The translations under genes were made by a program, and so were the position numbers. Below are positions 1 to 46,657 of a stretch of DNA of 46,657 nucleotides, piece by piece. The DNA is from an uncultured Candidatus Peribacteria bacterium (lineage in GTDB: Bacteria > Patescibacteriota > Gracilibacteria > BD1-5 > JAGOOR01), in NCBI GenBank assembly GCA_964630285.1, contig CAZVRL010000004.1:1-46657 (forward strand). The letters run 5' to 3'. Below the pieces are notes generated by a model. The model was not told the DNA's origin and did not search any database. It worked only from the letters and a program-made list of their open reading frames with translations. Within the stretch, counting starts at the first letter, position 1. Each line of letters starts with the position of its first letter.

Positions 1-140
1 ACCACTGAAAGCATCTAAGTGGGAAACTCACCTCAAGATGAGATATCAGACCCCTCGGAGAATACGAGGTTGATAGGTCGCAGGTGTACGGACAGCAATG
101 TCTTCAGCCGAGCGATACTAACGGTCATATTTGTATTTCT
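1..140 (+). rRNA. rrl: 23S rRNA, 3'-terminal ~140 nt (gene begins upstream of window)
   Basis: Conserved 23S 3' domain strings are present: ACTGAAAGCATCTAAG, GTTGATAGG, GATACTAAC. The exact 3' end is approximate. Confidence 0.9.
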
Positions 141-230
141 TCCGCTTTTGTGTGCATTTCGCTATTATTGTAATTTACTCATCGTAACTTTTTCTTCAGA
201 TTATGACAACACTTTGTGTTGTCTCGAGTG

Positions 231-344
231 TCTTGGTGCTTCTAACGCGGGTGTTCACCTGTTCTCATTCCGAACACAGAAGTTAAGCCCCGTCGTGCCG
301 ATGGTAGTGCTCATTTGAGTGCGAGAGTAGGTAGGTGCCAGGAC
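231..344 (+). rRNA. rrf: 5S rRNA
   Basis: Contains CCGAACACAGAAGTTAAGCC...GCCGATGGTAGT...GAGAGTAGG. The terminal helix pairs CTTGGTGC with GGTGCCAGG. Length ~113 nt. Confidence 0.9.
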
Positions 345-365
345 TTTCGAGATAACAATATTAAA

Positions 366-395
366 CCCTCCAGCAATGGAGGGTTTTTTGTTTTT
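366..395 (+). terminator. Rho-independent terminator of the rRNA operon
   Basis: CCCTCC-agcaat-GGAGGG hairpin followed by TTTTTTGTTTTT. Confidence 0.7.
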
Positions 396-529
396 CATTT
401 TTTTTTGCATATACTTGTCTCATGGAGCTTCTCTCAGAACCAAACTGGAGATGAGATGCGCCAGATGACCTCTGGATGGAGTGTTATCTGCGTGCTTCAT
501 GAGATCATCGTCGGATGATACATGAGATC

Positions 530-823
530 ATGAAGAAGCATTGCCTCACCACACGAGAAGCCGTACAAAAACTCTATAAATGCGACGAAGAGTCTGCCCT
601 GCATGATACTATCCCCTGAGAGTGGAATACGCCCGTTATACAGCTATTACGAGAGCGAGAAGTACTTCGTACTATCGGACATGAATTTGATGGCCTCGTC
701 GCTGCAACTCACGCAGAACCAGCGCAGTTTGATGCAGCTATTCATAGACGAGAACAAGTAGAGAAATTTCTCTCATGACCGAGGGATATACAGGGTGGAG
801 ATGTACACCTCCGAAAGATATAG
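530..823 (+). CDS. Hypothetical protein, 97 aa (two in-frame TGA)
   Basis: ATG at 530, TAG at 821-823, open only if TGA is sense. No recognisable motif. GC is higher than its surroundings, so it could be a gene remnant. Confidence 0.3.
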
Positions 824-862
824 TTTTCGTTGAGAAAAGTGGGGAATGGATATAATCGAATC

Positions 863-3800
863 ATGTCTTCTCAAATTGCATCGTATCTCTCAAAAGTTGC
901 TCAATCTCTCGCATCTGGTCATGCGACAGAACATAGTTATCGTCCTGAACTTCGAGACCTTTTTGTCGCCCTGACAAAATATAATGTCATCAATGAACCC
1001 AAGGGAAGTGAACACGGAAAACCAGATTTTATTTTCCTCTCAGGACAGTGAGCGGAGCTTTTTCCTGTAGCGTATGGGGAAGCAAAGGATATACACGTCA
1101 ATCTTGAAAAGACGACTAAAAGTGAACAGCTTGCACGATATTTCGGATATGCCAGGTTGATACTCACAAATGGTATTGAGTTTCGATTCTTCAAAAATGG
1201 TTCGCCTTATGGTGAGCCAGTTATACTTGCGACAAAAGATGGAAGTGTTTTAAAACTCCACGAAGAAAAATTTAATGTTTTTGTTGATACGCTCTCTGCA
1301 TTTCTCACTGAATCGGTTGACTCAATTCGTTCGTCGAAACACCTCGCACAAATCATGGGGGGTAAGGCTCGACGCATCCGTGACAATCTCCGCGAAATGC
1401 TCACCGAAGTAAATCGTACAGCAGGAAAATATGCAGATATATTCGCACTCTATGATATTTTCAAAAAAGAAATTCTTCATGATTTGGATTATCACAACTT
1501 CGCAGACCTCTATGCTCAGACGCTCGTCTATGGACTCTTCGTCGCACGATACAATGATACAACGCCAGAGAATTTTACACGTTCAGAGGCTCGTGACCTC
1601 GTCCCAAAAAGTAATCCACTTCTCCGAAAATTCTTCGACCATATAGCAGGTGAGGGATTTGAGAAACGACTCGGATATATCGTCGATGAACTCTGTGAAG
1701 TCTTTGCTCATGCAGATGTACGAGCACTGATGCATGGACTCTACCAAAAAGCGGATATCGAGACACACGATCCTGTGATTCATTTCTATGAAGACTTCCT
1801 CGGAGAATATGATGCGAGCATGCGAAAGCAGCGATGAGTCTTCTATACTCCTGCACCAGTCGTACGATTTATTGTGCGGGCTGTGGATGATATTCTCAAG
1901 ACTCATTTCTGACTCAAGAGAGGGCTTGCTGACACGAGCAAAATCAAACACGAGACGATGGGGCATGTGACCGACAAACGAGGAAAAATGTCGACAAAAT
2001 CCCTCACAGAAGAAGTTCATCGTGTGCAAATCCTCGACCCTGCCACAGGAACAGGAACATTTCTCAATGAAGTTATCAGACACATTCACGGAAGTATGAA
2101 AGACCAAGCGGGAATATGGCCATCCTATGTCCAAAATGACCTCATCCCACGACTTCACGGATTTGAGCTGATGATGGCGAGCTACACTATCGCACATCTG
2201 AAACTCTGACTCACGCTTGCAGAAACTGGCGTCTCTGAACTCGACCAGCGTCTCCAAGTCTATCTCACCAACTCTCTCGAAGAAGCAAAGACCAATCGTG
2301 AGACACAAGGTACTCTCTTCTGACTTGCTGAGAGTATCACAAGAGAGGGGCAGTATGCTGATGAGGTGAAAGCGGATAAGCCTGTGATGGTAATTGTCGG
2401 CAATCCTCCGTACTCTGTGAGTAGCTCAAATACTGGACCATGGATTCTTAATCTTATAAAAGACTACAAACAGTGACTCTGAGAGAAGAAGATAAATCTC
2501 GATGACGACTACATAAAATTTATACGATTCTGAGAAGATCTTATAGAAAAAAATGGAGAATGAGTTCTCGCTTATATCTCAAATAATTCATTCATTTGAG
2601 GCATTACACATCGACAAATGAGAAAACATCTGATGCAAACGTTTGATGAAATTTATATTCTTGATTTACATGGGAATTCAAGAAATTTAGATATAAACCC
2701 GAATGGCTGAGTAGATGAAAATGTTTTTGATATAATGCAGGGCGTAAGTATTAATATTTTTATAAAGAAAAAGAATAAAGAATTAAAAAATCTTGCGGGT
2801 ATTTTTCATTTGGATCTTTACTGAAAGAGGGATTTAAAATATAAATGGCTTGAAGAAAATTCAATTGATAATTTTAAGAAACTAACTGTTGAAGATCCTT
2901 ATTATTTCTTTGTTCCAAAAGATTTCTCAGGTCAAGAAGAATATGAAAAATTCTTTTGAGTGGAAGAGCTATTTTGATTATTCTGTTCATGAGTTCAGAC
3001 AGATAGAGACCCCCTATTTATAGAAAATAATAAGAATACTCTTACTAGTAGAATTCAAGTTCTTTTATCGAAAAATTATTCTCAGGAGTTTGCGACTCAA
3101 TATAATATAAAAGATTCATCAGGATATAATTTGATTTCAAGAATTAATAATTCTAACTTTAATGAATCAAATATTCAAAAAATTAATTATAGGCCTTTTG
3201 ACACAAGGTTTATATATTATGACCCAAAACTTATCAGCCGTGCTGGTTATGAATCTAACAAAAATTTACTAAAAGAGAATATTGGATTGATAGCTAAGAG
3301 GGGTTTTGATGAATGAAAAACTTCCCCATGCTTTGTAACAAAAAATATTTCCGATCGTCGTGGCTGGAGCCGTCCGTGAATGCAATGAGCAGAGCAAATT
3401 TTTCCTCTTTATCTTTACTCTGATTCAGAGAATTTGGAGAATCAGACACGAACACCGAATCTGAACGAGACGATTTGGTCAGCGATTAATGCGATTGTCG
3501 GTGAGACGACACCAGAGCAGATTTTAGATTATATTTATGCCGTGCTTCATTCACCATTGTACCGTGAGAAATACAAAGAGTTTCTAAAGATTGATTTCCC
3601 ACGAGTACCATATCCGCGAGATCGTGAGAGTTTCCTCGCGCTTGTCGCATTTGGTGGAGAGCTTCGGGCTTTGCATCTCCTAGAGTCTTCAAAAGTAGAG
3701 GATTTTATCACTTCCTATCCTGTTGCAGGAGATAATGTGGTGGAGAATGTTAAATATGTTGATGAAAAAGTATTTATCAATCCAACGCAATACTTCGGTG

Positions 3801-3982
3801 GCGTTTCAGAGTCTGTCTGGGCTCATCCGATAGGTGGTTATATGCCTGCTCAGAAATGGCTCAAAGACCGCAAAGGTCGTACACTGACCAATGATGACAT
3901 CATGCACTATCAGCGAATGATTGTCGCCCTTTCTGAAACTGCGAGAGTGATGGAGGAGGTGGATAGAGTTATTAAGATTTAA
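863..3982 (+). CDS. Type IIG/IIL restriction-modification fusion: N-terminal PD-(D/E)xK nuclease, gamma-class N6-adenine methyltransferase, C-terminal specificity domain
   Basis: Five ORF-track fragments of >=60 aa (830, 1157, 1958, 3131, 3434), all in frame 2, plus shorter pieces, join only through TGA. Motifs seen: KPDFIF...GEAKD (nuclease), RKQR-TGA-VFYTP, DPATGTGTF (motif I), VGNPPY (motif IV). Alternative TTG start at 830. Confidence 0.85.
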
Positions 3983-3984
3983 TT

Positions 3985-4854
3985 ATGGATTATCAAAAAA
4001 TACCTCCTAAATATAAAGCATTATTACGTAGATTAGATGACCCTGAAGATAACTGCGATGACTTAACCTATAATGAGCTTAACTTCTTAAGAGATCAATG
4101 ATTTCTTGATTTTACTTATTCAGATGATAATGGTTTGATATGGAGAAATGTGAAGGAGGCCGGGAAAATATTTATTGAAGATAATAACAATAGTCCTGAT
4201 ATGAACAAAGAGACTTATGCGTTTGATGTTTTGTGGCGGAATGTACTTCTTGTTGATGATACGTTAAAACAAATTATTTTTATTGATAATATTTTATTAG
4301 AAGATGAATATAACACAGAAAAAACATATCAAATTTTAAATCTCGACGAAAAAAAACTTCAAGAAGTTTTAAAGAAGACTCAGGAAATAGATTTATTTAA
4401 GCCTCATTTAGTAAATGACCTATATGAGTTATTTTTTATCTATAGAGCCTTTTTTCTTAGAATATATTTGCAATATGAGAAGTGAACAAGAAATAAAAAT
4501 ATTATTAAATGGATCCATGATAAGGCTAATACAGACAGGCTCCAAAAACATCTAGGTGAAGATTTTATGTCCGATATTTTATCTCGAAATTTATGATGAC
4601 TTACTCTCATTTCTCAAAAGTTTCATAATATGATTATTCAAAATAAGCCAAAAAATATACCAAAAACTATTCATGTCGAGAATAATTTTGGCAATATTGC
4701 TTGAACTAATTCTGGTTATCAAGAAGTCAATAATGGTATAAAAAATACCTATAAAAATAGTAAAAGTTGGCAAGATAATATCTGAATATATCTCTTTGTA
4801 TCAATTATTCTCATCGTAGTGTGATTTCTTATTGAGTATTATTTTTTCAAATAA
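3985..4854 (+). CDS. Hypothetical protein, 289 aa, with C-terminal transmembrane anchor; translationally coupled to the RM gene
   Basis: ATG lies 2 nt after the RM stop. Frame 1 stays open across several TGA to TAA at 4852-4854. Very AT-rich. The tail IGIYLFVSIILIVVGFLIEYYFF is hydrophobic. Confidence 0.6.
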
Positions 4855-4859
4855 ATAAA

Positions 4860-4878
4860 CCCCCGCAAGTTGCGGGGG
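4860..4878 (-). terminator. GC-rich hairpin terminator (works best for the minus-strand yegP-like gene; possibly bidirectional)
   Basis: CCCCCGCAA-g-TTGCGGGGG. On the minus strand it is followed by TTTATTTATTT. Confidence 0.55.
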
Positions 4879-4896
4879 CTATTCAGATTGCAAGGA

Positions 4897-5058
4897 TTAC
4901 TTTGATGCTCTTACGAGGGCATCTCGAACCAAAAGTGCATTGCTGGCACAATCCTGACGGTTTATGAAGCCTTCAGAGCTTGCACCAACGATGCGACCGT
5001 TGGAACCAGTAATTCTCCATCTATACTCCTTGTTTGGAGCTTGGTAGATTTCAAACAT
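4897..5058 (-). CDS. YegP/DUF1508-family small protein (53 aa)
   Basis: MFEIYQAPNKEYRWRITGSNGRIVGASSEGFINRQDCASNALLVRDALVRASK fits the DUF1508 pattern (FEIY..., YRWR, NG.I...SEG....). It is below the 60-aa cut-off of the ORF track. Confidence 0.65.
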   Translation of the reverse strand: MFEIYQAPNKEYRWRITGSNGRIVGASSEGFINRQDCASNALLVRDALVRASK

Positions 5059-5285
5059 AACTGTTGAAAATTAAGAAATAAATCTTGATTTTTCAACCAT
5101 TGCGGATACGATTGTTTTGCCGAAACAGTATCTCTCTTGGTGAAAATCAAGGGAGATTTTTTAATCTCCGAAGGGAAGTATAGAGCATCTTTATAAAAAA
5201 TCAACAATTATTTATCATATTTTTTATGTATTTGTATCAAAAATGAACATTTATAACTGTAAATAGAAAATAATGTAAAAATACT

Positions 5286-5313
5286 TTGCAAAAATGATAT
5301 TTTATTATATACT
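5286..5313 (+). promoter_or_regulatory. Sigma-70-like promoter TTGCAA-16-TATACT; the -10 ends 6 nt before ATG 5320 (leaderless geometry)
   Basis: TTGCAA at 5286-5291 and TATACT at 5308-5313. No purine-rich SD before the ATG. Confidence 0.4.
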
Positions 5314-5319
5314 CCCGCC

Positions 5320-5988
5320 ATGACTACTTTTTCTCTTCGTGACCTTCGAGAAAAGCATAATTTTACTCAGGAGCAAATGGCTCAAATTATAGGCATTTCT
5401 CGACCTACCTATATTCGTCTTGAGGGTGATCGTACTGATCTCTCCTTTAAGCAAGCCCAAAAAATCGCAGAATATTTCCATATTTCTCTCGATGATTTGG
5501 CTCAAGAATCACACCCATTTGATAAGCAAAAATATCGAGATATTTTGACAGCATGTATTCAGTGTGGAAGTGATTCTGACGGTAAAATAACAAAAACAAA
5601 GCTTGCTAAACTTGCATATCTTGTTGATTTTGGATGGTTTTATAAACATCTAGAGCCTATGAGTGGAGTTATATACAAAAAAATAGCTCAATGACCAGTG
5701 CCAGATGTTTTTTTTGGTATGATAGATGAATTGTATGAAGATGGTGTTATTAATATTCAGATTAAGGGGCTTGCTCAAATGATAGCCAATAATGAAACTC
5801 CTTCTACTGAGACGCTTTCCACAGATGAGAAAAAATTTATATCTTCAGTCTGTGAGAAGTGGAAAGGAAAAAATACAAAAGAAATAGTAGAATTTGCTCA
5901 CTCTCAACTTCCATGGAGAATAGCCCAAGATAATGAAGAGATACCATACGAGCTTATTACTCAAGAAGAGCCTGAACATGTCTACTAA
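5320..5988 (+). CDS. HTH (XRE)-Panacea/DUF4065 (SocA-like) antitoxin, PanA type
   Basis: N-terminal FTQEQMAQIIGISRPTYIRLE helix-turn-helix. KTKLAKLAYLVDF...YKKIAQ-TGA-PVPDVFF matches the DUF4065 core (GPV). One in-frame TGA at 5695-5697. Confidence 0.8.
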
Positions 5989-6382
5989 ATATACGGTCAT
6001 TATTCGAGATTTTGCACAGCGTCATTTTATTGATGAGTTTGAGAAAAAGCACAAAAAAGCATGGCAGATTACATGGACAGCTTATGCTGTGATGTTATCA
6101 AATATAGAAGAACTTCTGAAGACAACAAAAGCTGAAAAAATTTGCTCAAATCGACATGAACATATTGTGAAATGTGAATTTGCCATTGCTGGTCGCGGAG
6201 AGTCTCCTCATGCTTCAGGCAATAGGATGATAGCGTATATGAATTCAGAAACACATGTTTGTGAGATTCTCCTTGTTTATGGCAAAACAAATATTTCTGG
6301 GAATCATGAAACTGCCTGGTGGCATAATACTATTTTTGATTTTCATGAGGATCTTAGGATTCTTTTGTGAAAAAGAAGATAA
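5978..6382 (+). CDS. Putative toxin partner of the Panacea antitoxin (134 aa, fold uncertain, possibly RelE/ParE-like)
   Basis: ATG at 5978 overlaps the antitoxin stop by 11 nt. Small and basic. ILLVYGK...ETAWW resembles RelE/ParE-type C-termini. Reads through TGA at 6368 to TAA at 6380-6382. Confidence 0.5.
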
Positions 6383-6393
6383 TTCTTCCATTT

Positions 6394-7317
6394 TTATTTC
6401 TCCCCGTACTCCCTGTAATTTGCGAGTATCTGTGCGAGTTGTGCTCGGTGTTCTGCTGTGAAGCTGTTCATAGGCATCGTTTCGAGGATATCCATGATAT
6501 GACGATGGATGATGCCGAGATCGGTTTCAGGATTTTCGCACGAGACGCAGAGATAGGTACCAGTCATACAACCAAATGTTCCGACGACGACCGCTGTTCC
6601 TGCCATACGCTTTGAGAGTTCTCGTTCGATATATTGCGAGAGGTAATAACTAAACCGTGGATCGAGGGTGAGACGAGTATCTGCATGATCAGTCTTTGGC
6701 TTCAGGAGTCGTAGATCACAGACGACAGCTTTTGTATGGTTGCTTGTTTGTGTGTGTGCTTCGACGGTGACAGTATCAGTTTTGACGCTTCTGAGGGCTG
6801 TCTGTGCTGCGTCAGGATCGTGGAAGTCAAATTGCCCACACTGTGCTGCTGTCGCAAAAGGAATACCACGAAAACCCTCTTTATCGCCATTGCCTGCTTT
6901 GACTGTATCGAGATATTTGATAGCAGTATCGACAGAGGCACTGATAGCGTTTCTGAGTGTCTCGGTGTCGAGCTCGACGAGAGACGTGATACGAAATCCA
7001 TACGAGCCATCCTGAAATTCATATGGTGAGACATCGAGAATCATCTTTGGATCGAGTCATGAGACTGCTTGTGAGAGGCTCGCTCGGAGACTCCCTGTAT
7101 CAGGTGCGTAGGCGAGGAGGTGTTCGTTTGTATGAATGCCCGCATGAAATGCCTGGTAGTCTGCGTCTCCTGGTCTGCTGAAGAGGCGGAGAGCGTAGGT
7201 GTGGACGGTGAGCGTATCGCTTCCTCCGTCGATGTGTTTATCGGCTTTGAGTGTCCCACCCGTCATGACGGTGTGGTCTTTATCCTTTGAATGGAGTCCT
7301 GCGTTGATGGTTATCAT
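6394..7317 (-). CDS. luxS: Tandem LuxS-LuxS fusion (S-ribosylhomocysteine lyase-like, 307 aa)
   Basis: The N-half carries GIHTNEHLLAY (HxxEH) and IPFATAAQCGQFDFHD (metal Cys). The C-half carries VVCDLRLL and GTFGCMTGTYLCV (GCxTGxY) but has no HxxEH. ORFs 7057..7317 and 6394..7044 are joined by one in-frame TGA. Confidence 0.75.
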
Positions 7318-7318
7318 A

Positions 7319-7957
7319 TTAGCTATTTACTATGAATTCGAGGATAAAAGGGAGATGTCGTACGACACGTTCTCCTGCGTGGAGGTTTTGAAAGAAGTTT
7401 TCTCCTGCGGATTCATCTGCATTATCTGAGATGATCTTGAGAGAGATAAGCGGTTTCTGATAGTGATGTGCGACTTTGGCGAGAGCGGCTCATTCCATAT
7501 CGACGAGTTGTCCACCTTTTGTCTGGAGTATTTCTCGAGTACTTCATGAGGCAACGAATTGATCGCCCGTGACGAGGACTCATGACTTCAGTTCTGGGTG
7601 TTCGACCGTGAGGAGATCAAAGAGTGGATAGAGTCTTTTTTGTGCTTCATCATCTCCCTCGATGAGACCATCGTGTTCGATGGTGTGTTTCACGACGACG
7701 ACATCACCGAACTCGAGATGGGGTGAGAGACTGCCCGCGAGGCCGATATTGATGATAGCATCGATAGGATACTGTTCGAGGACTTTTGTCAGTGTCATCG
7801 CGGCAGCGACTTTTCCAATCGAGCTTACCGCAAAGACATAATTCCCGTGTTCGACGATATCACCGGCTTTCAGGGCTTTTTCATAGCTCAGATACTTCGT
7901 GAGCGGGAGCATCTCTTCTGCCATAGCAGAGATAATGAGGATTTTTTTGTGGTGCAT
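7319..7957 (-). CDS. mtnN: 5'-methylthioadenosine/S-adenosylhomocysteine nucleosidase
   Basis: KILIISAMAEE, INIGLAGS, LVTGDQFV, VDME-TGA-AALA, ISDNADE. The stop lies 1 nt upstream of the luxS ATG. Confidence 0.85.
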
Positions 7958-7987
7958 GATGATATATTGTTTAGAACAGGCGGCGTT

Positions 7988-8015
7988 ATTGTACTTTTGA
8001 TTGCAAAAGTACCAA
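7988..8015 (-). promoter_or_regulatory. Promoter (TTGGTA-16-TACAAT) whose spacer is a perfect 9-bp-arm dyad GTACTTTTG-N4-CAAAAGTAC; upstream of mtnN-luxS
   Basis: Dyad at 7991-8012. A near-identical copy lies at 35290-35318. Confidence 0.35.
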
Positions 8016-8119
8016 AACAATTCAAGGGGCAAAAACTCGGACTGTTTTCATCTCACGGTTCTGTATTTATGGACCTTAAACAGTTTGCCCCTTAAAAATC
8101 CTTTTCTGTTCGGATAAAA

Positions 8120-8635
8120 TTACAACTGTATAGCGGAAAATATCTCGTATTGTGGGAGCTTCTCGCGTCCTTTTAGAGGTGTTATTTCGATGAGCACTCC
8201 GCCGAAGACGGCGCTGGCACCATTATCTTTTGCGAGTTTGAGACTGGCCACAAGTGTTCCTCCTGTTGCGAGGACATCATCGATGACGAGGACTCTGTGC
8301 CCCTTCAGTATATCTTTTCTGATGGCCAAAGTCGCTGAACTATATTCATAATCAAACGATTCTTTCGCTACAAGCGTATCAGGGAGTTTACCGTCTTTGC
8401 GTATCATGACAAAAGGCAGTTGATATTTTTCAGCGAGCATGCCTCCGAGTATAAAACCTCGTGCATCTACACCAGCGATAGTGTCTATATTTTTCTCATG
8501 CATGAAACCTCTAAATGCTTCGAGTATTTCGTTTCGTGCTGGTACATCGAAGAGAAGTGGTGACATATCACGGAAGAGTACTCCAGGAGCTGGGAAATCG
8601 GGATAGTTCGTGAGGAGATGATTGTATTTTGACAT
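8120..8635 (-). CDS. apt: Adenine phosphoribosyltransferase
   Basis: FPAPGVLFRD, IAGVDARGF, VLVIDDVLATGGT (PRPP loop). Uninterrupted ORF. Confidence 0.9.
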   Translation of the reverse strand: MSKYNHLLTNYPDFPAPGVLFRDMSPLLFDVPARNEILEAFRGFMHEKNIDTIAGVDARGFILGGMLAEKYQLPFVMIRKDGKLPDTLVAKESFDYEYSSATLAIRKDILKGHRVLVIDDVLATGGTLVASLKLAKDNGASAVFGGVLIEITPLKGREKLPQYEIFSAIQL

Positions 8636-8713
8636 AGATTTGTACCATTGTAGACAAAACTCGTTCTTCTCAAGGTTTTATAATGAATTGACATAACTTG
8701 TTTTATTATAACA

Positions 8714-10168
8714 ATGTTATTTATTATGACTTTGCACAGTTCAGAATTAGATGACGAGAGTGTTGCCTATAAAGCCTTTTTGACTATACAGAGGGATTTT
8801 TATGAAACTCCTGCGAGAAATATTCCTGAATTTCTACCATTCAAGAAACCAAAGAAATTTGATATAAATAAAAGTAATTATGAGAGCCCAGTCCTGTCTA
8901 TGATTATTGATGCGGTGCGTCATGTTTCCAGAGAGATACTTCAGAAGCAGAATCCGGGTAAGTATATTTATGGTATGAACCTTTCTCCTGAAGAACTTGA
9001 GCGTATTTCTTGGAAAGTTTTTGCTCTTTTGCGTTTGGCTCCATTGCGTGATAAGGATCATGATGGGAAAACAGTTGCCCAGTATTATCCAGAAAGATAT
9101 CCTGATAATTTCTGAGAAAAAGGGCATATTGATATGACTCATAATCGTATTCTCGCGTTTGAAAAAAGATGAGCACAAGAACGAGTCGATAAACTCCAAA
9201 ATGCTCTCATGGATATCCTCGATAAACGATATACATATCTCGCAGAGTTATTCTCTACTCAAGAACCGCAAGAACAGGAACGTATCATGGCTCATATAGA
9301 GCGTTGCATGCAGGAGATCCATCCTATAAAGCGTGATATACATAGTCTCTGTGATCAGTTTCAGCTCCCCAATCAACTATTACCTGTGGAAACAGAAGAA
9401 GAATCTTCTTTGTCCCAGATAGTTCACTGGAATTACATTCAAAAACAAGAAACGGCACGTGCCGAATTTGAGCTTTCTGAGAATGAGAATGTTCTCCTTC
9501 CTTTTATTCCCCCGAGTTTTCGAGAAAAAGAATGGCCTCTATTTCATTTTACTTTTGTTTCTCCTGAAGAAATCGAAGAACATACTATGGGTGAATCAGA
9601 TGTATTTCGAGAGGATCTCCGCTTGCTGCGCGAACGATCTCTGGAGCGTAAGATGATGACAGGGTATTATATTCTTCAACAGCTTGCTCTCCATCGCCGT
9701 AAGAGAAACATACTTGATCCACAGCATGTTGCGCTCTTTACCCAGACAGTGAAAAAGCTCTCTATCGAAATAGACCTTCTCAGAAGAAAGCTCATGAATA
9801 AAAAAGGGAAAGAAGTAGGTATGAAACATCATCTCTCAGAGATTGATACACTTTTGGTATCAATGCAAAATGTACTACAAATTCCTCGGATGAACCCTGC
9901 AGTGTCTCAAATTATGCAGGGTATTCTGGAAATAATGAACGCTTTCTATTCCAGCTGTAATGCTATTTATGCCGATAAGCTTATTGATCCCCTTGAGATT
10001 GATGGATTGATTGATAATCTCCGTTTCGATACTCTCGAAAGATTACGAATGTATGAGGCTCAAATTATAGAAGCTGAGACTTCCTCGCCTCTTGGTGATG
10101 ATGATGATTTTCATAGGGTAGTAGATATGATATCTCGTGCTCTCGCATTTTTAGAAGGAGAAAAATAG
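8714..10168 (+). CDS. Hypothetical protein (~484 aa)
   Basis: ORFs 8714..9115 and 9209..10168 share frame 2 and are joined by two TGA. No recognisable domain. Alternative ATG at 8726. Confidence 0.6.
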
Positions 10169-10171
10169 TTT

Positions 10172-11026
10172 TTGATTCTCAGGAGTTTCCTATATTCTCT
10201 CGCTATGAAAAAAGGAATACTTTGGCATATCTATCATACCCCTGTTCTCTTTCCTATTCTTCTGATATTCCGAAGTAGATTTTTTTCTCGGACAATGGGA
10301 TGGATTTTTCGGAGTTCATTTTCGAGATTACTTATCAGGACACTCTCTTCACTCTATCATATTTCACTTGATTCGTATATTGTGCCTGAGGGATGATTTC
10401 AGACACTCAATGAGTTTTTTATTCGTCATAAAAAACCTGAATTTATCTGTTTCCCAGAAAGTGGTTCTCTCGGAAGTCCTGCCGATGCGTGTGTAGAAAT
10501 TTTTCCTGATATCAAAGTTTCTGATGATTTTTCTGTCAAATGATACAAAGCAAAACTCTCAGATATATTCTGACCAGATATAGGAGATTTTGAGCATGGA
10601 GATGTGTGTTTTTGTCGTCTGCGATTCTCGGATTATCATCGTTTTCATTTCTTTGATGATGGAGAAGTTGTCGCTTCTCGTGGTCGTGATGGGCCACTGT
10701 ATTCCGTTGATCAGAGCGTTCTCGACACGGGTTTATGGATACAGAATAAATCTCATCTCATGAGACTGCAGACCAAACATTTTGGTGAGGTATTGTGGCT
10801 CGAGGTTGGTGCGACCAATGTTGGCTGTATCACGAATCATAAAAAAATGTGAGAGGCTTTCTCTCGAGGGGGAGAGAAGTGATATTTTGAACTCGGTGGT
10901 TCAGCGATTCTTCTCGTTTTTCAAAAAGATATGATTCAATGGTCGGATACTCTTCTCCAAAAAAGCCTTCTAAAAGAAGAGCTTGAAGTGACTGTTGGAG
11001 AAGTGTTCGGACAGAGGAAGAATTAA
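10172..11026 (+). CDS. psd: Phosphatidylserine decarboxylase proenzyme
   Basis: FQTLNEFFIR, SPADA, VK-TGA-Y, DYHRFH, VGATNVG, GEK-TGA-YFELGGSA (cleavage-site motif). TTG start at 10172 or ATG at 10205. Confidence 0.85.
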
Positions 11027-11571
11027 TACCAGCATTCTTTCCATCCTATTTTGTAGGCACAAGTATTTGTAAAAAGGCTCAACACTGGCCCGATGATGAG
11101 GAGAAAAATATACTCTACTATTCCACCATTGTAGTATGGCAGCATGAAAATAATAGCTCCCAGCATATAATCGATACCATCCCATGGTTGAAACATAGTT
11201 CCTGGTTTGATGCCGAGACGACGCTTAAAAAAACTCTTTACCATATCCCCCACGAGTGCACCGAGCCCGAGCCATCCTCCGAGAAACATCGCACCAGTCC
11301 AGCTCGAATAGAGGTTGAAATAATCGCTATAGAGAGGAAGTATTCCTACGAGAATACCTCTGATCAGAAATAGAAAAAGTCCGAGCATCATTCCTGCAAG
11401 GACTCATGTGATGAGACCTCTCACTGTTTTATTTTTCCCGAGCCACTCTGCATGTACTGGTCGTGAAAAACGTCTGATGTAGGGGATATTTTTCGCAACT
11501 ACTGGTACTGCGTTGGCGACAAAAGCAGGTGAAAATATCAGAAAAATCTGCAGGAGATTAGCGAAGAACAT
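11023..11571 (-). CDS. CDP-archaeol synthase (CarS/DUF46) family protein, probable CDP-lipid synthase
   Basis: SPAFVANAVPVV, LGKNKTVRG, GDMVKSFFKRRLGIKPG, PWDGIDY. One in-frame TGA. The start is uncertain (ATG 11571, or upstream at 11664). Confidence 0.65.
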
Positions 11572-12223
11572 AATGCGGAATAAGAAGGGTCGTGATAGAG
11601 ACGAGTATATAGCTGAGAGTGAGTACTGCTTGCGCGAGACCGAGAGCAAAGAGGTCACCACCATAGATCCAAGGGAGCACCAAGCATCCTGCGAGGAGAG
11701 TAAACATATTTTTCCTTACCCATTCTGTTTTCATCACGTGCATACAAGGGATATGAGATATAGTGAGAAATGCTATCATCCCTATCGCGAGCATGAGAAT
11801 AGATGGTGTTGGTTGGACAATGAGGATTCAGAAAACTCCTACTGCTGACGCAGGTGAAGGAAGGCCGAGGAAATAATCTCTCGTGTCTTGTTTTTGGATT
11901 GTGAATCGTGCGAGACGATAGAAAATCGCACAGATATAGAGTGCAGAGAGGCCCATACTGCCCGTGAGAGTCCATATCCAGAGTGCTGGATGGAGGCCAA
12001 AATTTATAAAATCGGCGATATCATCGAGATAGGGTCCTGCTTTCGTACTTCCAAATTTTCTTGCCGCTTTCCCATCGAGTGCGTCAGTGATGAGTGCTCC
12101 GAGAAGTAATACTTCTGACCAAAACCATGATGGGCCAGTTGCTGTCATGGTGCAGGCAATAATTCATAGAAGTATTCCTGTACCAGTGATAGCGTTGGCT
12201 ATATTTTTTTTGAAAAAGGACAT
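11558..12223 (-). CDS. pssA: CDP-alcohol phosphatidyltransferase, phosphatidylserine-synthase type
   Basis: DALDGKAARKFGSTKAGPYLDDIADFINFG (DGxxAR...G...D...D). Merged across two TGA from ATG 12223. Confidence 0.8.
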
Positions 12224-12224
12224 A

Positions 12225-12785
12225 TTAGCGTCGTATAAAATGATACCATTTGTGATAGAGAGGGCTCGCAAAAATCAGACCTATCCATATCAATCCAGCT
12301 ATGAGTGATGTGATGAGAAATTGATCTATCACTGTATGTGCACCATCCATCAAAAAACGAAATCCTACCAGTCCTCCTGAGAGTCCGAGAGCATACCAAT
12401 AATCCACAGGGAAGCCTGCTATCCATTCTGAGTCTGTGTACCACGGGATGTGTTCTTGCCTAAATTTTTTGTACGTGAAGTGCGGATTCATCACAAACCA
12501 GAGAAAATCCCAGTAGATAATGAGGAGGAGATGAAAAGCGAGTATCATCATCTCATCGATGATGCCAGACCAACCAAAGAAACCAATATAGACAATATGA
12601 TTGAGGAAGAGTATCATCAAAAATAAAATCGTGTGATACCCTGTAATACTCCGAAAAAATCCAAGTGATGATGTCCTATTTTTCCTCCATGTTGGGAGGT
12701 GTTTCGCCCATCAGTGTTCGCCCTCGATTTCTATTTCGAGGAGAGCGAGAAATATTCCAAAAACCAAAATGTAGAATGCAAACAT
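12225..12785 (-). CDS. Polytopic membrane protein, unknown function (186 aa)
   Basis: ATG at 12785, one in-frame TGA (EGEH-TGA-WAK), several hydrophobic spans. The stop abuts the pssA start. Confidence 0.55.
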
Positions 12786-12852
12786 ATCTCTATTATTCAG
12801 AAAAACTCACGTTTTCCAAAGCTACTGTCTATCTTTAGGACATTTTTATTTT

Positions 12853-13767
12853 TTAGCTGAGTATTTTCCCGATTTTTTTTGTTGCTCGGATAACGCTCTG
12901 GAGTATGAGTTCTGGTATCATGATACCACGTTTTATGATGTTTTCGTCGACATTCCAGAGCCATCGCGTGTCGACCATTTTGACGCCACCAACTTCTGTG
13001 ACAAATATGTTTTCTGTATGGAGGAACCATTGTCCCCAATGTTTCGGATCGCTGGTTGGTCTCGTGTCTGGTATTTTTCCTGTCTGAATGTAGCAGATAA
13101 GTATGAGGATACAGAGCAGATATATTTGCTTCAGTTCTTCCTCCGAAAAATCTTCTATCTTTTTTTCTGAAAGAGGAGATCCTTTTATGAATTCTTGAGC
13201 GATATAGGATGTTTTTTTGCCTTTATTTTCAGGAGACATAGAAACTCAGTACCCCATATATTCCCGTGGTAGGAAATTGTGAAGAGTTGGGAGTTTTTCA
13301 GAGAATCATTCAGTGAGTTTGATATCAAATCGTGCGATAAGTATATCACGAAATATATCTAGATTTGATCGCAATCATCTCTGGAATTGAGTGATGGACT
13401 CATACTCAGGATAATAGTCATACGTCGTATCAAAATATCCAAAGTATCGAACAAGTAGGAGGTATTCTTGATACTGTCTCCACGCTTCTTCTTTGGTAGG
13501 AAGAAATTTATAGGAAAAAGGACTCAGGAGTTTCTGGAGCGGTTGTCCGTGTATGTTTTTTGTTCCAAAGATGAGCGGTATATCGATATCCCAACGTCAT
13601 TCTTTTATCACCCACTCAGAATCTCTGACACGAAAAGCCCGCGAGAAAAATCATTTTCCCAGAAAATCACATGTGTGCTCTTCACATATTTCTCCAAAAT
13701 TTTTACTTTCACATTCATCCAGTGAGTGAATCTGATACGAGCGAAAGAGGAGTTCAAGAGGGGTCAT
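12853..13767 (-). CDS. Protein-kinase-like fold protein (304 aa)
   Basis: Translated codon by codon from ATG 13767. GKGFFSRAF...WVIKEG (Gly-loop plus VIK Lys), YIAQEFIKGSPL hinge-like segment, NIFVTEVGGVKMVDTRW. Seven in-frame TGA, no TAA/TAG. Confidence 0.5.
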
Positions 13768-13768
13768 A

Positions 13769-14842
13769 TTATTGGAGTATATCTTTGGTCTGTCCTATGT
13801 CGGTGAGCGCTTTCATCTTCGCTTCTCCAGAGAGGAGGCGAGGTTGCCCCAGGTTCTCTATGGTTATGGGATGGAGCTCTACTCGTGTGAGAGTTGTTGT
13901 GGCATTTTTCTCGAGAAAAATATGGAGAGCAAGGCCTGTCATCGTTTCAGGACTAAAATCCTGGTCGAAGACAAAATTCCCCAGAGAATAGAAGATATAT
14001 TTTCCTTTGTATGATTCAATTTTCTGTGTCCAATGCGGGTGTGCTCCTATCACCATATCCGCTCCAAAATCGATAGATGCTCTTGCAAAGTCTGCTTGTA
14101 ATGTTGTTGGTTCACGTGTGTATTCTTGGCCAGCATGCATGCTGACGACGACGTAATCTGCTTGTTCCCGGGCTCTTTTTATAGCCTTCTCTAGATTTTT
14201 TGTGTCTTGCATCCGTGCGATACGTTTACTCATTTTGGTACCATCATCATTGTACGAAGCATACGATGCTCAGAGAAATGCTATTTTGATACCATTTTTT
14301 TCGACTATTTCTGGTGCCCATGCTTGTTCTTGTGTATGACCAGTACCGACGAATCGTATCTTTCTGTCCGCGAGGAATTTTTCTGTTGTTGTGAGTCATG
14401 ATTCTCCCTGATCAAGAGCATGATTATTTGCCAGATTGAGGACTAAAAACCTCATTTCTGCGAGAGTATGAACGAGACTCGGTATAGCATTGAACACCAT
14501 CACCTTTTGGTATGAGTATACGTTGGTCCCGTTGGTGGGAGATTCGAGATTACCGAAATTGAAATCACTTTTTGCGAGAAAATCACCTATATTTTTCCAT
14601 ATCCATTGTGGGCTCCCTCATTTTTCTGCATGTCGAGCGACATTACGCGAGAGCATGATGTCTCACACAGCGATAAAATTGGCCTGTTTCACTTCTCATG
14701 AAATAGTTCTCGCGTTTGGATATGGTTGATAGAAATATGCCTTGTAGAACATCGAAAATACCGTGATGCTCATGAGAAAACCTATGAGTGTCAGCCCAAC
14801 AGACAGGAAAAAACGTACATCAAATGTTCGCTTGAAAAGCAT
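13769..14842 (-). CDS. CapA/PgsA-like metallophosphoesterase with N-terminal membrane anchor
   Basis: FIAV-TGA-DIMLSRNV, NFGNLESP, LNLANNHALD, VVVSMHAGQEY, IGAHPHW, YSLGNFVFDQ. ATG at 14842. Confidence 0.75.
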
Positions 14843-14978
14843 ATGCTCATAGTACTATTTTTTTACTTTTTACAAACAGACTCATGCAAAAAGGTCTCTC
14901 ATGATTTTTTTTGATAAAAAGTCAATAATTTGAGCATGAAAAATGCTCTTTTTATACTCGGAACCATATGTTTTTCTA

Positions 14979-14984
14979 TATACT
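14979..14984 (+). promoter_or_regulatory. -10 box TATACT ending 6 nt before ATG 14991 (leaderless geometry)
   Basis: Same TATACT-N6-ATG spacing as at 5308/5320 and 40599/40611. No convincing -35. Confidence 0.3.
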
Positions 14985-14990
14985 ATTTCT

Positions 14991-16157
14991 ATGAAATCTC
15001 TTCTTACCTCTCCAACACGTCAATTTATTACCAATATGGTGATAGTTTTGATTGCTGTCCTCACACTCTGGCTCACGTATCTACTCCGAGATCTGATAGG
15101 TTTATTTTTGATTTCGTGTTTCTTTGCTCTCCTCCTTTGACCATTTGTTGTGAAACTTCGTAAGTGGAAAATCCCTGATGTGCTCGGTATCTTGATTACT
15201 TTTTTTACTGTTTTTCTGGCGGTCTCTCTTTTCATTATCTCTATCATCCCTGTATTTGTCGGCTTAGCAGAGGATTCAAAATCATATGTTGTTCGATCCG
15301 TGACTGCCCTGGAAATAGAGGCTCGAGCTGGCTTCCCAGTTCTCGATAAGCTCCCACTCAATCTCGATGCTCTCATCCGCAAGCAGGTTGATATCCCACG
15401 TATTACGACATTTATCACTGATGAAAATCGTGCTCAGCTCCTCATGAATAATCTCGTAGGAAATATCGACACTATCAAAGAATTTGTACAAAAAGGAGCG
15501 AGCCAGTTTTCTACTGTGAGTCTCTCATTTGCTTCTGGTGTCACTTCAGCCGTGACAACATTTACACTCTTCCTCTTGCTGACATTTTTTATTATTCTTG
15601 AGAGAAAAGCATTTATTCATTGGTTTCTGACTATTATTCCATCGGATCTTGGGCACTATTTCCGCGGTCGTCAGCGCACTATCTCCAATGCGATTCATGC
15701 ATGGCTCCGAGGACAGCTCATCCTCGCAGGATTCATGTTTTCTATCAATCTTGTAGGCCTCTTCATCGCTCAACTTATAGGACTCCCAATCGATCATATT
15801 TTTTCTCTTGCTCTTATCGCTGGTGCTATGGAATTTGTACCATATCTCGGTCCTATTATTGCTTTTGTTCCTGCATTTTTGATGGTGCTCGTGAGTCCAG
15901 AAGTGAGCATCTGGGCGATAGCAGGAGTGATTGGTCTCTATGTGCTTTTCCAACAGCTCGAATGAAATGTCATGGTTCCTCTCGTGATGAGCCGCACTCT
16001 GAGTCTCTCTTCTCTCTATATTTTGATTGTGACACTCGTAGGAGCTGCTCTCGGAGGAGCTCTTGGTGTTATTCTCGCTATCCCACTCGCATCTATCCTT
16101 CACATCTTCTATACTGACTGGATGCACTATAGACATAGCGCTTCTTCTGGTGAATAG
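14991..16157 (+). CDS. AI-2E family transporter (PerM/TqsA, UPF0118)
   Basis: Three same-frame ORFs (14943, 15150, 15972). FALLL-TGA-PFV and the signature QQLE-TGA-NVMVPLVMS. Multi-pass membrane protein. Confidence 0.8.
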
Positions 16158-16159
16158 GT

Positions 16160-16861
16160 ATGTGGTCTGCCTGAAAAAATAGTTTGCAATGGGAAGGCAC
16201 AGGTAATGCTCTTTCTTTTTCTGTTTTTCAACCAGAGTATACACTCTTTCCTGGAGAGCTTCTTCTTGTTTCTGGAGGACAAAAAGAGGAATTGTGATAT
16301 GATCACTGGGTCCAGTGTTTTGCCAGGGATGATGAAATCAACCTCATCAAAGATACCCTTACTTCTCTTGAGAAAATACCTCGGCGTATTCACATTGCTG
16401 GTATTTCTACTGCAGAAAGTGTTTGACTCTTGGCTGAATATTATACTTCTCTCGGGTATGAAAATACTGTCTCGCATAGTTATATCCTGCCAGCAGATGT
16501 TCTCCTGACCGTGAGTATATCTCTGAGGCATTTGCTCTGGTGTGAAAAAGATAAAACATTTCTCCAGAAAAAAGATACAACAAATCATGCCTACTATGCA
16601 CTGGTTCCGCCACTTCGTACGCCTCGTGATTTACGGGCACTTCAGCAAGGTGTCAGAATGGGCATCATTCCTTGTGTTGATGTTTCGGAAGATGAAACAT
16701 TTCTCGCTCAACTTCTCGAAAAACAAATACTGACTCCTTTTCAGATGACACAGATTGTCTGACAAAATTGGCAAAAATATGGGTTTTCGGGGAATGAAGA
16801 ATCTTGTTCTATAGAACTTCCTGATTTTTCTGATGAAGCTCAAGATGAACTCCTGTTATAG
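16160..16861 (+). CDS. Degenerate, internally shortened dihydroorotase-like protein (233 aa; possible relic)
   Basis: RRIHIAGISTAESV (compare HiSt.sv), SLRHLLW (compare PHHL), VPPLRTPRDLRALQQG (compare NPPLR). The HxH, HIS and DHAPH catalytic positions are substituted. Frame is open with five TGA. Confidence 0.4.
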
Positions 16862-17056
16862 GAAAAAGTTTTTCTCGTATTCGGTATAAATCTCAGCGCG
16901 CATGTTGTAGAGTTCGGTATTGTGTACTTGATTTTTTTTACTGATTCAACGCGTTCGAATGAGAATAAAGAAGAAGAATATGCTTACAAGTATCAAGACG
17001 GCTGATACATCAATCCAGTACATTTTTTCCAAAAAGATGTCGAGAGAAGGTATCAT
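16856..17056 (-). CDS. Small single-pass membrane protein (66 aa)
   Basis: ATG at 17056, 3 nt below the sortase stop. The span VSAVLILVSIFFFFILI is hydrophobic. One TGA, then TAA at 16856-16858. Confidence 0.35.
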
Positions 17057-17059
17057 AGT

Positions 17060-17995
17060 TTAGAGAGTTTCAGTGGTATTTTTGAGCTCTGTGACGACGA
17101 GGAGACGATTGAGCGTAGTACCGAGAGGCCAACAGGTCATGAGCGTCATGCGCTTCATTGCATCGTCACCAGCGAGTGATGAGACGTGTCCAGGTTTTAC
17201 GATGATTTTTTCTTTGACGACATAGACAAATTTCTTTTGTTTGAAGAAAACAATGATTTCATCGCCTGTATCGAGTTCATTGAGGAGGGCAAAGACATCA
17301 TTATAATTTCCTTTCGCCCATGGGAAATTGGAACTATGTCCAAAGATAAAGCTATTCCCTGATTGTCCTGGATCAGCTGAACCGGGATATTTGATGATAC
17401 CATTTTCGAGCTCTTTCATAAATATCTTGTGCCATTCATTTGAAGAACTAGCATCGTGGTGCTCGACATTCACGAGAGGGATGTTTTTCCCAATTTTCGG
17501 GATAATGATTCGATCTTCGTAAGGTGCGATATTCACAGAGAGGCTGACGCGTGAGATATCTTGGTCAAAATATGACGCACCGAGTTCTGGCGTGTTTCCC
17601 TGGGTTTTCTCCATTTGTCTCTGCATCACACGTTTGCGGCGTTCTTCACGAGCGTCTTTCGCGCTGGTATGATTCGTGATTTCAGTGTTTGCGAGACCTC
17701 CTTCCATAGCTTGTTGTTCCTGCTCGAGTTGCTCTGGAGCGAGGATAGCGCGAGCAAAGGCGCTATACGCTGACCAATTGGAGAGGAGCAGGAGTATCAC
17801 AAAGAGCATGCTGGTAAGCAATACGAAGTGAATAATACTTCGGACGTTTTTGAGCCATTTATGTTTTTTTTCGATTTTTATCTCTTCTTTTTTCGCCCAA
17901 TCGATGACATCATGCGTTGTATCAAAGATTTCATGAATAATCTTTGTCGGTTCGTGAGTTGGTTTTTTCGGATGTATATCGTATATCAGTGGCAT
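17060..17995 (-). CDS. Sortase family transpeptidase with N-terminal membrane anchor
   Basis: IPKIGKNIPL, FIFGHSS, TLMTCWP (TLxTC), NRLLV (Arg). Uninterrupted ORF. Confidence 0.8.
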   Translation of the reverse strand: MPLIYDIHPKKPTHEPTKIIHEIFDTTHDVIDWAKKEEIKIEKKHKWLKNVRSIIHFVLLTSMLFVILLLLSNWSAYSAFARAILAPEQLEQEQQAMEGGLANTEITNHTSAKDAREERRKRVMQRQMEKTQGNTPELGASYFDQDISRVSLSVNIAPYEDRIIIPKIGKNIPLVNVEHHDASSSNEWHKIFMKELENGIIKYPGSADPGQSGNSFIFGHSSNFPWAKGNYNDVFALLNELDTGDEIIVFFKQKKFVYVVKEKIIVKPGHVSSLAGDDAMKRMTLMTCWPLGTTLNRLLVVTELKNTTETL

Positions 17996-18047
17996 ATACG
18001 ATTAGCGTACCATATCTTTTTTCTGATAGCAAAAATTTGATGCTTTT

Positions 18048-19586
18048 TTACCCTTGTTCGAGCTTCCAGGCGAGCTTTTTCCTGATACTGAGGATTCCCC
18101 AGGCGAGAACAGCTGTACCATAAACGATAAACATGCCTGAAAAGCCCACAAATGAGATAAGGGCGCCTCAGAAGATGAGTCCTATGGCATTGGCAAAGTT
18201 ATTGAGGATTTTCATTGGAGCGGCTGATACGTCGGCATTGATGACATTTGATTCTGTGACGCGGGCGTAGGATTTGTTGTATTCATCGGCAAAGATGGAT
18301 TGACTCATAGGGTATCCTGCAGCGTAACCAGTACTATTGAGCATACCGAGTCCTACGACGATAAAGAGTCCTATGAGGTTCTCAAAATTTCCTGCTATGG
18401 CGAGCCCAAAAAGTGCTATAGCTGAGAGATAAATACCCAGAGTGATAATGCTAAATTTACCATATGTATTTGATTGTTTGATCCAGAACATCTGGAGTGC
18501 ATAGGCTGGTATAGCGAGGACACCAATCAGTATGAAACCGCTTCGGATGATATTCTGTGCGCCGGAGTTTTTCAGGGCTTCATCGAGAAAAGTCACGAAA
18601 AATGTCGTCACAATCGTATCCCAACAACCGAAAAGCAAGATACATCCTGTAGACCAGAGGAGAATCGGTACAAAAGTGACCTTTTCAAAGACGAGACGGT
18701 AGAGCATCTTGTATTCGAGCTTGGTTTTGGTGATTATTTCGCCCCAATCGAGTTCTTTTGTGATTTCCTTTGGCTTCATGATGATGTAGTCCATCGAGCC
18801 TTTGAGCTTCTGGAAATCCATCGTACTGACCGTATTTTTGAAATAAGAAGCTGTATTCTCCTCGATATTTTTTGTTTTTTCGACGATATGCAGATTTTTG
18901 ACTGTTCAGAGATTGAAGACCTCGTGGGAATTATCGAAGTAGTTCTGAATAAAAAATCAGACACAGATGATGAGGAATATGAGGACAAAGAGAATCAATT
19001 GTGTCGAATCTGTACGGAGCGAAAGGATACCAATGGAGAGCAAGACACCCGTTACGGAACCTATACCCATGGCAATATTATTTTTTGAAAGAGCGGTATC
19101 GTATTCTGATGGGTCTGAGTGATTGAGGAGGTAGGATATAGTCGTAATATCGTACATTTCCTTTACTGTTCCATAGAGGATACCAACGAGGAGAAGAAGA
19201 ATAAAGTTTATCCCAGTACTCAAGAATGTGCGTGTGATTTCGATAATCCCGCCGCTAAAACTAAACCCTAATTCATCAGCCGTACGCACGAGGTAGAGAA
19301 ATATTATTGCTGCAACAACCATCAGCGCATTGGCTATGGCGAGCATAGTTTTTGATGCTACGTGTCGCTGTATGGTCCCGAGAGGGACATCGATAAGCAT
19401 CGACCAGATATTTCCTATACCCAAGAATATACCGACGAGGAGCGGAGAACCGACAATAAAACCAAAGAAAAATACACTGGTAAGATGGAAAATAATCCAA
19501 ATAGCACCATATACTCCTACGACATTGTAGAAATTTTTCAGGAGTTTTGCCTTCTCTGGCAGTTCAGGAGTGACAATCTGAGTCAT
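18048..19586 (-). CDS. MFS-like transporter (6+6 TM with a ~70-aa central loop)
   Basis: ORFs 18957..19586 and 18168..18821 are in one frame. The gaps were translated codon by codon (TGA only). TAA at 18048-18050. Confidence 0.55.
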
Positions 19587-19636
19587 ACTTTTACTCTATC
19601 ATATTTTTTTCTGAGACTCAAATATTTCACCTCTTT

Positions 19637-20341
19637 TTACTTGGCACCGTAGTTCAAGACCCAAATATTATCACATTGGCCGACTCATAACTCACGGAAT
19701 TCGGTTTGATACATATTTTTTCTGTGTCAGATACTTGTTGTCAGTTGATCGAGGAGTTCCATGATATTTTCCTGTCCGAGTCCGAGATTTTCTCCTCACC
19801 AGCTATACTCATAACCCCCACTCTTGTATCTTTCTTCAAGTGTACTTCCATTGAGAGTATGGGTAATTTCTCCTGTTTTACAGAGTTCAAGAGCATAGTT
19901 TTGTGCTATGGTATTGAGGGTTTCTGACTGTGTGAGACCTGAGAGAGAACGCTCTATTCTGCGACGACTATGTTCTTCTATGAGCAGATTTCGGATTTGT
20001 GTCAGAGAGAGATCTTTCTTGTGAGTTGTGAGGAGGCTTGCAGAGAAATAATTATCTTCACAGTAGTATCCTGTGAGGAGACTTTTTGTATGACAAAAAA
20101 GGTGTTCTAGATACGAAATCATATCTCGAAGGGGCTGACTGACGGTGCTACGAGTTTTGTAAATGGAGAGAGCTGTGCCTATTTTTGTGAGCGTTGCAAC
20201 TTGTTCTGTTGGTGTGAAAGGAGTGAGATAGCGAGCGCGATAGGTATCGTAGAGTGACTCTACTTTTACTTGAGTTGTGCCGCTGAGTGCCTGAGCTCAG
20301 ATAATCCAGAATATGCTCGTGAGGATGATGATGCGCTTCAT
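19637..20341 (-). CDS. Secreted CAP/SCP/PR-1 domain protein
   Basis: Signal peptide MKRIIILTSIFWII. YALELCKTGEITH, YSW-TGA-ENLGLG, TSI-TGA-HRKNMY, FRELGVG. Confidence 0.75.
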
Positions 20342-20393
20342 ACTTGGTAAAAAAGGAATTTTCCCTATAGTACTCTCTATAAAATTGTTTTCA

Positions 20394-21101
20394 ATGGCTC
20401 CACTTCCAATCTTCTTGACTCTCAAAAGCAAAAAACAACTCACACACGATGTGTATGAATTGGAATACTCTGCAGAAGGGGATATCTCTCTCCTCCCAGG
20501 ACAATTTCTCCTCTGTGATACTGCTGGAGATCCAAAACTTCGACGATCCTACTCTGTGAGTTGGGCACAGTGAAAGGAAGTGTTTTTTATTATCAAAAGG
20601 CTCCCAGAATGAAAAGGAGGAAGTATTGCTATATGCGATCAGGAAGTCGGACACACTATGCAGGTTTGGTGACCTCTTGGAAAATTTGTTCTCCAAGAAA
20701 CCACATGCCCAAAGGTCTTTATTGGTACAGGGACGGGTTTTGCTCCACTGTATTTTATGATGCGTAAACTTCAAACTTCAAACTTCAAACTTCAAACTTT
20801 TTTTCTTTTTGGTGTTCGAGAATTACGAGATGTATTCTACACTGAAGAACTTCAAAAATGGTCTCAGTTATGATGATTTGATTACGAGATTTATTGTTCT
20901 CGAGAAAATACAGCATTACCACCAAAACATACCCTTGGTCGTGTGACGGAATATCTCACGCACGAAGCAGTCCATCATCTCAATAAAAATAGTGACACAG
21001 AATTTTATATCTGTTGAAGCCCCGCTATGGTGGCAGAAGTTCGTTCTATGCTCGAACTCTACGGTGTCGCAGAGGAGAAGGTATTTTTTGAACAGTATTA
21101 A
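20394..21101 (+). CDS. FAD/NAD(P)-binding oxidoreductase, ferredoxin-NADP reductase family
   Basis: RRSYSV (RxYS), VW-TGA-PLGKF, IGTGTGFAPL, YIC-TGA-SPAMV. Contains the heptamer repeat. Confidence 0.75.
20766..20799 (+). repeat. Heptanucleotide tandem repeat (AAACTTC) x4 plus a partial unit, inside the reductase CDS
   Basis: Read directly: AAACTTC at 20766, 20773, 20780 and 20787, then AAACTT. Two further copies lie at 26795-26808. Confidence 0.9.
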
Positions 21102-21341
21102 TTAGGCTCTCTGTCCAGCGTTTTCGATGATAAAATGCACTTTTCCAGGAAAATCTCTCTGAGTATGGGCTACAGACTCTATCCAGTTTTGTGTAGCAAG
21201 ACGATCAACGTGTATTGTTCTTGTGTCTCATTCTGGAACCACTGACCAAGTTCATGGATAGCTTTGAGTTTCCCTGCCTGTTTCTGTGATTTCTGCGAAT
21301 GCTCAGTTAAGAGTTTCATCAAGCGATGCTATATGAACCAT
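21102..21341 (-). CDS. Hypothetical small protein (79 aa)
   Basis: 80 codons from ATG 21341 to TAA 21102-21104 with three in-frame TGA. Lies downstream of rnj. No recognisable motif. Confidence 0.3.
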
Positions 21342-21397
21342 AATAGAAATATTAAAAATACTTCTATTTATGTTAGTCTTTATATTTTTTTGTCAAT

Positions 21398-23440
21398 TTA
21401 TAGACAAACAACGATTGGCTCACGTTCCCAGACTTTGAGGACCATTTTTCCGAGATCTTTTGCGAGGAATTCGCAGAAATTTCGGTGATGTTCTTCTGGC
21501 TTTTTATTAGCAACTGCTTTTTTGACGTAGTCCGCAATAGCAGCGTGTGATGCTGTGATTTCATCAGGGAAGAAGAGGCCACGAGATTCGATGGTTGCTT
21601 CTTTTACGTTGACCACGAGTACACCTTCTTCGCCGAGCTGTATACGTTCCTTGACTGCACGAGTTTCGAGAGACCCAATACTCATACCGTCTACACCGAG
21701 TGCTTCAAGAGGGATTTTTTTACGAGAGAAGACGAGTTCATGATGGCCATCGAGTTCAACGATAGAGCCGTCTTCGAGCATGAGAACATTTTTTGGATCC
21801 CAGCCCATTTTGATAGCTTCACGCTTGAGTGTGAGACGTTGAGTGATATCACCGTGGACAGGAATGATGTATTTCGGTCTCACGAGGTTCATGATGACAC
21901 GTTGTTCTGCGATACCTCCATGACCACCTGAGTGGACTTCGTTTTCTTTGATAGTGATGATTTTTGCACCGAATCGATTGAGACGATTCATCATATCGAT
22001 GATAGCGAGTTCATTACCGGGGATAATCGAAGAAGAGAGGATGATAGTATCGCGAGGCTTGATAGAGATAGTCTGATGATCTCCACGAGAGATGTTATTG
22101 AGTCCACCGAATTCTTCTCCTTGAGCACCAGTGGTGATGATGATTTGTTTGTTTTCGGGAATACTTTCCATCGTTCTAGAATCGAGTGGTTTGACGGTTC
22201 CTTCCTTGCATTTGAGGATGCCCATTTCACGAGCGATAGCAACACAATCCACCATACTTCGTCCATTGACGAGGACATGACGACCGAGTTGTTCAGCTAT
22301 GGTGACGACGTCCTGGATACGACTGATAAGCGTTGAGAAATTTCCGATGATGACACGCTCAGGTGCATCTTGGATGAGCTGTTTCAGCTCTCCTGTGACT
22401 TTTGTTTCAGAAGTAGTCCAGTCTTGCTTGTAGGAGTTGGTTGTTTCCTGGAGAAGAATATCGATACCACGAGAAGCGATGCGCGCATAGTTTGCGAGGT
22501 CAACTGGTTTGTCGATACGAGGGAAAAATTCGAGCTTGTAGTCACCCATATGCATGATACGAGCAGATGGAGTCTCGATATAGACACCACAGCTATCAGG
22601 GATTGTATGATTGACGCGGAAAAATTCGTATTTGAAGACTCCGATGTTTGCCATTTTTCCACTATCTGGATTGACGGTGAAAAATTGTACTTTGTTTTTG
22701 AGACCAGCTTCTTCTAGACCTTTTTTGATCATCGCAATAGTAAAAGGCGCTGCATAAATCGGTGGGAAACCGAGAGCAGGAATGAGATTCTTGAGAGCAC
22801 CGATATGGTCGAGATGTCCATGAGTGATGAGCATACCCTTGATACGTTTGATGTGTGATTGGAGGAATCGGATATCAGGGAGGAGGTAGTTAAATCCTGG
22901 AGAATTTCCACCACGTGCGAACTCGAGACCACCATCGACGATGAGTATATCTTCACCGTGTTCAAACATAGTCATATTTGCACCGACAGTTCTGAGACCG
23001 CCGATAGGAATGATACGGGTGACATTATGATCTACTTTTGGGAGGATCTGAGGTTCGAGTGCTTTTGGGAAAATCACGGGGACATTGAGGCTTTTGATAA
23101 CAGCTGGGGAGAGCTGAGATGGTACTTCCGTTGGAGTTGTATCTGCGGTAATTGCAGGTTTTTCAGCAGGAAGCTCGAGACGTTTGAGGGGACGATTGAT
23201 CATCGGTTTTCCCATCATTGGTTTCTTTGGAACAGGTGGTCTCGGTGGGAGACTAGTTCGTGGGACACCATTCATCGGAGTGGTAGGCTTGAGTTGTGGT
23301 TTTGGTTTAGGAGTGTGAGGCGGAAGAGGTTTTGGAGCCTCAGTGTGTGTTGGTACAGGTCACGCGAGTGGTGCAGAAGGTTCTGGTTGCGGGACGTGTC
23401 CTAGTTCTGAATCGAGTTCAGCAAAAAAATTATCGGACAT
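21398..23440 (-). CDS. rnj: Ribonuclease J (metallo-beta-lactamase/beta-CASP) with Pro-rich N-terminal extension
   Basis: ITHGHLDHIGAL, HMGDYK and HGD motifs. ATG 23440 is in frame with the 21398..23275 ORF through one TGA. The start could instead be 23275. Confidence 0.85.
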
Positions 23441-23751
23441 AGTAGAAAGAATAAAATAAATTAAATAAAAAGATTACAAAAATTTTTGAAAGAGAGCTTT
23501 TGTATGACTCTGGCCTGTGCGTATGCGACGAACAACAACATCCTGAACGACAGGAGCACATGTGTTTAGTGAATAATAGGTGACATGAGCATCAGAGAGA
23601 CCACAGAATGAGCTGTATTGATGACCACGTAACGATGTAGATATAGGATACCTTTTTTTGTTTTGTATTGCAACGAAGCTCTACTTGATTTTCAGTGAAA
23701 AATGTTCTGGAGGAGCATAGAAAGTATAATTGCTTTGGAAGAATTGCAAAT

Positions 23752-24807
23752 TTATTCGAACAAACTGTCATCATTTGAGTTGACCCAGGTAGCGTTTCTT
23801 CCTTTTCCCCAAAACGACCAGAGGAGGACATCCTCAAAATCATATGTTCCTGCTTTTTCATCTTTCAGGGGATTCATAGCGAGTTCGAAATGGAGATGAT
23901 AGAGATATTTTTTATCTGGTACCGCAGAATCACCAACGTGCCCGACTATATCACCCTGAGACACTTTTTTTCCTACTTGTATATTTGCTGGTATGTCAGA
24001 GAGATGTGCATAGATAGCGACATGTCCTGAGAGAGTTTTCAGGTAGACAGTGTTGCCACGATAGACATCGAGATTTTCCTGTTGTTCCAGTTCTGAATCG
24101 CCATGATTGAGATGATTCATTTCGTCCCACGTGAAGTCGCGTTTTACATGCATAATAGTTCCATCTTCTATGGCTCGAGTTGGTGTCCCTTCACTGACAT
24201 AGAAATCCCAACCATGATGAATCGCATCTGTTGTTCCAGATCGAAATGGACGTGCAGCGTTGGGGAGATGTGTTGCTTTTGTGGGGAGAGGAGTACCTGG
24301 AATTGGGAGTGCAAATTTTGTATCGCGAGCTCGGAGGACTGATTCTATGTTTGCGAAAAATTCACGGAGACGAAGCGAAGAAAGTCGGTAGTCATTTTTG
24401 ATAATAGTACTTGCTCGGAGAGTATTTCTGAGTGTCTCGCTTGATATGTCTGAGAGTGCTTCCTTTTGAGGGAGTGCTCCATTGATAGGGAGGATATAAT
24501 TCACTCCTTTGTAGGTCACTACTGGTACTCTACATGCCCCGTCGAGCTTCCATTGGAGGATGGTATTTGCTTGACCTTCATTGATGACTTTTCTGGTATC
24601 TGGGCAGAGAGAGGTGAGTTCATTTGCATTTCCTGCATCGAGCCTGAGAAATACTGAAGCACCTGTATCGAGCGGTGTGATACCTGAAAAAAGTATCTCC
24701 ATAGGAGGTGTTTCAGAGCTCGCTACGAGGACTTGAGTTGGTTCTGATATGAGGATGTGTGGTATCGTGAGGAGGAGAACTCCGAGATACAGAGAAGGTC
24801 GAAACAT
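23752..24807 (-). CDS. Secreted M23 (LytM-type) peptidoglycan metalloendopeptidase
   Basis: Signal peptide present. HHGWDFYV, GHVAIYAHL, GHVGDS, YHLHFEL. Confidence 0.85.
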   Translation of the reverse strand: MFRPSLYLGVLLLTIPHILISEPTQVLVASSETPPMEILFSGITPLDTGASVFLRLDAGNANELTSLCPDTRKVINEGQANTILQWKLDGACRVPVVTYKGVNYILPINGALPQKEALSDISSETLRNTLRASTIIKNDYRLSSLRLREFFANIESVLRARDTKFALPIPGTPLPTKATHLPNAARPFRSGTTDAIHHGWDFYVSEGTPTRAIEDGTIMHVKRDFTWDEMNHLNHGDSELEQQENLDVYRGNTVYLKTLSGHVAIYAHLSDIPANIQVGKKVSQGDIVGHVGDSAVPDKKYLYHLHFELAMNPLKDEKAGTYDFEDVLLWSFWGKGRNATWVNSNDDSLFE

Positions 24808-25003
24808 AGTTTATTCGCTTTGCAACTACATTTGAGTGTACAAAAAAATTATTCAAATCAATAAAAATCCCGTATTTACCTCTTGATTATGCCGTGTTCT
24901 GTCTTTTTAGATATGTATTTTCTGCGAGTATTGTGAAGAGCATGTGAATAATACTTCTTTTTTTCTCACTTCTGAATACTCTTCTTGGGTATAACTTATA
25001 CCT

Positions 25004-26515
25004 ATGAAAAAAATCCTCTTTTTTGTTACCTTTGCCAGCGTCTCTCTTTCTCTCTTTGCTGAATCGAGCGGTCTTCCTGAAGCTCGTGAGCTCGCTCAAA
25101 TGGGCATCATAGTCGATCAGTCTACTATGGCTCAGGCCTCGCCAGTGAGCACTTCTCTTGATATACAGGAATCTGCGATGTACCGTCTGAGTGATTTGAT
25201 TATCCGACAAGAAGTCCTCGGCATGGCTCTCAAACTCAAGGGTGTGGAATTACCGAGTTGATATACGTGTCGTGATTTTTATCGTGATACAGGTGAGTGG
25301 TGGGTATGTCGTGCGGCGGAGCTTTCTGCTGATTATGGTATCGTGACTCGTGCGAATCTCTATTTCCGACCACGTGATTTCCTGACTCTCGGAGAAGCAA
25401 TGGGTATCGTTATAAAAGTGCTCGATATACCCCTCTCAAATACTTCGACGAGTACTATTTCGGGGTCTCTTCCTGTGTGGCAAAAGAGACTTATTCTCAC
25501 TGTTCAAGAAAAACAAATCACTCTCAATGTCCGAGATGATAATGGCCGATGAATCGCTGTCTATGATCCACGTGTCGGCTCTACTCTCTCTGGATTTGAT
25601 ATGTCACATCGTCTCACTCGTGGTCAGTTTTTCCAGATTGTTGTGGCTCTCCTGGATTACCGAGACAGTACTGATCCGACTGCACACTGTACTGTCTACA
25701 ATGATGGGTGTAATGACTGTGTCCGTGGTGACGAAGGAATAGCTTGTACAGAACGTGCTTGTATCTGGCAAGGTATCCCATCATGTTCAGAATGTGAAAA
25801 TGGTTATACACTCCAAAATGGAAAATGTATCATGAATACCGGTAGTTGTAAGAAACTCTGAGAAGCAGTTTCAAATTTTTCTCTCCCCCCTGAATATCAA
25901 TTTAGTGGTACTTGTTGTAGTGGACTTACATCAGTTGCGCCAAAAGATGGTGGTGTTGGTTGATCAAATATCTGTGCCAATGTAGGTGATTATGTGTGTG
26001 ATAGTCGTTATGAGAGTGAGTATAATTCTCCTGATTGCCGTCTTGTTATGGACGGTTTTGATTCATCTGTTTGTCAGAATTATTATGATGGATGTAATAA
26101 CTGTTCGAATACAACCGATGGAAATACTGTCTGCACTCTTCGTTATTGTTTTACCAACGGACCTGCATATTGTACCACTTATAAAACGTACACTCCTATA
26201 AATCAAACTGTTGACCAACAATTCTCGGACAAGGTCTTAAACGAGATACGAAATTACACAAAGGATCTCTCATGTACTTCCTCTGACCAATGTAAATGGA
26301 AATTGTTTGGCCAAAATCCATGTGGTAGTTCGAGTATAGGTATTCAATATTCATCAAAAAATATTGATATGACACTCTTTGAAAACAAGACAACCTACTA
26401 CACAAATATGCAGACGCTCTTCAATCAGACATACCCTGTCTTTGGTACGTGTGCTATTATGACGCCTCCACCACCCCTGAGTTGTATCAGTGGAACTTGC
26501 CAGTATCAACAATAA
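25004..26515 (+). CDS. Secreted Cys-rich surface protein (503 aa) with SLH-like repeats and duplicated DGCNxC modules
   Basis: Four same-frame ORFs (25004, 25343, 25601, 25994) are joined by TGA. Signal peptide MKKILFFVTFASVSLSLFA. CTVYNDGCNDC...CTERAC and CQNYYDGCNNC...CTLRYC. Confidence 0.65.
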
Positions 26516-26526
26516 TTTGAGAGATA

Positions 26527-28257
26527 TTACATCTCTGATGGAAGAGGCATGCCGAGAATATCGGTTGTGTATTTGATAATATCTAGACAAGTGTGCACGA
26601 TGGCGATACGTGCAGCGCGTTCCTGTATTGGAGTTTCCTTGAGTTTTGGAGTATTGACATAGAGTGCATTCATATGGCGTGTCATCGTGGCTATATGAGC
26701 GATGAGAAGGTGGAACTTGTAGCTCGTTCCACAACTCTCAAAGATTTCGTTAAACCCGAGAATATCCATGATGAGGTCTCGATCAAATGGTGTCAAACTT
26801 CAAACTTCGAATTTCATACTTCCAGCTTCATTGATTTCATCAAGAATTTTTTTCCAGCGCACGTATGTATACTGGAGATATGGTCCGCTATTTCACTCGA
26901 AAGCGAGTACTTTATCCCATTCAAAAATCCAATCACGTTCACGATCCTGACTCAAGAATGAATAGACGATAGCACCGAGAGCCACTGCTTTTGTGTCGCT
27001 ATCTGAGAGTTTTCTTTCTCGTGTTTCGAGTATTTTTTTCACTCGATCAAAACTTTCTCAGATGAGATCTTTTAGGAAAATAACGCGCCCATGTCGTGTC
27101 GACATAGCTCCATCAGGGAGACTCACAAATCCATTTCCTGCGTGAGTGAGTTCGGTATTTTTATCATCGAGCCATGTTTTTGTGGCTGTTGCAAAAAGCT
27201 GTCTGAAATGCAGCGCTTGTCTATTGTCGACAAAGTAGACAATACGACTCGGAGACCAATTTTTGAGTCGGTATTTGATGGCTGCGAGATCACTTGCGAG
27301 ATACCCATGTGTACCATCTCTTTTTTGGAGAATACAAGATGGAAGTTTTGATTCTTTTGGGAAAACTACACCGACACTTTCGTCTTCATTTTTGGTTGCG
27401 ATTCATTTTTTGACGAGCTCATCGACTACGGCAGACATAGTATTGTCTGGTGTGAGATCTGGCCAGCTTCCGAGTTTCGGAAGAGCGATTCCCTCGTAGA
27501 AACTTTCTCCAATCCAGATGTCAGGATGGACGCCAAATTCACTCATGACACCTCGTACACCTGCGAGACTCTTATCTGTGAATTGTTGCCAGAGCTGGAC
27601 TGACGCTTCATCGCCTTCCGAGAGAAGTTTGAACGCATCGCGACATTCTTGCTCTACTTCTGGCTCCTTTTCTGTTTTTTCTGTGATAGCGACATAGATT
27701 TCCAGGAGATGGTGGACAGGATCTTTTTGAAACGCTTCTTCATCGCCGAAATATTTCCAACCTGTGATGAGCTTACCAAATATACCACCCCAATCACCCT
27801 GGTGCATATCAGCGGTGACATCGTATCCCATGAGGCGGAGGAGGTTGATAGTTGCTTGGCCAAAAAGCGGTGTGCAGAGATGTCCGATATGGAGCGGTTT
27901 TCCGATATTTGCCCCCATGTAATCAACGATGATTTTCTCGTTCTTTTTTTCAAATGTTGGGAGTGCCCAAGTTGCTATTTCTCTCACGTAGAGTTCATCG
28001 GTGACAAAGAGATTGACGAAGCCACCCTGGATATTTCCATCTACGACATAAGGCTGAGTTTTCATGAAATCGAGGACTTCTTGAGCCAATTGTGGTGGTG
28101 GAGTTTTCGTCGCTTTGACAGCAGGAAAGATATTGATACAGATGTCACCAAATTTTTTCTCTGGCGGTACGGTGAATTGAAAAACGTCACTCGAACCGTC
28201 TTTGTTCGTCGTTTTGAGATACTGTGAGAGAGCTTCTCTGAGGGTAATACACTGCAT
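26527..28257 (-). CDS. argS: Arginine--tRNA ligase
   Basis: PLHIGHLCTP (HIGH), AMSTRHG, FE-TGA-NSGPYLQYTYVR (TGA at 26893-26895). 577 codons from ATG 28257. Confidence 0.9.
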
Positions 28258-28312
28258 AAATAGGGGAAAAGAATTGCCAGCAGTATATACGTAAAATAAA
28301 AAGGGGCAATAT

Positions 28313-28341
28313 TTGCATCCAAAAAGGAAATAGTGTATCAT
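28313..28341 (+). promoter_or_regulatory. Sigma-70-like promoter TTGCAT-17-TATCAT
   Basis: TTGCAT at 28313-28318 and TATCAT at 28336-28341, 20 nt upstream of ATG 28362. Confidence 0.35.
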
Positions 28342-28361
28342 ATAAGAGTAAAAAATACTCT

Positions 28362-29762
28362 ATGGCTGACATATCAAAAATAGAAGAAAAAAAAGACCTC
28401 ACAGAAGCTGAAAAAGCAGCACAAGCTCTTCGTGAGCAAAAAACTCCTGAACAACTCAAAAAAGAACAGGAAGAGGCTGAAAAGCAGGCTCGTGAGAAAG
28501 AGGCAATGAAAACTCTCGAAAAAACCAAAACAGAGACTCAAAATAGCCTTTCGTCTATCAAAAATGAAATCTCGCCCGAACAACTCGCAAACCGTGAAAC
28601 TATTGAAAAAAATCTCGCCCTCAAAATCCAGGAAGCCCCAAAAACTGTTCCTGCGTATCTGGATTTTATTGCCGAGACACATTCAGAATCTCTCTGAGAA
28701 AAATGATTCATGCTTTTCTTATCTCAACAAATCCAAAAACTCCTCGATATCGTCGCGACAAAGCCAGAGCTTTCCCGTGATCGAGACTGGATGGATTCTC
28801 TCCGCCATAGTCTCAGCCACATCATTATCGACCCTACTCTGGCGAAACAGCTCACTGAGTATGGTACTATGGATCCTGTTTTGCGCGAACAGCTCCAAAA
28901 ACAGTTATGAGTCGAGAATATCACAGAATGACTCGATGCAAATACGAGAGATATAGTGCAAAAAGTACATACAGGTTTCTACCGTTTTGATCCAGAAGTA
29001 AATACATGGGTCAATTCTGTTGGAGCTCTCGTCTTTCTCTGGCCAGAAAATATCGCAGGTATCAAAAAATATCTCACGGCTGTGAAACCAGATCATCCAT
29101 TTCTTTCTGTCACGGATTATCGTAGCTCAGACAAGGCTGGAAAGTACGGTATTGTTTCTGATGGTCGACCTCATAATATGATGCTTGCCGAGGCTGATTA
29201 TCTCACGCAATACATAAAGCTCCGTGGTGAGGGGAAGGATGACAATGCTGTATTTCTCGAATTAGGACGTACTCATGTCGCAAATCTCGCAGATAATAAA
29301 GCGGTCCAAGATGCAGTAAAAGCATTTGAGAAAAAGTATGGTGATGGTAGCTTCAATGCTTCTGCCAGTGAGCAGCTCTCTGCTCAGAGCGATAAGGTAT
29401 CAGACAATATTCTCCCTGCAAAAATCCCAGAGTACAACCGTATTACAGATCTTGTTCAACTCGAGAAATATGAGTATATCATCGATGAACAGCGACCAGA
29501 GATGAAGGATATTATCTATGATATTGCGGCTGGTTTTGTTCGATTTGACGAGGGAACCCATACCTTTAAAACTGCCACAGGGGAAAAGCTTCGCTTCACA
29601 GATAAAGAGCTCGCTCTGATCGACGATGTCTTCCAGGATATTCGTCCAGGTTCGTTGTTTTTAGGGGATACACAGATTCTCACGTACACAACGACTGACA
29701 GAGATCATCATCAATACGATGAAAAAACTCTCCGAGATCGTATCAATTTCTATCAGCAATAA
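28362..29762 (+). CDS. Hypothetical protein (466 aa) with Lys/Glu-rich N-terminus
   Basis: ORFs 28362, 28710 and 28956 are all in frame 0 and joined by four TGA. No recognisable domain. Confidence 0.6.
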
Positions 29763-29776
29763 TTTCATTTATCATT

Positions 29777-30211
29777 ATGGCTATTTCATCAAAAGTTTCT
29801 CAGGCTAAAAGTGCTATATCAGCTATCACCACCGATAATCTCGAAGATCAAAAACCAAAAGCATCTAGTTCTGTGGATGCTGTTGGAGGCATAGGAAGAC
29901 AAATTGTTGGGCACGCTCGTGAGGCTGTTGGGAATGATGCAGTTATTGCTGGCGATATTAATAAATCACGGTCAGAATTGACCGCTTTGGAGAATACCAA
30001 AGATGAATTTATGTCGACACTTTCTGCTCTTCAGAGAGAATTGCAGGAGGCTCAAACGCGTTTTCAAGATGCCCTCACAAATGCGGAACAAATATTTAAT
30101 ACGAGTTTCACTGCGGCTCAAAATGAACTCAGTGGAACTATATCATCGATAGAGACCACCAGCGAGAGTAATAAAAATCTCCACCGTCAAATCTGAGATT
30201 TAGCTTCCTAG
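29777..30211 (+). CDS. Hypothetical coiled-coil protein (144 aa)
   Basis: ORF 29777..30196 reads through TGA to TAG at 30209-30211. Heptad-like ELTALENTKDEF...LQRELQEAQTRFQ. Confidence 0.5.
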
Positions 30212-30246
30212 TTTACGAACTATTCATATACTCTGCATGATTTTTC

Positions 30247-30795
30247 ATGCATTTTTCTGCTCCATCAGATCCTCTGATTTATTCTTTTCTCCTTCGCCGT
30301 GAAGAATTTCAGGGTGCAGAGAGACTCATTGTTGAAACGCGTATTCAGGGAGAAAAACTCTTACAAACACTCGAAGCACTCGAAAAAATATCATCAACCA
30401 ATAGACATTATCGCCTCATTACAACACCAGTAGATATTCTGGAAGTGGAGCATGATGCACATATTGTCGGGATATTCCCGATTGAGACACTGGATTGGAA
30501 AGTGAGCCCAAAAGAAAAAGAAAATTATTGCCTAGAACTCGAAAAGTGAACAAAATATGGTGAAGAAAAGCTTATCTCATGGCTTACGGAACATGGCTAT
30601 ATTGCTCGTAAATCGGATGAAATAGGGACCTATTTCCGAGCGGGCGATACGGTCTCGCTTCCACTCAAAAAAGGGATTCTCCGTGTGAGTTTCTTTGGAA
30701 CGATGCTCGAAGACCTCTTCCTCGATGACGTCTCTATTACTTCTGCTCGGATTTATTCACTGCTTCCAGCACTTCCTGCGGGACAAACTTCATAA
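30247..30795 (+). CDS. mfd: Transcription-repair coupling factor Mfd, N-terminal fragment (UvrB-homology module) as a separate ORF
   Basis: LELEK-TGA-TKYGEEKLISWLTEHGYIARKSDEIGTYFRAGDTVSL...LRVSFFGTMLEDLFLDDV...SLLPA parallels E. coli Mfd (KKGQRL...AGYRHV...GEYATRG...RLDFFDDEIDSLRVFD...LLPA). TAA at 30793-30795. Confidence 0.7.
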
Positions 30796-31018
30796 ATATC
30801 CAGATAAGAAGAGGGATGACGACAATATCATCTGCGAGTCCGAAAAACAGTATAAAATCTGGCAGAGCATCCATCGGCATGATGACGTACCCGAGTATCC
30901 CGAGAGAGAGGAGGAGTTTTGTTGTGAGAGGCGTTTTTGGATGTCGAAAGGCTTTCCAGGCGTGGCCGAGTTTCTTTTTGACGTTTTTAAATCGAGAAAG
31001 AAGGTGAAAAAATTTCAT
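30737..31018 (-). CDS. YkvA/DUF1232 family membrane protein
   Basis: YVIMPMDALPDFILFFGLADDIVV signature. Its 3' end overlaps the end of the mfd N fragment by 59 nt (convergent). Confidence 0.7.
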   Translation of the reverse strand: MKFFHLLSRFKNVKKKLGHAWKAFRHPKTPLTTKLLLSLGILGYVIMPMDALPDFILFFGLADDIVVIPLLIWIFMKFVPQEVLEAVNKSEQK

Positions 31019-31030
31019 AATAGAGAGTTA

Positions 31031-31579
31031 CTATTCGCCCTTCATCGTCGCGAGCTTCTCGAGTTCGAGGAGAGTTTTCCAGTTTCTCGTTGTGGCAGTC
31101 ACAGCGAGTTTTCTCTCAAAGAACATGGTTGAAAACTTTGTCATGCCATATCCATCAGGGCAGTAGAGATAGATGATGGTATTATCGATGTGAAATTCAT
31201 CGCTCTGAAATTTCTCATCTCGAGTTGTCTCGAGGAGTTTTTTCTCAGGCATGCTGTCGAGAAAGGTGACATGCAGTTTTGAGGCGTCTTTTTTCCCGTC
31301 GTTGTAGGGATTTTTTTTGATAATTTTTTCCACTTCTTCTCCTGTGAGGATAAGAAGAGGTACTGCAAAGCCATAGTGTTTTTCGATCACTTCGCCGATA
31401 TCTTTTGTAAGTGTTTTTTTACTTGTCTCACTGCTTTTGAACACTATATTTCCACTCTGGATATAGGTCATGACGTTTTCGTAACCTGCTTTGATAAGGA
31501 GCGCTTTGAGGTCTTTCATGGCAATCATTCTCTGTCCACTGACGTTGATTCCACGGAGGAGTGCTATATAGGTATTCAT
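31031..31579 (-). CDS. DUF1697 family protein
   Basis: YIALLRGINVSGQRMIAMKDLKALL...YIQSGNIVF is the typical DUF1697 N-terminus. Confidence 0.8.
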   Translation of the reverse strand: MNTYIALLRGINVSGQRMIAMKDLKALLIKAGYENVMTYIQSGNIVFKSSETSKKTLTKDIGEVIEKHYGFAVPLLILTGEEVEKIIKKNPYNDGKKDASKLHVTFLDSMPEKKLLETTRDEKFQSDEFHIDNTIIYLYCPDGYGMTKFSTMFFERKLAVTATTRNWKTLLELEKLATMKGE

Positions 31580-31615
31580 GCGGGGAGTATACTTGATTTT
31601 CCTAAACCTGGTAAT

Positions 31616-32569
31616 CTAGTTCTGAATCAGGTAAACGATGTATCCGCTATACACCATGATAAATACAACACCCTGCCATCGCTCGAGTTTGTTTTTCTGA
31701 CCGATAAAGAGAGCGAGGAAGAGTACAATTGTCGCTATCACACACATCAGAATATCAGCAAAACTACTTGCACCGAGTGAGACAGGATTTATGAGCGCAG
31801 AGAAACCAAGAATCCAGAAAATGTTAAATATATTTGAGCCGACAATGTTTCCGACTGCTATATCGTTTTGACCTTTGCGAGCGGCAACGATGGAGGTGAC
31901 GAGTTCGGGCATTGATGTCCCGATAGCGACGATGGTGAGTCCTATGACACGTTCTGACATACCGAGATGTTTTGCTATATCGACAGCACCATCGACAAAC
32001 ATTTTTCCACCGATCATGAGCCCAGCCAGACCCCCAAGTATCATCGAAAGAGAAACTAAATTGCTATATTTTGTGATACCTGTATCTTCGTTTTCCTCTG
32101 ACTTACTGATATTTGCGACGTAGTAGAGGAATATGATAAAGAAGAAGATAAGAATAACACCATCGCCCTGGCTAATGATATTTTTGTCCCCTTGACCAAA
32201 GTAGACATCCGCACCGAGAAATCCTACTGCGAGAATAGCGAGGAGTGAAAATGGTATCTCTTTCCAGGCGGTAGAATGTTTTACTGGCAGGAGCGAGAGG
32301 ACACTCGTGATTCAGAGAATGAGGAGGATATTTGCTGTATTTGATCCGACGACGTTACCGAGAGTGATATCACTTTTTCCTTGCAAGCTTGCAAAGACAC
32401 TGACTGTGAGTTCAGGAAGAGACGTACCAAATGCGACGACGGTCAAACCGATCACGAGGCTCGATACTCCAAAACGCTTGGCGATAGAGGCGGAACCCAT
32501 AACGAGATAATCAGCTCCTTTGACGAGGATAGCGAGCCCAACTGCTACGAGAAGAAAAGGTATAATCAT
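31616..32569 (-). CDS. Ca2+/cation antiporter (CaCA, YrbG-like)
   Basis: Two alpha-repeats: GLTVVAFGTSLPELTVS...GNVVGSN and GLTIVAIGTSMPELVTS...GNIVGSNIFN. ORFs 32312..32569 and 31616..32044 are in frame. Confidence 0.8.
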
Positions 32570-32600
32570 AGTTAGGATGATGATAGTTTAAATTTGCGAT

Positions 32601-33542
32601 TTATTTTACGAGGTCTGAGATATGTTTGTGATCTTTTGAAGGGAAGAGAACAGAAGCGAGGATAGAGAGCGTGAGACAACCGACGATAACTCCGAGAGAG
32701 ACGAGTATATCGACGTGATAGTATCCTGAGATGAGCATCTTTGTACCGACGAATGCGAGGACAGCTGAGAGACCGTATTTGAGATAGACGAAATTTCCCA
32801 TCATACCAGCGAGAGCAAAATAGAGAGAACGGAGACCAAGAATGGCAAAGATATTACTCGTGTAGACGATAAACATATCGTGAGAGATAGCGAGAACCGC
32901 TGGGATAGAGTCGAGTGCGAAGACGAGGTCAGTGAACTCGATCATGAGGAGCGCTACGAGCATCGGTGTTGCTGCACGTTTTGCGTTCTGCATAGTGAGA
33001 AATTTCCCGCCATCCATCTCTTTTGAGATAGGCATGATTTTTTTGAGAAGTCTCACGATGAGCTTTCGTTCGAATTCGATTTCTTCTTTGCTTTCAAAGA
33101 GCATCTTGATAGCTGTCACGATGAGGAACCCACCGAAGACATAGATAACAAAATGAAACGCTTCAAGTATCTGTATACCAACGGCAATCATCACTGCACG
33201 CATCACGAGGGCTCCGAGAATACCCCAGAAGAGGATTTTGTGCTGATAGAGTTTCCCGATTTTGAAATACGAGAATATCATGATAAAGACAAACAAGTTA
33301 TCCACGCTGAGGGATTTTTCCATCACGTACGCTGTCACGAACTGGAGCGCTTTCTCACCTCCGAACCAATGAGCTACGAGCCCAGAAAATACAGCCGCAA
33401 GACCTATCCAGACACCACTCCAAATGAGAGCTTCTTTTGTTTTTATTTCGTGAGCCTTTTTGTTAAATATTCCCAAATCGAGAGCGAGCATCACAAAGAC
33501 GAAGACGATAAACCCGACCCAGAAAACTCATTGTGTATCCAT
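32601..33542 (-). CDS. TerC/Alx family integral membrane protein
   Basis: EKSLSVDNLFVFIMIF and FALDSIPAVLAIS motifs. ATG 33542 is in frame through one TGA. Confidence 0.8.
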
Positions 33543-33619
33543 AAAAGGGAATAATTAAAATAACTCGTACATCCTATGAGTTTGTCTGGATTTTCAATAT
33601 TACTTTTCTATAACCGATA

Positions 33620-34006
33620 CTAATATCGAATTGGTTGGAATCCCTGATTGATGAGATAGATTCCTATGATGATCATGATGATAAGTGATACCCTGATTCT
33701 GTGTGCTGAATTGTAGAATTTTACGAGTCTCTGTGTGTAGTGAGGAGCGAGGAGACGAACAATACCCTTGAGGAGGATGAGCCATCCGATGAGTGTGATG
33801 ATAACAGTCCAGTCAGTCCAAGTATTGTAGAGCAATATGTGTGCTACTCCGAGCATGAGCGTACCATAACCCAAGAGGATAACCATACCATCTTCCTGTA
33901 CGAGCTTGAGGAGCGTGACGACACTTTCGCGATTGATCATGAGTGTTATGCCTGTGAGGACAAAGACGATGCCCCAGAACTGTGCGAGAAAAATAGGTGT
34001 GTCCAT
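33620..34006 (-). CDS. Small polytopic membrane protein (128 aa)
   Basis: Uninterrupted ORF with four hydrophobic spans. Confidence 0.5.
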   Translation of the reverse strand: MDTPIFLAQFWGIVFVLTGITLMINRESVVTLLKLVQEDGMVILLGYGTLMLGVAHILLYNTWTDWTVIITLIGWLILLKGIVRLLAPHYTQRLVKFYNSAHRIRVSLIIMIIIGIYLINQGFQPIRY

Positions 34007-34063
34007 ACGAAAGATATTATATATTTACTCATATCGTATGAGTTTATTGCGATTTTCAATGAT

Positions 34064-34771
34064 TTATCGTACTTCCGTTCCACCCCACTCGACGACACTA
34101 AATCCTTTTCGTTCAAAAGACGAAAGTGATTGCACTGGTATATCTATTTTTTCTGTGAGAGGTTTGAAAACCATAAAGACACGGAGGAGAGACTCTGGTG
34201 TTGGTGTGATTGTCAGAGGTGCAGTGTCGGTATATTCTTTGCCTGCAAAATGGATGAGATTGTAGGGGTTATTTTTCATAAGCGGATACCAGTACACGAT
34301 AAATTCATTGTATTCTCGTGGAGTCAGCCCCAGCTTGGCGAGTTTTTCTTGGAGAAAAGAAATCGTATCTTCCGCGCGTACGACAAAACCTGTTGAGAGA
34401 TTCCAATCATGATTGTAGAGACCCTCCCAGAAGAGATAACTATATTCTCGTCCATCAGCGTGATTGGTGAGTGTGCCGTCAGGCTCTGCTGTCACAGCCC
34501 AACCGTTGTTGTAGGTTGGATATGTCGCGATAAGCTCACCATTGAAATCGAGTTTTACCTCCACGTTTGTTGTTTTCTCCGGGTAGAGATAGATAACAGG
34601 TTTTCCTGCCATCATCACATCGTTTTCATCAATATAAAATGGGAAATCTTCTTTTTGTTCTGGCTCTAAATAGCTGATATGCAAAGTATTTGGAAGAATG
34701 CTCTTTTTTACAGCGAATCCGTAGGCACCGATAGCGCCGACGAGGAGAATTAGGAGGATGATTTTTTTCAT
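34064..34771 (-). CDS. Secreted/anchored hypothetical protein (235 aa)
   Basis: Signal/anchor MKKIILLILLVGAIGAYGF. Conserved-looking KPVIYLYP and YSYLFWEG blocks. Confidence 0.6.
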   Translation of the reverse strand: MKKIILLILLVGAIGAYGFAVKKSILPNTLHISYLEPEQKEDFPFYIDENDVMMAGKPVIYLYPEKTTNVEVKLDFNGELIATYPTYNNGWAVTAEPDGTLTNHADGREYSYLFWEGLYNHDWNLSTGFVVRAEDTISFLQEKLAKLGLTPREYNEFIVYWYPLMKNNPYNLIHFAGKEYTDTAPLTITPTPESLLRVFMVFKPLTEKIDIPVQSLSSFERKGFSVVEWGGTEVR

Positions 34772-34776
34772 AGTTT

Positions 34777-35262
34777 TTATTCGTTTGATTCTATTTTAAT
34801 AATATTTCCGTTTTTATCGACCCATAAAATCATACCAGGAACCGTATATCATTTTTTGTTATATTCTCGTATTTCTCCTATTCATCCATGTGATGTATAG
34901 AAAAAATCTAATGTCTCTGAGATATTTTTTCCAACGAGATACTGATATTCCTGAGGATCGAAATAGCTGATATGTGTCATCTCGTAGTGTATCTTGTGAG
35001 AGATATATAACATCCCAATCATGAGAATTGGTATCAATACGAGGATGATATGTTTCCGTGTTCTTCTAAAAAAGAGTGTCAGGAGAAGACCTATGACATA
35101 GAGGGGTAACACTATCACTCCTGCAAAAATCCCCAGCGCGATACCATCTCCAGCATCTTGTGATGGCTGTGTTGATAACCAGAGGACTCATACGAGGAGG
35201 ACTATCACCAGAATCTGTATCACGAGGGTGATGGTGGAGAGAAGGGAAGAGGATTTTTTCAT
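34777..35262 (-). CDS. Membrane protein (161 aa)
   Basis: ATG at 35262. Three in-frame TGA were translated through. TAA at 34777-34779, 5 nt above the next gene start. Confidence 0.5.
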
Positions 35263-35289
35263 GGAGAAAGTATATTTATTTTATTTTTC

Positions 35290-35318
35290 TTTGTACTTTT
35301 GGTGGCAAAAGTACCCAA
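35290..35318 (-). promoter_or_regulatory. Promoter (TTGGGT-17-TACAAA) containing the dyad GTACTTTTG-N4-CAAAAGTAC; second copy of the 7988-8015 element
   Basis: Dyad at 35293-35314. TTGTACTTTTGgtgGCAAAAGTACCCAAAAC here versus TTGTACTTTTGattGCAAAAGTACCAAAAC at 7989. Confidence 0.35.
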
Positions 35319-35424
35319 AACCACCGAAAGCAAATAAACTCGCTCTCCACTTCAGCAACTTCAATTCTGCATTCACGACGCTCAGGCAGTATTTGCTCTC
35401 GGACTCTCGCTTCTGTTTTTCTTA

Positions 35425-36348
35425 CTATTTCACTAGACCAATAAAATCTCCATCAATTGTAAATTTTCCATTTGCATATTCAGTCATAACAGCTCAAAAA
35501 GAATTTGTTCATCTATATTTCATAGCCACTAAAATATAATCACCCTTATCTTCATACCTTGTTTCTACATGTTTAAAGCTATCAGGATTTTTTAGGCTCT
35601 CTTGTATCATTCTACTAAATGCGATATGTTTTCCATCCCATGCTGAAAATTGTTTTTCTATCTTAGCTTTTCTTTCTTGTTGTGTTTTTATTTTTAATTC
35701 AGCGAGTTTATTTTGAGTTTCAACAAGCTCTTGTTCTTTTTTTATTTTCTCTGCAAGTTGTTTATTTTTTTCAACTTCTTCCAAGAAATCCTGTCTTAAG
35801 TGTAAATTTTCTTCTAATTTTTTTAAGAACAAGGAATTTATATTTTCATTTTCAATGAAAACTGTTTTAAGTTCTTTTACTTTTAGTAATTCAATTTCCG
35901 CATTTGTTATTTCAATGAGTGATTTTTTGAGAAAATCTTCTGACTCAAGCTTATTTACATTTTCTTCTAATTTGATAGCAGGATTATTTGATATATTAAA
36001 TTTTTGTTTAGATTCTGAAAGAACTTTCTTAGCTTCTTCTATTTTTCATTCTTTTAAGTAACTTTGAGCAATTTCCTGCATTTTGTACATTTCTTTTGTG
36101 CTACTTGCCCCAGCAATAGTTCCTATGATTACTAGAAGTGTAATAAATCATAGAATGGTTGTTATGGTTATCTTTATTTGTTTGCTCCAATTAGCCTTTT
36201 TCCACATTAAAAATAACAAAATTCCCGGAGATAAAATTAGTAAAATAGGTAATAGTATTATACCTACTCAAAATAAAAATGGTGATAATATTACTGCAAC
36301 TATAATAAACCACGTTTCTTTATACCAAGGTTTTTTTGTTGTTTTCAT
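35425..36348 (-). CDS. Membrane-anchored coiled-coil protein with a conserved C-terminal globular domain (307 aa)
   Basis: ATG at 36348 (MKTTKKPWYKETWFIIVAVIL). Translated through five TGA to TAG at 35425-35427. C-terminus SAWDGKH...NPDSFKHVET...YR-TGA-TNSF-TGA-AV. Confidence 0.55.
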
Positions 36349-36422
36349 AAAAGGGAAAAATAAAAGAATTTTGCTTGTTCGTATAAATTCTATAAAGTCT
36401 CCACATAAAGCAATCCCAATTA

Positions 36423-38843
36423 ATGCCTCAAAAACAACCACAATCTCTGGCTCTCTGACTCGATTTCGCACCTGATTTTGAGAGGATTCGTCGTGAATAT
36501 TCGCCGATAGAGATAAACCAGATAGCCAATCCTGAGCATCCTCCTGTGGGGATCGAGTATGTCGAATGTGATACGCTTTCGGAGCTGGTGGAGTTCTTAC
36601 ATGACTTCCAAGAGAAAAGAGAGGAGAAGTGAGTAAATCTCACTTCGAGTAGAAAAGAGAAAAAATGAGGAATCCTTGTTTTAACGAAACAAACACCTGT
36701 GATGGAGAAGTTTTGTGCGGATAATGAGATAGAAGCACGGATTCATGCGTGGAAACTCTGAGGTCCGTCGTTTGTTCTGGATGGCCAATGTGTCATTACT
36801 GATGAGCTGATTTGACCACTCTTGGGTGGAGTCTTTCGACGGAAGAAGCGGCCGCAACTCGATTTGCTCGTGCAGATAAAGGCGGGTGATCCTGTGGTGC
36901 ACCTTTTTCATGGTGTGGGGATATTTCAATGAATCGTCCGAAATACGTTGTCATGAACGGAGCGCGAATATATCGAGATAGAATATGCGGAGAAGGATAG
37001 GCTCTTTGTGCCGGTCGAGGAGCTTCATCGTGTGAGCAAATTTGTCGGAGAGACGACACCTACTTTAACAAGATTAGGAAGCCCTGCGTGGAAGCTGATC
37101 CTCGCAAAAACAAATGAGGAAATCCAAAATATTGCAGAAGAACTCCTCGCGAATCATGCGGCTCGTCGTATGGCTGGAGGTGTGTCGATGATGGACTTTC
37201 CTGAAAAAGAAGAGACATTTCATGTCGCATTTTCACATAAGCACACGCTCGATCAAGAAGAGGCGATTCACGGAATCATGGCCGATATGAATAGTGAGAA
37301 ACCGATGGACAGGCTCCTCTCAGGTGATGTCGGTTTTGGCAAAACAGAGGTGTCACTCCACGCGGTCTATCGTGCATTTCTGAATGAAAAACAAACCATC
37401 TTTCTCGCACCACTCGTCGTCCTCGCATACGAGCACTATGAGTCAATTCGTGAGCGTCTTAAACCGTTTGGCGTGAATGTGGCGATGATGACGCGTATGA
37501 GTACCACCAAAGAAATTAACGTAGTTCTAAAGTGACTCAAAGATGGCTCTATTCATTGTGTGATTGGGACGCACAGACTCCTCTCTCCAGATATAAAATT
37601 CAGAAATCTCGGACTCGTCGTCGTCGATGAAGAACATAAATTCGGTGTGACAGACAAAGAAAAAATTCTTCACCTCAAGGCTGGCGTCGATACGTTGGCA
37701 CTCTCTGCTACGCCGATTCCTCGCTCACTCAATCTCGCTCTCTCTGGTGTGAAAAATTTCTCAATATTATCTACTCCACCACACGGTAAAAAGCCTATCC
37801 ATACCGCAGTGGCTCGCTATGACACAGTCATCGTCAAACGCGCTATCGAAGAAGAACTCGCTCGTGGTGGCAAAGTATTTTTCGTCCACAATACCATCAA
37901 AACACTTCCCATTCTCAAGAAAGAAATCGAGTCTCTCGTGCCAAAAGCAAAAGTCGTCATCACGAATGGTCAGCTCCCGTCTGATGAACTCGAAGACCGC
38001 ATCATGGAATTCAAACTCGGTATGCACAATGTCCTCCTCACTACGACGGTGATAGAAAACGGTATCAACTTCCTCGATACCAATACGATTATCATCGATG
38101 AAGCAGAAGATTTCGGGCTCGCTCAGCTCCACCAACTCCGTGGACGTGTCGGTCGTGGACAGATCCAGGGGATCTGTTATCTCTTGTATCGACAACCAGA
38201 ACTTCAGGATGAAGCACGAGAGCGACTCATGACCATCGCGAATCATACACATCTCGGTGCAGGATTTGAGATCGCTCTCCGTGACATGGAAATTCGCTGA
38301 GTTTGAGACGTTCTCTGAGTTCGCCAATCAGGGAAGACGCGTGATGTCGGTGTGAGTTTTTATCTGAAACTGCTCGAACAAAAAATCGAAGAACTTCAGT
38401 CATGAAAAAAAGAATCAAAAGTAGATACCACGATTGATCTGCCTATCAGTGCCTACATTCCCGACGAGGCATTTAGTTCTGACATCGAGAAAATTCACTT
38501 CTACCGAGAGCTCGAATCAGTCAGGAGTGAAGAAGAACTTGCAGAAGTTATCGAACCACTCAAGACTCGTATCGATATCAAGCAATCAGCGGTCGATCAT
38601 CTCTTCTTGCTTATCCGTGCAAGACTTCGTCTCTCATCACTCGGTGTCCGTCGTGTCTTTATGCAGCTCGGGAAATATACGCTCGAATGGGGCGGGGAAG
38701 GTGAGAAAACACTCGAAGCAATGAAGCAGATTATCAAACAGGACACCAAACAATGTGCGGAAGTGATGTCAGGCAAAAAAATTACCTTCTCACGCAAAGC
38801 GTTTTTAAATCATGGAGATTTTCTCCGGTATTTTGTTGGCTAA
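36423..38843 (+). CDS. mfd: Transcription-repair coupling factor Mfd, C-terminal fragment (rest of D1b/D3, RNAP-interaction domain, translocase, D7)
   Basis: PPVGIEY (E. coli LPAGIEYW), GDPVVHLFHGVGIFQ-TGA-I, EYIEIEYAEKDRLFVPVEEL, GDVGFGKTEV, VVDEEHKFG, LSATPIPR, HQLRGRVGRG, EIR-TGA-V-TGA-DVL-TGA-VRQSG. The start codon is uncertain (ATG 36423 is the first in the open frame). Confidence 0.85.
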
Positions 38844-39556
38844 ATTTCAGTATTTTTAAAAAAAGATATATTCTTGTTTTCAGGATTTCTTTCCCCAACT
38901 GCTATTTGTTGATATATATTACTTACTTCTATTTCTACATCGGGTGATAAAATGTTTTTAGAAGCTACTTTTTTTGATACCATAAACCTTGGTGTGCTAG
39001 CTTTTTTAGGTTCGTTTTCTAATGATGCATTGAATAATTGTCCTTGTTCATCGAGATGTATGTGAGCATATGTTTCTCTGGTATTTCACTCATTGTATGT
39101 TTTGAAAAGTCGTATTTTTCTGCATCTTTCTTTCGTGATAGGATGCTCCATGACGCTTCATTCCCATCTGAAATTGTATCCATTGAACCATTCTGGGAGC
39201 TTGAATTTCGATTCATCAATCAGTTCTGCTACTCTAAGTGCGAAACTGTTTGGTGATATATCGTCTATATCTAGGCTTTCTGAGTTTGCCTCCTTCTCGT
39301 TTCATAGTTTCCATCGCAATACTTGTCACGATGTTATCATACCTGGAAGTTCCATATCGAAAGGCGCTATAACTACATCTTGTTGTGGTATCGTAGCAAA
39401 TGGTCCATCTGGTCCATGTCACACTGTAAAAGAGACGATTTTTGCTCAGTTTTCTAATAAAACTCTTGCAATATTTGTTGGGAAATGTTTGCTTGCATTT
39501 CATGCAACTCCAATATTTGCGTCGTTTAGATGTTTCAGGAGAGGATTTTTATTCAT
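38840..39556 (-). CDS. Hypothetical protein (238 aa)
   Basis: 239 codons from ATG 39556 to TAG 38840-38842 with seven in-frame TGA and no TAA/TAG. Its stop overlaps the mfd stop. Confidence 0.55.
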
Positions 39557-39568
39557 AATTTATTATAA

Positions 39569-39597
39569 TTATTATGTCTTATAATTATTTTTGTCAA
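39569..39597 (-). promoter_or_regulatory. Sigma-70-like promoter TTGACA-17-TAATAA, 12 nt upstream of ATG 39556
   Basis: Minus-strand reading gives TTGACA aaaataattataagaca TAATAA. Confidence 0.35.
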
Positions 39598-39599
39598 TT

Positions 39600-40271
39600 T
39601 TACTCAAATAATTCCGAAAAGCTCTCCACACTTTTTTCTGCGAGTTCTATGCAGGCTCTCTCTGGTTTTTTAAAACGATGGTAGTAGGCTGTCTGCGCAC
39701 CACATTGTTTGGCACCTGTGAGGCCTGGTAGACCATCTTCTATGATGAGACATTCGTTCGGTTGTACTTCGAGTATCTCAGTACAGCGAATCCATACTTC
39801 TGGATCGGGTTTGTGGTGCGTAATATCATTTGCACTCACGATATTGTATCATCTCTCCGGATACTCTGGATGGTGGAGGAAATATGCTTGAATACCGATT
39901 TTTTCTAGCACCCACATAATTCGTCTCATTCCAGAATTTGATCCGATAGCGATTTTGATATTTTGTTTTTTACAGTACTCCAGAAAGGGGATCAGTGTTG
40001 GGTCACATTCGAGGCCTTCTGCCATCAGTGTTTGCTCTATGATGAGTGTTTCATCGATGAGCTTCTGTTTATCGAGTTCGATATTGTATTTTTCCTGGAG
40101 TGTTTGACAGACTTGTTCAAGTGATTTCGTGAAAAATCCTTCTTTTTCAAAAACAGAAGAACTCAAGGGGAGATGGCTTTTTGCGATAAATTGTTCCCAG
40201 GTATGACGATAAAATCAGAGACTATTAGCTACGACACCATCAAAATCAAAGAGAACGGCACGGTATTTCAT
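39600..40271 (-). CDS. HAD-superfamily hydrolase, subfamily IA (beta-phosphoglucomutase-like)
   Basis: VLFDFDGVVANS (motif I), AIGSNS (motif II), HHKPDPEV, IIEDGLPGLTGA (motif IV). Two in-frame TGA. Confidence 0.8.
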
Positions 40272-40272
40272 A

Positions 40273-40524
40273 TTATTTTATGATACTCTGAGCTATGCAC
40301 CATTTTGCACGTGATTCGTACCAAGTAAATCACCCAAAAAATACCGCAAGAGGTATCTCAAAATAAAAACCAAGAGCTATGAGTCCGATTGCGAGCCATC
40401 ACCTCCAAGAAGTACCTTTTGTTCCTATATTACAGGTCCCCATAGTTGGTTTTATACGTGAAAGTGCCTTTTGTATAACCCAACCAAGGCCATATCCTAC
40501 GAAAAATAAAAACAGCAACATCAT
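40273..40524 (-). CDS. Small membrane protein (83 aa)
   Basis: 84 codons with two TGA and two hydrophobic spans. The stop lies 1 nt above the HAD start. Confidence 0.4.
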
Positions 40525-40576
40525 GTCCTCATACTATCGTCTTTTGCTTTTGTATCAATGCATTATTCCTAAATAC

Positions 40577-40604
40577 TTGGTACTTTGCCTCTTCGGGCTA
40601 TAAT
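40577..40604 (+). promoter_or_regulatory. Sigma-70-like promoter TTGGTA-16-TATAAT; the -10 ends 6 nt before ATG 40611 (leaderless geometry)
   Basis: TTGGTA at 40577-40582 and TATAAT at 40599-40604. Confidence 0.4.
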
Positions 40605-40610
40605 TTACCC

Positions 40611-42152
40611 ATGAAAAAGCTCTTTTTTGTTCCATTTTTGATATTTTTCCTGGCGACTCCTCTGAGTTTTGCTGAGAAGAGTATGACTGTCGGCGAGACG
40701 CTCACTATGTATTTTTCCGAGCTCTTCCCAAATATCACTCCAGAAATCAACAACGTCACTCTGAAATACAGTGGTATAGGTAACCGTAGTGGTCTCCGTA
40801 CCGCTCTGCAAAAGGGTATTTATTATGGTATGTTGCCAAATTCTGCCGTCGAAATGACTCCTGACCGTGATATGACTGATAGAGCTTTTGCACAGTTGCT
40901 TCGTCGACACTTTGGTGTCCGACTCTCGAGTGACGAATCGGCTCTGACACAGAGTGATTATGATACGTTTATGGTGACTATTCGTGCATCTTTCGCGTAT
41001 CGTCTCCTCCGCCTCATGAATACTCCAGAAGAAACGACTATCCAGACTGAGTCTGTCCCAGAATCATCGAAACTTTCCAATGCAAATAATTACTATCTTC
41101 TCGAAAAAATTTATTCTATCCTGCAAGAGAGTTATCTCCGAGGAGAAAAGTTCAAAGACTCAGAGCTGATCTATGGTGCTGCTGAGTGACTCGTGAATGA
41201 GCTCGGTGACCAACATACGAAATTTTTCAGACCAGATGCGTCGACTGACTTCAAAAATAGTCTCGATGGAAACATCGTCGGTATTGGCGTCATCATCGAT
41301 GTGGATGCTCAGGGGTCACTTCTGATTACTGATGTCATCCGTCATAGTCCTGCCGAGAAAGCTGGACTTCTCGCTGGTGATAAAATAACGAAAGTGGATG
41401 CTGTCACGGTTACCACAGAAGATGGTATCGCTGATGATATCGCTCGGCTCCGTGGTAAAGTCCTGACACAGGTGGAAGTCACAGTTCTGTCTGGTAAAAT
41501 AACAAAAACAGTGGCTATTGTTCGTGAGATTATTCATGTCCCACTGGTGGAAACTGAAGTCCTGAAAAATGCCTATAAAATCATCTTCGGAGAAGTAGCA
41601 TTTGGGACTGATGCGCTTATGAAAAATGCTCTGGAATCATTTCTCAAGAGTGGTAAAAAACGTCTCATCCTCGATCTCCGAGATAATCCAGGAGGCTCGA
41701 TGGCGGAGACTCGCAATATCCTCAATTTCTTTATCGATACCGGAAATCCTCTTGTGATTCTCAAGTATCCACAACTCGAAGTCACGAACTATGCAACGGA
41801 CCCTGCCATGACTGATTGGTCACAGTATGAGATTGTCATACTTATCAATGGGGATAGCGCTTCGGCCTCTGAGATTATTGCAGCGAGTCTTCGTGAGTAT
41901 TTCCCACGAAATGTCGTCATTATCGGTGAGACTTCGTATGGAAAAGGAACTGTCCAGGAACTCGTGTCATTTGATGATAAATCGCTCCTGAAATACACTA
42001 TCGCAGAATGGCTCACTCCACGAAATAAAATATCGATTGATAAGGTAGGTATTGTGCCTGATAAGAGAATAGTTTTTGATAGACAGTACTGGAGAACAAA
42101 ACGTATCGATACTCAACTTCTCGGGGCCGAAACCTACGAATTTAAGAACTAG
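40611..42152 (+). CDS. Carboxy-terminal processing peptidase, family S41, with PDZ domain
   Basis: Signal peptide present. AAE-TGA-LVNELGDQHTKF, IGVII...PAEKAGLLAGDKI (PDZ), LDLRDNPGG, NGDSASASEI, SYGKGTVQ. Confidence 0.85.
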
Positions 42153-45100
42153 GCGGCAAGGGCAAGTTCATCTGATTCTTCTGCTTTACTCGTTCATCGA
42201 GAGACTGTATTGACATCTTTTTTTCGCGCCATTGTATCGAAGTCATCGAGTTTTTTTGCGAGAATAGTCCCTGAACGGGCTTGCGTATTTCTCTTGAGAT
42301 CTCACACTTCATCACCATCAAAATTTCCCTGGTGTATTTGTTCGAGAGAAAGTTCTTCTGTTACTACTTGATTTAGTATTATTTCACTCCACATTCGTGC
42401 CATCCGTGCTCTATATTTTATGGAAGCTCAAAAACCTTGAGTATTTTCTATTTCTTCTGCTTTTTTGAGAGACGCTTTCATTTGTTCAAAATATTTTTCA
42501 TATCTTTTTTGCTCTTTTGGCCCATCACCAGGTCATTTGAGAAGTTTTGGTTTGACCAATCATAGCATAACGGCAGGCATACTACAATATTCAGCTTCTG
42601 GTACATGCGATTTTATCTTTTTCTCCATTCCATCTTTCATTTGCGCTACATTTTTCTTGTAAATAGAGCCAGCGATATCATTAATTATCTTTTCATTTCA
42701 TCCAAATCCCATTTGTTTAGCCATATCTTTAGCCATATCTGGTATACTTTCCAGAAATCCTTGTATTTCATTAAATATCCCATCTCATTTTTTTGAATCT
42801 GATCCATTACCGAATTGCGGTTCTAGGTTCGGGTCTAAATAATTGTCCCAATTTATCCAGGCTATTGGGTATCAGTTATCAAATCCTTTTCTGAATCGAA
42901 AATGATCACCAGAATAGTATCATTTTCCACGTTCTATTGCCGCATGACCTACGGCGTCACCATGGGTATCCGCTAATCTCTGATAATAGGCTTTGATGGT
43001 TGGTTGTTTTTCTCGCAATATTCTGTATTGCTCTCTTTTTTCTGGTGGTTGTTTTTCTAATAAGTCATTAAAAAGAGCAGGGTCATTGATCATGAGATTG
43101 AGCATGGGGTCTCTCATCCCTGAGAGTTTATGCATCAGTTCTTTTCCGTGAGACATCCAGAAATTTGAAAAATCTTTTTTCCATTTACCTGCTGTATCTC
43201 ATGATAATCTTTGATGTTGGGCAATACGTGTTAATCTTTCTAATTCTTTTCAACAGCCAGGACTTATGGTGTATGCAAAAGCGATTCCTGTTTCTCGAAA
43301 AATATCTCAGAAGTCTTTGTTTTGCATAAAAACAAATTGCGGTATGTGGTATCCACTTTGGAATTGTGTTTTTATACTTTCTCTTGTAAATGACATCATC
43401 TGCTCTTCTCTCGATCAAAATAAGACTGCACCGTAGGGCATAGTACTTTCTGCTGTTGGGTATCATTCTGATAGCCATAAATTTGTCGCGCCTCAAAATA
43501 ATTCAGGAATTTTTCCTCAGACAGCTGTATTCATCATCCAATCTAATTTTTCTGCTTTTGTCGTTCTTTGATTGAGATTTCCTACACCACCATCAGCCAA
43601 ATCTTTATTTCCTGCCATCATATATTTCTGGAATCGTCGACCGAGGTTTTTTAACAGAGGATGCTTGAATTCATTTAGGACATCAAAAATTGCATCAGTT
43701 TCAGTCATTTTATAGCCATCTTTTGTCCATTTTTTTGGCCATGGATGATTTCCATGTGGCGGCATATGAGGATATTTCTCAGGATTGCTATGATTTGGAT
43801 CGAGAGAATGACAAATACTATTGTACCAAAACCATTCATGGCTCCCGTCACTATTTTTATAGTCATTTTCGCCTCCATCTCATGGGTATAGTTGTCAAAA
43901 AATCTTCATTGTTGACATCATAGCTGCCATGAATTTTACACTCGGGAAGTGTTCTTTTTTTGACCATTTTTTTATTAATCGACCACGGTGGTAACTACCC
44001 ATACCATCGACCTTATTGACGAGCTCATCGAGGTAGGACTGAAAGCTTCCATTACCGTCAGCAATCATGAGCGACGGCCATTCCATTTTGTTCATGGCCC
44101 AGCCCATGATGCCCCCTCCAGAATCGAGTTTTTCCATCGCGAGAGCGGCTGTGATTTTACCGGCAAAGGCATGATCTTTGTGGTGTTGTTCTTCTCAAGC
44201 CTTAAATGGAGCTTTCCAGAGATCACCATGCATGATGACACCGAGACTATGTGTATGTTTGAGGATATTCCACCAACTCATCCCATTATCTTTTTCTTTC
44301 TTTTCCTTTCTTTTTGCTTTTTCTATGGGTTTATCGAGCTCAAAGCTTTGATTATTTTGGAGATAGACCCAGAGCATCTCGAGAGACATGGTGAGAGATG
44401 GACTTCCTGAAAACTCGGGGTCTTGAGTCCATTTATCTTTTTCTTTGTCAAAGACTCCTTGCTCGAATGTTCCTCTTCGGTACGTCACTGTTGAGCCATC
44501 GATGCTCTCGATATAGAGGTCTTTTTTATCTCCTATTTTGATGACCGGTGTTTCTGTAAAAGCTCCTGTACTTGCATTGGTACTTCAGAATACATTTTTC
44601 CCTCCTTCTTCACGGATATTAATCTTCTTCATTTTCTTCACGAGATGGTCTTCGTATTGATCTTCATTTCCGCAGAGAAAATTAAACTGACTTACACTGA
44701 TTGGCTTGCCGCCTGTTGGTACGCGGAAGAGATCTTTGGATGTTTTTTTGAGTGATCTGAGCGTGAGGAGAAACTCATTGAATGACATTTCTTTGACTGA
44801 TTTTTTTCCTGTTCCCCAACCGTCCCAGAGCGTTACCTGTCCTGTTGCATCGTCGATAGATTTTATTTGAAATGTATCCGTTCCTTTATCGCTGACTTTA
44901 CAGAAAATCATACCCTCATGGAGCTTGCGTTCTTCAGGAGATTTTGCTTCTCTTTTATGATCTCATTTTGGATTGAGAAGCTGGTCTATTTCATAATTTA
45001 TCCCATCAATATCAGCTACTTCAGTAGCGTCTGGAAATTGATTTCGGAGTTCTGCTTGTGTTTCTTGTTCGGTGAAATAGCGAGGATATTTTTTGTCTTG

Positions 45101-46657
45101 CCCGTTTTTTTCTACATCTTTTTCGAAGTCATCACGTGTTCTGAAGGTGATTTTTCCATCGTCTGCACATCTGTCGAGATAATTATAAAAATCCGCACCA
45201 GTATAGTGTCGTGCGAGACCACTCGCTGAGAGAGGTCCACTATTATTCCCAAGGAATCGCGCTGTGATGATATTTTCTTCATCGACTGTATCACCAGGCA
45301 CAGAGTCGATGATATAGTATCCTGTGATTTCTTCGCCTTTATCATTTTTTGTTTTCCACTGCATCACACAGTTATCGTCGAAGTGTTCGATGCCTTCGAC
45401 ACGGTGTCCGAGGCGTGCTGTGAGTTCTTCGACGAGACCAGCTTTTGTATCGAGTTTTTCAGGATCTAGGTTGTCATATGTTGCTTTGAACTTTTCTCTG
45501 AAATCTTCTTCATTGTCAGTACTTGCTCGCAAAGATCCTGGTTTGCCTCGGTAGTACGCGAGCATATTCTCGGCACTTCCAATAGATCCAAACTGAGAGA
45601 GAAGTCGTACTTTTGTTTCAAACGGGAGACTGCGGGTGCCGATGAGATTTTTCCCACCACCTATTTTTGATTTATAGGTTTTTGCCCATTGCTCCTCTTT
45701 GTCTTTCTTGAGTGCTGTAGCGAGCTCTGTATCTGCGGGAAGGTTCTTTGCAAATTCTGCTTTTTCAGTGTCCGTTGCGATAAAGTTTTTACTTGATTTC
45801 GGGTCGAGAGCTTCAAGCACTGAGAAGGGTACGAGAGGGACATTTTGTCGTACGAGGAAGTTGAGGATTTTTTCCCGATTTTCCTCTGAGACAAGGGTAT
45901 TATCTTTTCCGAAAAACGCTCCGTAAGCACCAGCAATATCGACTTTCGGAGCTCATTCGTGTGTTATTTCATGAAATGCGCTTGCGAGATTCTTTTCTGG
46001 GTGAGCGACTTGTGCGATTTTGAGCCATGCTTCCTGGATTTCTCGACGTTTTGGATTTGATGGATCCATCTTGCTGATAGCACGCGTGATTTCGTCGAAA
46101 TTGATATCGTTGAAGTTTTTTTCTTTGAGTGCCTGGCTTCCGGGGAGCTTTTTGATGTATGTTTTGCGATATTTTGGAACTTTGAGAAACGTACGAAGTC
46201 GACCATATTCTTCTTTTTTGAGAGCAGCTCGGAGTTCATCCTCACTAAAATCCCCATACTCATCATGGGCGACTTCGAGACAGTTACTGATCATATTTTC
46301 ACGGGCTTTTTCTTTTGCTCGGACATCGCTCTCTATCTGTGACATGAGCTGATTGTCGAAACACTTTGTATCCGAGAGAAATTTCTCTATTTCTGTATCC
46401 GTCACGTCTGCACCAGCACTGATTATTCCCATTTTTGCCCTCTGTTCTGCAGAGAGTCATTTGAGTCTTTTTTTGAATTCTTCGAGGAGTTTATCACGAG
46501 AGATGCCTTTTTGATGGTATTGCTCTACGAGATCTTTGAAAGAAGGGTCTTTCCTGAGTCAGTCACAATAATTTCGTGTGTGTCGGACTTGTTCACCATG
46601 ATGAGTCGTCTCTCCAGAACGTCTGTCGAGGTTTTCTCTACTTTCTCCTGGTCATGT
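42149..46657 (-). CDS. Giant orphan protein, C-terminal >=1,502 codons (5' end beyond the window)
   Basis: Seven ORF-track fragments of >=60 aa (42920, 43517, 43895, 44195, 44585, 44963, 45953) share one frame. I translated every gap between fragments, plus both extensions (42149-42919 and 46433-46657), codon by codon and found only TGA interruptions. TAG at 42149-42151. Confidence 0.7.

Follow-up and report, generated by a model that had tools for sequence, protein, structure and literature searches.

How TGA is read is the question raised by the stretch of DNA analysed here, 46,657 nucleotides in full and referred to below as the window. When TGA is treated as a stop, the window contains 109 ORFs of 100 aa or more between stops, the largest of 653 aa; with TGA as a sense codon the longest ORF extends to 1,502 aa. 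An earlier note on this DNA had described nearly every long gene as split by TGA without any frameshift. This holds for 19 of the 23 Pfam-supported genes, which carry at least one TGA, but not for the other four, namely the phosphoribosyltransferase, sortase, M23 peptidase and DUF1697 genes (Table 1). Together the 23 ORFs comprise 9,101 codons with 79 in-frame TGAs (8.7 per 1,000 codons), 48 of them inside Pfam-matched stretches that keep a single frame throughout and contain no TAA or TAG. Domain matches extend from end to end across TGAs, as for Type_ISP_C (1-342/342), tRNA-synt_1d (17-349/349) and DALR_1 (1-117/117), the DALR_1 match of the arginyl-tRNA synthetase (ArgRS) reaching the last residue ahead of the TAA. 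The ORFs terminate with TAA (19) or TAG (4), as the note had stated, although reading through TGA in part guarantees this outcome. Window TAA lies opposite a stop in related genomes in 29 of 33 codon pairs.

In conserved genes TGA makes up about 12% of the glycine codons, with a very uneven share across genes of 0 to 35%. RNase J, the S41 peptidase and the transporters have the lowest share, and the Type IIL restriction-modification gene (18 TGAs) reaches 25%. All eight sites cited in the note, comprising ten TGA codons, were recovered at their positions with the flanking residues quoted; the strand had been left unstated, and the MTA/SAH nucleosidase (MTAN) and ArgRS sites lie on the minus strand. 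With TGA read through, the remaining stops TAA and TAG occur so seldom that long antisense ORFs arise spuriously, and the choice of strand therefore needs homology.

Table 1. Features of the window. ORF bounds are stop-to-stop, domains are from Pfam and rRNAs from Rfam; the last column gives TGA sites cited in the earlier note.
Feature	Coordinates	Strand	In-frame TGA	Support and remarks	Cited site
23S rRNA 3' end, cut by window start	1..141	+		LSU_rRNA_bacteria, 97.8 bits, model 2767-2925	
5S rRNA	232..343	+		RF00001, 70 bits	
Type IIL/ISP-like restriction-modification	824..3982	+	18	Type_ISP_C 7e-77 (full length), N6_Mtase, MmeI_Mtase, Eco57I; ends TAA	1835-1837
HTH_3 + SocA/Panacea antitoxin-like	5263..5988	+	1	TGA inside Panacea match	
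LuxS-like, 310 aa	6394..7326	-	1	LuxS 4e-11, two stretches	
MTA/SAH nucleosidase	7319..8119	-	4	PNP_UDP_1 7e-31; 3 TGA in Pfam match	7490-7492
Phosphoribosyltransferase	8120..8677	-	0	Pribosyltran; exact protein on public contigs	
Phosphatidylserine decarboxylase (Psd)	10169..11026	+	5	PS_Dcarbxylase 1e-29, 1-197/198	10880-10882
CarS-like / CTP transferase	11023..11715	-	1	Pfam	
CDP-alcohol phosphatidyltransferase	11558..12280	-	3	Pfam	
PGA_cap family	13769..14854	-	5	8e-69, 3-255/255	
AI-2E family transporter	14853..16157	+	4	2e-41, 2-326/327; ends TAG	15963-15965
Sortase	17060..18001	-	0	Pfam; exact protein on public contigs	
MFS transporter	18048..19595	-	3	MFS_1	
CAP-domain	19637..20548	-	4	CAP 5e-5; stop-to-stop bounds overlap 20253..21101 ORF	
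FNR-like reductase	20253..21101	+	8	NAD_binding_1 + FAD_binding_6; 6 TGA past likely start	21015-21017
RNase J	21398..23473	-	1	RNase_J_b_CASP + Lactamase_B; TGA in low-complexity N-terminus	
M23 peptidase	23752..24810	-	0	Pfam; exact protein on Logan contig L017	
Arginyl-tRNA synthetase	26527..28359	-	4	three Pfam domains N- to C-terminus	26893-26895
DUF1697	31031-31615	-	0	1e-45	
Na/Ca exchanger	31616-32587	-	1	4e-65	
TerC	32601-33554	-	1	4e-50	
Mfd (transcription-repair coupling factor)	36396..38843	+	12	CarD_TRCF_RID, DEAD, Helicase_C, TRCF	38298-38318 (triple)
HAD hydrolase	39600..40277	-	2	HAD_2	
S41 C-terminal processing peptidase	40479..42152	+	1	Peptidase_S41 + PDZ; ends TAG	41187-41189
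Large ORF, at least 1,502 aa, runs off window	42149..46657	-	25	no Pfam match; 24 TGG	

The LuxS-like ORF has a GC content of 0.49 and is weakly similar to the 161-aa LuxS of the relatives. A small ORF at 30175..30795 (+) with 2 TGAs showed a weak UvrB_inter-like match (Pfam E 0.0017, below the family cut-off) and no PDB hit; it is conserved in the relatives.

We compared the TGA positions with solved structures of proteins from standard-code organisms. Of 41 alignable positions, TGA lies opposite glycine at 19 and opposite tryptophan at none in the best PDB hits (binomial P ~2e-11 at a glycine background of 7.5%). About half of the TGA positions face other residues in these distant homologues, as expected of variable positions, so that single sites are not individually proven. 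The comparison takes in six of the eight examples for which the note had claimed invariant glycines. In Mfd, TGA faces glycine at 6 of 8 positions of the T. thermophilus protein and 6 of 7 of the E. coli protein, and EIR-x-V-x-DVL-x (x = TGA) aligns to EIRGVGNLLG and EIRGAGELLG. RKQR-TGA-VFYTP of the restriction-modification ORF aligns to ERLGIFYTP and ERLGIVFTP (PDB 7lo5 and LlaBIII), VDME-TGA-AALA of MTAN to EMEGAS, FE-TGA-NSGPYLQY of ArgRS to FEGNTAPYLQY, YIC-TGA-SP of the FNR-like reductase to YLCGPP (1tvc and 1krh) and AAE-TGA-LVNEL of the S41 peptidase to AIEGLLSNL (9jr1). Residues opposite the TGAs are G, N/K and G for MTAN (4kn5 and 4ffs), G, T/D, G and L for ArgRS (6ao8 and E. coli), S, G and A for three TGAs of Psd (6l06), and G and S for the PGA_cap ORF (8gq9). 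The cited Psd site is outside the 6l06 alignment; both relatives covering it carry TGA.

Codon alignments were made with 16 syntenic species-level genomes (ArgRS identity 66-89%), deposited as Candidatus Gracilibacteria (6), Candidatus Peribacteria (9) and 'bacterium' (1) and all sharing the TGA usage. Window TGA is paired with TGA in 86 cases, GGN in 102, TGG in 5 (of 260 pairs) and a stop in none. Judged from these alignments, TGA interchanges freely with GGN in the orthologues of the 16 species. Conversely, of 284 cases of in-frame TGA in the relatives, 239 fall on GGN or TGA of the window. Where the aligned codons are not identical, TGA faces glycine in 63%, comparable to 76% for GGT. At the cited sites the relatives have TGA or GGN only: GGN 13 and TGA 3 for ArgRS, GGG, GGA or GGT for the FNR-like reductase, and TGA also in the relatives for the AI-2E transporter. 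All 61 standard sense codons retain their standard meaning, including CGA, CGG and AGG for arginine. The reading of TGA as glycine proposed in the note (table 25) is thus supported by both of these independent comparisons.

If the standard code applied, the interrupted genes would be pseudogenes left by genome decay, or the TGAs would stem from errors of sequencing or assembly. The genes do look broken under table 11: the 23 ORFs, on average 396 aa long, would fall into 102 pieces averaging 89 aa. Just such fragmented table-11 gene calls are found on public contigs with 100% identity to the window, as the note had predicted, whereas a 91%-identical JGI contig has full-length calls; the AI-2E transporter is called as 61 + 271 aa in the former manner and as 388 aa on JGI contig L020. 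However, each of the 79 interruptions in the 23 conserved ORFs is a TGA; TAA and TAG are absent and a frameshift is nowhere required. With three equally likely stops, such a pattern would have a chance of ~2e-38. In the 16 species the TGAs are retained or exchanged for GGN. The same sequence is found in independent assemblies (Logan SRR12762304, 100%; SRR26424636 and JGI 3300058930, 99.9%), which excludes assembly error as the source of the TGAs. We regard decay or error as barely credible. A reading of TGA as tryptophan (table 4), known from Mycoplasmatales and some insect endosymbionts, would agree with TGA being clearly a sense codon, and one of two adjacent TGAs in the FNR-like reductase lies opposite Trp in 1krh, at a variable position. 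It is nevertheless extremely unlikely given the absence of Trp opposite TGA in the best PDB hits and the preponderance of GGN over TGG in the relatives. TGG is abundant and kept as TGG in 508 of 524 window-relative pairs, which bears out the note's view that TGG still encodes tryptophan, and no TGA of a relative falls on a window TGG.

Selenocysteine insertion or programmed read-through within an otherwise standard code would be a further way to pass TGA, and ARAGORN labels the UCA-anticodon tRNAs described below 'SeC', from the anticodon alone. With 76 nt these tRNAs belong to class I and lack the long extra arm that marks tRNA-Sec. TGA faces Gly and not Cys, and its density across 19 of 23 functionally unrelated genes is far above any selenoproteome; this alternative is vanishingly improbable. 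The extended Absconditabacteria (SR1)-type code, in which TGA is glycine and CGA and CGG are tryptophan, could draw on the predictions of Shulgina and Eddy for these two codons (PMC8629427) and on the rarity of CGG in the window. Here CGA faces arginine in 79% of non-identical aligned codons (n = 256) and CGG in 71% (n = 14, a small sample), neither being predominantly Trp, and the relatives are titled Gracilibacteria and not Absconditabacteria. We consider the extended code very unlikely; judged by codon alignment it does not fit, and plain table 25 applies in the window. The note had placed the DNA with Gracilibacteria/SR1. The titles of the relatives agree with Gracilibacteria/BD1-5, and this side fits better than SR1 because CGA and CGG stay arginine.

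Regarding the decoding machinery, neither a tRNA gene nor a release-factor gene was found in the window or any of 23 related loci, and Pfam detected no release-factor domain among the window ORFs, a result for the window alone with no bearing on the rest of the genome. A pattern scan of metagenomes yielded 40 loci with a 76-nt cloverleaf tRNA of anticodon UCA, often adjoining tRNA-Gly(GCC). The search pattern required the glycine acceptor-stem elements G1-C72, C2-G71, G3-C70 and U73, whose presence in the hits is hence not independent evidence. At one locus (L048) the tRNA(UCA) shares a 7.7-kb contig with the mfd orthologue of a distant relative and is not linked to the genome of the window. 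This orthologue has 38 in-frame TGAs, of which 19 lie opposite Gly and 3 opposite TGA in the Mfd of the window.

We conclude that the window almost certainly follows NCBI translation table 25, as chromosomal DNA of what is probably a Gracilibacteria bacterium (BD1-5-type, Patescibacteria/CPR). UGA is a glycine sense codon here, with UGG for tryptophan and UAA and UAG as the sole terminators. Following what is established for the clade, a dedicated tRNA-Gly(UCA) would decode UGA, and the UGA-terminating release factor 2 would have been lost, leaving RF1 for UAA and UAG. No further codon appears to be reassigned in this lineage. Under table 11 the window breaks into about four times as many and far shorter gene fragments; annotation, homology search and pseudogene counts for this contig must therefore use table 25.

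The weaker of two further readings starts from the name Candidatus Peribacteria, which is linked to the standard code. With nine close relatives deposited under it, code 25 could perhaps extend beyond what the taxonomy suggests, although wrongly labelled records are far more probable. The other concerns the Type IIL restriction-modification gene, which lies within a strain-specific segment of 6.9 kb adjoining the rRNA operon. If this segment is mobile, its genes could have been exchanged solely among hosts with UGA = Gly, in which case the codon would fence off a private clade pool of defence genes, a reading that we hold tentatively and think rather unlikely.

The UGA-recoded clade of Patescibacteria corresponds to the GTDB class JAEDAM01 with the orders BD1-5 and Absconditabacterales. 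For Absconditabacteria (SR1), UGA = Gly was reportedly described by Campbell and colleagues in 2013. The reassignment is real and has been known since 2013; the window contributes a further confirmed lineage with code 25, in which CGA and CGG are unchanged, and opens no new question. Table 25 in Gracilibacteria (BD1-5) is credited to Rinke et al. 2013, as cited in PMC8629427, and Hanke et al. 2014 reported UGA-to-glycine recoding in a BD1-5/SN-2 bacterium (PMC4032931). Hallmarks of UGA = Gly in Gracilibacteria and Absconditabacteria are tRNA-Gly(UCA) and loss of RF2 (PMC8629427; bioRxiv 10.64898/2026.05.24.727570). Shulgina and Eddy 2021 predicted that Absconditabacteria read CGA and CGG as Trp and that some Gracilibacteria do so for CGG (PMC8629427). 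With the table 4 taxa (Mycoplasmatales, Entomoplasmatales, Hodgkinia, Zinderia, Nasuia and others) the window shares the change of UGA from stop to sense, but there UGA is Trp, with RF2 loss as a reported hallmark, while TGA of the window aligns to Gly. With Absconditabacteria it has UGA = Gly in common and differs in CGA and CGG, predicted to be Trp in SR1 and Arg here. Like Gracilibacteria (BD1-5) with table 25, the window has UGA as glycine in conserved genes, UGG as Trp and UAA and UAG as sole stops. Its closest public relatives include genomes deposited as Candidatus Gracilibacteria, its GC content of 0.41 lies within the range of 0.21-0.53 reported for the two clades (PMC8629427), and within these 46.7 kb it shows no difference of substance from that group.

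Interruption of long genes by in-frame TGA alone, as an earlier note had described from the sequence, was confirmed in the window (GC content 41%): Pfam domains align over their full length without leaving the frame at any TGA. The eight sites cited there (ten TGA codons) have the coordinates and neighboring residues given, those in the MTA/SAH nucleosidase (MTAN) and ArgRS genes lying on the minus strand. ORFs were translated with TGA as X for Pfam scans; direct table-11 translation contains stops. This gave 23 Pfam-supported ORFs, including a Type IIL/ISP-like restriction-modification (R-M) enzyme, MTAN, phosphatidylserine decarboxylase (Psd), PGA_cap, an AI-2E transporter, an FNR-like reductase, RNase J, ArgRS, Mfd and an S41 peptidase. 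Their 9,101 codons contain 79 in-frame TGAs (8.7 per 1,000), equal to 12% of 654 glycine codons; at least one occurs in 19 of the 23 genes, and 48 of the 79 fall within Pfam-matched stretches. The stop codons are TAA in 19 ORFs and TAG in four. Under table 11 the supported ORFs break into 102 pieces averaging 89 aa, and the longest stop-to-stop ORF of the window measures 653 aa with TGA as a stop versus 1,502 aa with TGA as sense. TGA accounts for none of the glycine codons in phosphoribosyltransferase, sortase, M23 and DUF1697, for 2–4% in RNase J, S41, the Na/Ca exchanger and TerC, and for 20–35% in Mfd, Psd, PGA_cap, the R-M enzyme and the FNR-like reductase.

Coordinates of features in the window and in related or matched loci
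Feature	Position	Strand	Remarks
23S rRNA 3' end	1-141		
5S rRNA	232-343		
Segment between 5S rRNA and MTAN	406-7323		6.9 kb
27%-GC ORF	3976-4854		within the 6.9-kb segment
Stretch identical to Logan contig L022	6568-17432		
Shadow ORF	7199-8095	+	opposite MTAN; Pfam scan: no match
Psd TGA site	10880		
AI-2E transporter TGA site	15963		
Shadow ORF	16862-18130	+	opposite sortase
Cysteine-rich ORF	24995-26515	+	506 aa; signal-peptide-like N-terminus; kept in relatives; Pfam scan: no match
UvrB_inter-like ORF	30175-30795	+	182 aa
Mfd	36396-38843	+	~806 aa
Longest ORF	42149-46657	-	at least 1,502 aa, leaves the window end; 25 TGA and 24 TGG; Pfam scan: no match
LuxS on JGI contig L020	11310-11808		161 aa
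16S-23S-5S operon on JGI contig L020	11870-16959		complete; 16S at 15429-16959
tRNA(UCA), metagenome locus L036	8932-9010		example from L024-L143
tRNA(UCA), metagenome locus L044	624-796		example from L024-L143
tRNA(UCA), metagenome locus L048	6904-6982		example from L024-L143

For eight proteins, the residue facing each TGA was read from the best match in an alignment to solved structures. TGA was on glycine at 6 of 8 positions in Mfd (best PDB match T. thermophilus; 6 of 7 against E. coli), 2 of 4 in ArgRS (6ao8), 2 of 3 in MTAN (4kn5), 1 of 2 in PGA_cap (8gq9), 3 of 15 in the R-M enzyme (7lo5, a distant homologue), 3 of 5 in the FNR-like reductase (1tvc), 1 of 3 in Psd (6l06) and 1 of 1 in S41 (9jr1). 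The sum is 19 of 41 (P ~2e-11 at a glycine background of 7.5%). The triple site of Mfd, EIR-x-V-x-DVL-x with x for TGA, faces EIRGVGNLLG and EIRGAGELLG. The placement of TGAs on conserved glycines claimed previously could be verified against structures for six of the eight examples; the Psd and AI-2E sites lie outside the standard-code alignment, and at both TGA is retained in relatives.

A scan with ArgRS, one genome per GTDB species, returned 16 loci of 66–89% identity, syntenic with window positions 8–42 kb. Opposite the TGAs of the window (44 sites, 260 pairs) we counted TGA 86, GGN 102, TGG 5 and stop 0 times. In a stricter gene set 63% of the non-identical partners of TGA encode glycine, compared to 76% for GGT. 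TGG is opposite TGG in 508 of 524 pairs, in line with the claim that it still encodes Trp, and TAA is opposite a stop in 29 of 33. In the reverse direction, in-frame TGAs of the relatives meet GGN or TGA in the window in 239 of 284 cases.

Structures and relatives together support the proposed reading of the window with table 25, in which TGA encodes glycine. Decoding as tryptophan (code 4) is contradicted by both, as Trp faces none of the 41 TGAs in the structures and the TGAs of relatives never fall on a window TGG. Pseudogenisation by random nonsense mutation would produce interruptions consisting of TGA only with P ~2e-38 and is contradicted as well. The TGAs are not sequencing or assembly errors either, because matching contigs exist in SRR12762304 (Logan, 100% identity to the window), SRR26424636 and JGI 3300058930 (both 99.9%). 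Selenocysteine insertion or read-through at TGA is likewise contradicted.

TAA and TAG occur less often than expected on either strand, with observed/expected ratios of 0.42 and 0.48 from base composition and of 0.61 and 0.71 from dinucleotides in all frames (TA dinucleotide 0.66), which results in long antisense shadow ORFs once TGA is opened. With TGA as sense, ORFs of 100 aa or more add up to 47,554 codons, compared with ~17,400 in dinucleotide-shuffled sequence; many of these ORFs are such shadows. Read-through by itself is therefore weak evidence in this window, table-25 gene callers may over-call, and self-trained codon-bias gene calling is just a guide. Strands and frames were assigned by Pfam homology, not by codon bias.

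The clade is characterized by a tRNA-Gly(UCA) and the loss of RF2 (PMC8629427; bioRxiv 10.64898/2026.05.24.727570). A tRNA search of the window and 23 related loci found none, nor did ARAGORN within 10 kb on either side of a window protein on L020, a 91%-identical JGI contig, including the ~360-nt 16S-23S spacer. We scanned metagenomes for a pattern shaped like tRNA-Gly but with a UCA anticodon and obtained at least 120 loci; the pattern demanded glycine acceptor-stem elements, so that their presence is not independent evidence. Among the matches listed, 40 of 120 loci yield a class I tRNA(UCA) of 76 nt with ARAGORN, which names it tRNA-SeC on the anticodon alone. Its sequence, GCGGGGGTAACATAAAAGAGTGAGTGTACTAAGGCTTCAACCCTTGGGTGTGCGAGTTCAAACCTCGTCCCCCGCTCCA with close variants, is nearly invariant on contigs of 18–44% GC. 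It often adjoins tRNA-Gly(GCC) or tRNA-Arg(GCG), with flanking ORFs kept in up to 30 loci. No locus among the 120 matches listed came from samples carrying the window's population. One of them, L048 (7.7 kb), combines the tRNA(UCA) with an mfd orthologue containing 38 in-frame TGAs, 19 of which are on Gly and three on TGA of the window's Mfd. This shows that tRNA(UCA) and recoded genes occur together in the wider clade. Judging from the traits known for the clade, we infer that the window's genome would possess tRNA-Gly(UCA) and lack RF2.

The 6.9-kb segment between 5S rRNA and MTAN comprises the Type IIL R-M enzyme, a 27%-GC ORF, an HTH-SocA/Panacea antitoxin-like gene and a 310-aa double LuxS-like ORF of 49% GC. 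Relatives of 91–95% identity (L020, L021, L023) have an ordinary 161-aa LuxS there, adjoining the rRNA operon. The 18 in-frame TGAs of the R-M gene exclude its recent acquisition from a standard-code donor.

Mfd is short, and its PDB alignments begin only at the RID region (query residues 122–158; E. coli residue 474), so that the protein appears to lack the N-terminal UvrB-homology module. A separate same-strand ORF located 5.6 kb upstream gave a sub-threshold UvrB_inter match (E 0.0017) and no match in a PDB search; with the former as its sole support, we rejected it as a detached N-terminus of Mfd. The arrangement is kept in relatives, and since the two are apart in all of them it does not reflect a recent insertion into mfd.

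Previously it had been anticipated that table 11 would turn the window into a field of pseudogenes, and public gene calls bear this out. Look-ups of exact window proteins retrieved short Logan contigs identical to the window, among them L022, and the JGI contig L020. On L022 the gene calls are table-11 fragments (AI-2E 61 + 271 aa, PGA_cap 154 aa, PNP_UDP_1 125 + 53 aa, Psd 82 aa), whereas on the 382-kb L020 AI-2E (388 aa), PGA_cap (357 aa) and Psd (214 aa) are called full-length. The 16 relatives share the TGA usage irrespective of title: six are Candidatus Gracilibacteria, nine "uncultured Candidatus Peribacteria" and one "bacterium". The nine (L002-L004, L007, L010, L012, L014-L016) include the closed 1.05-Mb chromosome OZ246415.1. 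All nine have in-frame TGA on glycine positions; a mapping error is the probable origin of their Peribacteria label, which would misdirect a choice of translation table made from NCBI taxonomy.

Table 25 was described in 2013 and is now routinely screened for (PMC8629427; PMC4032931). Our data support the window as a textbook case of this known code, relevant to annotation of the contig rather than a discovery. Regarding the Gracilibacteria/SR1-type code suggested in the earlier note, TGA as glycine stands, but the extended SR1 code, which adds CGA/CGG as Trp, is contradicted. In the comparison with relatives all 61 standard sense codons retain their meaning, including AGG, CGA (79% Arg) and CGG (71% Arg, n=14). 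As CGA and CGG behave as Arg, the lineage of the window is without the CGA/CGG change to Trp predicted for Absconditabacteria (PMC8629427), and in this its code differs from theirs.

Follow-up and report, generated by a model that had tools for sequence, protein, structure and literature searches.

A conserved split of mfd into two separate genes in code-25 Gracilibacteria

In canonical Mfd (TRCF), as found in E. coli (2EYQ), in Thermus (6M6A) and in the contiguous proteins of other Gracilibacteria (P0054, P0061), one chain carries the domains D1a, D2, pre-RID, RID, SF2 motor and D7. Splitting of a protein between separate genes is known from other systems: in Nanoarchaeum equitans, an episymbiont with a reduced genome, reverse gyrase and alanyl-tRNA synthetase are encoded by non-contiguous split genes, while the cyanobacterial dnaE-n and dnaE-c are split-intein genes, distant ORFs encoding the N and C parts. 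As regards Mfd itself, proteins without the UvrB-homology module occur in Buchnera aphidicola, in Wigglesworthia glossinidia and in the Arabidopsis chloroplast, and an engineered E. coli Mfd-deltaBHM is also available (PMC3488230, PMC13453472, PMC3025350); no report of a two-gene Mfd was found in the literature searched. The locus described here keeps the canonical domain order, but the single chain is broken after D2 and distributed over two genes with 5.6 kb of opposite-strand genes between them; neither the D2-D7 clamp nor the connection that tethers the UvrA site to the motor can therefore be intramolecular any longer.

The two halves and the position of the break

The window, i.e. the whole stretch of 46,657 nucleotides analysed, contains the following two genes:

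mfdN, 30247..30795, + strand: 182-aa standalone protein corresponding to Mfd D1a + D2 (code-25 ORF, Pfam, AF2/Foldseek, BLASTP, dN/dS)
mfdC, 36423..38843, + strand: 806 aa, the rest of Mfd (Pfam, Mfd alignments, AF2 of an orthologue, dN/dS)

Table 11 breaks both ORFs into fragments, whereas code 25, which reads TGA as Gly, leaves them open at exactly these coordinates, as an earlier sequence-only reading of the same DNA had stated. One in-frame TGA is found in mfdN and 12 in mfdC; since five of the latter (aa 170, 371, 626, 628 and 632) are aligned with Gly residues of Thermus Mfd, code 25 is the right one.

MfdN comprises D1a and D2, the portion of the UvrB-homology module that binds UvrA; Pfam, Foldseek and BLASTP agree on this identity, which the sequence-only reading had proposed. 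In particular, Pfam UvrB_inter is matched at aa 96-158 with 22.6 bits, slightly below the cut-off of 22.9, and is passed with 26.1 bits by the orthologue P0001 (92% identical to the window MfdN). The AF2 model of P0001 (pLDDT 84.6) retrieves UvrB and Mfd N-terminal structures with Foldseek (probability 1.0, E about 1e-8); the structures matched by the family model are UvrB, 2b2n and 3hjh (N-terminal fragments of E. coli Mfd), and 3fpn_B and 4dfc, which consist of D2 alone. The nearest relatives that are not standalone proteins are the N-termini of contiguous Gracilibacteria Mfds of ~1000 aa, aa 13-161 of MfdN aligning by BLASTP with aa 21-168 of one of them (E 5e-7). The structured part extends to ~aa 170 and is followed by a disordered tail (aa 171-182), and the family alignment contains 24 invariant columns. 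The E. coli D2 residues contacting UvrA are R165, R181 and F185 (PMC3025350): R146 and F150 of the window MfdN align with the last two, F149 being invariant in the family, while Ala stands at the R165 position, immediately preceded by an Arg that is invariant; one MfdN subgroup carries Leu at the R181 equivalent.

MfdC contains the RID (CarD_TRCF_RID PF02559, aa 153-208, E 1e-17; aligned with E. coli RID structures), the SF2 ATPase/translocase core (DEAD PF00270 and Helicase_C PF00271, aa 277-578) and D7 (TRCF PF03461, aa 673-759, E 5e-10), exactly the set of domains first attributed to this ORF from its letters. The protein aligns with aa 296-911 of Thermus Mfd (E 1e-141, 475 bits), RecG being the next family; it was also aligned with E. 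coli and Mycobacterium Mfd. Identity to contiguous Gracilibacteria Mfds is 48-51%, and in P0054 the counterpart of aa 5-806 in the alignment is aa 203-999. The start position is kept in split orthologues, where the first 40 aa, a conserved N-terminal segment, are about 80% conserved; in the window the reading frame is closed by a stop codon 27 nt before the ATG. According to an AF2 model covering the first 129 aa of the orthologue P0050, this segment would be followed by a compact alpha/beta domain (aa 42-123, P0050 numbering), whose structure matches neither D1b nor D3 of Mfd significantly. No similarity to E. coli Mfd could be detected in the region after D2; the earlier equation of HPPVGIEY with E. 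coli LPAGIEYW is thus not confirmed.

Projected on contiguous Gracilibacteria Mfds, the mfdN product covers ~1-185 and that of mfdC begins at ~203; the lengths add up to 988 aa (182 + 806), to be compared with the 978 aa of Thermus Mfd. Two ORFs that jointly follow the order of a single-gene orthologue, with neither overlap nor major loss, are the pattern of gene fission. The claim that no Mfd sequence had been lost or duplicated is approximately right, the linker across the break counting ~10-18 residues fewer than that of contiguous relatives. A profile built on the N-termini of contiguous Gracilibacteria Mfds covers 92-217 of E. coli Mfd; through the alignment of MfdN with such contiguous proteins, its last strand, RIYSL, is placed at E. 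coli ~210-214, where the crystallised D2 construct 4dfc ends. The break lies where D2 ends on its C-terminal side (E. coli ~213). In the window and in all relatives examined, module and motor are on different polypeptides.

Conservation and selection in related genomes

An intact mfdN of 170-188 aa is present in all 21 related loci (21/21), and 12 GTDB species loci carry the gene. The 47 MfdN database clusters are all short: in searches covering 5.8 billion clusters and 1.84 billion representatives, the strong homologues are all standalone proteins of at most ~190 aa, and an exhaustive profile search of the 1.84e9 representatives returned full-length Mfds as weak matches only (E 1e-5 to 1e-3), at their N-termini. 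In 7/21 loci (L004, L009, L011, L012, L013, L014 and L016), and in one contig for which only gene calls were available, mfdC follows downstream on the same strand after a gap of 1.3-6.7 kb. Both junction positions are conserved in orthologues, the left one being reproduced in L003, L004, L015 and L016 and the right one in L004, L009, L011, L014 and L016; the flanking synteny is also kept, with ArgRS upstream, HAD and S41 peptidase downstream.

That the contig is a chimera joined at 30.7-30.8 kb or at 36.35-36.45 kb might be suspected, the window being probably a metagenome assembly and L009 showing a divergence of mfdC discordant with that of its neighbours; yet the probability of such an artefact is negligible, as the loci sharing the junctions and their surroundings come from different samples and assemblers, and the split architecture recurs in independent assemblies.

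As to selection, dN/dS of mfdN is 0.18 (dS 0.27) and 0.15 (dS 0.78), with dS unsaturated in both cases, that of mfdC is 0.046 and that of the neighbouring HAD gene 0.11. Both halves are thus under purifying selection; on mfdN it is clear, comparable to that on ordinary neighbour genes, and weaker than on mfdC. MfdN evolves 3-4 times faster than MfdC; in the same genomes identity is 53-63% for MfdN vs 79-95% for MfdC. This lower conservation of the N fragment, together with two database clusters (P0046, P0047) that look frameshifted, is what one would cite in favour of a disrupted, decaying mfd with an N-terminal remnant on its way to being lost. Such a reading is hardly credible in view of the low dN/dS, of an ORF intact and constant in length in every locus and still kept at a divergence down to 28% identity, and of the invariant columns and the confidently folded model described above. 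Selection has preserved both genes intact in many related genomes, so that the split is real and old; recurring in independent assemblies, it is neither a misassembly nor a recent disruption.

The linkage of the two genes is not universal: no mfdC was found within 10 kb of mfdN in L001/L002, and in the divergent loci L019-L022 unrelated genes come after mfdN. These different contexts and the faster evolution of MfdN speak for an alternative that we regard as possible but rather unlikely, namely that the halves are uncoupled, MfdC acting on its own as a module-less, constitutively derepressed translocase, in the manner of the Buchnera, Wigglesworthia and chloroplast Mfds or of E. coli Mfd-deltaBHM, and MfdN, which would not join it, being kept for a separate job, e.g. 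as a free UvrA-binding regulator or adaptor. It agrees with this that Mfds devoid of the UvrB-homology module retain D7 (PMC3488230; PMC13453472), that E. coli Mfd deprived of it still displaces RNAP (PMC3025350), and that the Thermus module is mobile, not clamped (PMC13453472). On the other hand, order and strand of the two genes are the same, and their spacing within the above range, in eight independent contigs/loci despite the turnover of the island genes; the MfdC N-terminal segment is conserved; and a free D2, binding UvrA untethered to RNAP, would be expected to inhibit repair and not to target it, to judge by the inhibition of the UvrA GTPase that PMC3025350 reports for derepressed Mfd.

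The intervening island

Between the halves lie eight minus-strand genes spanning 5.6 kb, for which Pfam agrees with the first description (DUF1232, DUF1697, CaCA, TerC and four without significant family):

mfdN/DUF1232 gene 3'-end overlap, 30737..30795, convergent: 59 nt, from the coordinates
island gene 1, 30737..31018, - strand: DUF1232 (YkvA-like) membrane protein, 93 aa (PF06803, E 3e-10)
island gene 2, 31031..31579, - strand: DUF1697, 182 aa (PF08002, E 1e-45)
island gene 3, 31616..32569, - strand: CaCA-type Na+/Ca2+ exchanger, 317 aa (PF01699, Na_Ca_ex, E 7e-67)
island gene 4, 32601..33542, - strand: TerC-family membrane protein, 313 aa (PF03741, E 4e-50)
island gene 5, 33620..34006, - strand: 128-aa membrane protein, no significant family
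island gene 6, 34064..34771, - strand: 235 aa with N-terminal signal-like segment, no family
island gene 7, 34777..35262, - strand: 161-aa membrane protein, no significant family
island gene 8, 35425..36348, - strand: 307-aa membrane-anchored coiled-coil protein, no significant family, divergent from mfdC
divergent intergenic region, 36349..36422, no strand: 74 nt, AT-rich

The DUF1232 gene adjoins mfdN in relatives too, with a comparable overlap of 56-62 nt in L003, L004, L015 and L016, and DUF1697 and CaCA genes recur in their islands. Two genes, DUF1232 + TerC or a 244-aa protein + TerC, make up the islands of L004 and of the contig with gene calls alone, which are the smallest. Homologues of gene 5 occur in the islands of L011, L012, L014, L015 and L016, and those of gene 7 in L011 and L013; a gene 8 homologue adjoins mfdC in L011, and gene 6 has no homologue in the other islands compared. 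The islands are therefore mosaics of recurring families (DUF1232, DUF1697, CaCA, TerC) whose combinations vary by species. By Pfam, neither integrase nor transposase nor recombinase is encoded in the window island, and no repeats link the 30.7-30.8 kb and 36.35-36.45 kb junctions, in agreement with the sequence-only reading; lacking a recombinase and bridging repeats, and with its families reshuffled among species, the island is not a mobile element.

Halves on the same strand and in the right order, with an island between them, recall the sigK skin element or the nifD element, in which case removal of the 5.6 kb would restore a contiguous mfd. Such a regulated rearrangement is most improbable: the smallest islands, like that of the window, contain no recombinase or integrase, no direct repeats connect the junctions, mfdN ends in a stop codon and a tail of its own, mfdC has a separate start that is conserved, and the content varies between species. 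No Pfam match to intein/Hint was obtained, and an intein is excluded because all residues are accounted for by colinearity with Mfd (182 + 806 vs 978-1000 aa); on the whole, the analysis detected neither an intein nor any machinery for splicing or excision.

The gene order requires a separate mfdC promoter, which must sit in 36349-36422. This region contains TATAAA at 36382-36387 and at 36391-36396, and no consensus sigma-70 site was scored in it; the GC content of the 1-kb window 35501-36500 is 0.28. The ATG at 36423 and the TATAAA at 36391-36396, both named in the sequence-only reading, are present; as a promoter argument the TATAAA adds nothing measurable.

A two-polypeptide Mfd and its described counterparts

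Taken together, the locus is probably the product of an ancient mfd fission that was fixed in a code-25 Gracilibacteria clade, giving an Mfd of two polypeptides whose halves would associate physically. The view that this is a functional protein and not a dead gene is supported by the conserved split, the dN/dS values and the conserved junctions; the two proteins may bind each other and act as one Mfd. The ancestral mfd would have been contiguous and ~1000 aa long, as in other Gracilibacteria; the break would have fallen in the poorly conserved linker just after D2, and inserted DNA would have brought the opposite-strand genes, followed by later gene gain and loss. At present mfdN would be transcribed from its own upstream region and mfdC from the 74-nt divergent region, and the products may reassemble non-covalently into a two-subunit Mfd, in which binding to stalled RNA polymerase and translocation would fall to MfdC, and the UvrA docking surface would be provided by MfdN. 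Their contacts would likely involve the D2-D7 clamp surface and the conserved segment at the N-terminus of MfdC (LALGLDFAPDFERIRREY...), the part that comes after D2 when Mfd is contiguous. No uvr genes were seen in the 46.7-kb window. A two-gene Mfd is a natural test of how the repair-recruiting arm and the motor cooperate.

With the module-less Mfds the locus has in common a motor polypeptide that lacks D1a-D2 and keeps RID, motor and D7; in endosymbionts and chloroplasts, however, the module was lost together with UvrABC, whereas here it is a separate, selected gene, usually a few kb upstream. The dnaE-n/dnaE-c pair likewise has its N and C parts in two ORFs, but the mfd halves are without intein. 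The split genes of Nanoarchaeum equitans resemble the present case in having two separately transcribed ORFs for what is one gene elsewhere, a break at a domain boundary, conservation of both halves and a small-genome, dependent host; they differ in the protein and in the domain of life, and the mfd halves are usually same-strand neighbours with variable cargo between them.

Two reading frames under genetic code 25

Read with the standard bacterial code, the mfd region of the window dissolves into scattered short ORFs; in the code-25 translation (TGA = Gly) two long ORFs are found on the plus strand, at the very coordinates proposed by the sequence-only reading:

30247-30795, plus strand: mfdN, N-terminal Mfd gene, 182 aa, one in-frame TGA
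36423-38843, plus strand: mfdC, remainder of Mfd, 806 aa, twelve in-frame TGA

The assignment of TGA to glycine is correct, since five of the TGA codons of mfdC fall at positions occupied by Gly in Thermus Mfd. ORFs were taken by homology-anchored extraction. In many database entries from the related genomes (P0035, P0010, P0025, P0067, P0048) the gene calls rest on code 11 or 4, with the consequence that MfdN stops at its TGA after 100 aa, genes for contiguous Mfds are broken into false fragments, and Trp is written for Gly in the Walker A motif (GFWKTE). Annotators should be warned that, in code-25 Gracilibacteria, 170-190 aa "UvrB-like" ORFs and calls of about 800 aa for a "DEAD/DEAH helicase" are the two halves of Mfd. 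A candidate for an independent second split, the database protein P0067 (811 aa, starting at the LDF motif), was rejected: its gene is contiguous under code 25, and the apparent split is a table-11 gene-calling artefact.

The 46.7-kb window opens with the 3'-terminal part of a 23S rRNA gene (1-141), after which comes a 5S rRNA gene (232-343); tRNA genes are absent throughout. At 830-3982 lies a Type ISP-like restriction-modification fusion of 1050 aa, which joins N6_Mtase, Eco57I/MmeI methylase and Type_ISP_C and contains TGA in frame 18 times. At 6-8 kb, a GC-rich stretch where long ORFs overlap has, as judged by eye, protein genes of ordinary appearance, and no tandem repeats.

Identity of the two products and position of the break

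MfdC carries the Pfam domains CarD_TRCF_RID, DEAD, Helicase_C and TRCF; it aligns to residues 296-911 of Thermus Mfd (E 1e-141), to E. coli Mfd from residue 473 onwards and, by BLASTP, its residues 5-806 correspond to 203-999 of a contiguous Gracilibacteria Mfd. The placement of MfdN required a profile and a structure model; searched alone against the PDB by sequence, it gives chance matches only. Its Pfam UvrB_inter score (22.6 bits) is slightly below the threshold of 22.9, and its 92%-identical orthologue P0001 scores above it (26.1 bits). The AF2 model of P0001, built with 26 family members as input (pLDDT 84.6, pTM 0.73), matches UvrB and the Mfd N-terminal regions of E. coli, M. smegmatis and M. 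tuberculosis with a Foldseek probability of 1.0, and likewise the isolated UvrA-binding domains 3fpn_B and 4dfc. By BLASTP, MfdN 13-161 pairs with 21-168 of a second contiguous Gracilibacteria Mfd, 1000 aa long (E 5e-7). When 1.84 billion representatives were searched exhaustively with a profile, the matches other than standalone proteins were N-termini of full-length Mfds only, none being of UvrB length. On the strength of these Pfam, modelling, BLASTP and profile results, MfdN is the D1a-D2 part of Mfd, within the UvrB-homology module named in the sequence-only reading, and not a fragment of UvrB. By alignment, the MfdN of the window has putative counterparts of E. coli R181 and F185 (residues from PMC3025350); the R165 position is off by one, and in one MfdN subgroup the R181 counterpart is Leu.

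A profile built from the N-termini of contiguous Gracilibacteria Mfds covers E. coli Mfd 92-217, and a multiple alignment places RIYSL (aa 166-170), the final strand in the structured part of MfdN, at E. coli ~210-214, where the crystallised D2 construct 4dfc ends on its C-terminal side. The final 12 residues (aa 171-182) are disordered in the model and missing from a subgroup of MfdNs of 171-176 aa; this tail is encoded by the 59-nt overlap (30737-30795) of the convergent 3' ends of mfdN and the DUF1232 gene, an overlap kept at 56-62 nt in the related loci L003, L004, L015 and L016. Some 10 residues into MfdC lies the motif LGLDF, which comes after D2 in every contiguous relative. It had been thought that no Mfd sequence was lost or duplicated at the break: there is indeed no duplication; the linker is ~10-18 residues shorter than in contiguous Mfds. 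The pairing of HPPVGIEY with E. coli LPAGIEYW made in the sequence-only reading is tentative, no similarity to E. coli Mfd being detected in the region that follows D2.

In Thermus Mfd the entire D1a-D2-D1b module is contained in residues 1-191 and D3 begins at 192 (PMC13453472); given these boundaries and the pairing of MfdC aa 130 with Thermus residue 296, the break falls near the module-D3 linker of compact Mfds. By its length and the Thermus boundaries (PMC13453472), the first ~130 aa of MfdC look like a short D1b remnant plus a D3-like domain; the AF2 model of this N-terminus in the orthologue P0050 (pLDDT 80.8) has no significant Foldseek match in the PDB. Among split orthologues, the start of MfdC and its first 40 residues are ~80% conserved. 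The domain preceding the RID contains a Lys/Glu-rich insertion (aa 61-83, window 36603-36671), found elsewhere only in L014, and there in part; a second variable loop, near aa 120, bears inserts of 40-50 aa in L011, L014 and the database protein P0051.

Conservation of the split locus and its island

All 47 MfdN-related database clusters are short proteins, two of which look frameshifted. GTDB was scanned with a single genome for each species, and mfdN was found in 12 species; an intact ORF of 170-188 aa with the same endpoint is present in 21 of 21 related loci from GTDB species and metagenomic contigs. Wherever the downstream sequence suffices, it contains a truncated mfdC in the same orientation, except in the metagenomic contig pair L001/L002. 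The distance between the genes varies:

Gap between mfdN and mfdC, with island content where compared
L004: 1.3 kb; DUF1232 and TerC only
Additional contig known from gene calls only: 2.1 kb; a 244-aa protein and TerC
L013: 2.3 kb
L014: 3.1 kb
L012: 3.8 kb
L011: 4.0 kb
Window: 5.6 kb; in common with L016: DUF1232, DUF1697, CaCA, TerC and a 128-aa protein
L016: 6.5 kb; as for the window
L009: 6.7 kb

The flanks of the split locus are conserved, with ArgRS upstream and a HAD hydrolase and S41 peptidase downstream. The comparison of synteny proposed in the sequence-only reading shows a split mfd recurring between the same flanks, and this recurrence among relatives excludes misassembly.

As described from the sequence, the island of the window consists of eight minus-strand genes; the Pfam search assigns four of them, to DUF1232, DUF1697, the CaCA exchangers and TerC, and finds no significant family for the other four, which encode membrane or secreted proteins. 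The earlier impression that integrase, transposase and flanking direct repeats are absent agrees with the Pfam search, which finds no integrase or transposase in the island, and with a search for repeats bridging the two mfd junctions, which finds none. The same gene families reappear in differing combinations between species, and the island behaves as an old intergenic space gaining and losing cargo, not as a recent mobile insertion. A 26-nt motif, TGTnTnCATAAAAGGGAAnAATnAAA (plus strand), is common to 33534-33559 and 36340-36365; one copy spans the start codon of TerC and the other that of island gene 8, both on the minus strand, and the motif may represent a shared context for translation start or promoter function.

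Standalone MfdN-like proteins of greater divergence (28-37% identity) share the same endpoint, and the genes that come after them are unrelated, in three different neighbourhoods:

L019, 884-1180
L021, 765-1027
L022, 4095-6722

No mfdC partner is found on these short contigs. One of the three genes is followed by an apparent tRNA gene and ribosomal protein L25, another by a P-loop ORF resembling thymidylate kinase (both judged by eye), another by a P-type cation ATPase. The existence of such proteins makes the fission, or the MfdN family, older than the immediate clade of the window; some other Gracilibacteria, with MfdC identities of ≤51%, have a contiguous mfd.

Selection, expression and comparison with known Mfds

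Nei-Gojobori estimates under code 25 give for mfdN a dN/dS of 0.18 (dS 0.27, against L015) and 0.15 (dS 0.78, against L016), and for mfdC 0.046, with ordinary neighbour genes at 0.02-0.11; mfdN is therefore under purifying selection, more relaxed than that on the motor. These values and the intactness of every mfdN bear out the view that the gene is functional and not dead: mfdN and mfdC are two separately encoded polypeptides under selection. In L009, mfdC (17201-19561) is 96% identical to that of the window (dS 0.70), the rest of the locus being far more diverged (ArgRS dS 1.32, CaCA 1.58, mfdN 2.0), a discordance suggesting either that recombination replaced mfdC or that the MAG contig is chimeric.

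Because the intervening genes lie on the opposite strand, co-transcription of the halves is precluded, and transcription of mfdC must therefore start in the AT-rich divergent region of 74 nt at 36349-36422. Scans for consensus promoters and terminators are uninformative for this phylum: promoter-like sites were rarer than in shuffled sequence, and none lay upstream of mfdC. No intein, intron or recombinase able to rejoin the halves was detected.

MfdN and MfdC would assemble non-covalently, MfdC binding stalled RNAP via its RID and translocating, and MfdN supplying the UvrA-binding D2 surface; candidate contact surfaces are the conserved N-terminal segment of MfdC and D7. In the main rival reading, MfdC would work without a partner, as do the Mfds that lack the module in Buchnera, Wigglesworthia and chloroplasts (PMC3488230, PMC13453472), and MfdN would serve a UvrA-related function of its own. 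The faster evolution of MfdN and the occasional unlinking of mfdN from mfdC favour this rival; their otherwise persistent linkage opposes it. A further and rather doubtful proposal is a two-component Mfd, in which MfdC would be a clamp-free general RNAP translocase/terminator and MfdN a separately expressed, dosable adaptor to UvrA, acting only when present or recruited, such that transcription-coupled repair would be switched in trans and not by intramolecular autoinhibition. If this were true, the standalone D1a-D2 family, extending down to 28% identity and into unrelated contexts, would represent small UvrA-binding proteins of a new class.

Conserved non-contiguous split genes occur in reduced episymbiont genomes, and mfd adds a documented case in the small-genome, code-25 Gracilibacteria. 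The literature searched does not describe a split or fissioned mfd, nor does it treat Mfd in Gracilibacteria; an Orientia paper among the matches concerns mfd loss, not a split. The separation of the UvrA-binding module and the motor on different polypeptides over long evolutionary time is a natural experiment, whereby the covalent D2-motor linkage appears dispensable in at least one clade, and MfdN and MfdC are ready-made constructs for asking whether the module works in trans, how it is recruited and whether the motor is constitutively active. Current Mfd models depend on intramolecular control, and a 2026 structure argues against a universal Mfd clamp (PMC13453472). Mfds that lack the module, like engineered truncations, are already known; the conserved split mfd is of moderate interest as a naturally occurring in-trans form of a protein for which intramolecular regulation is assumed.
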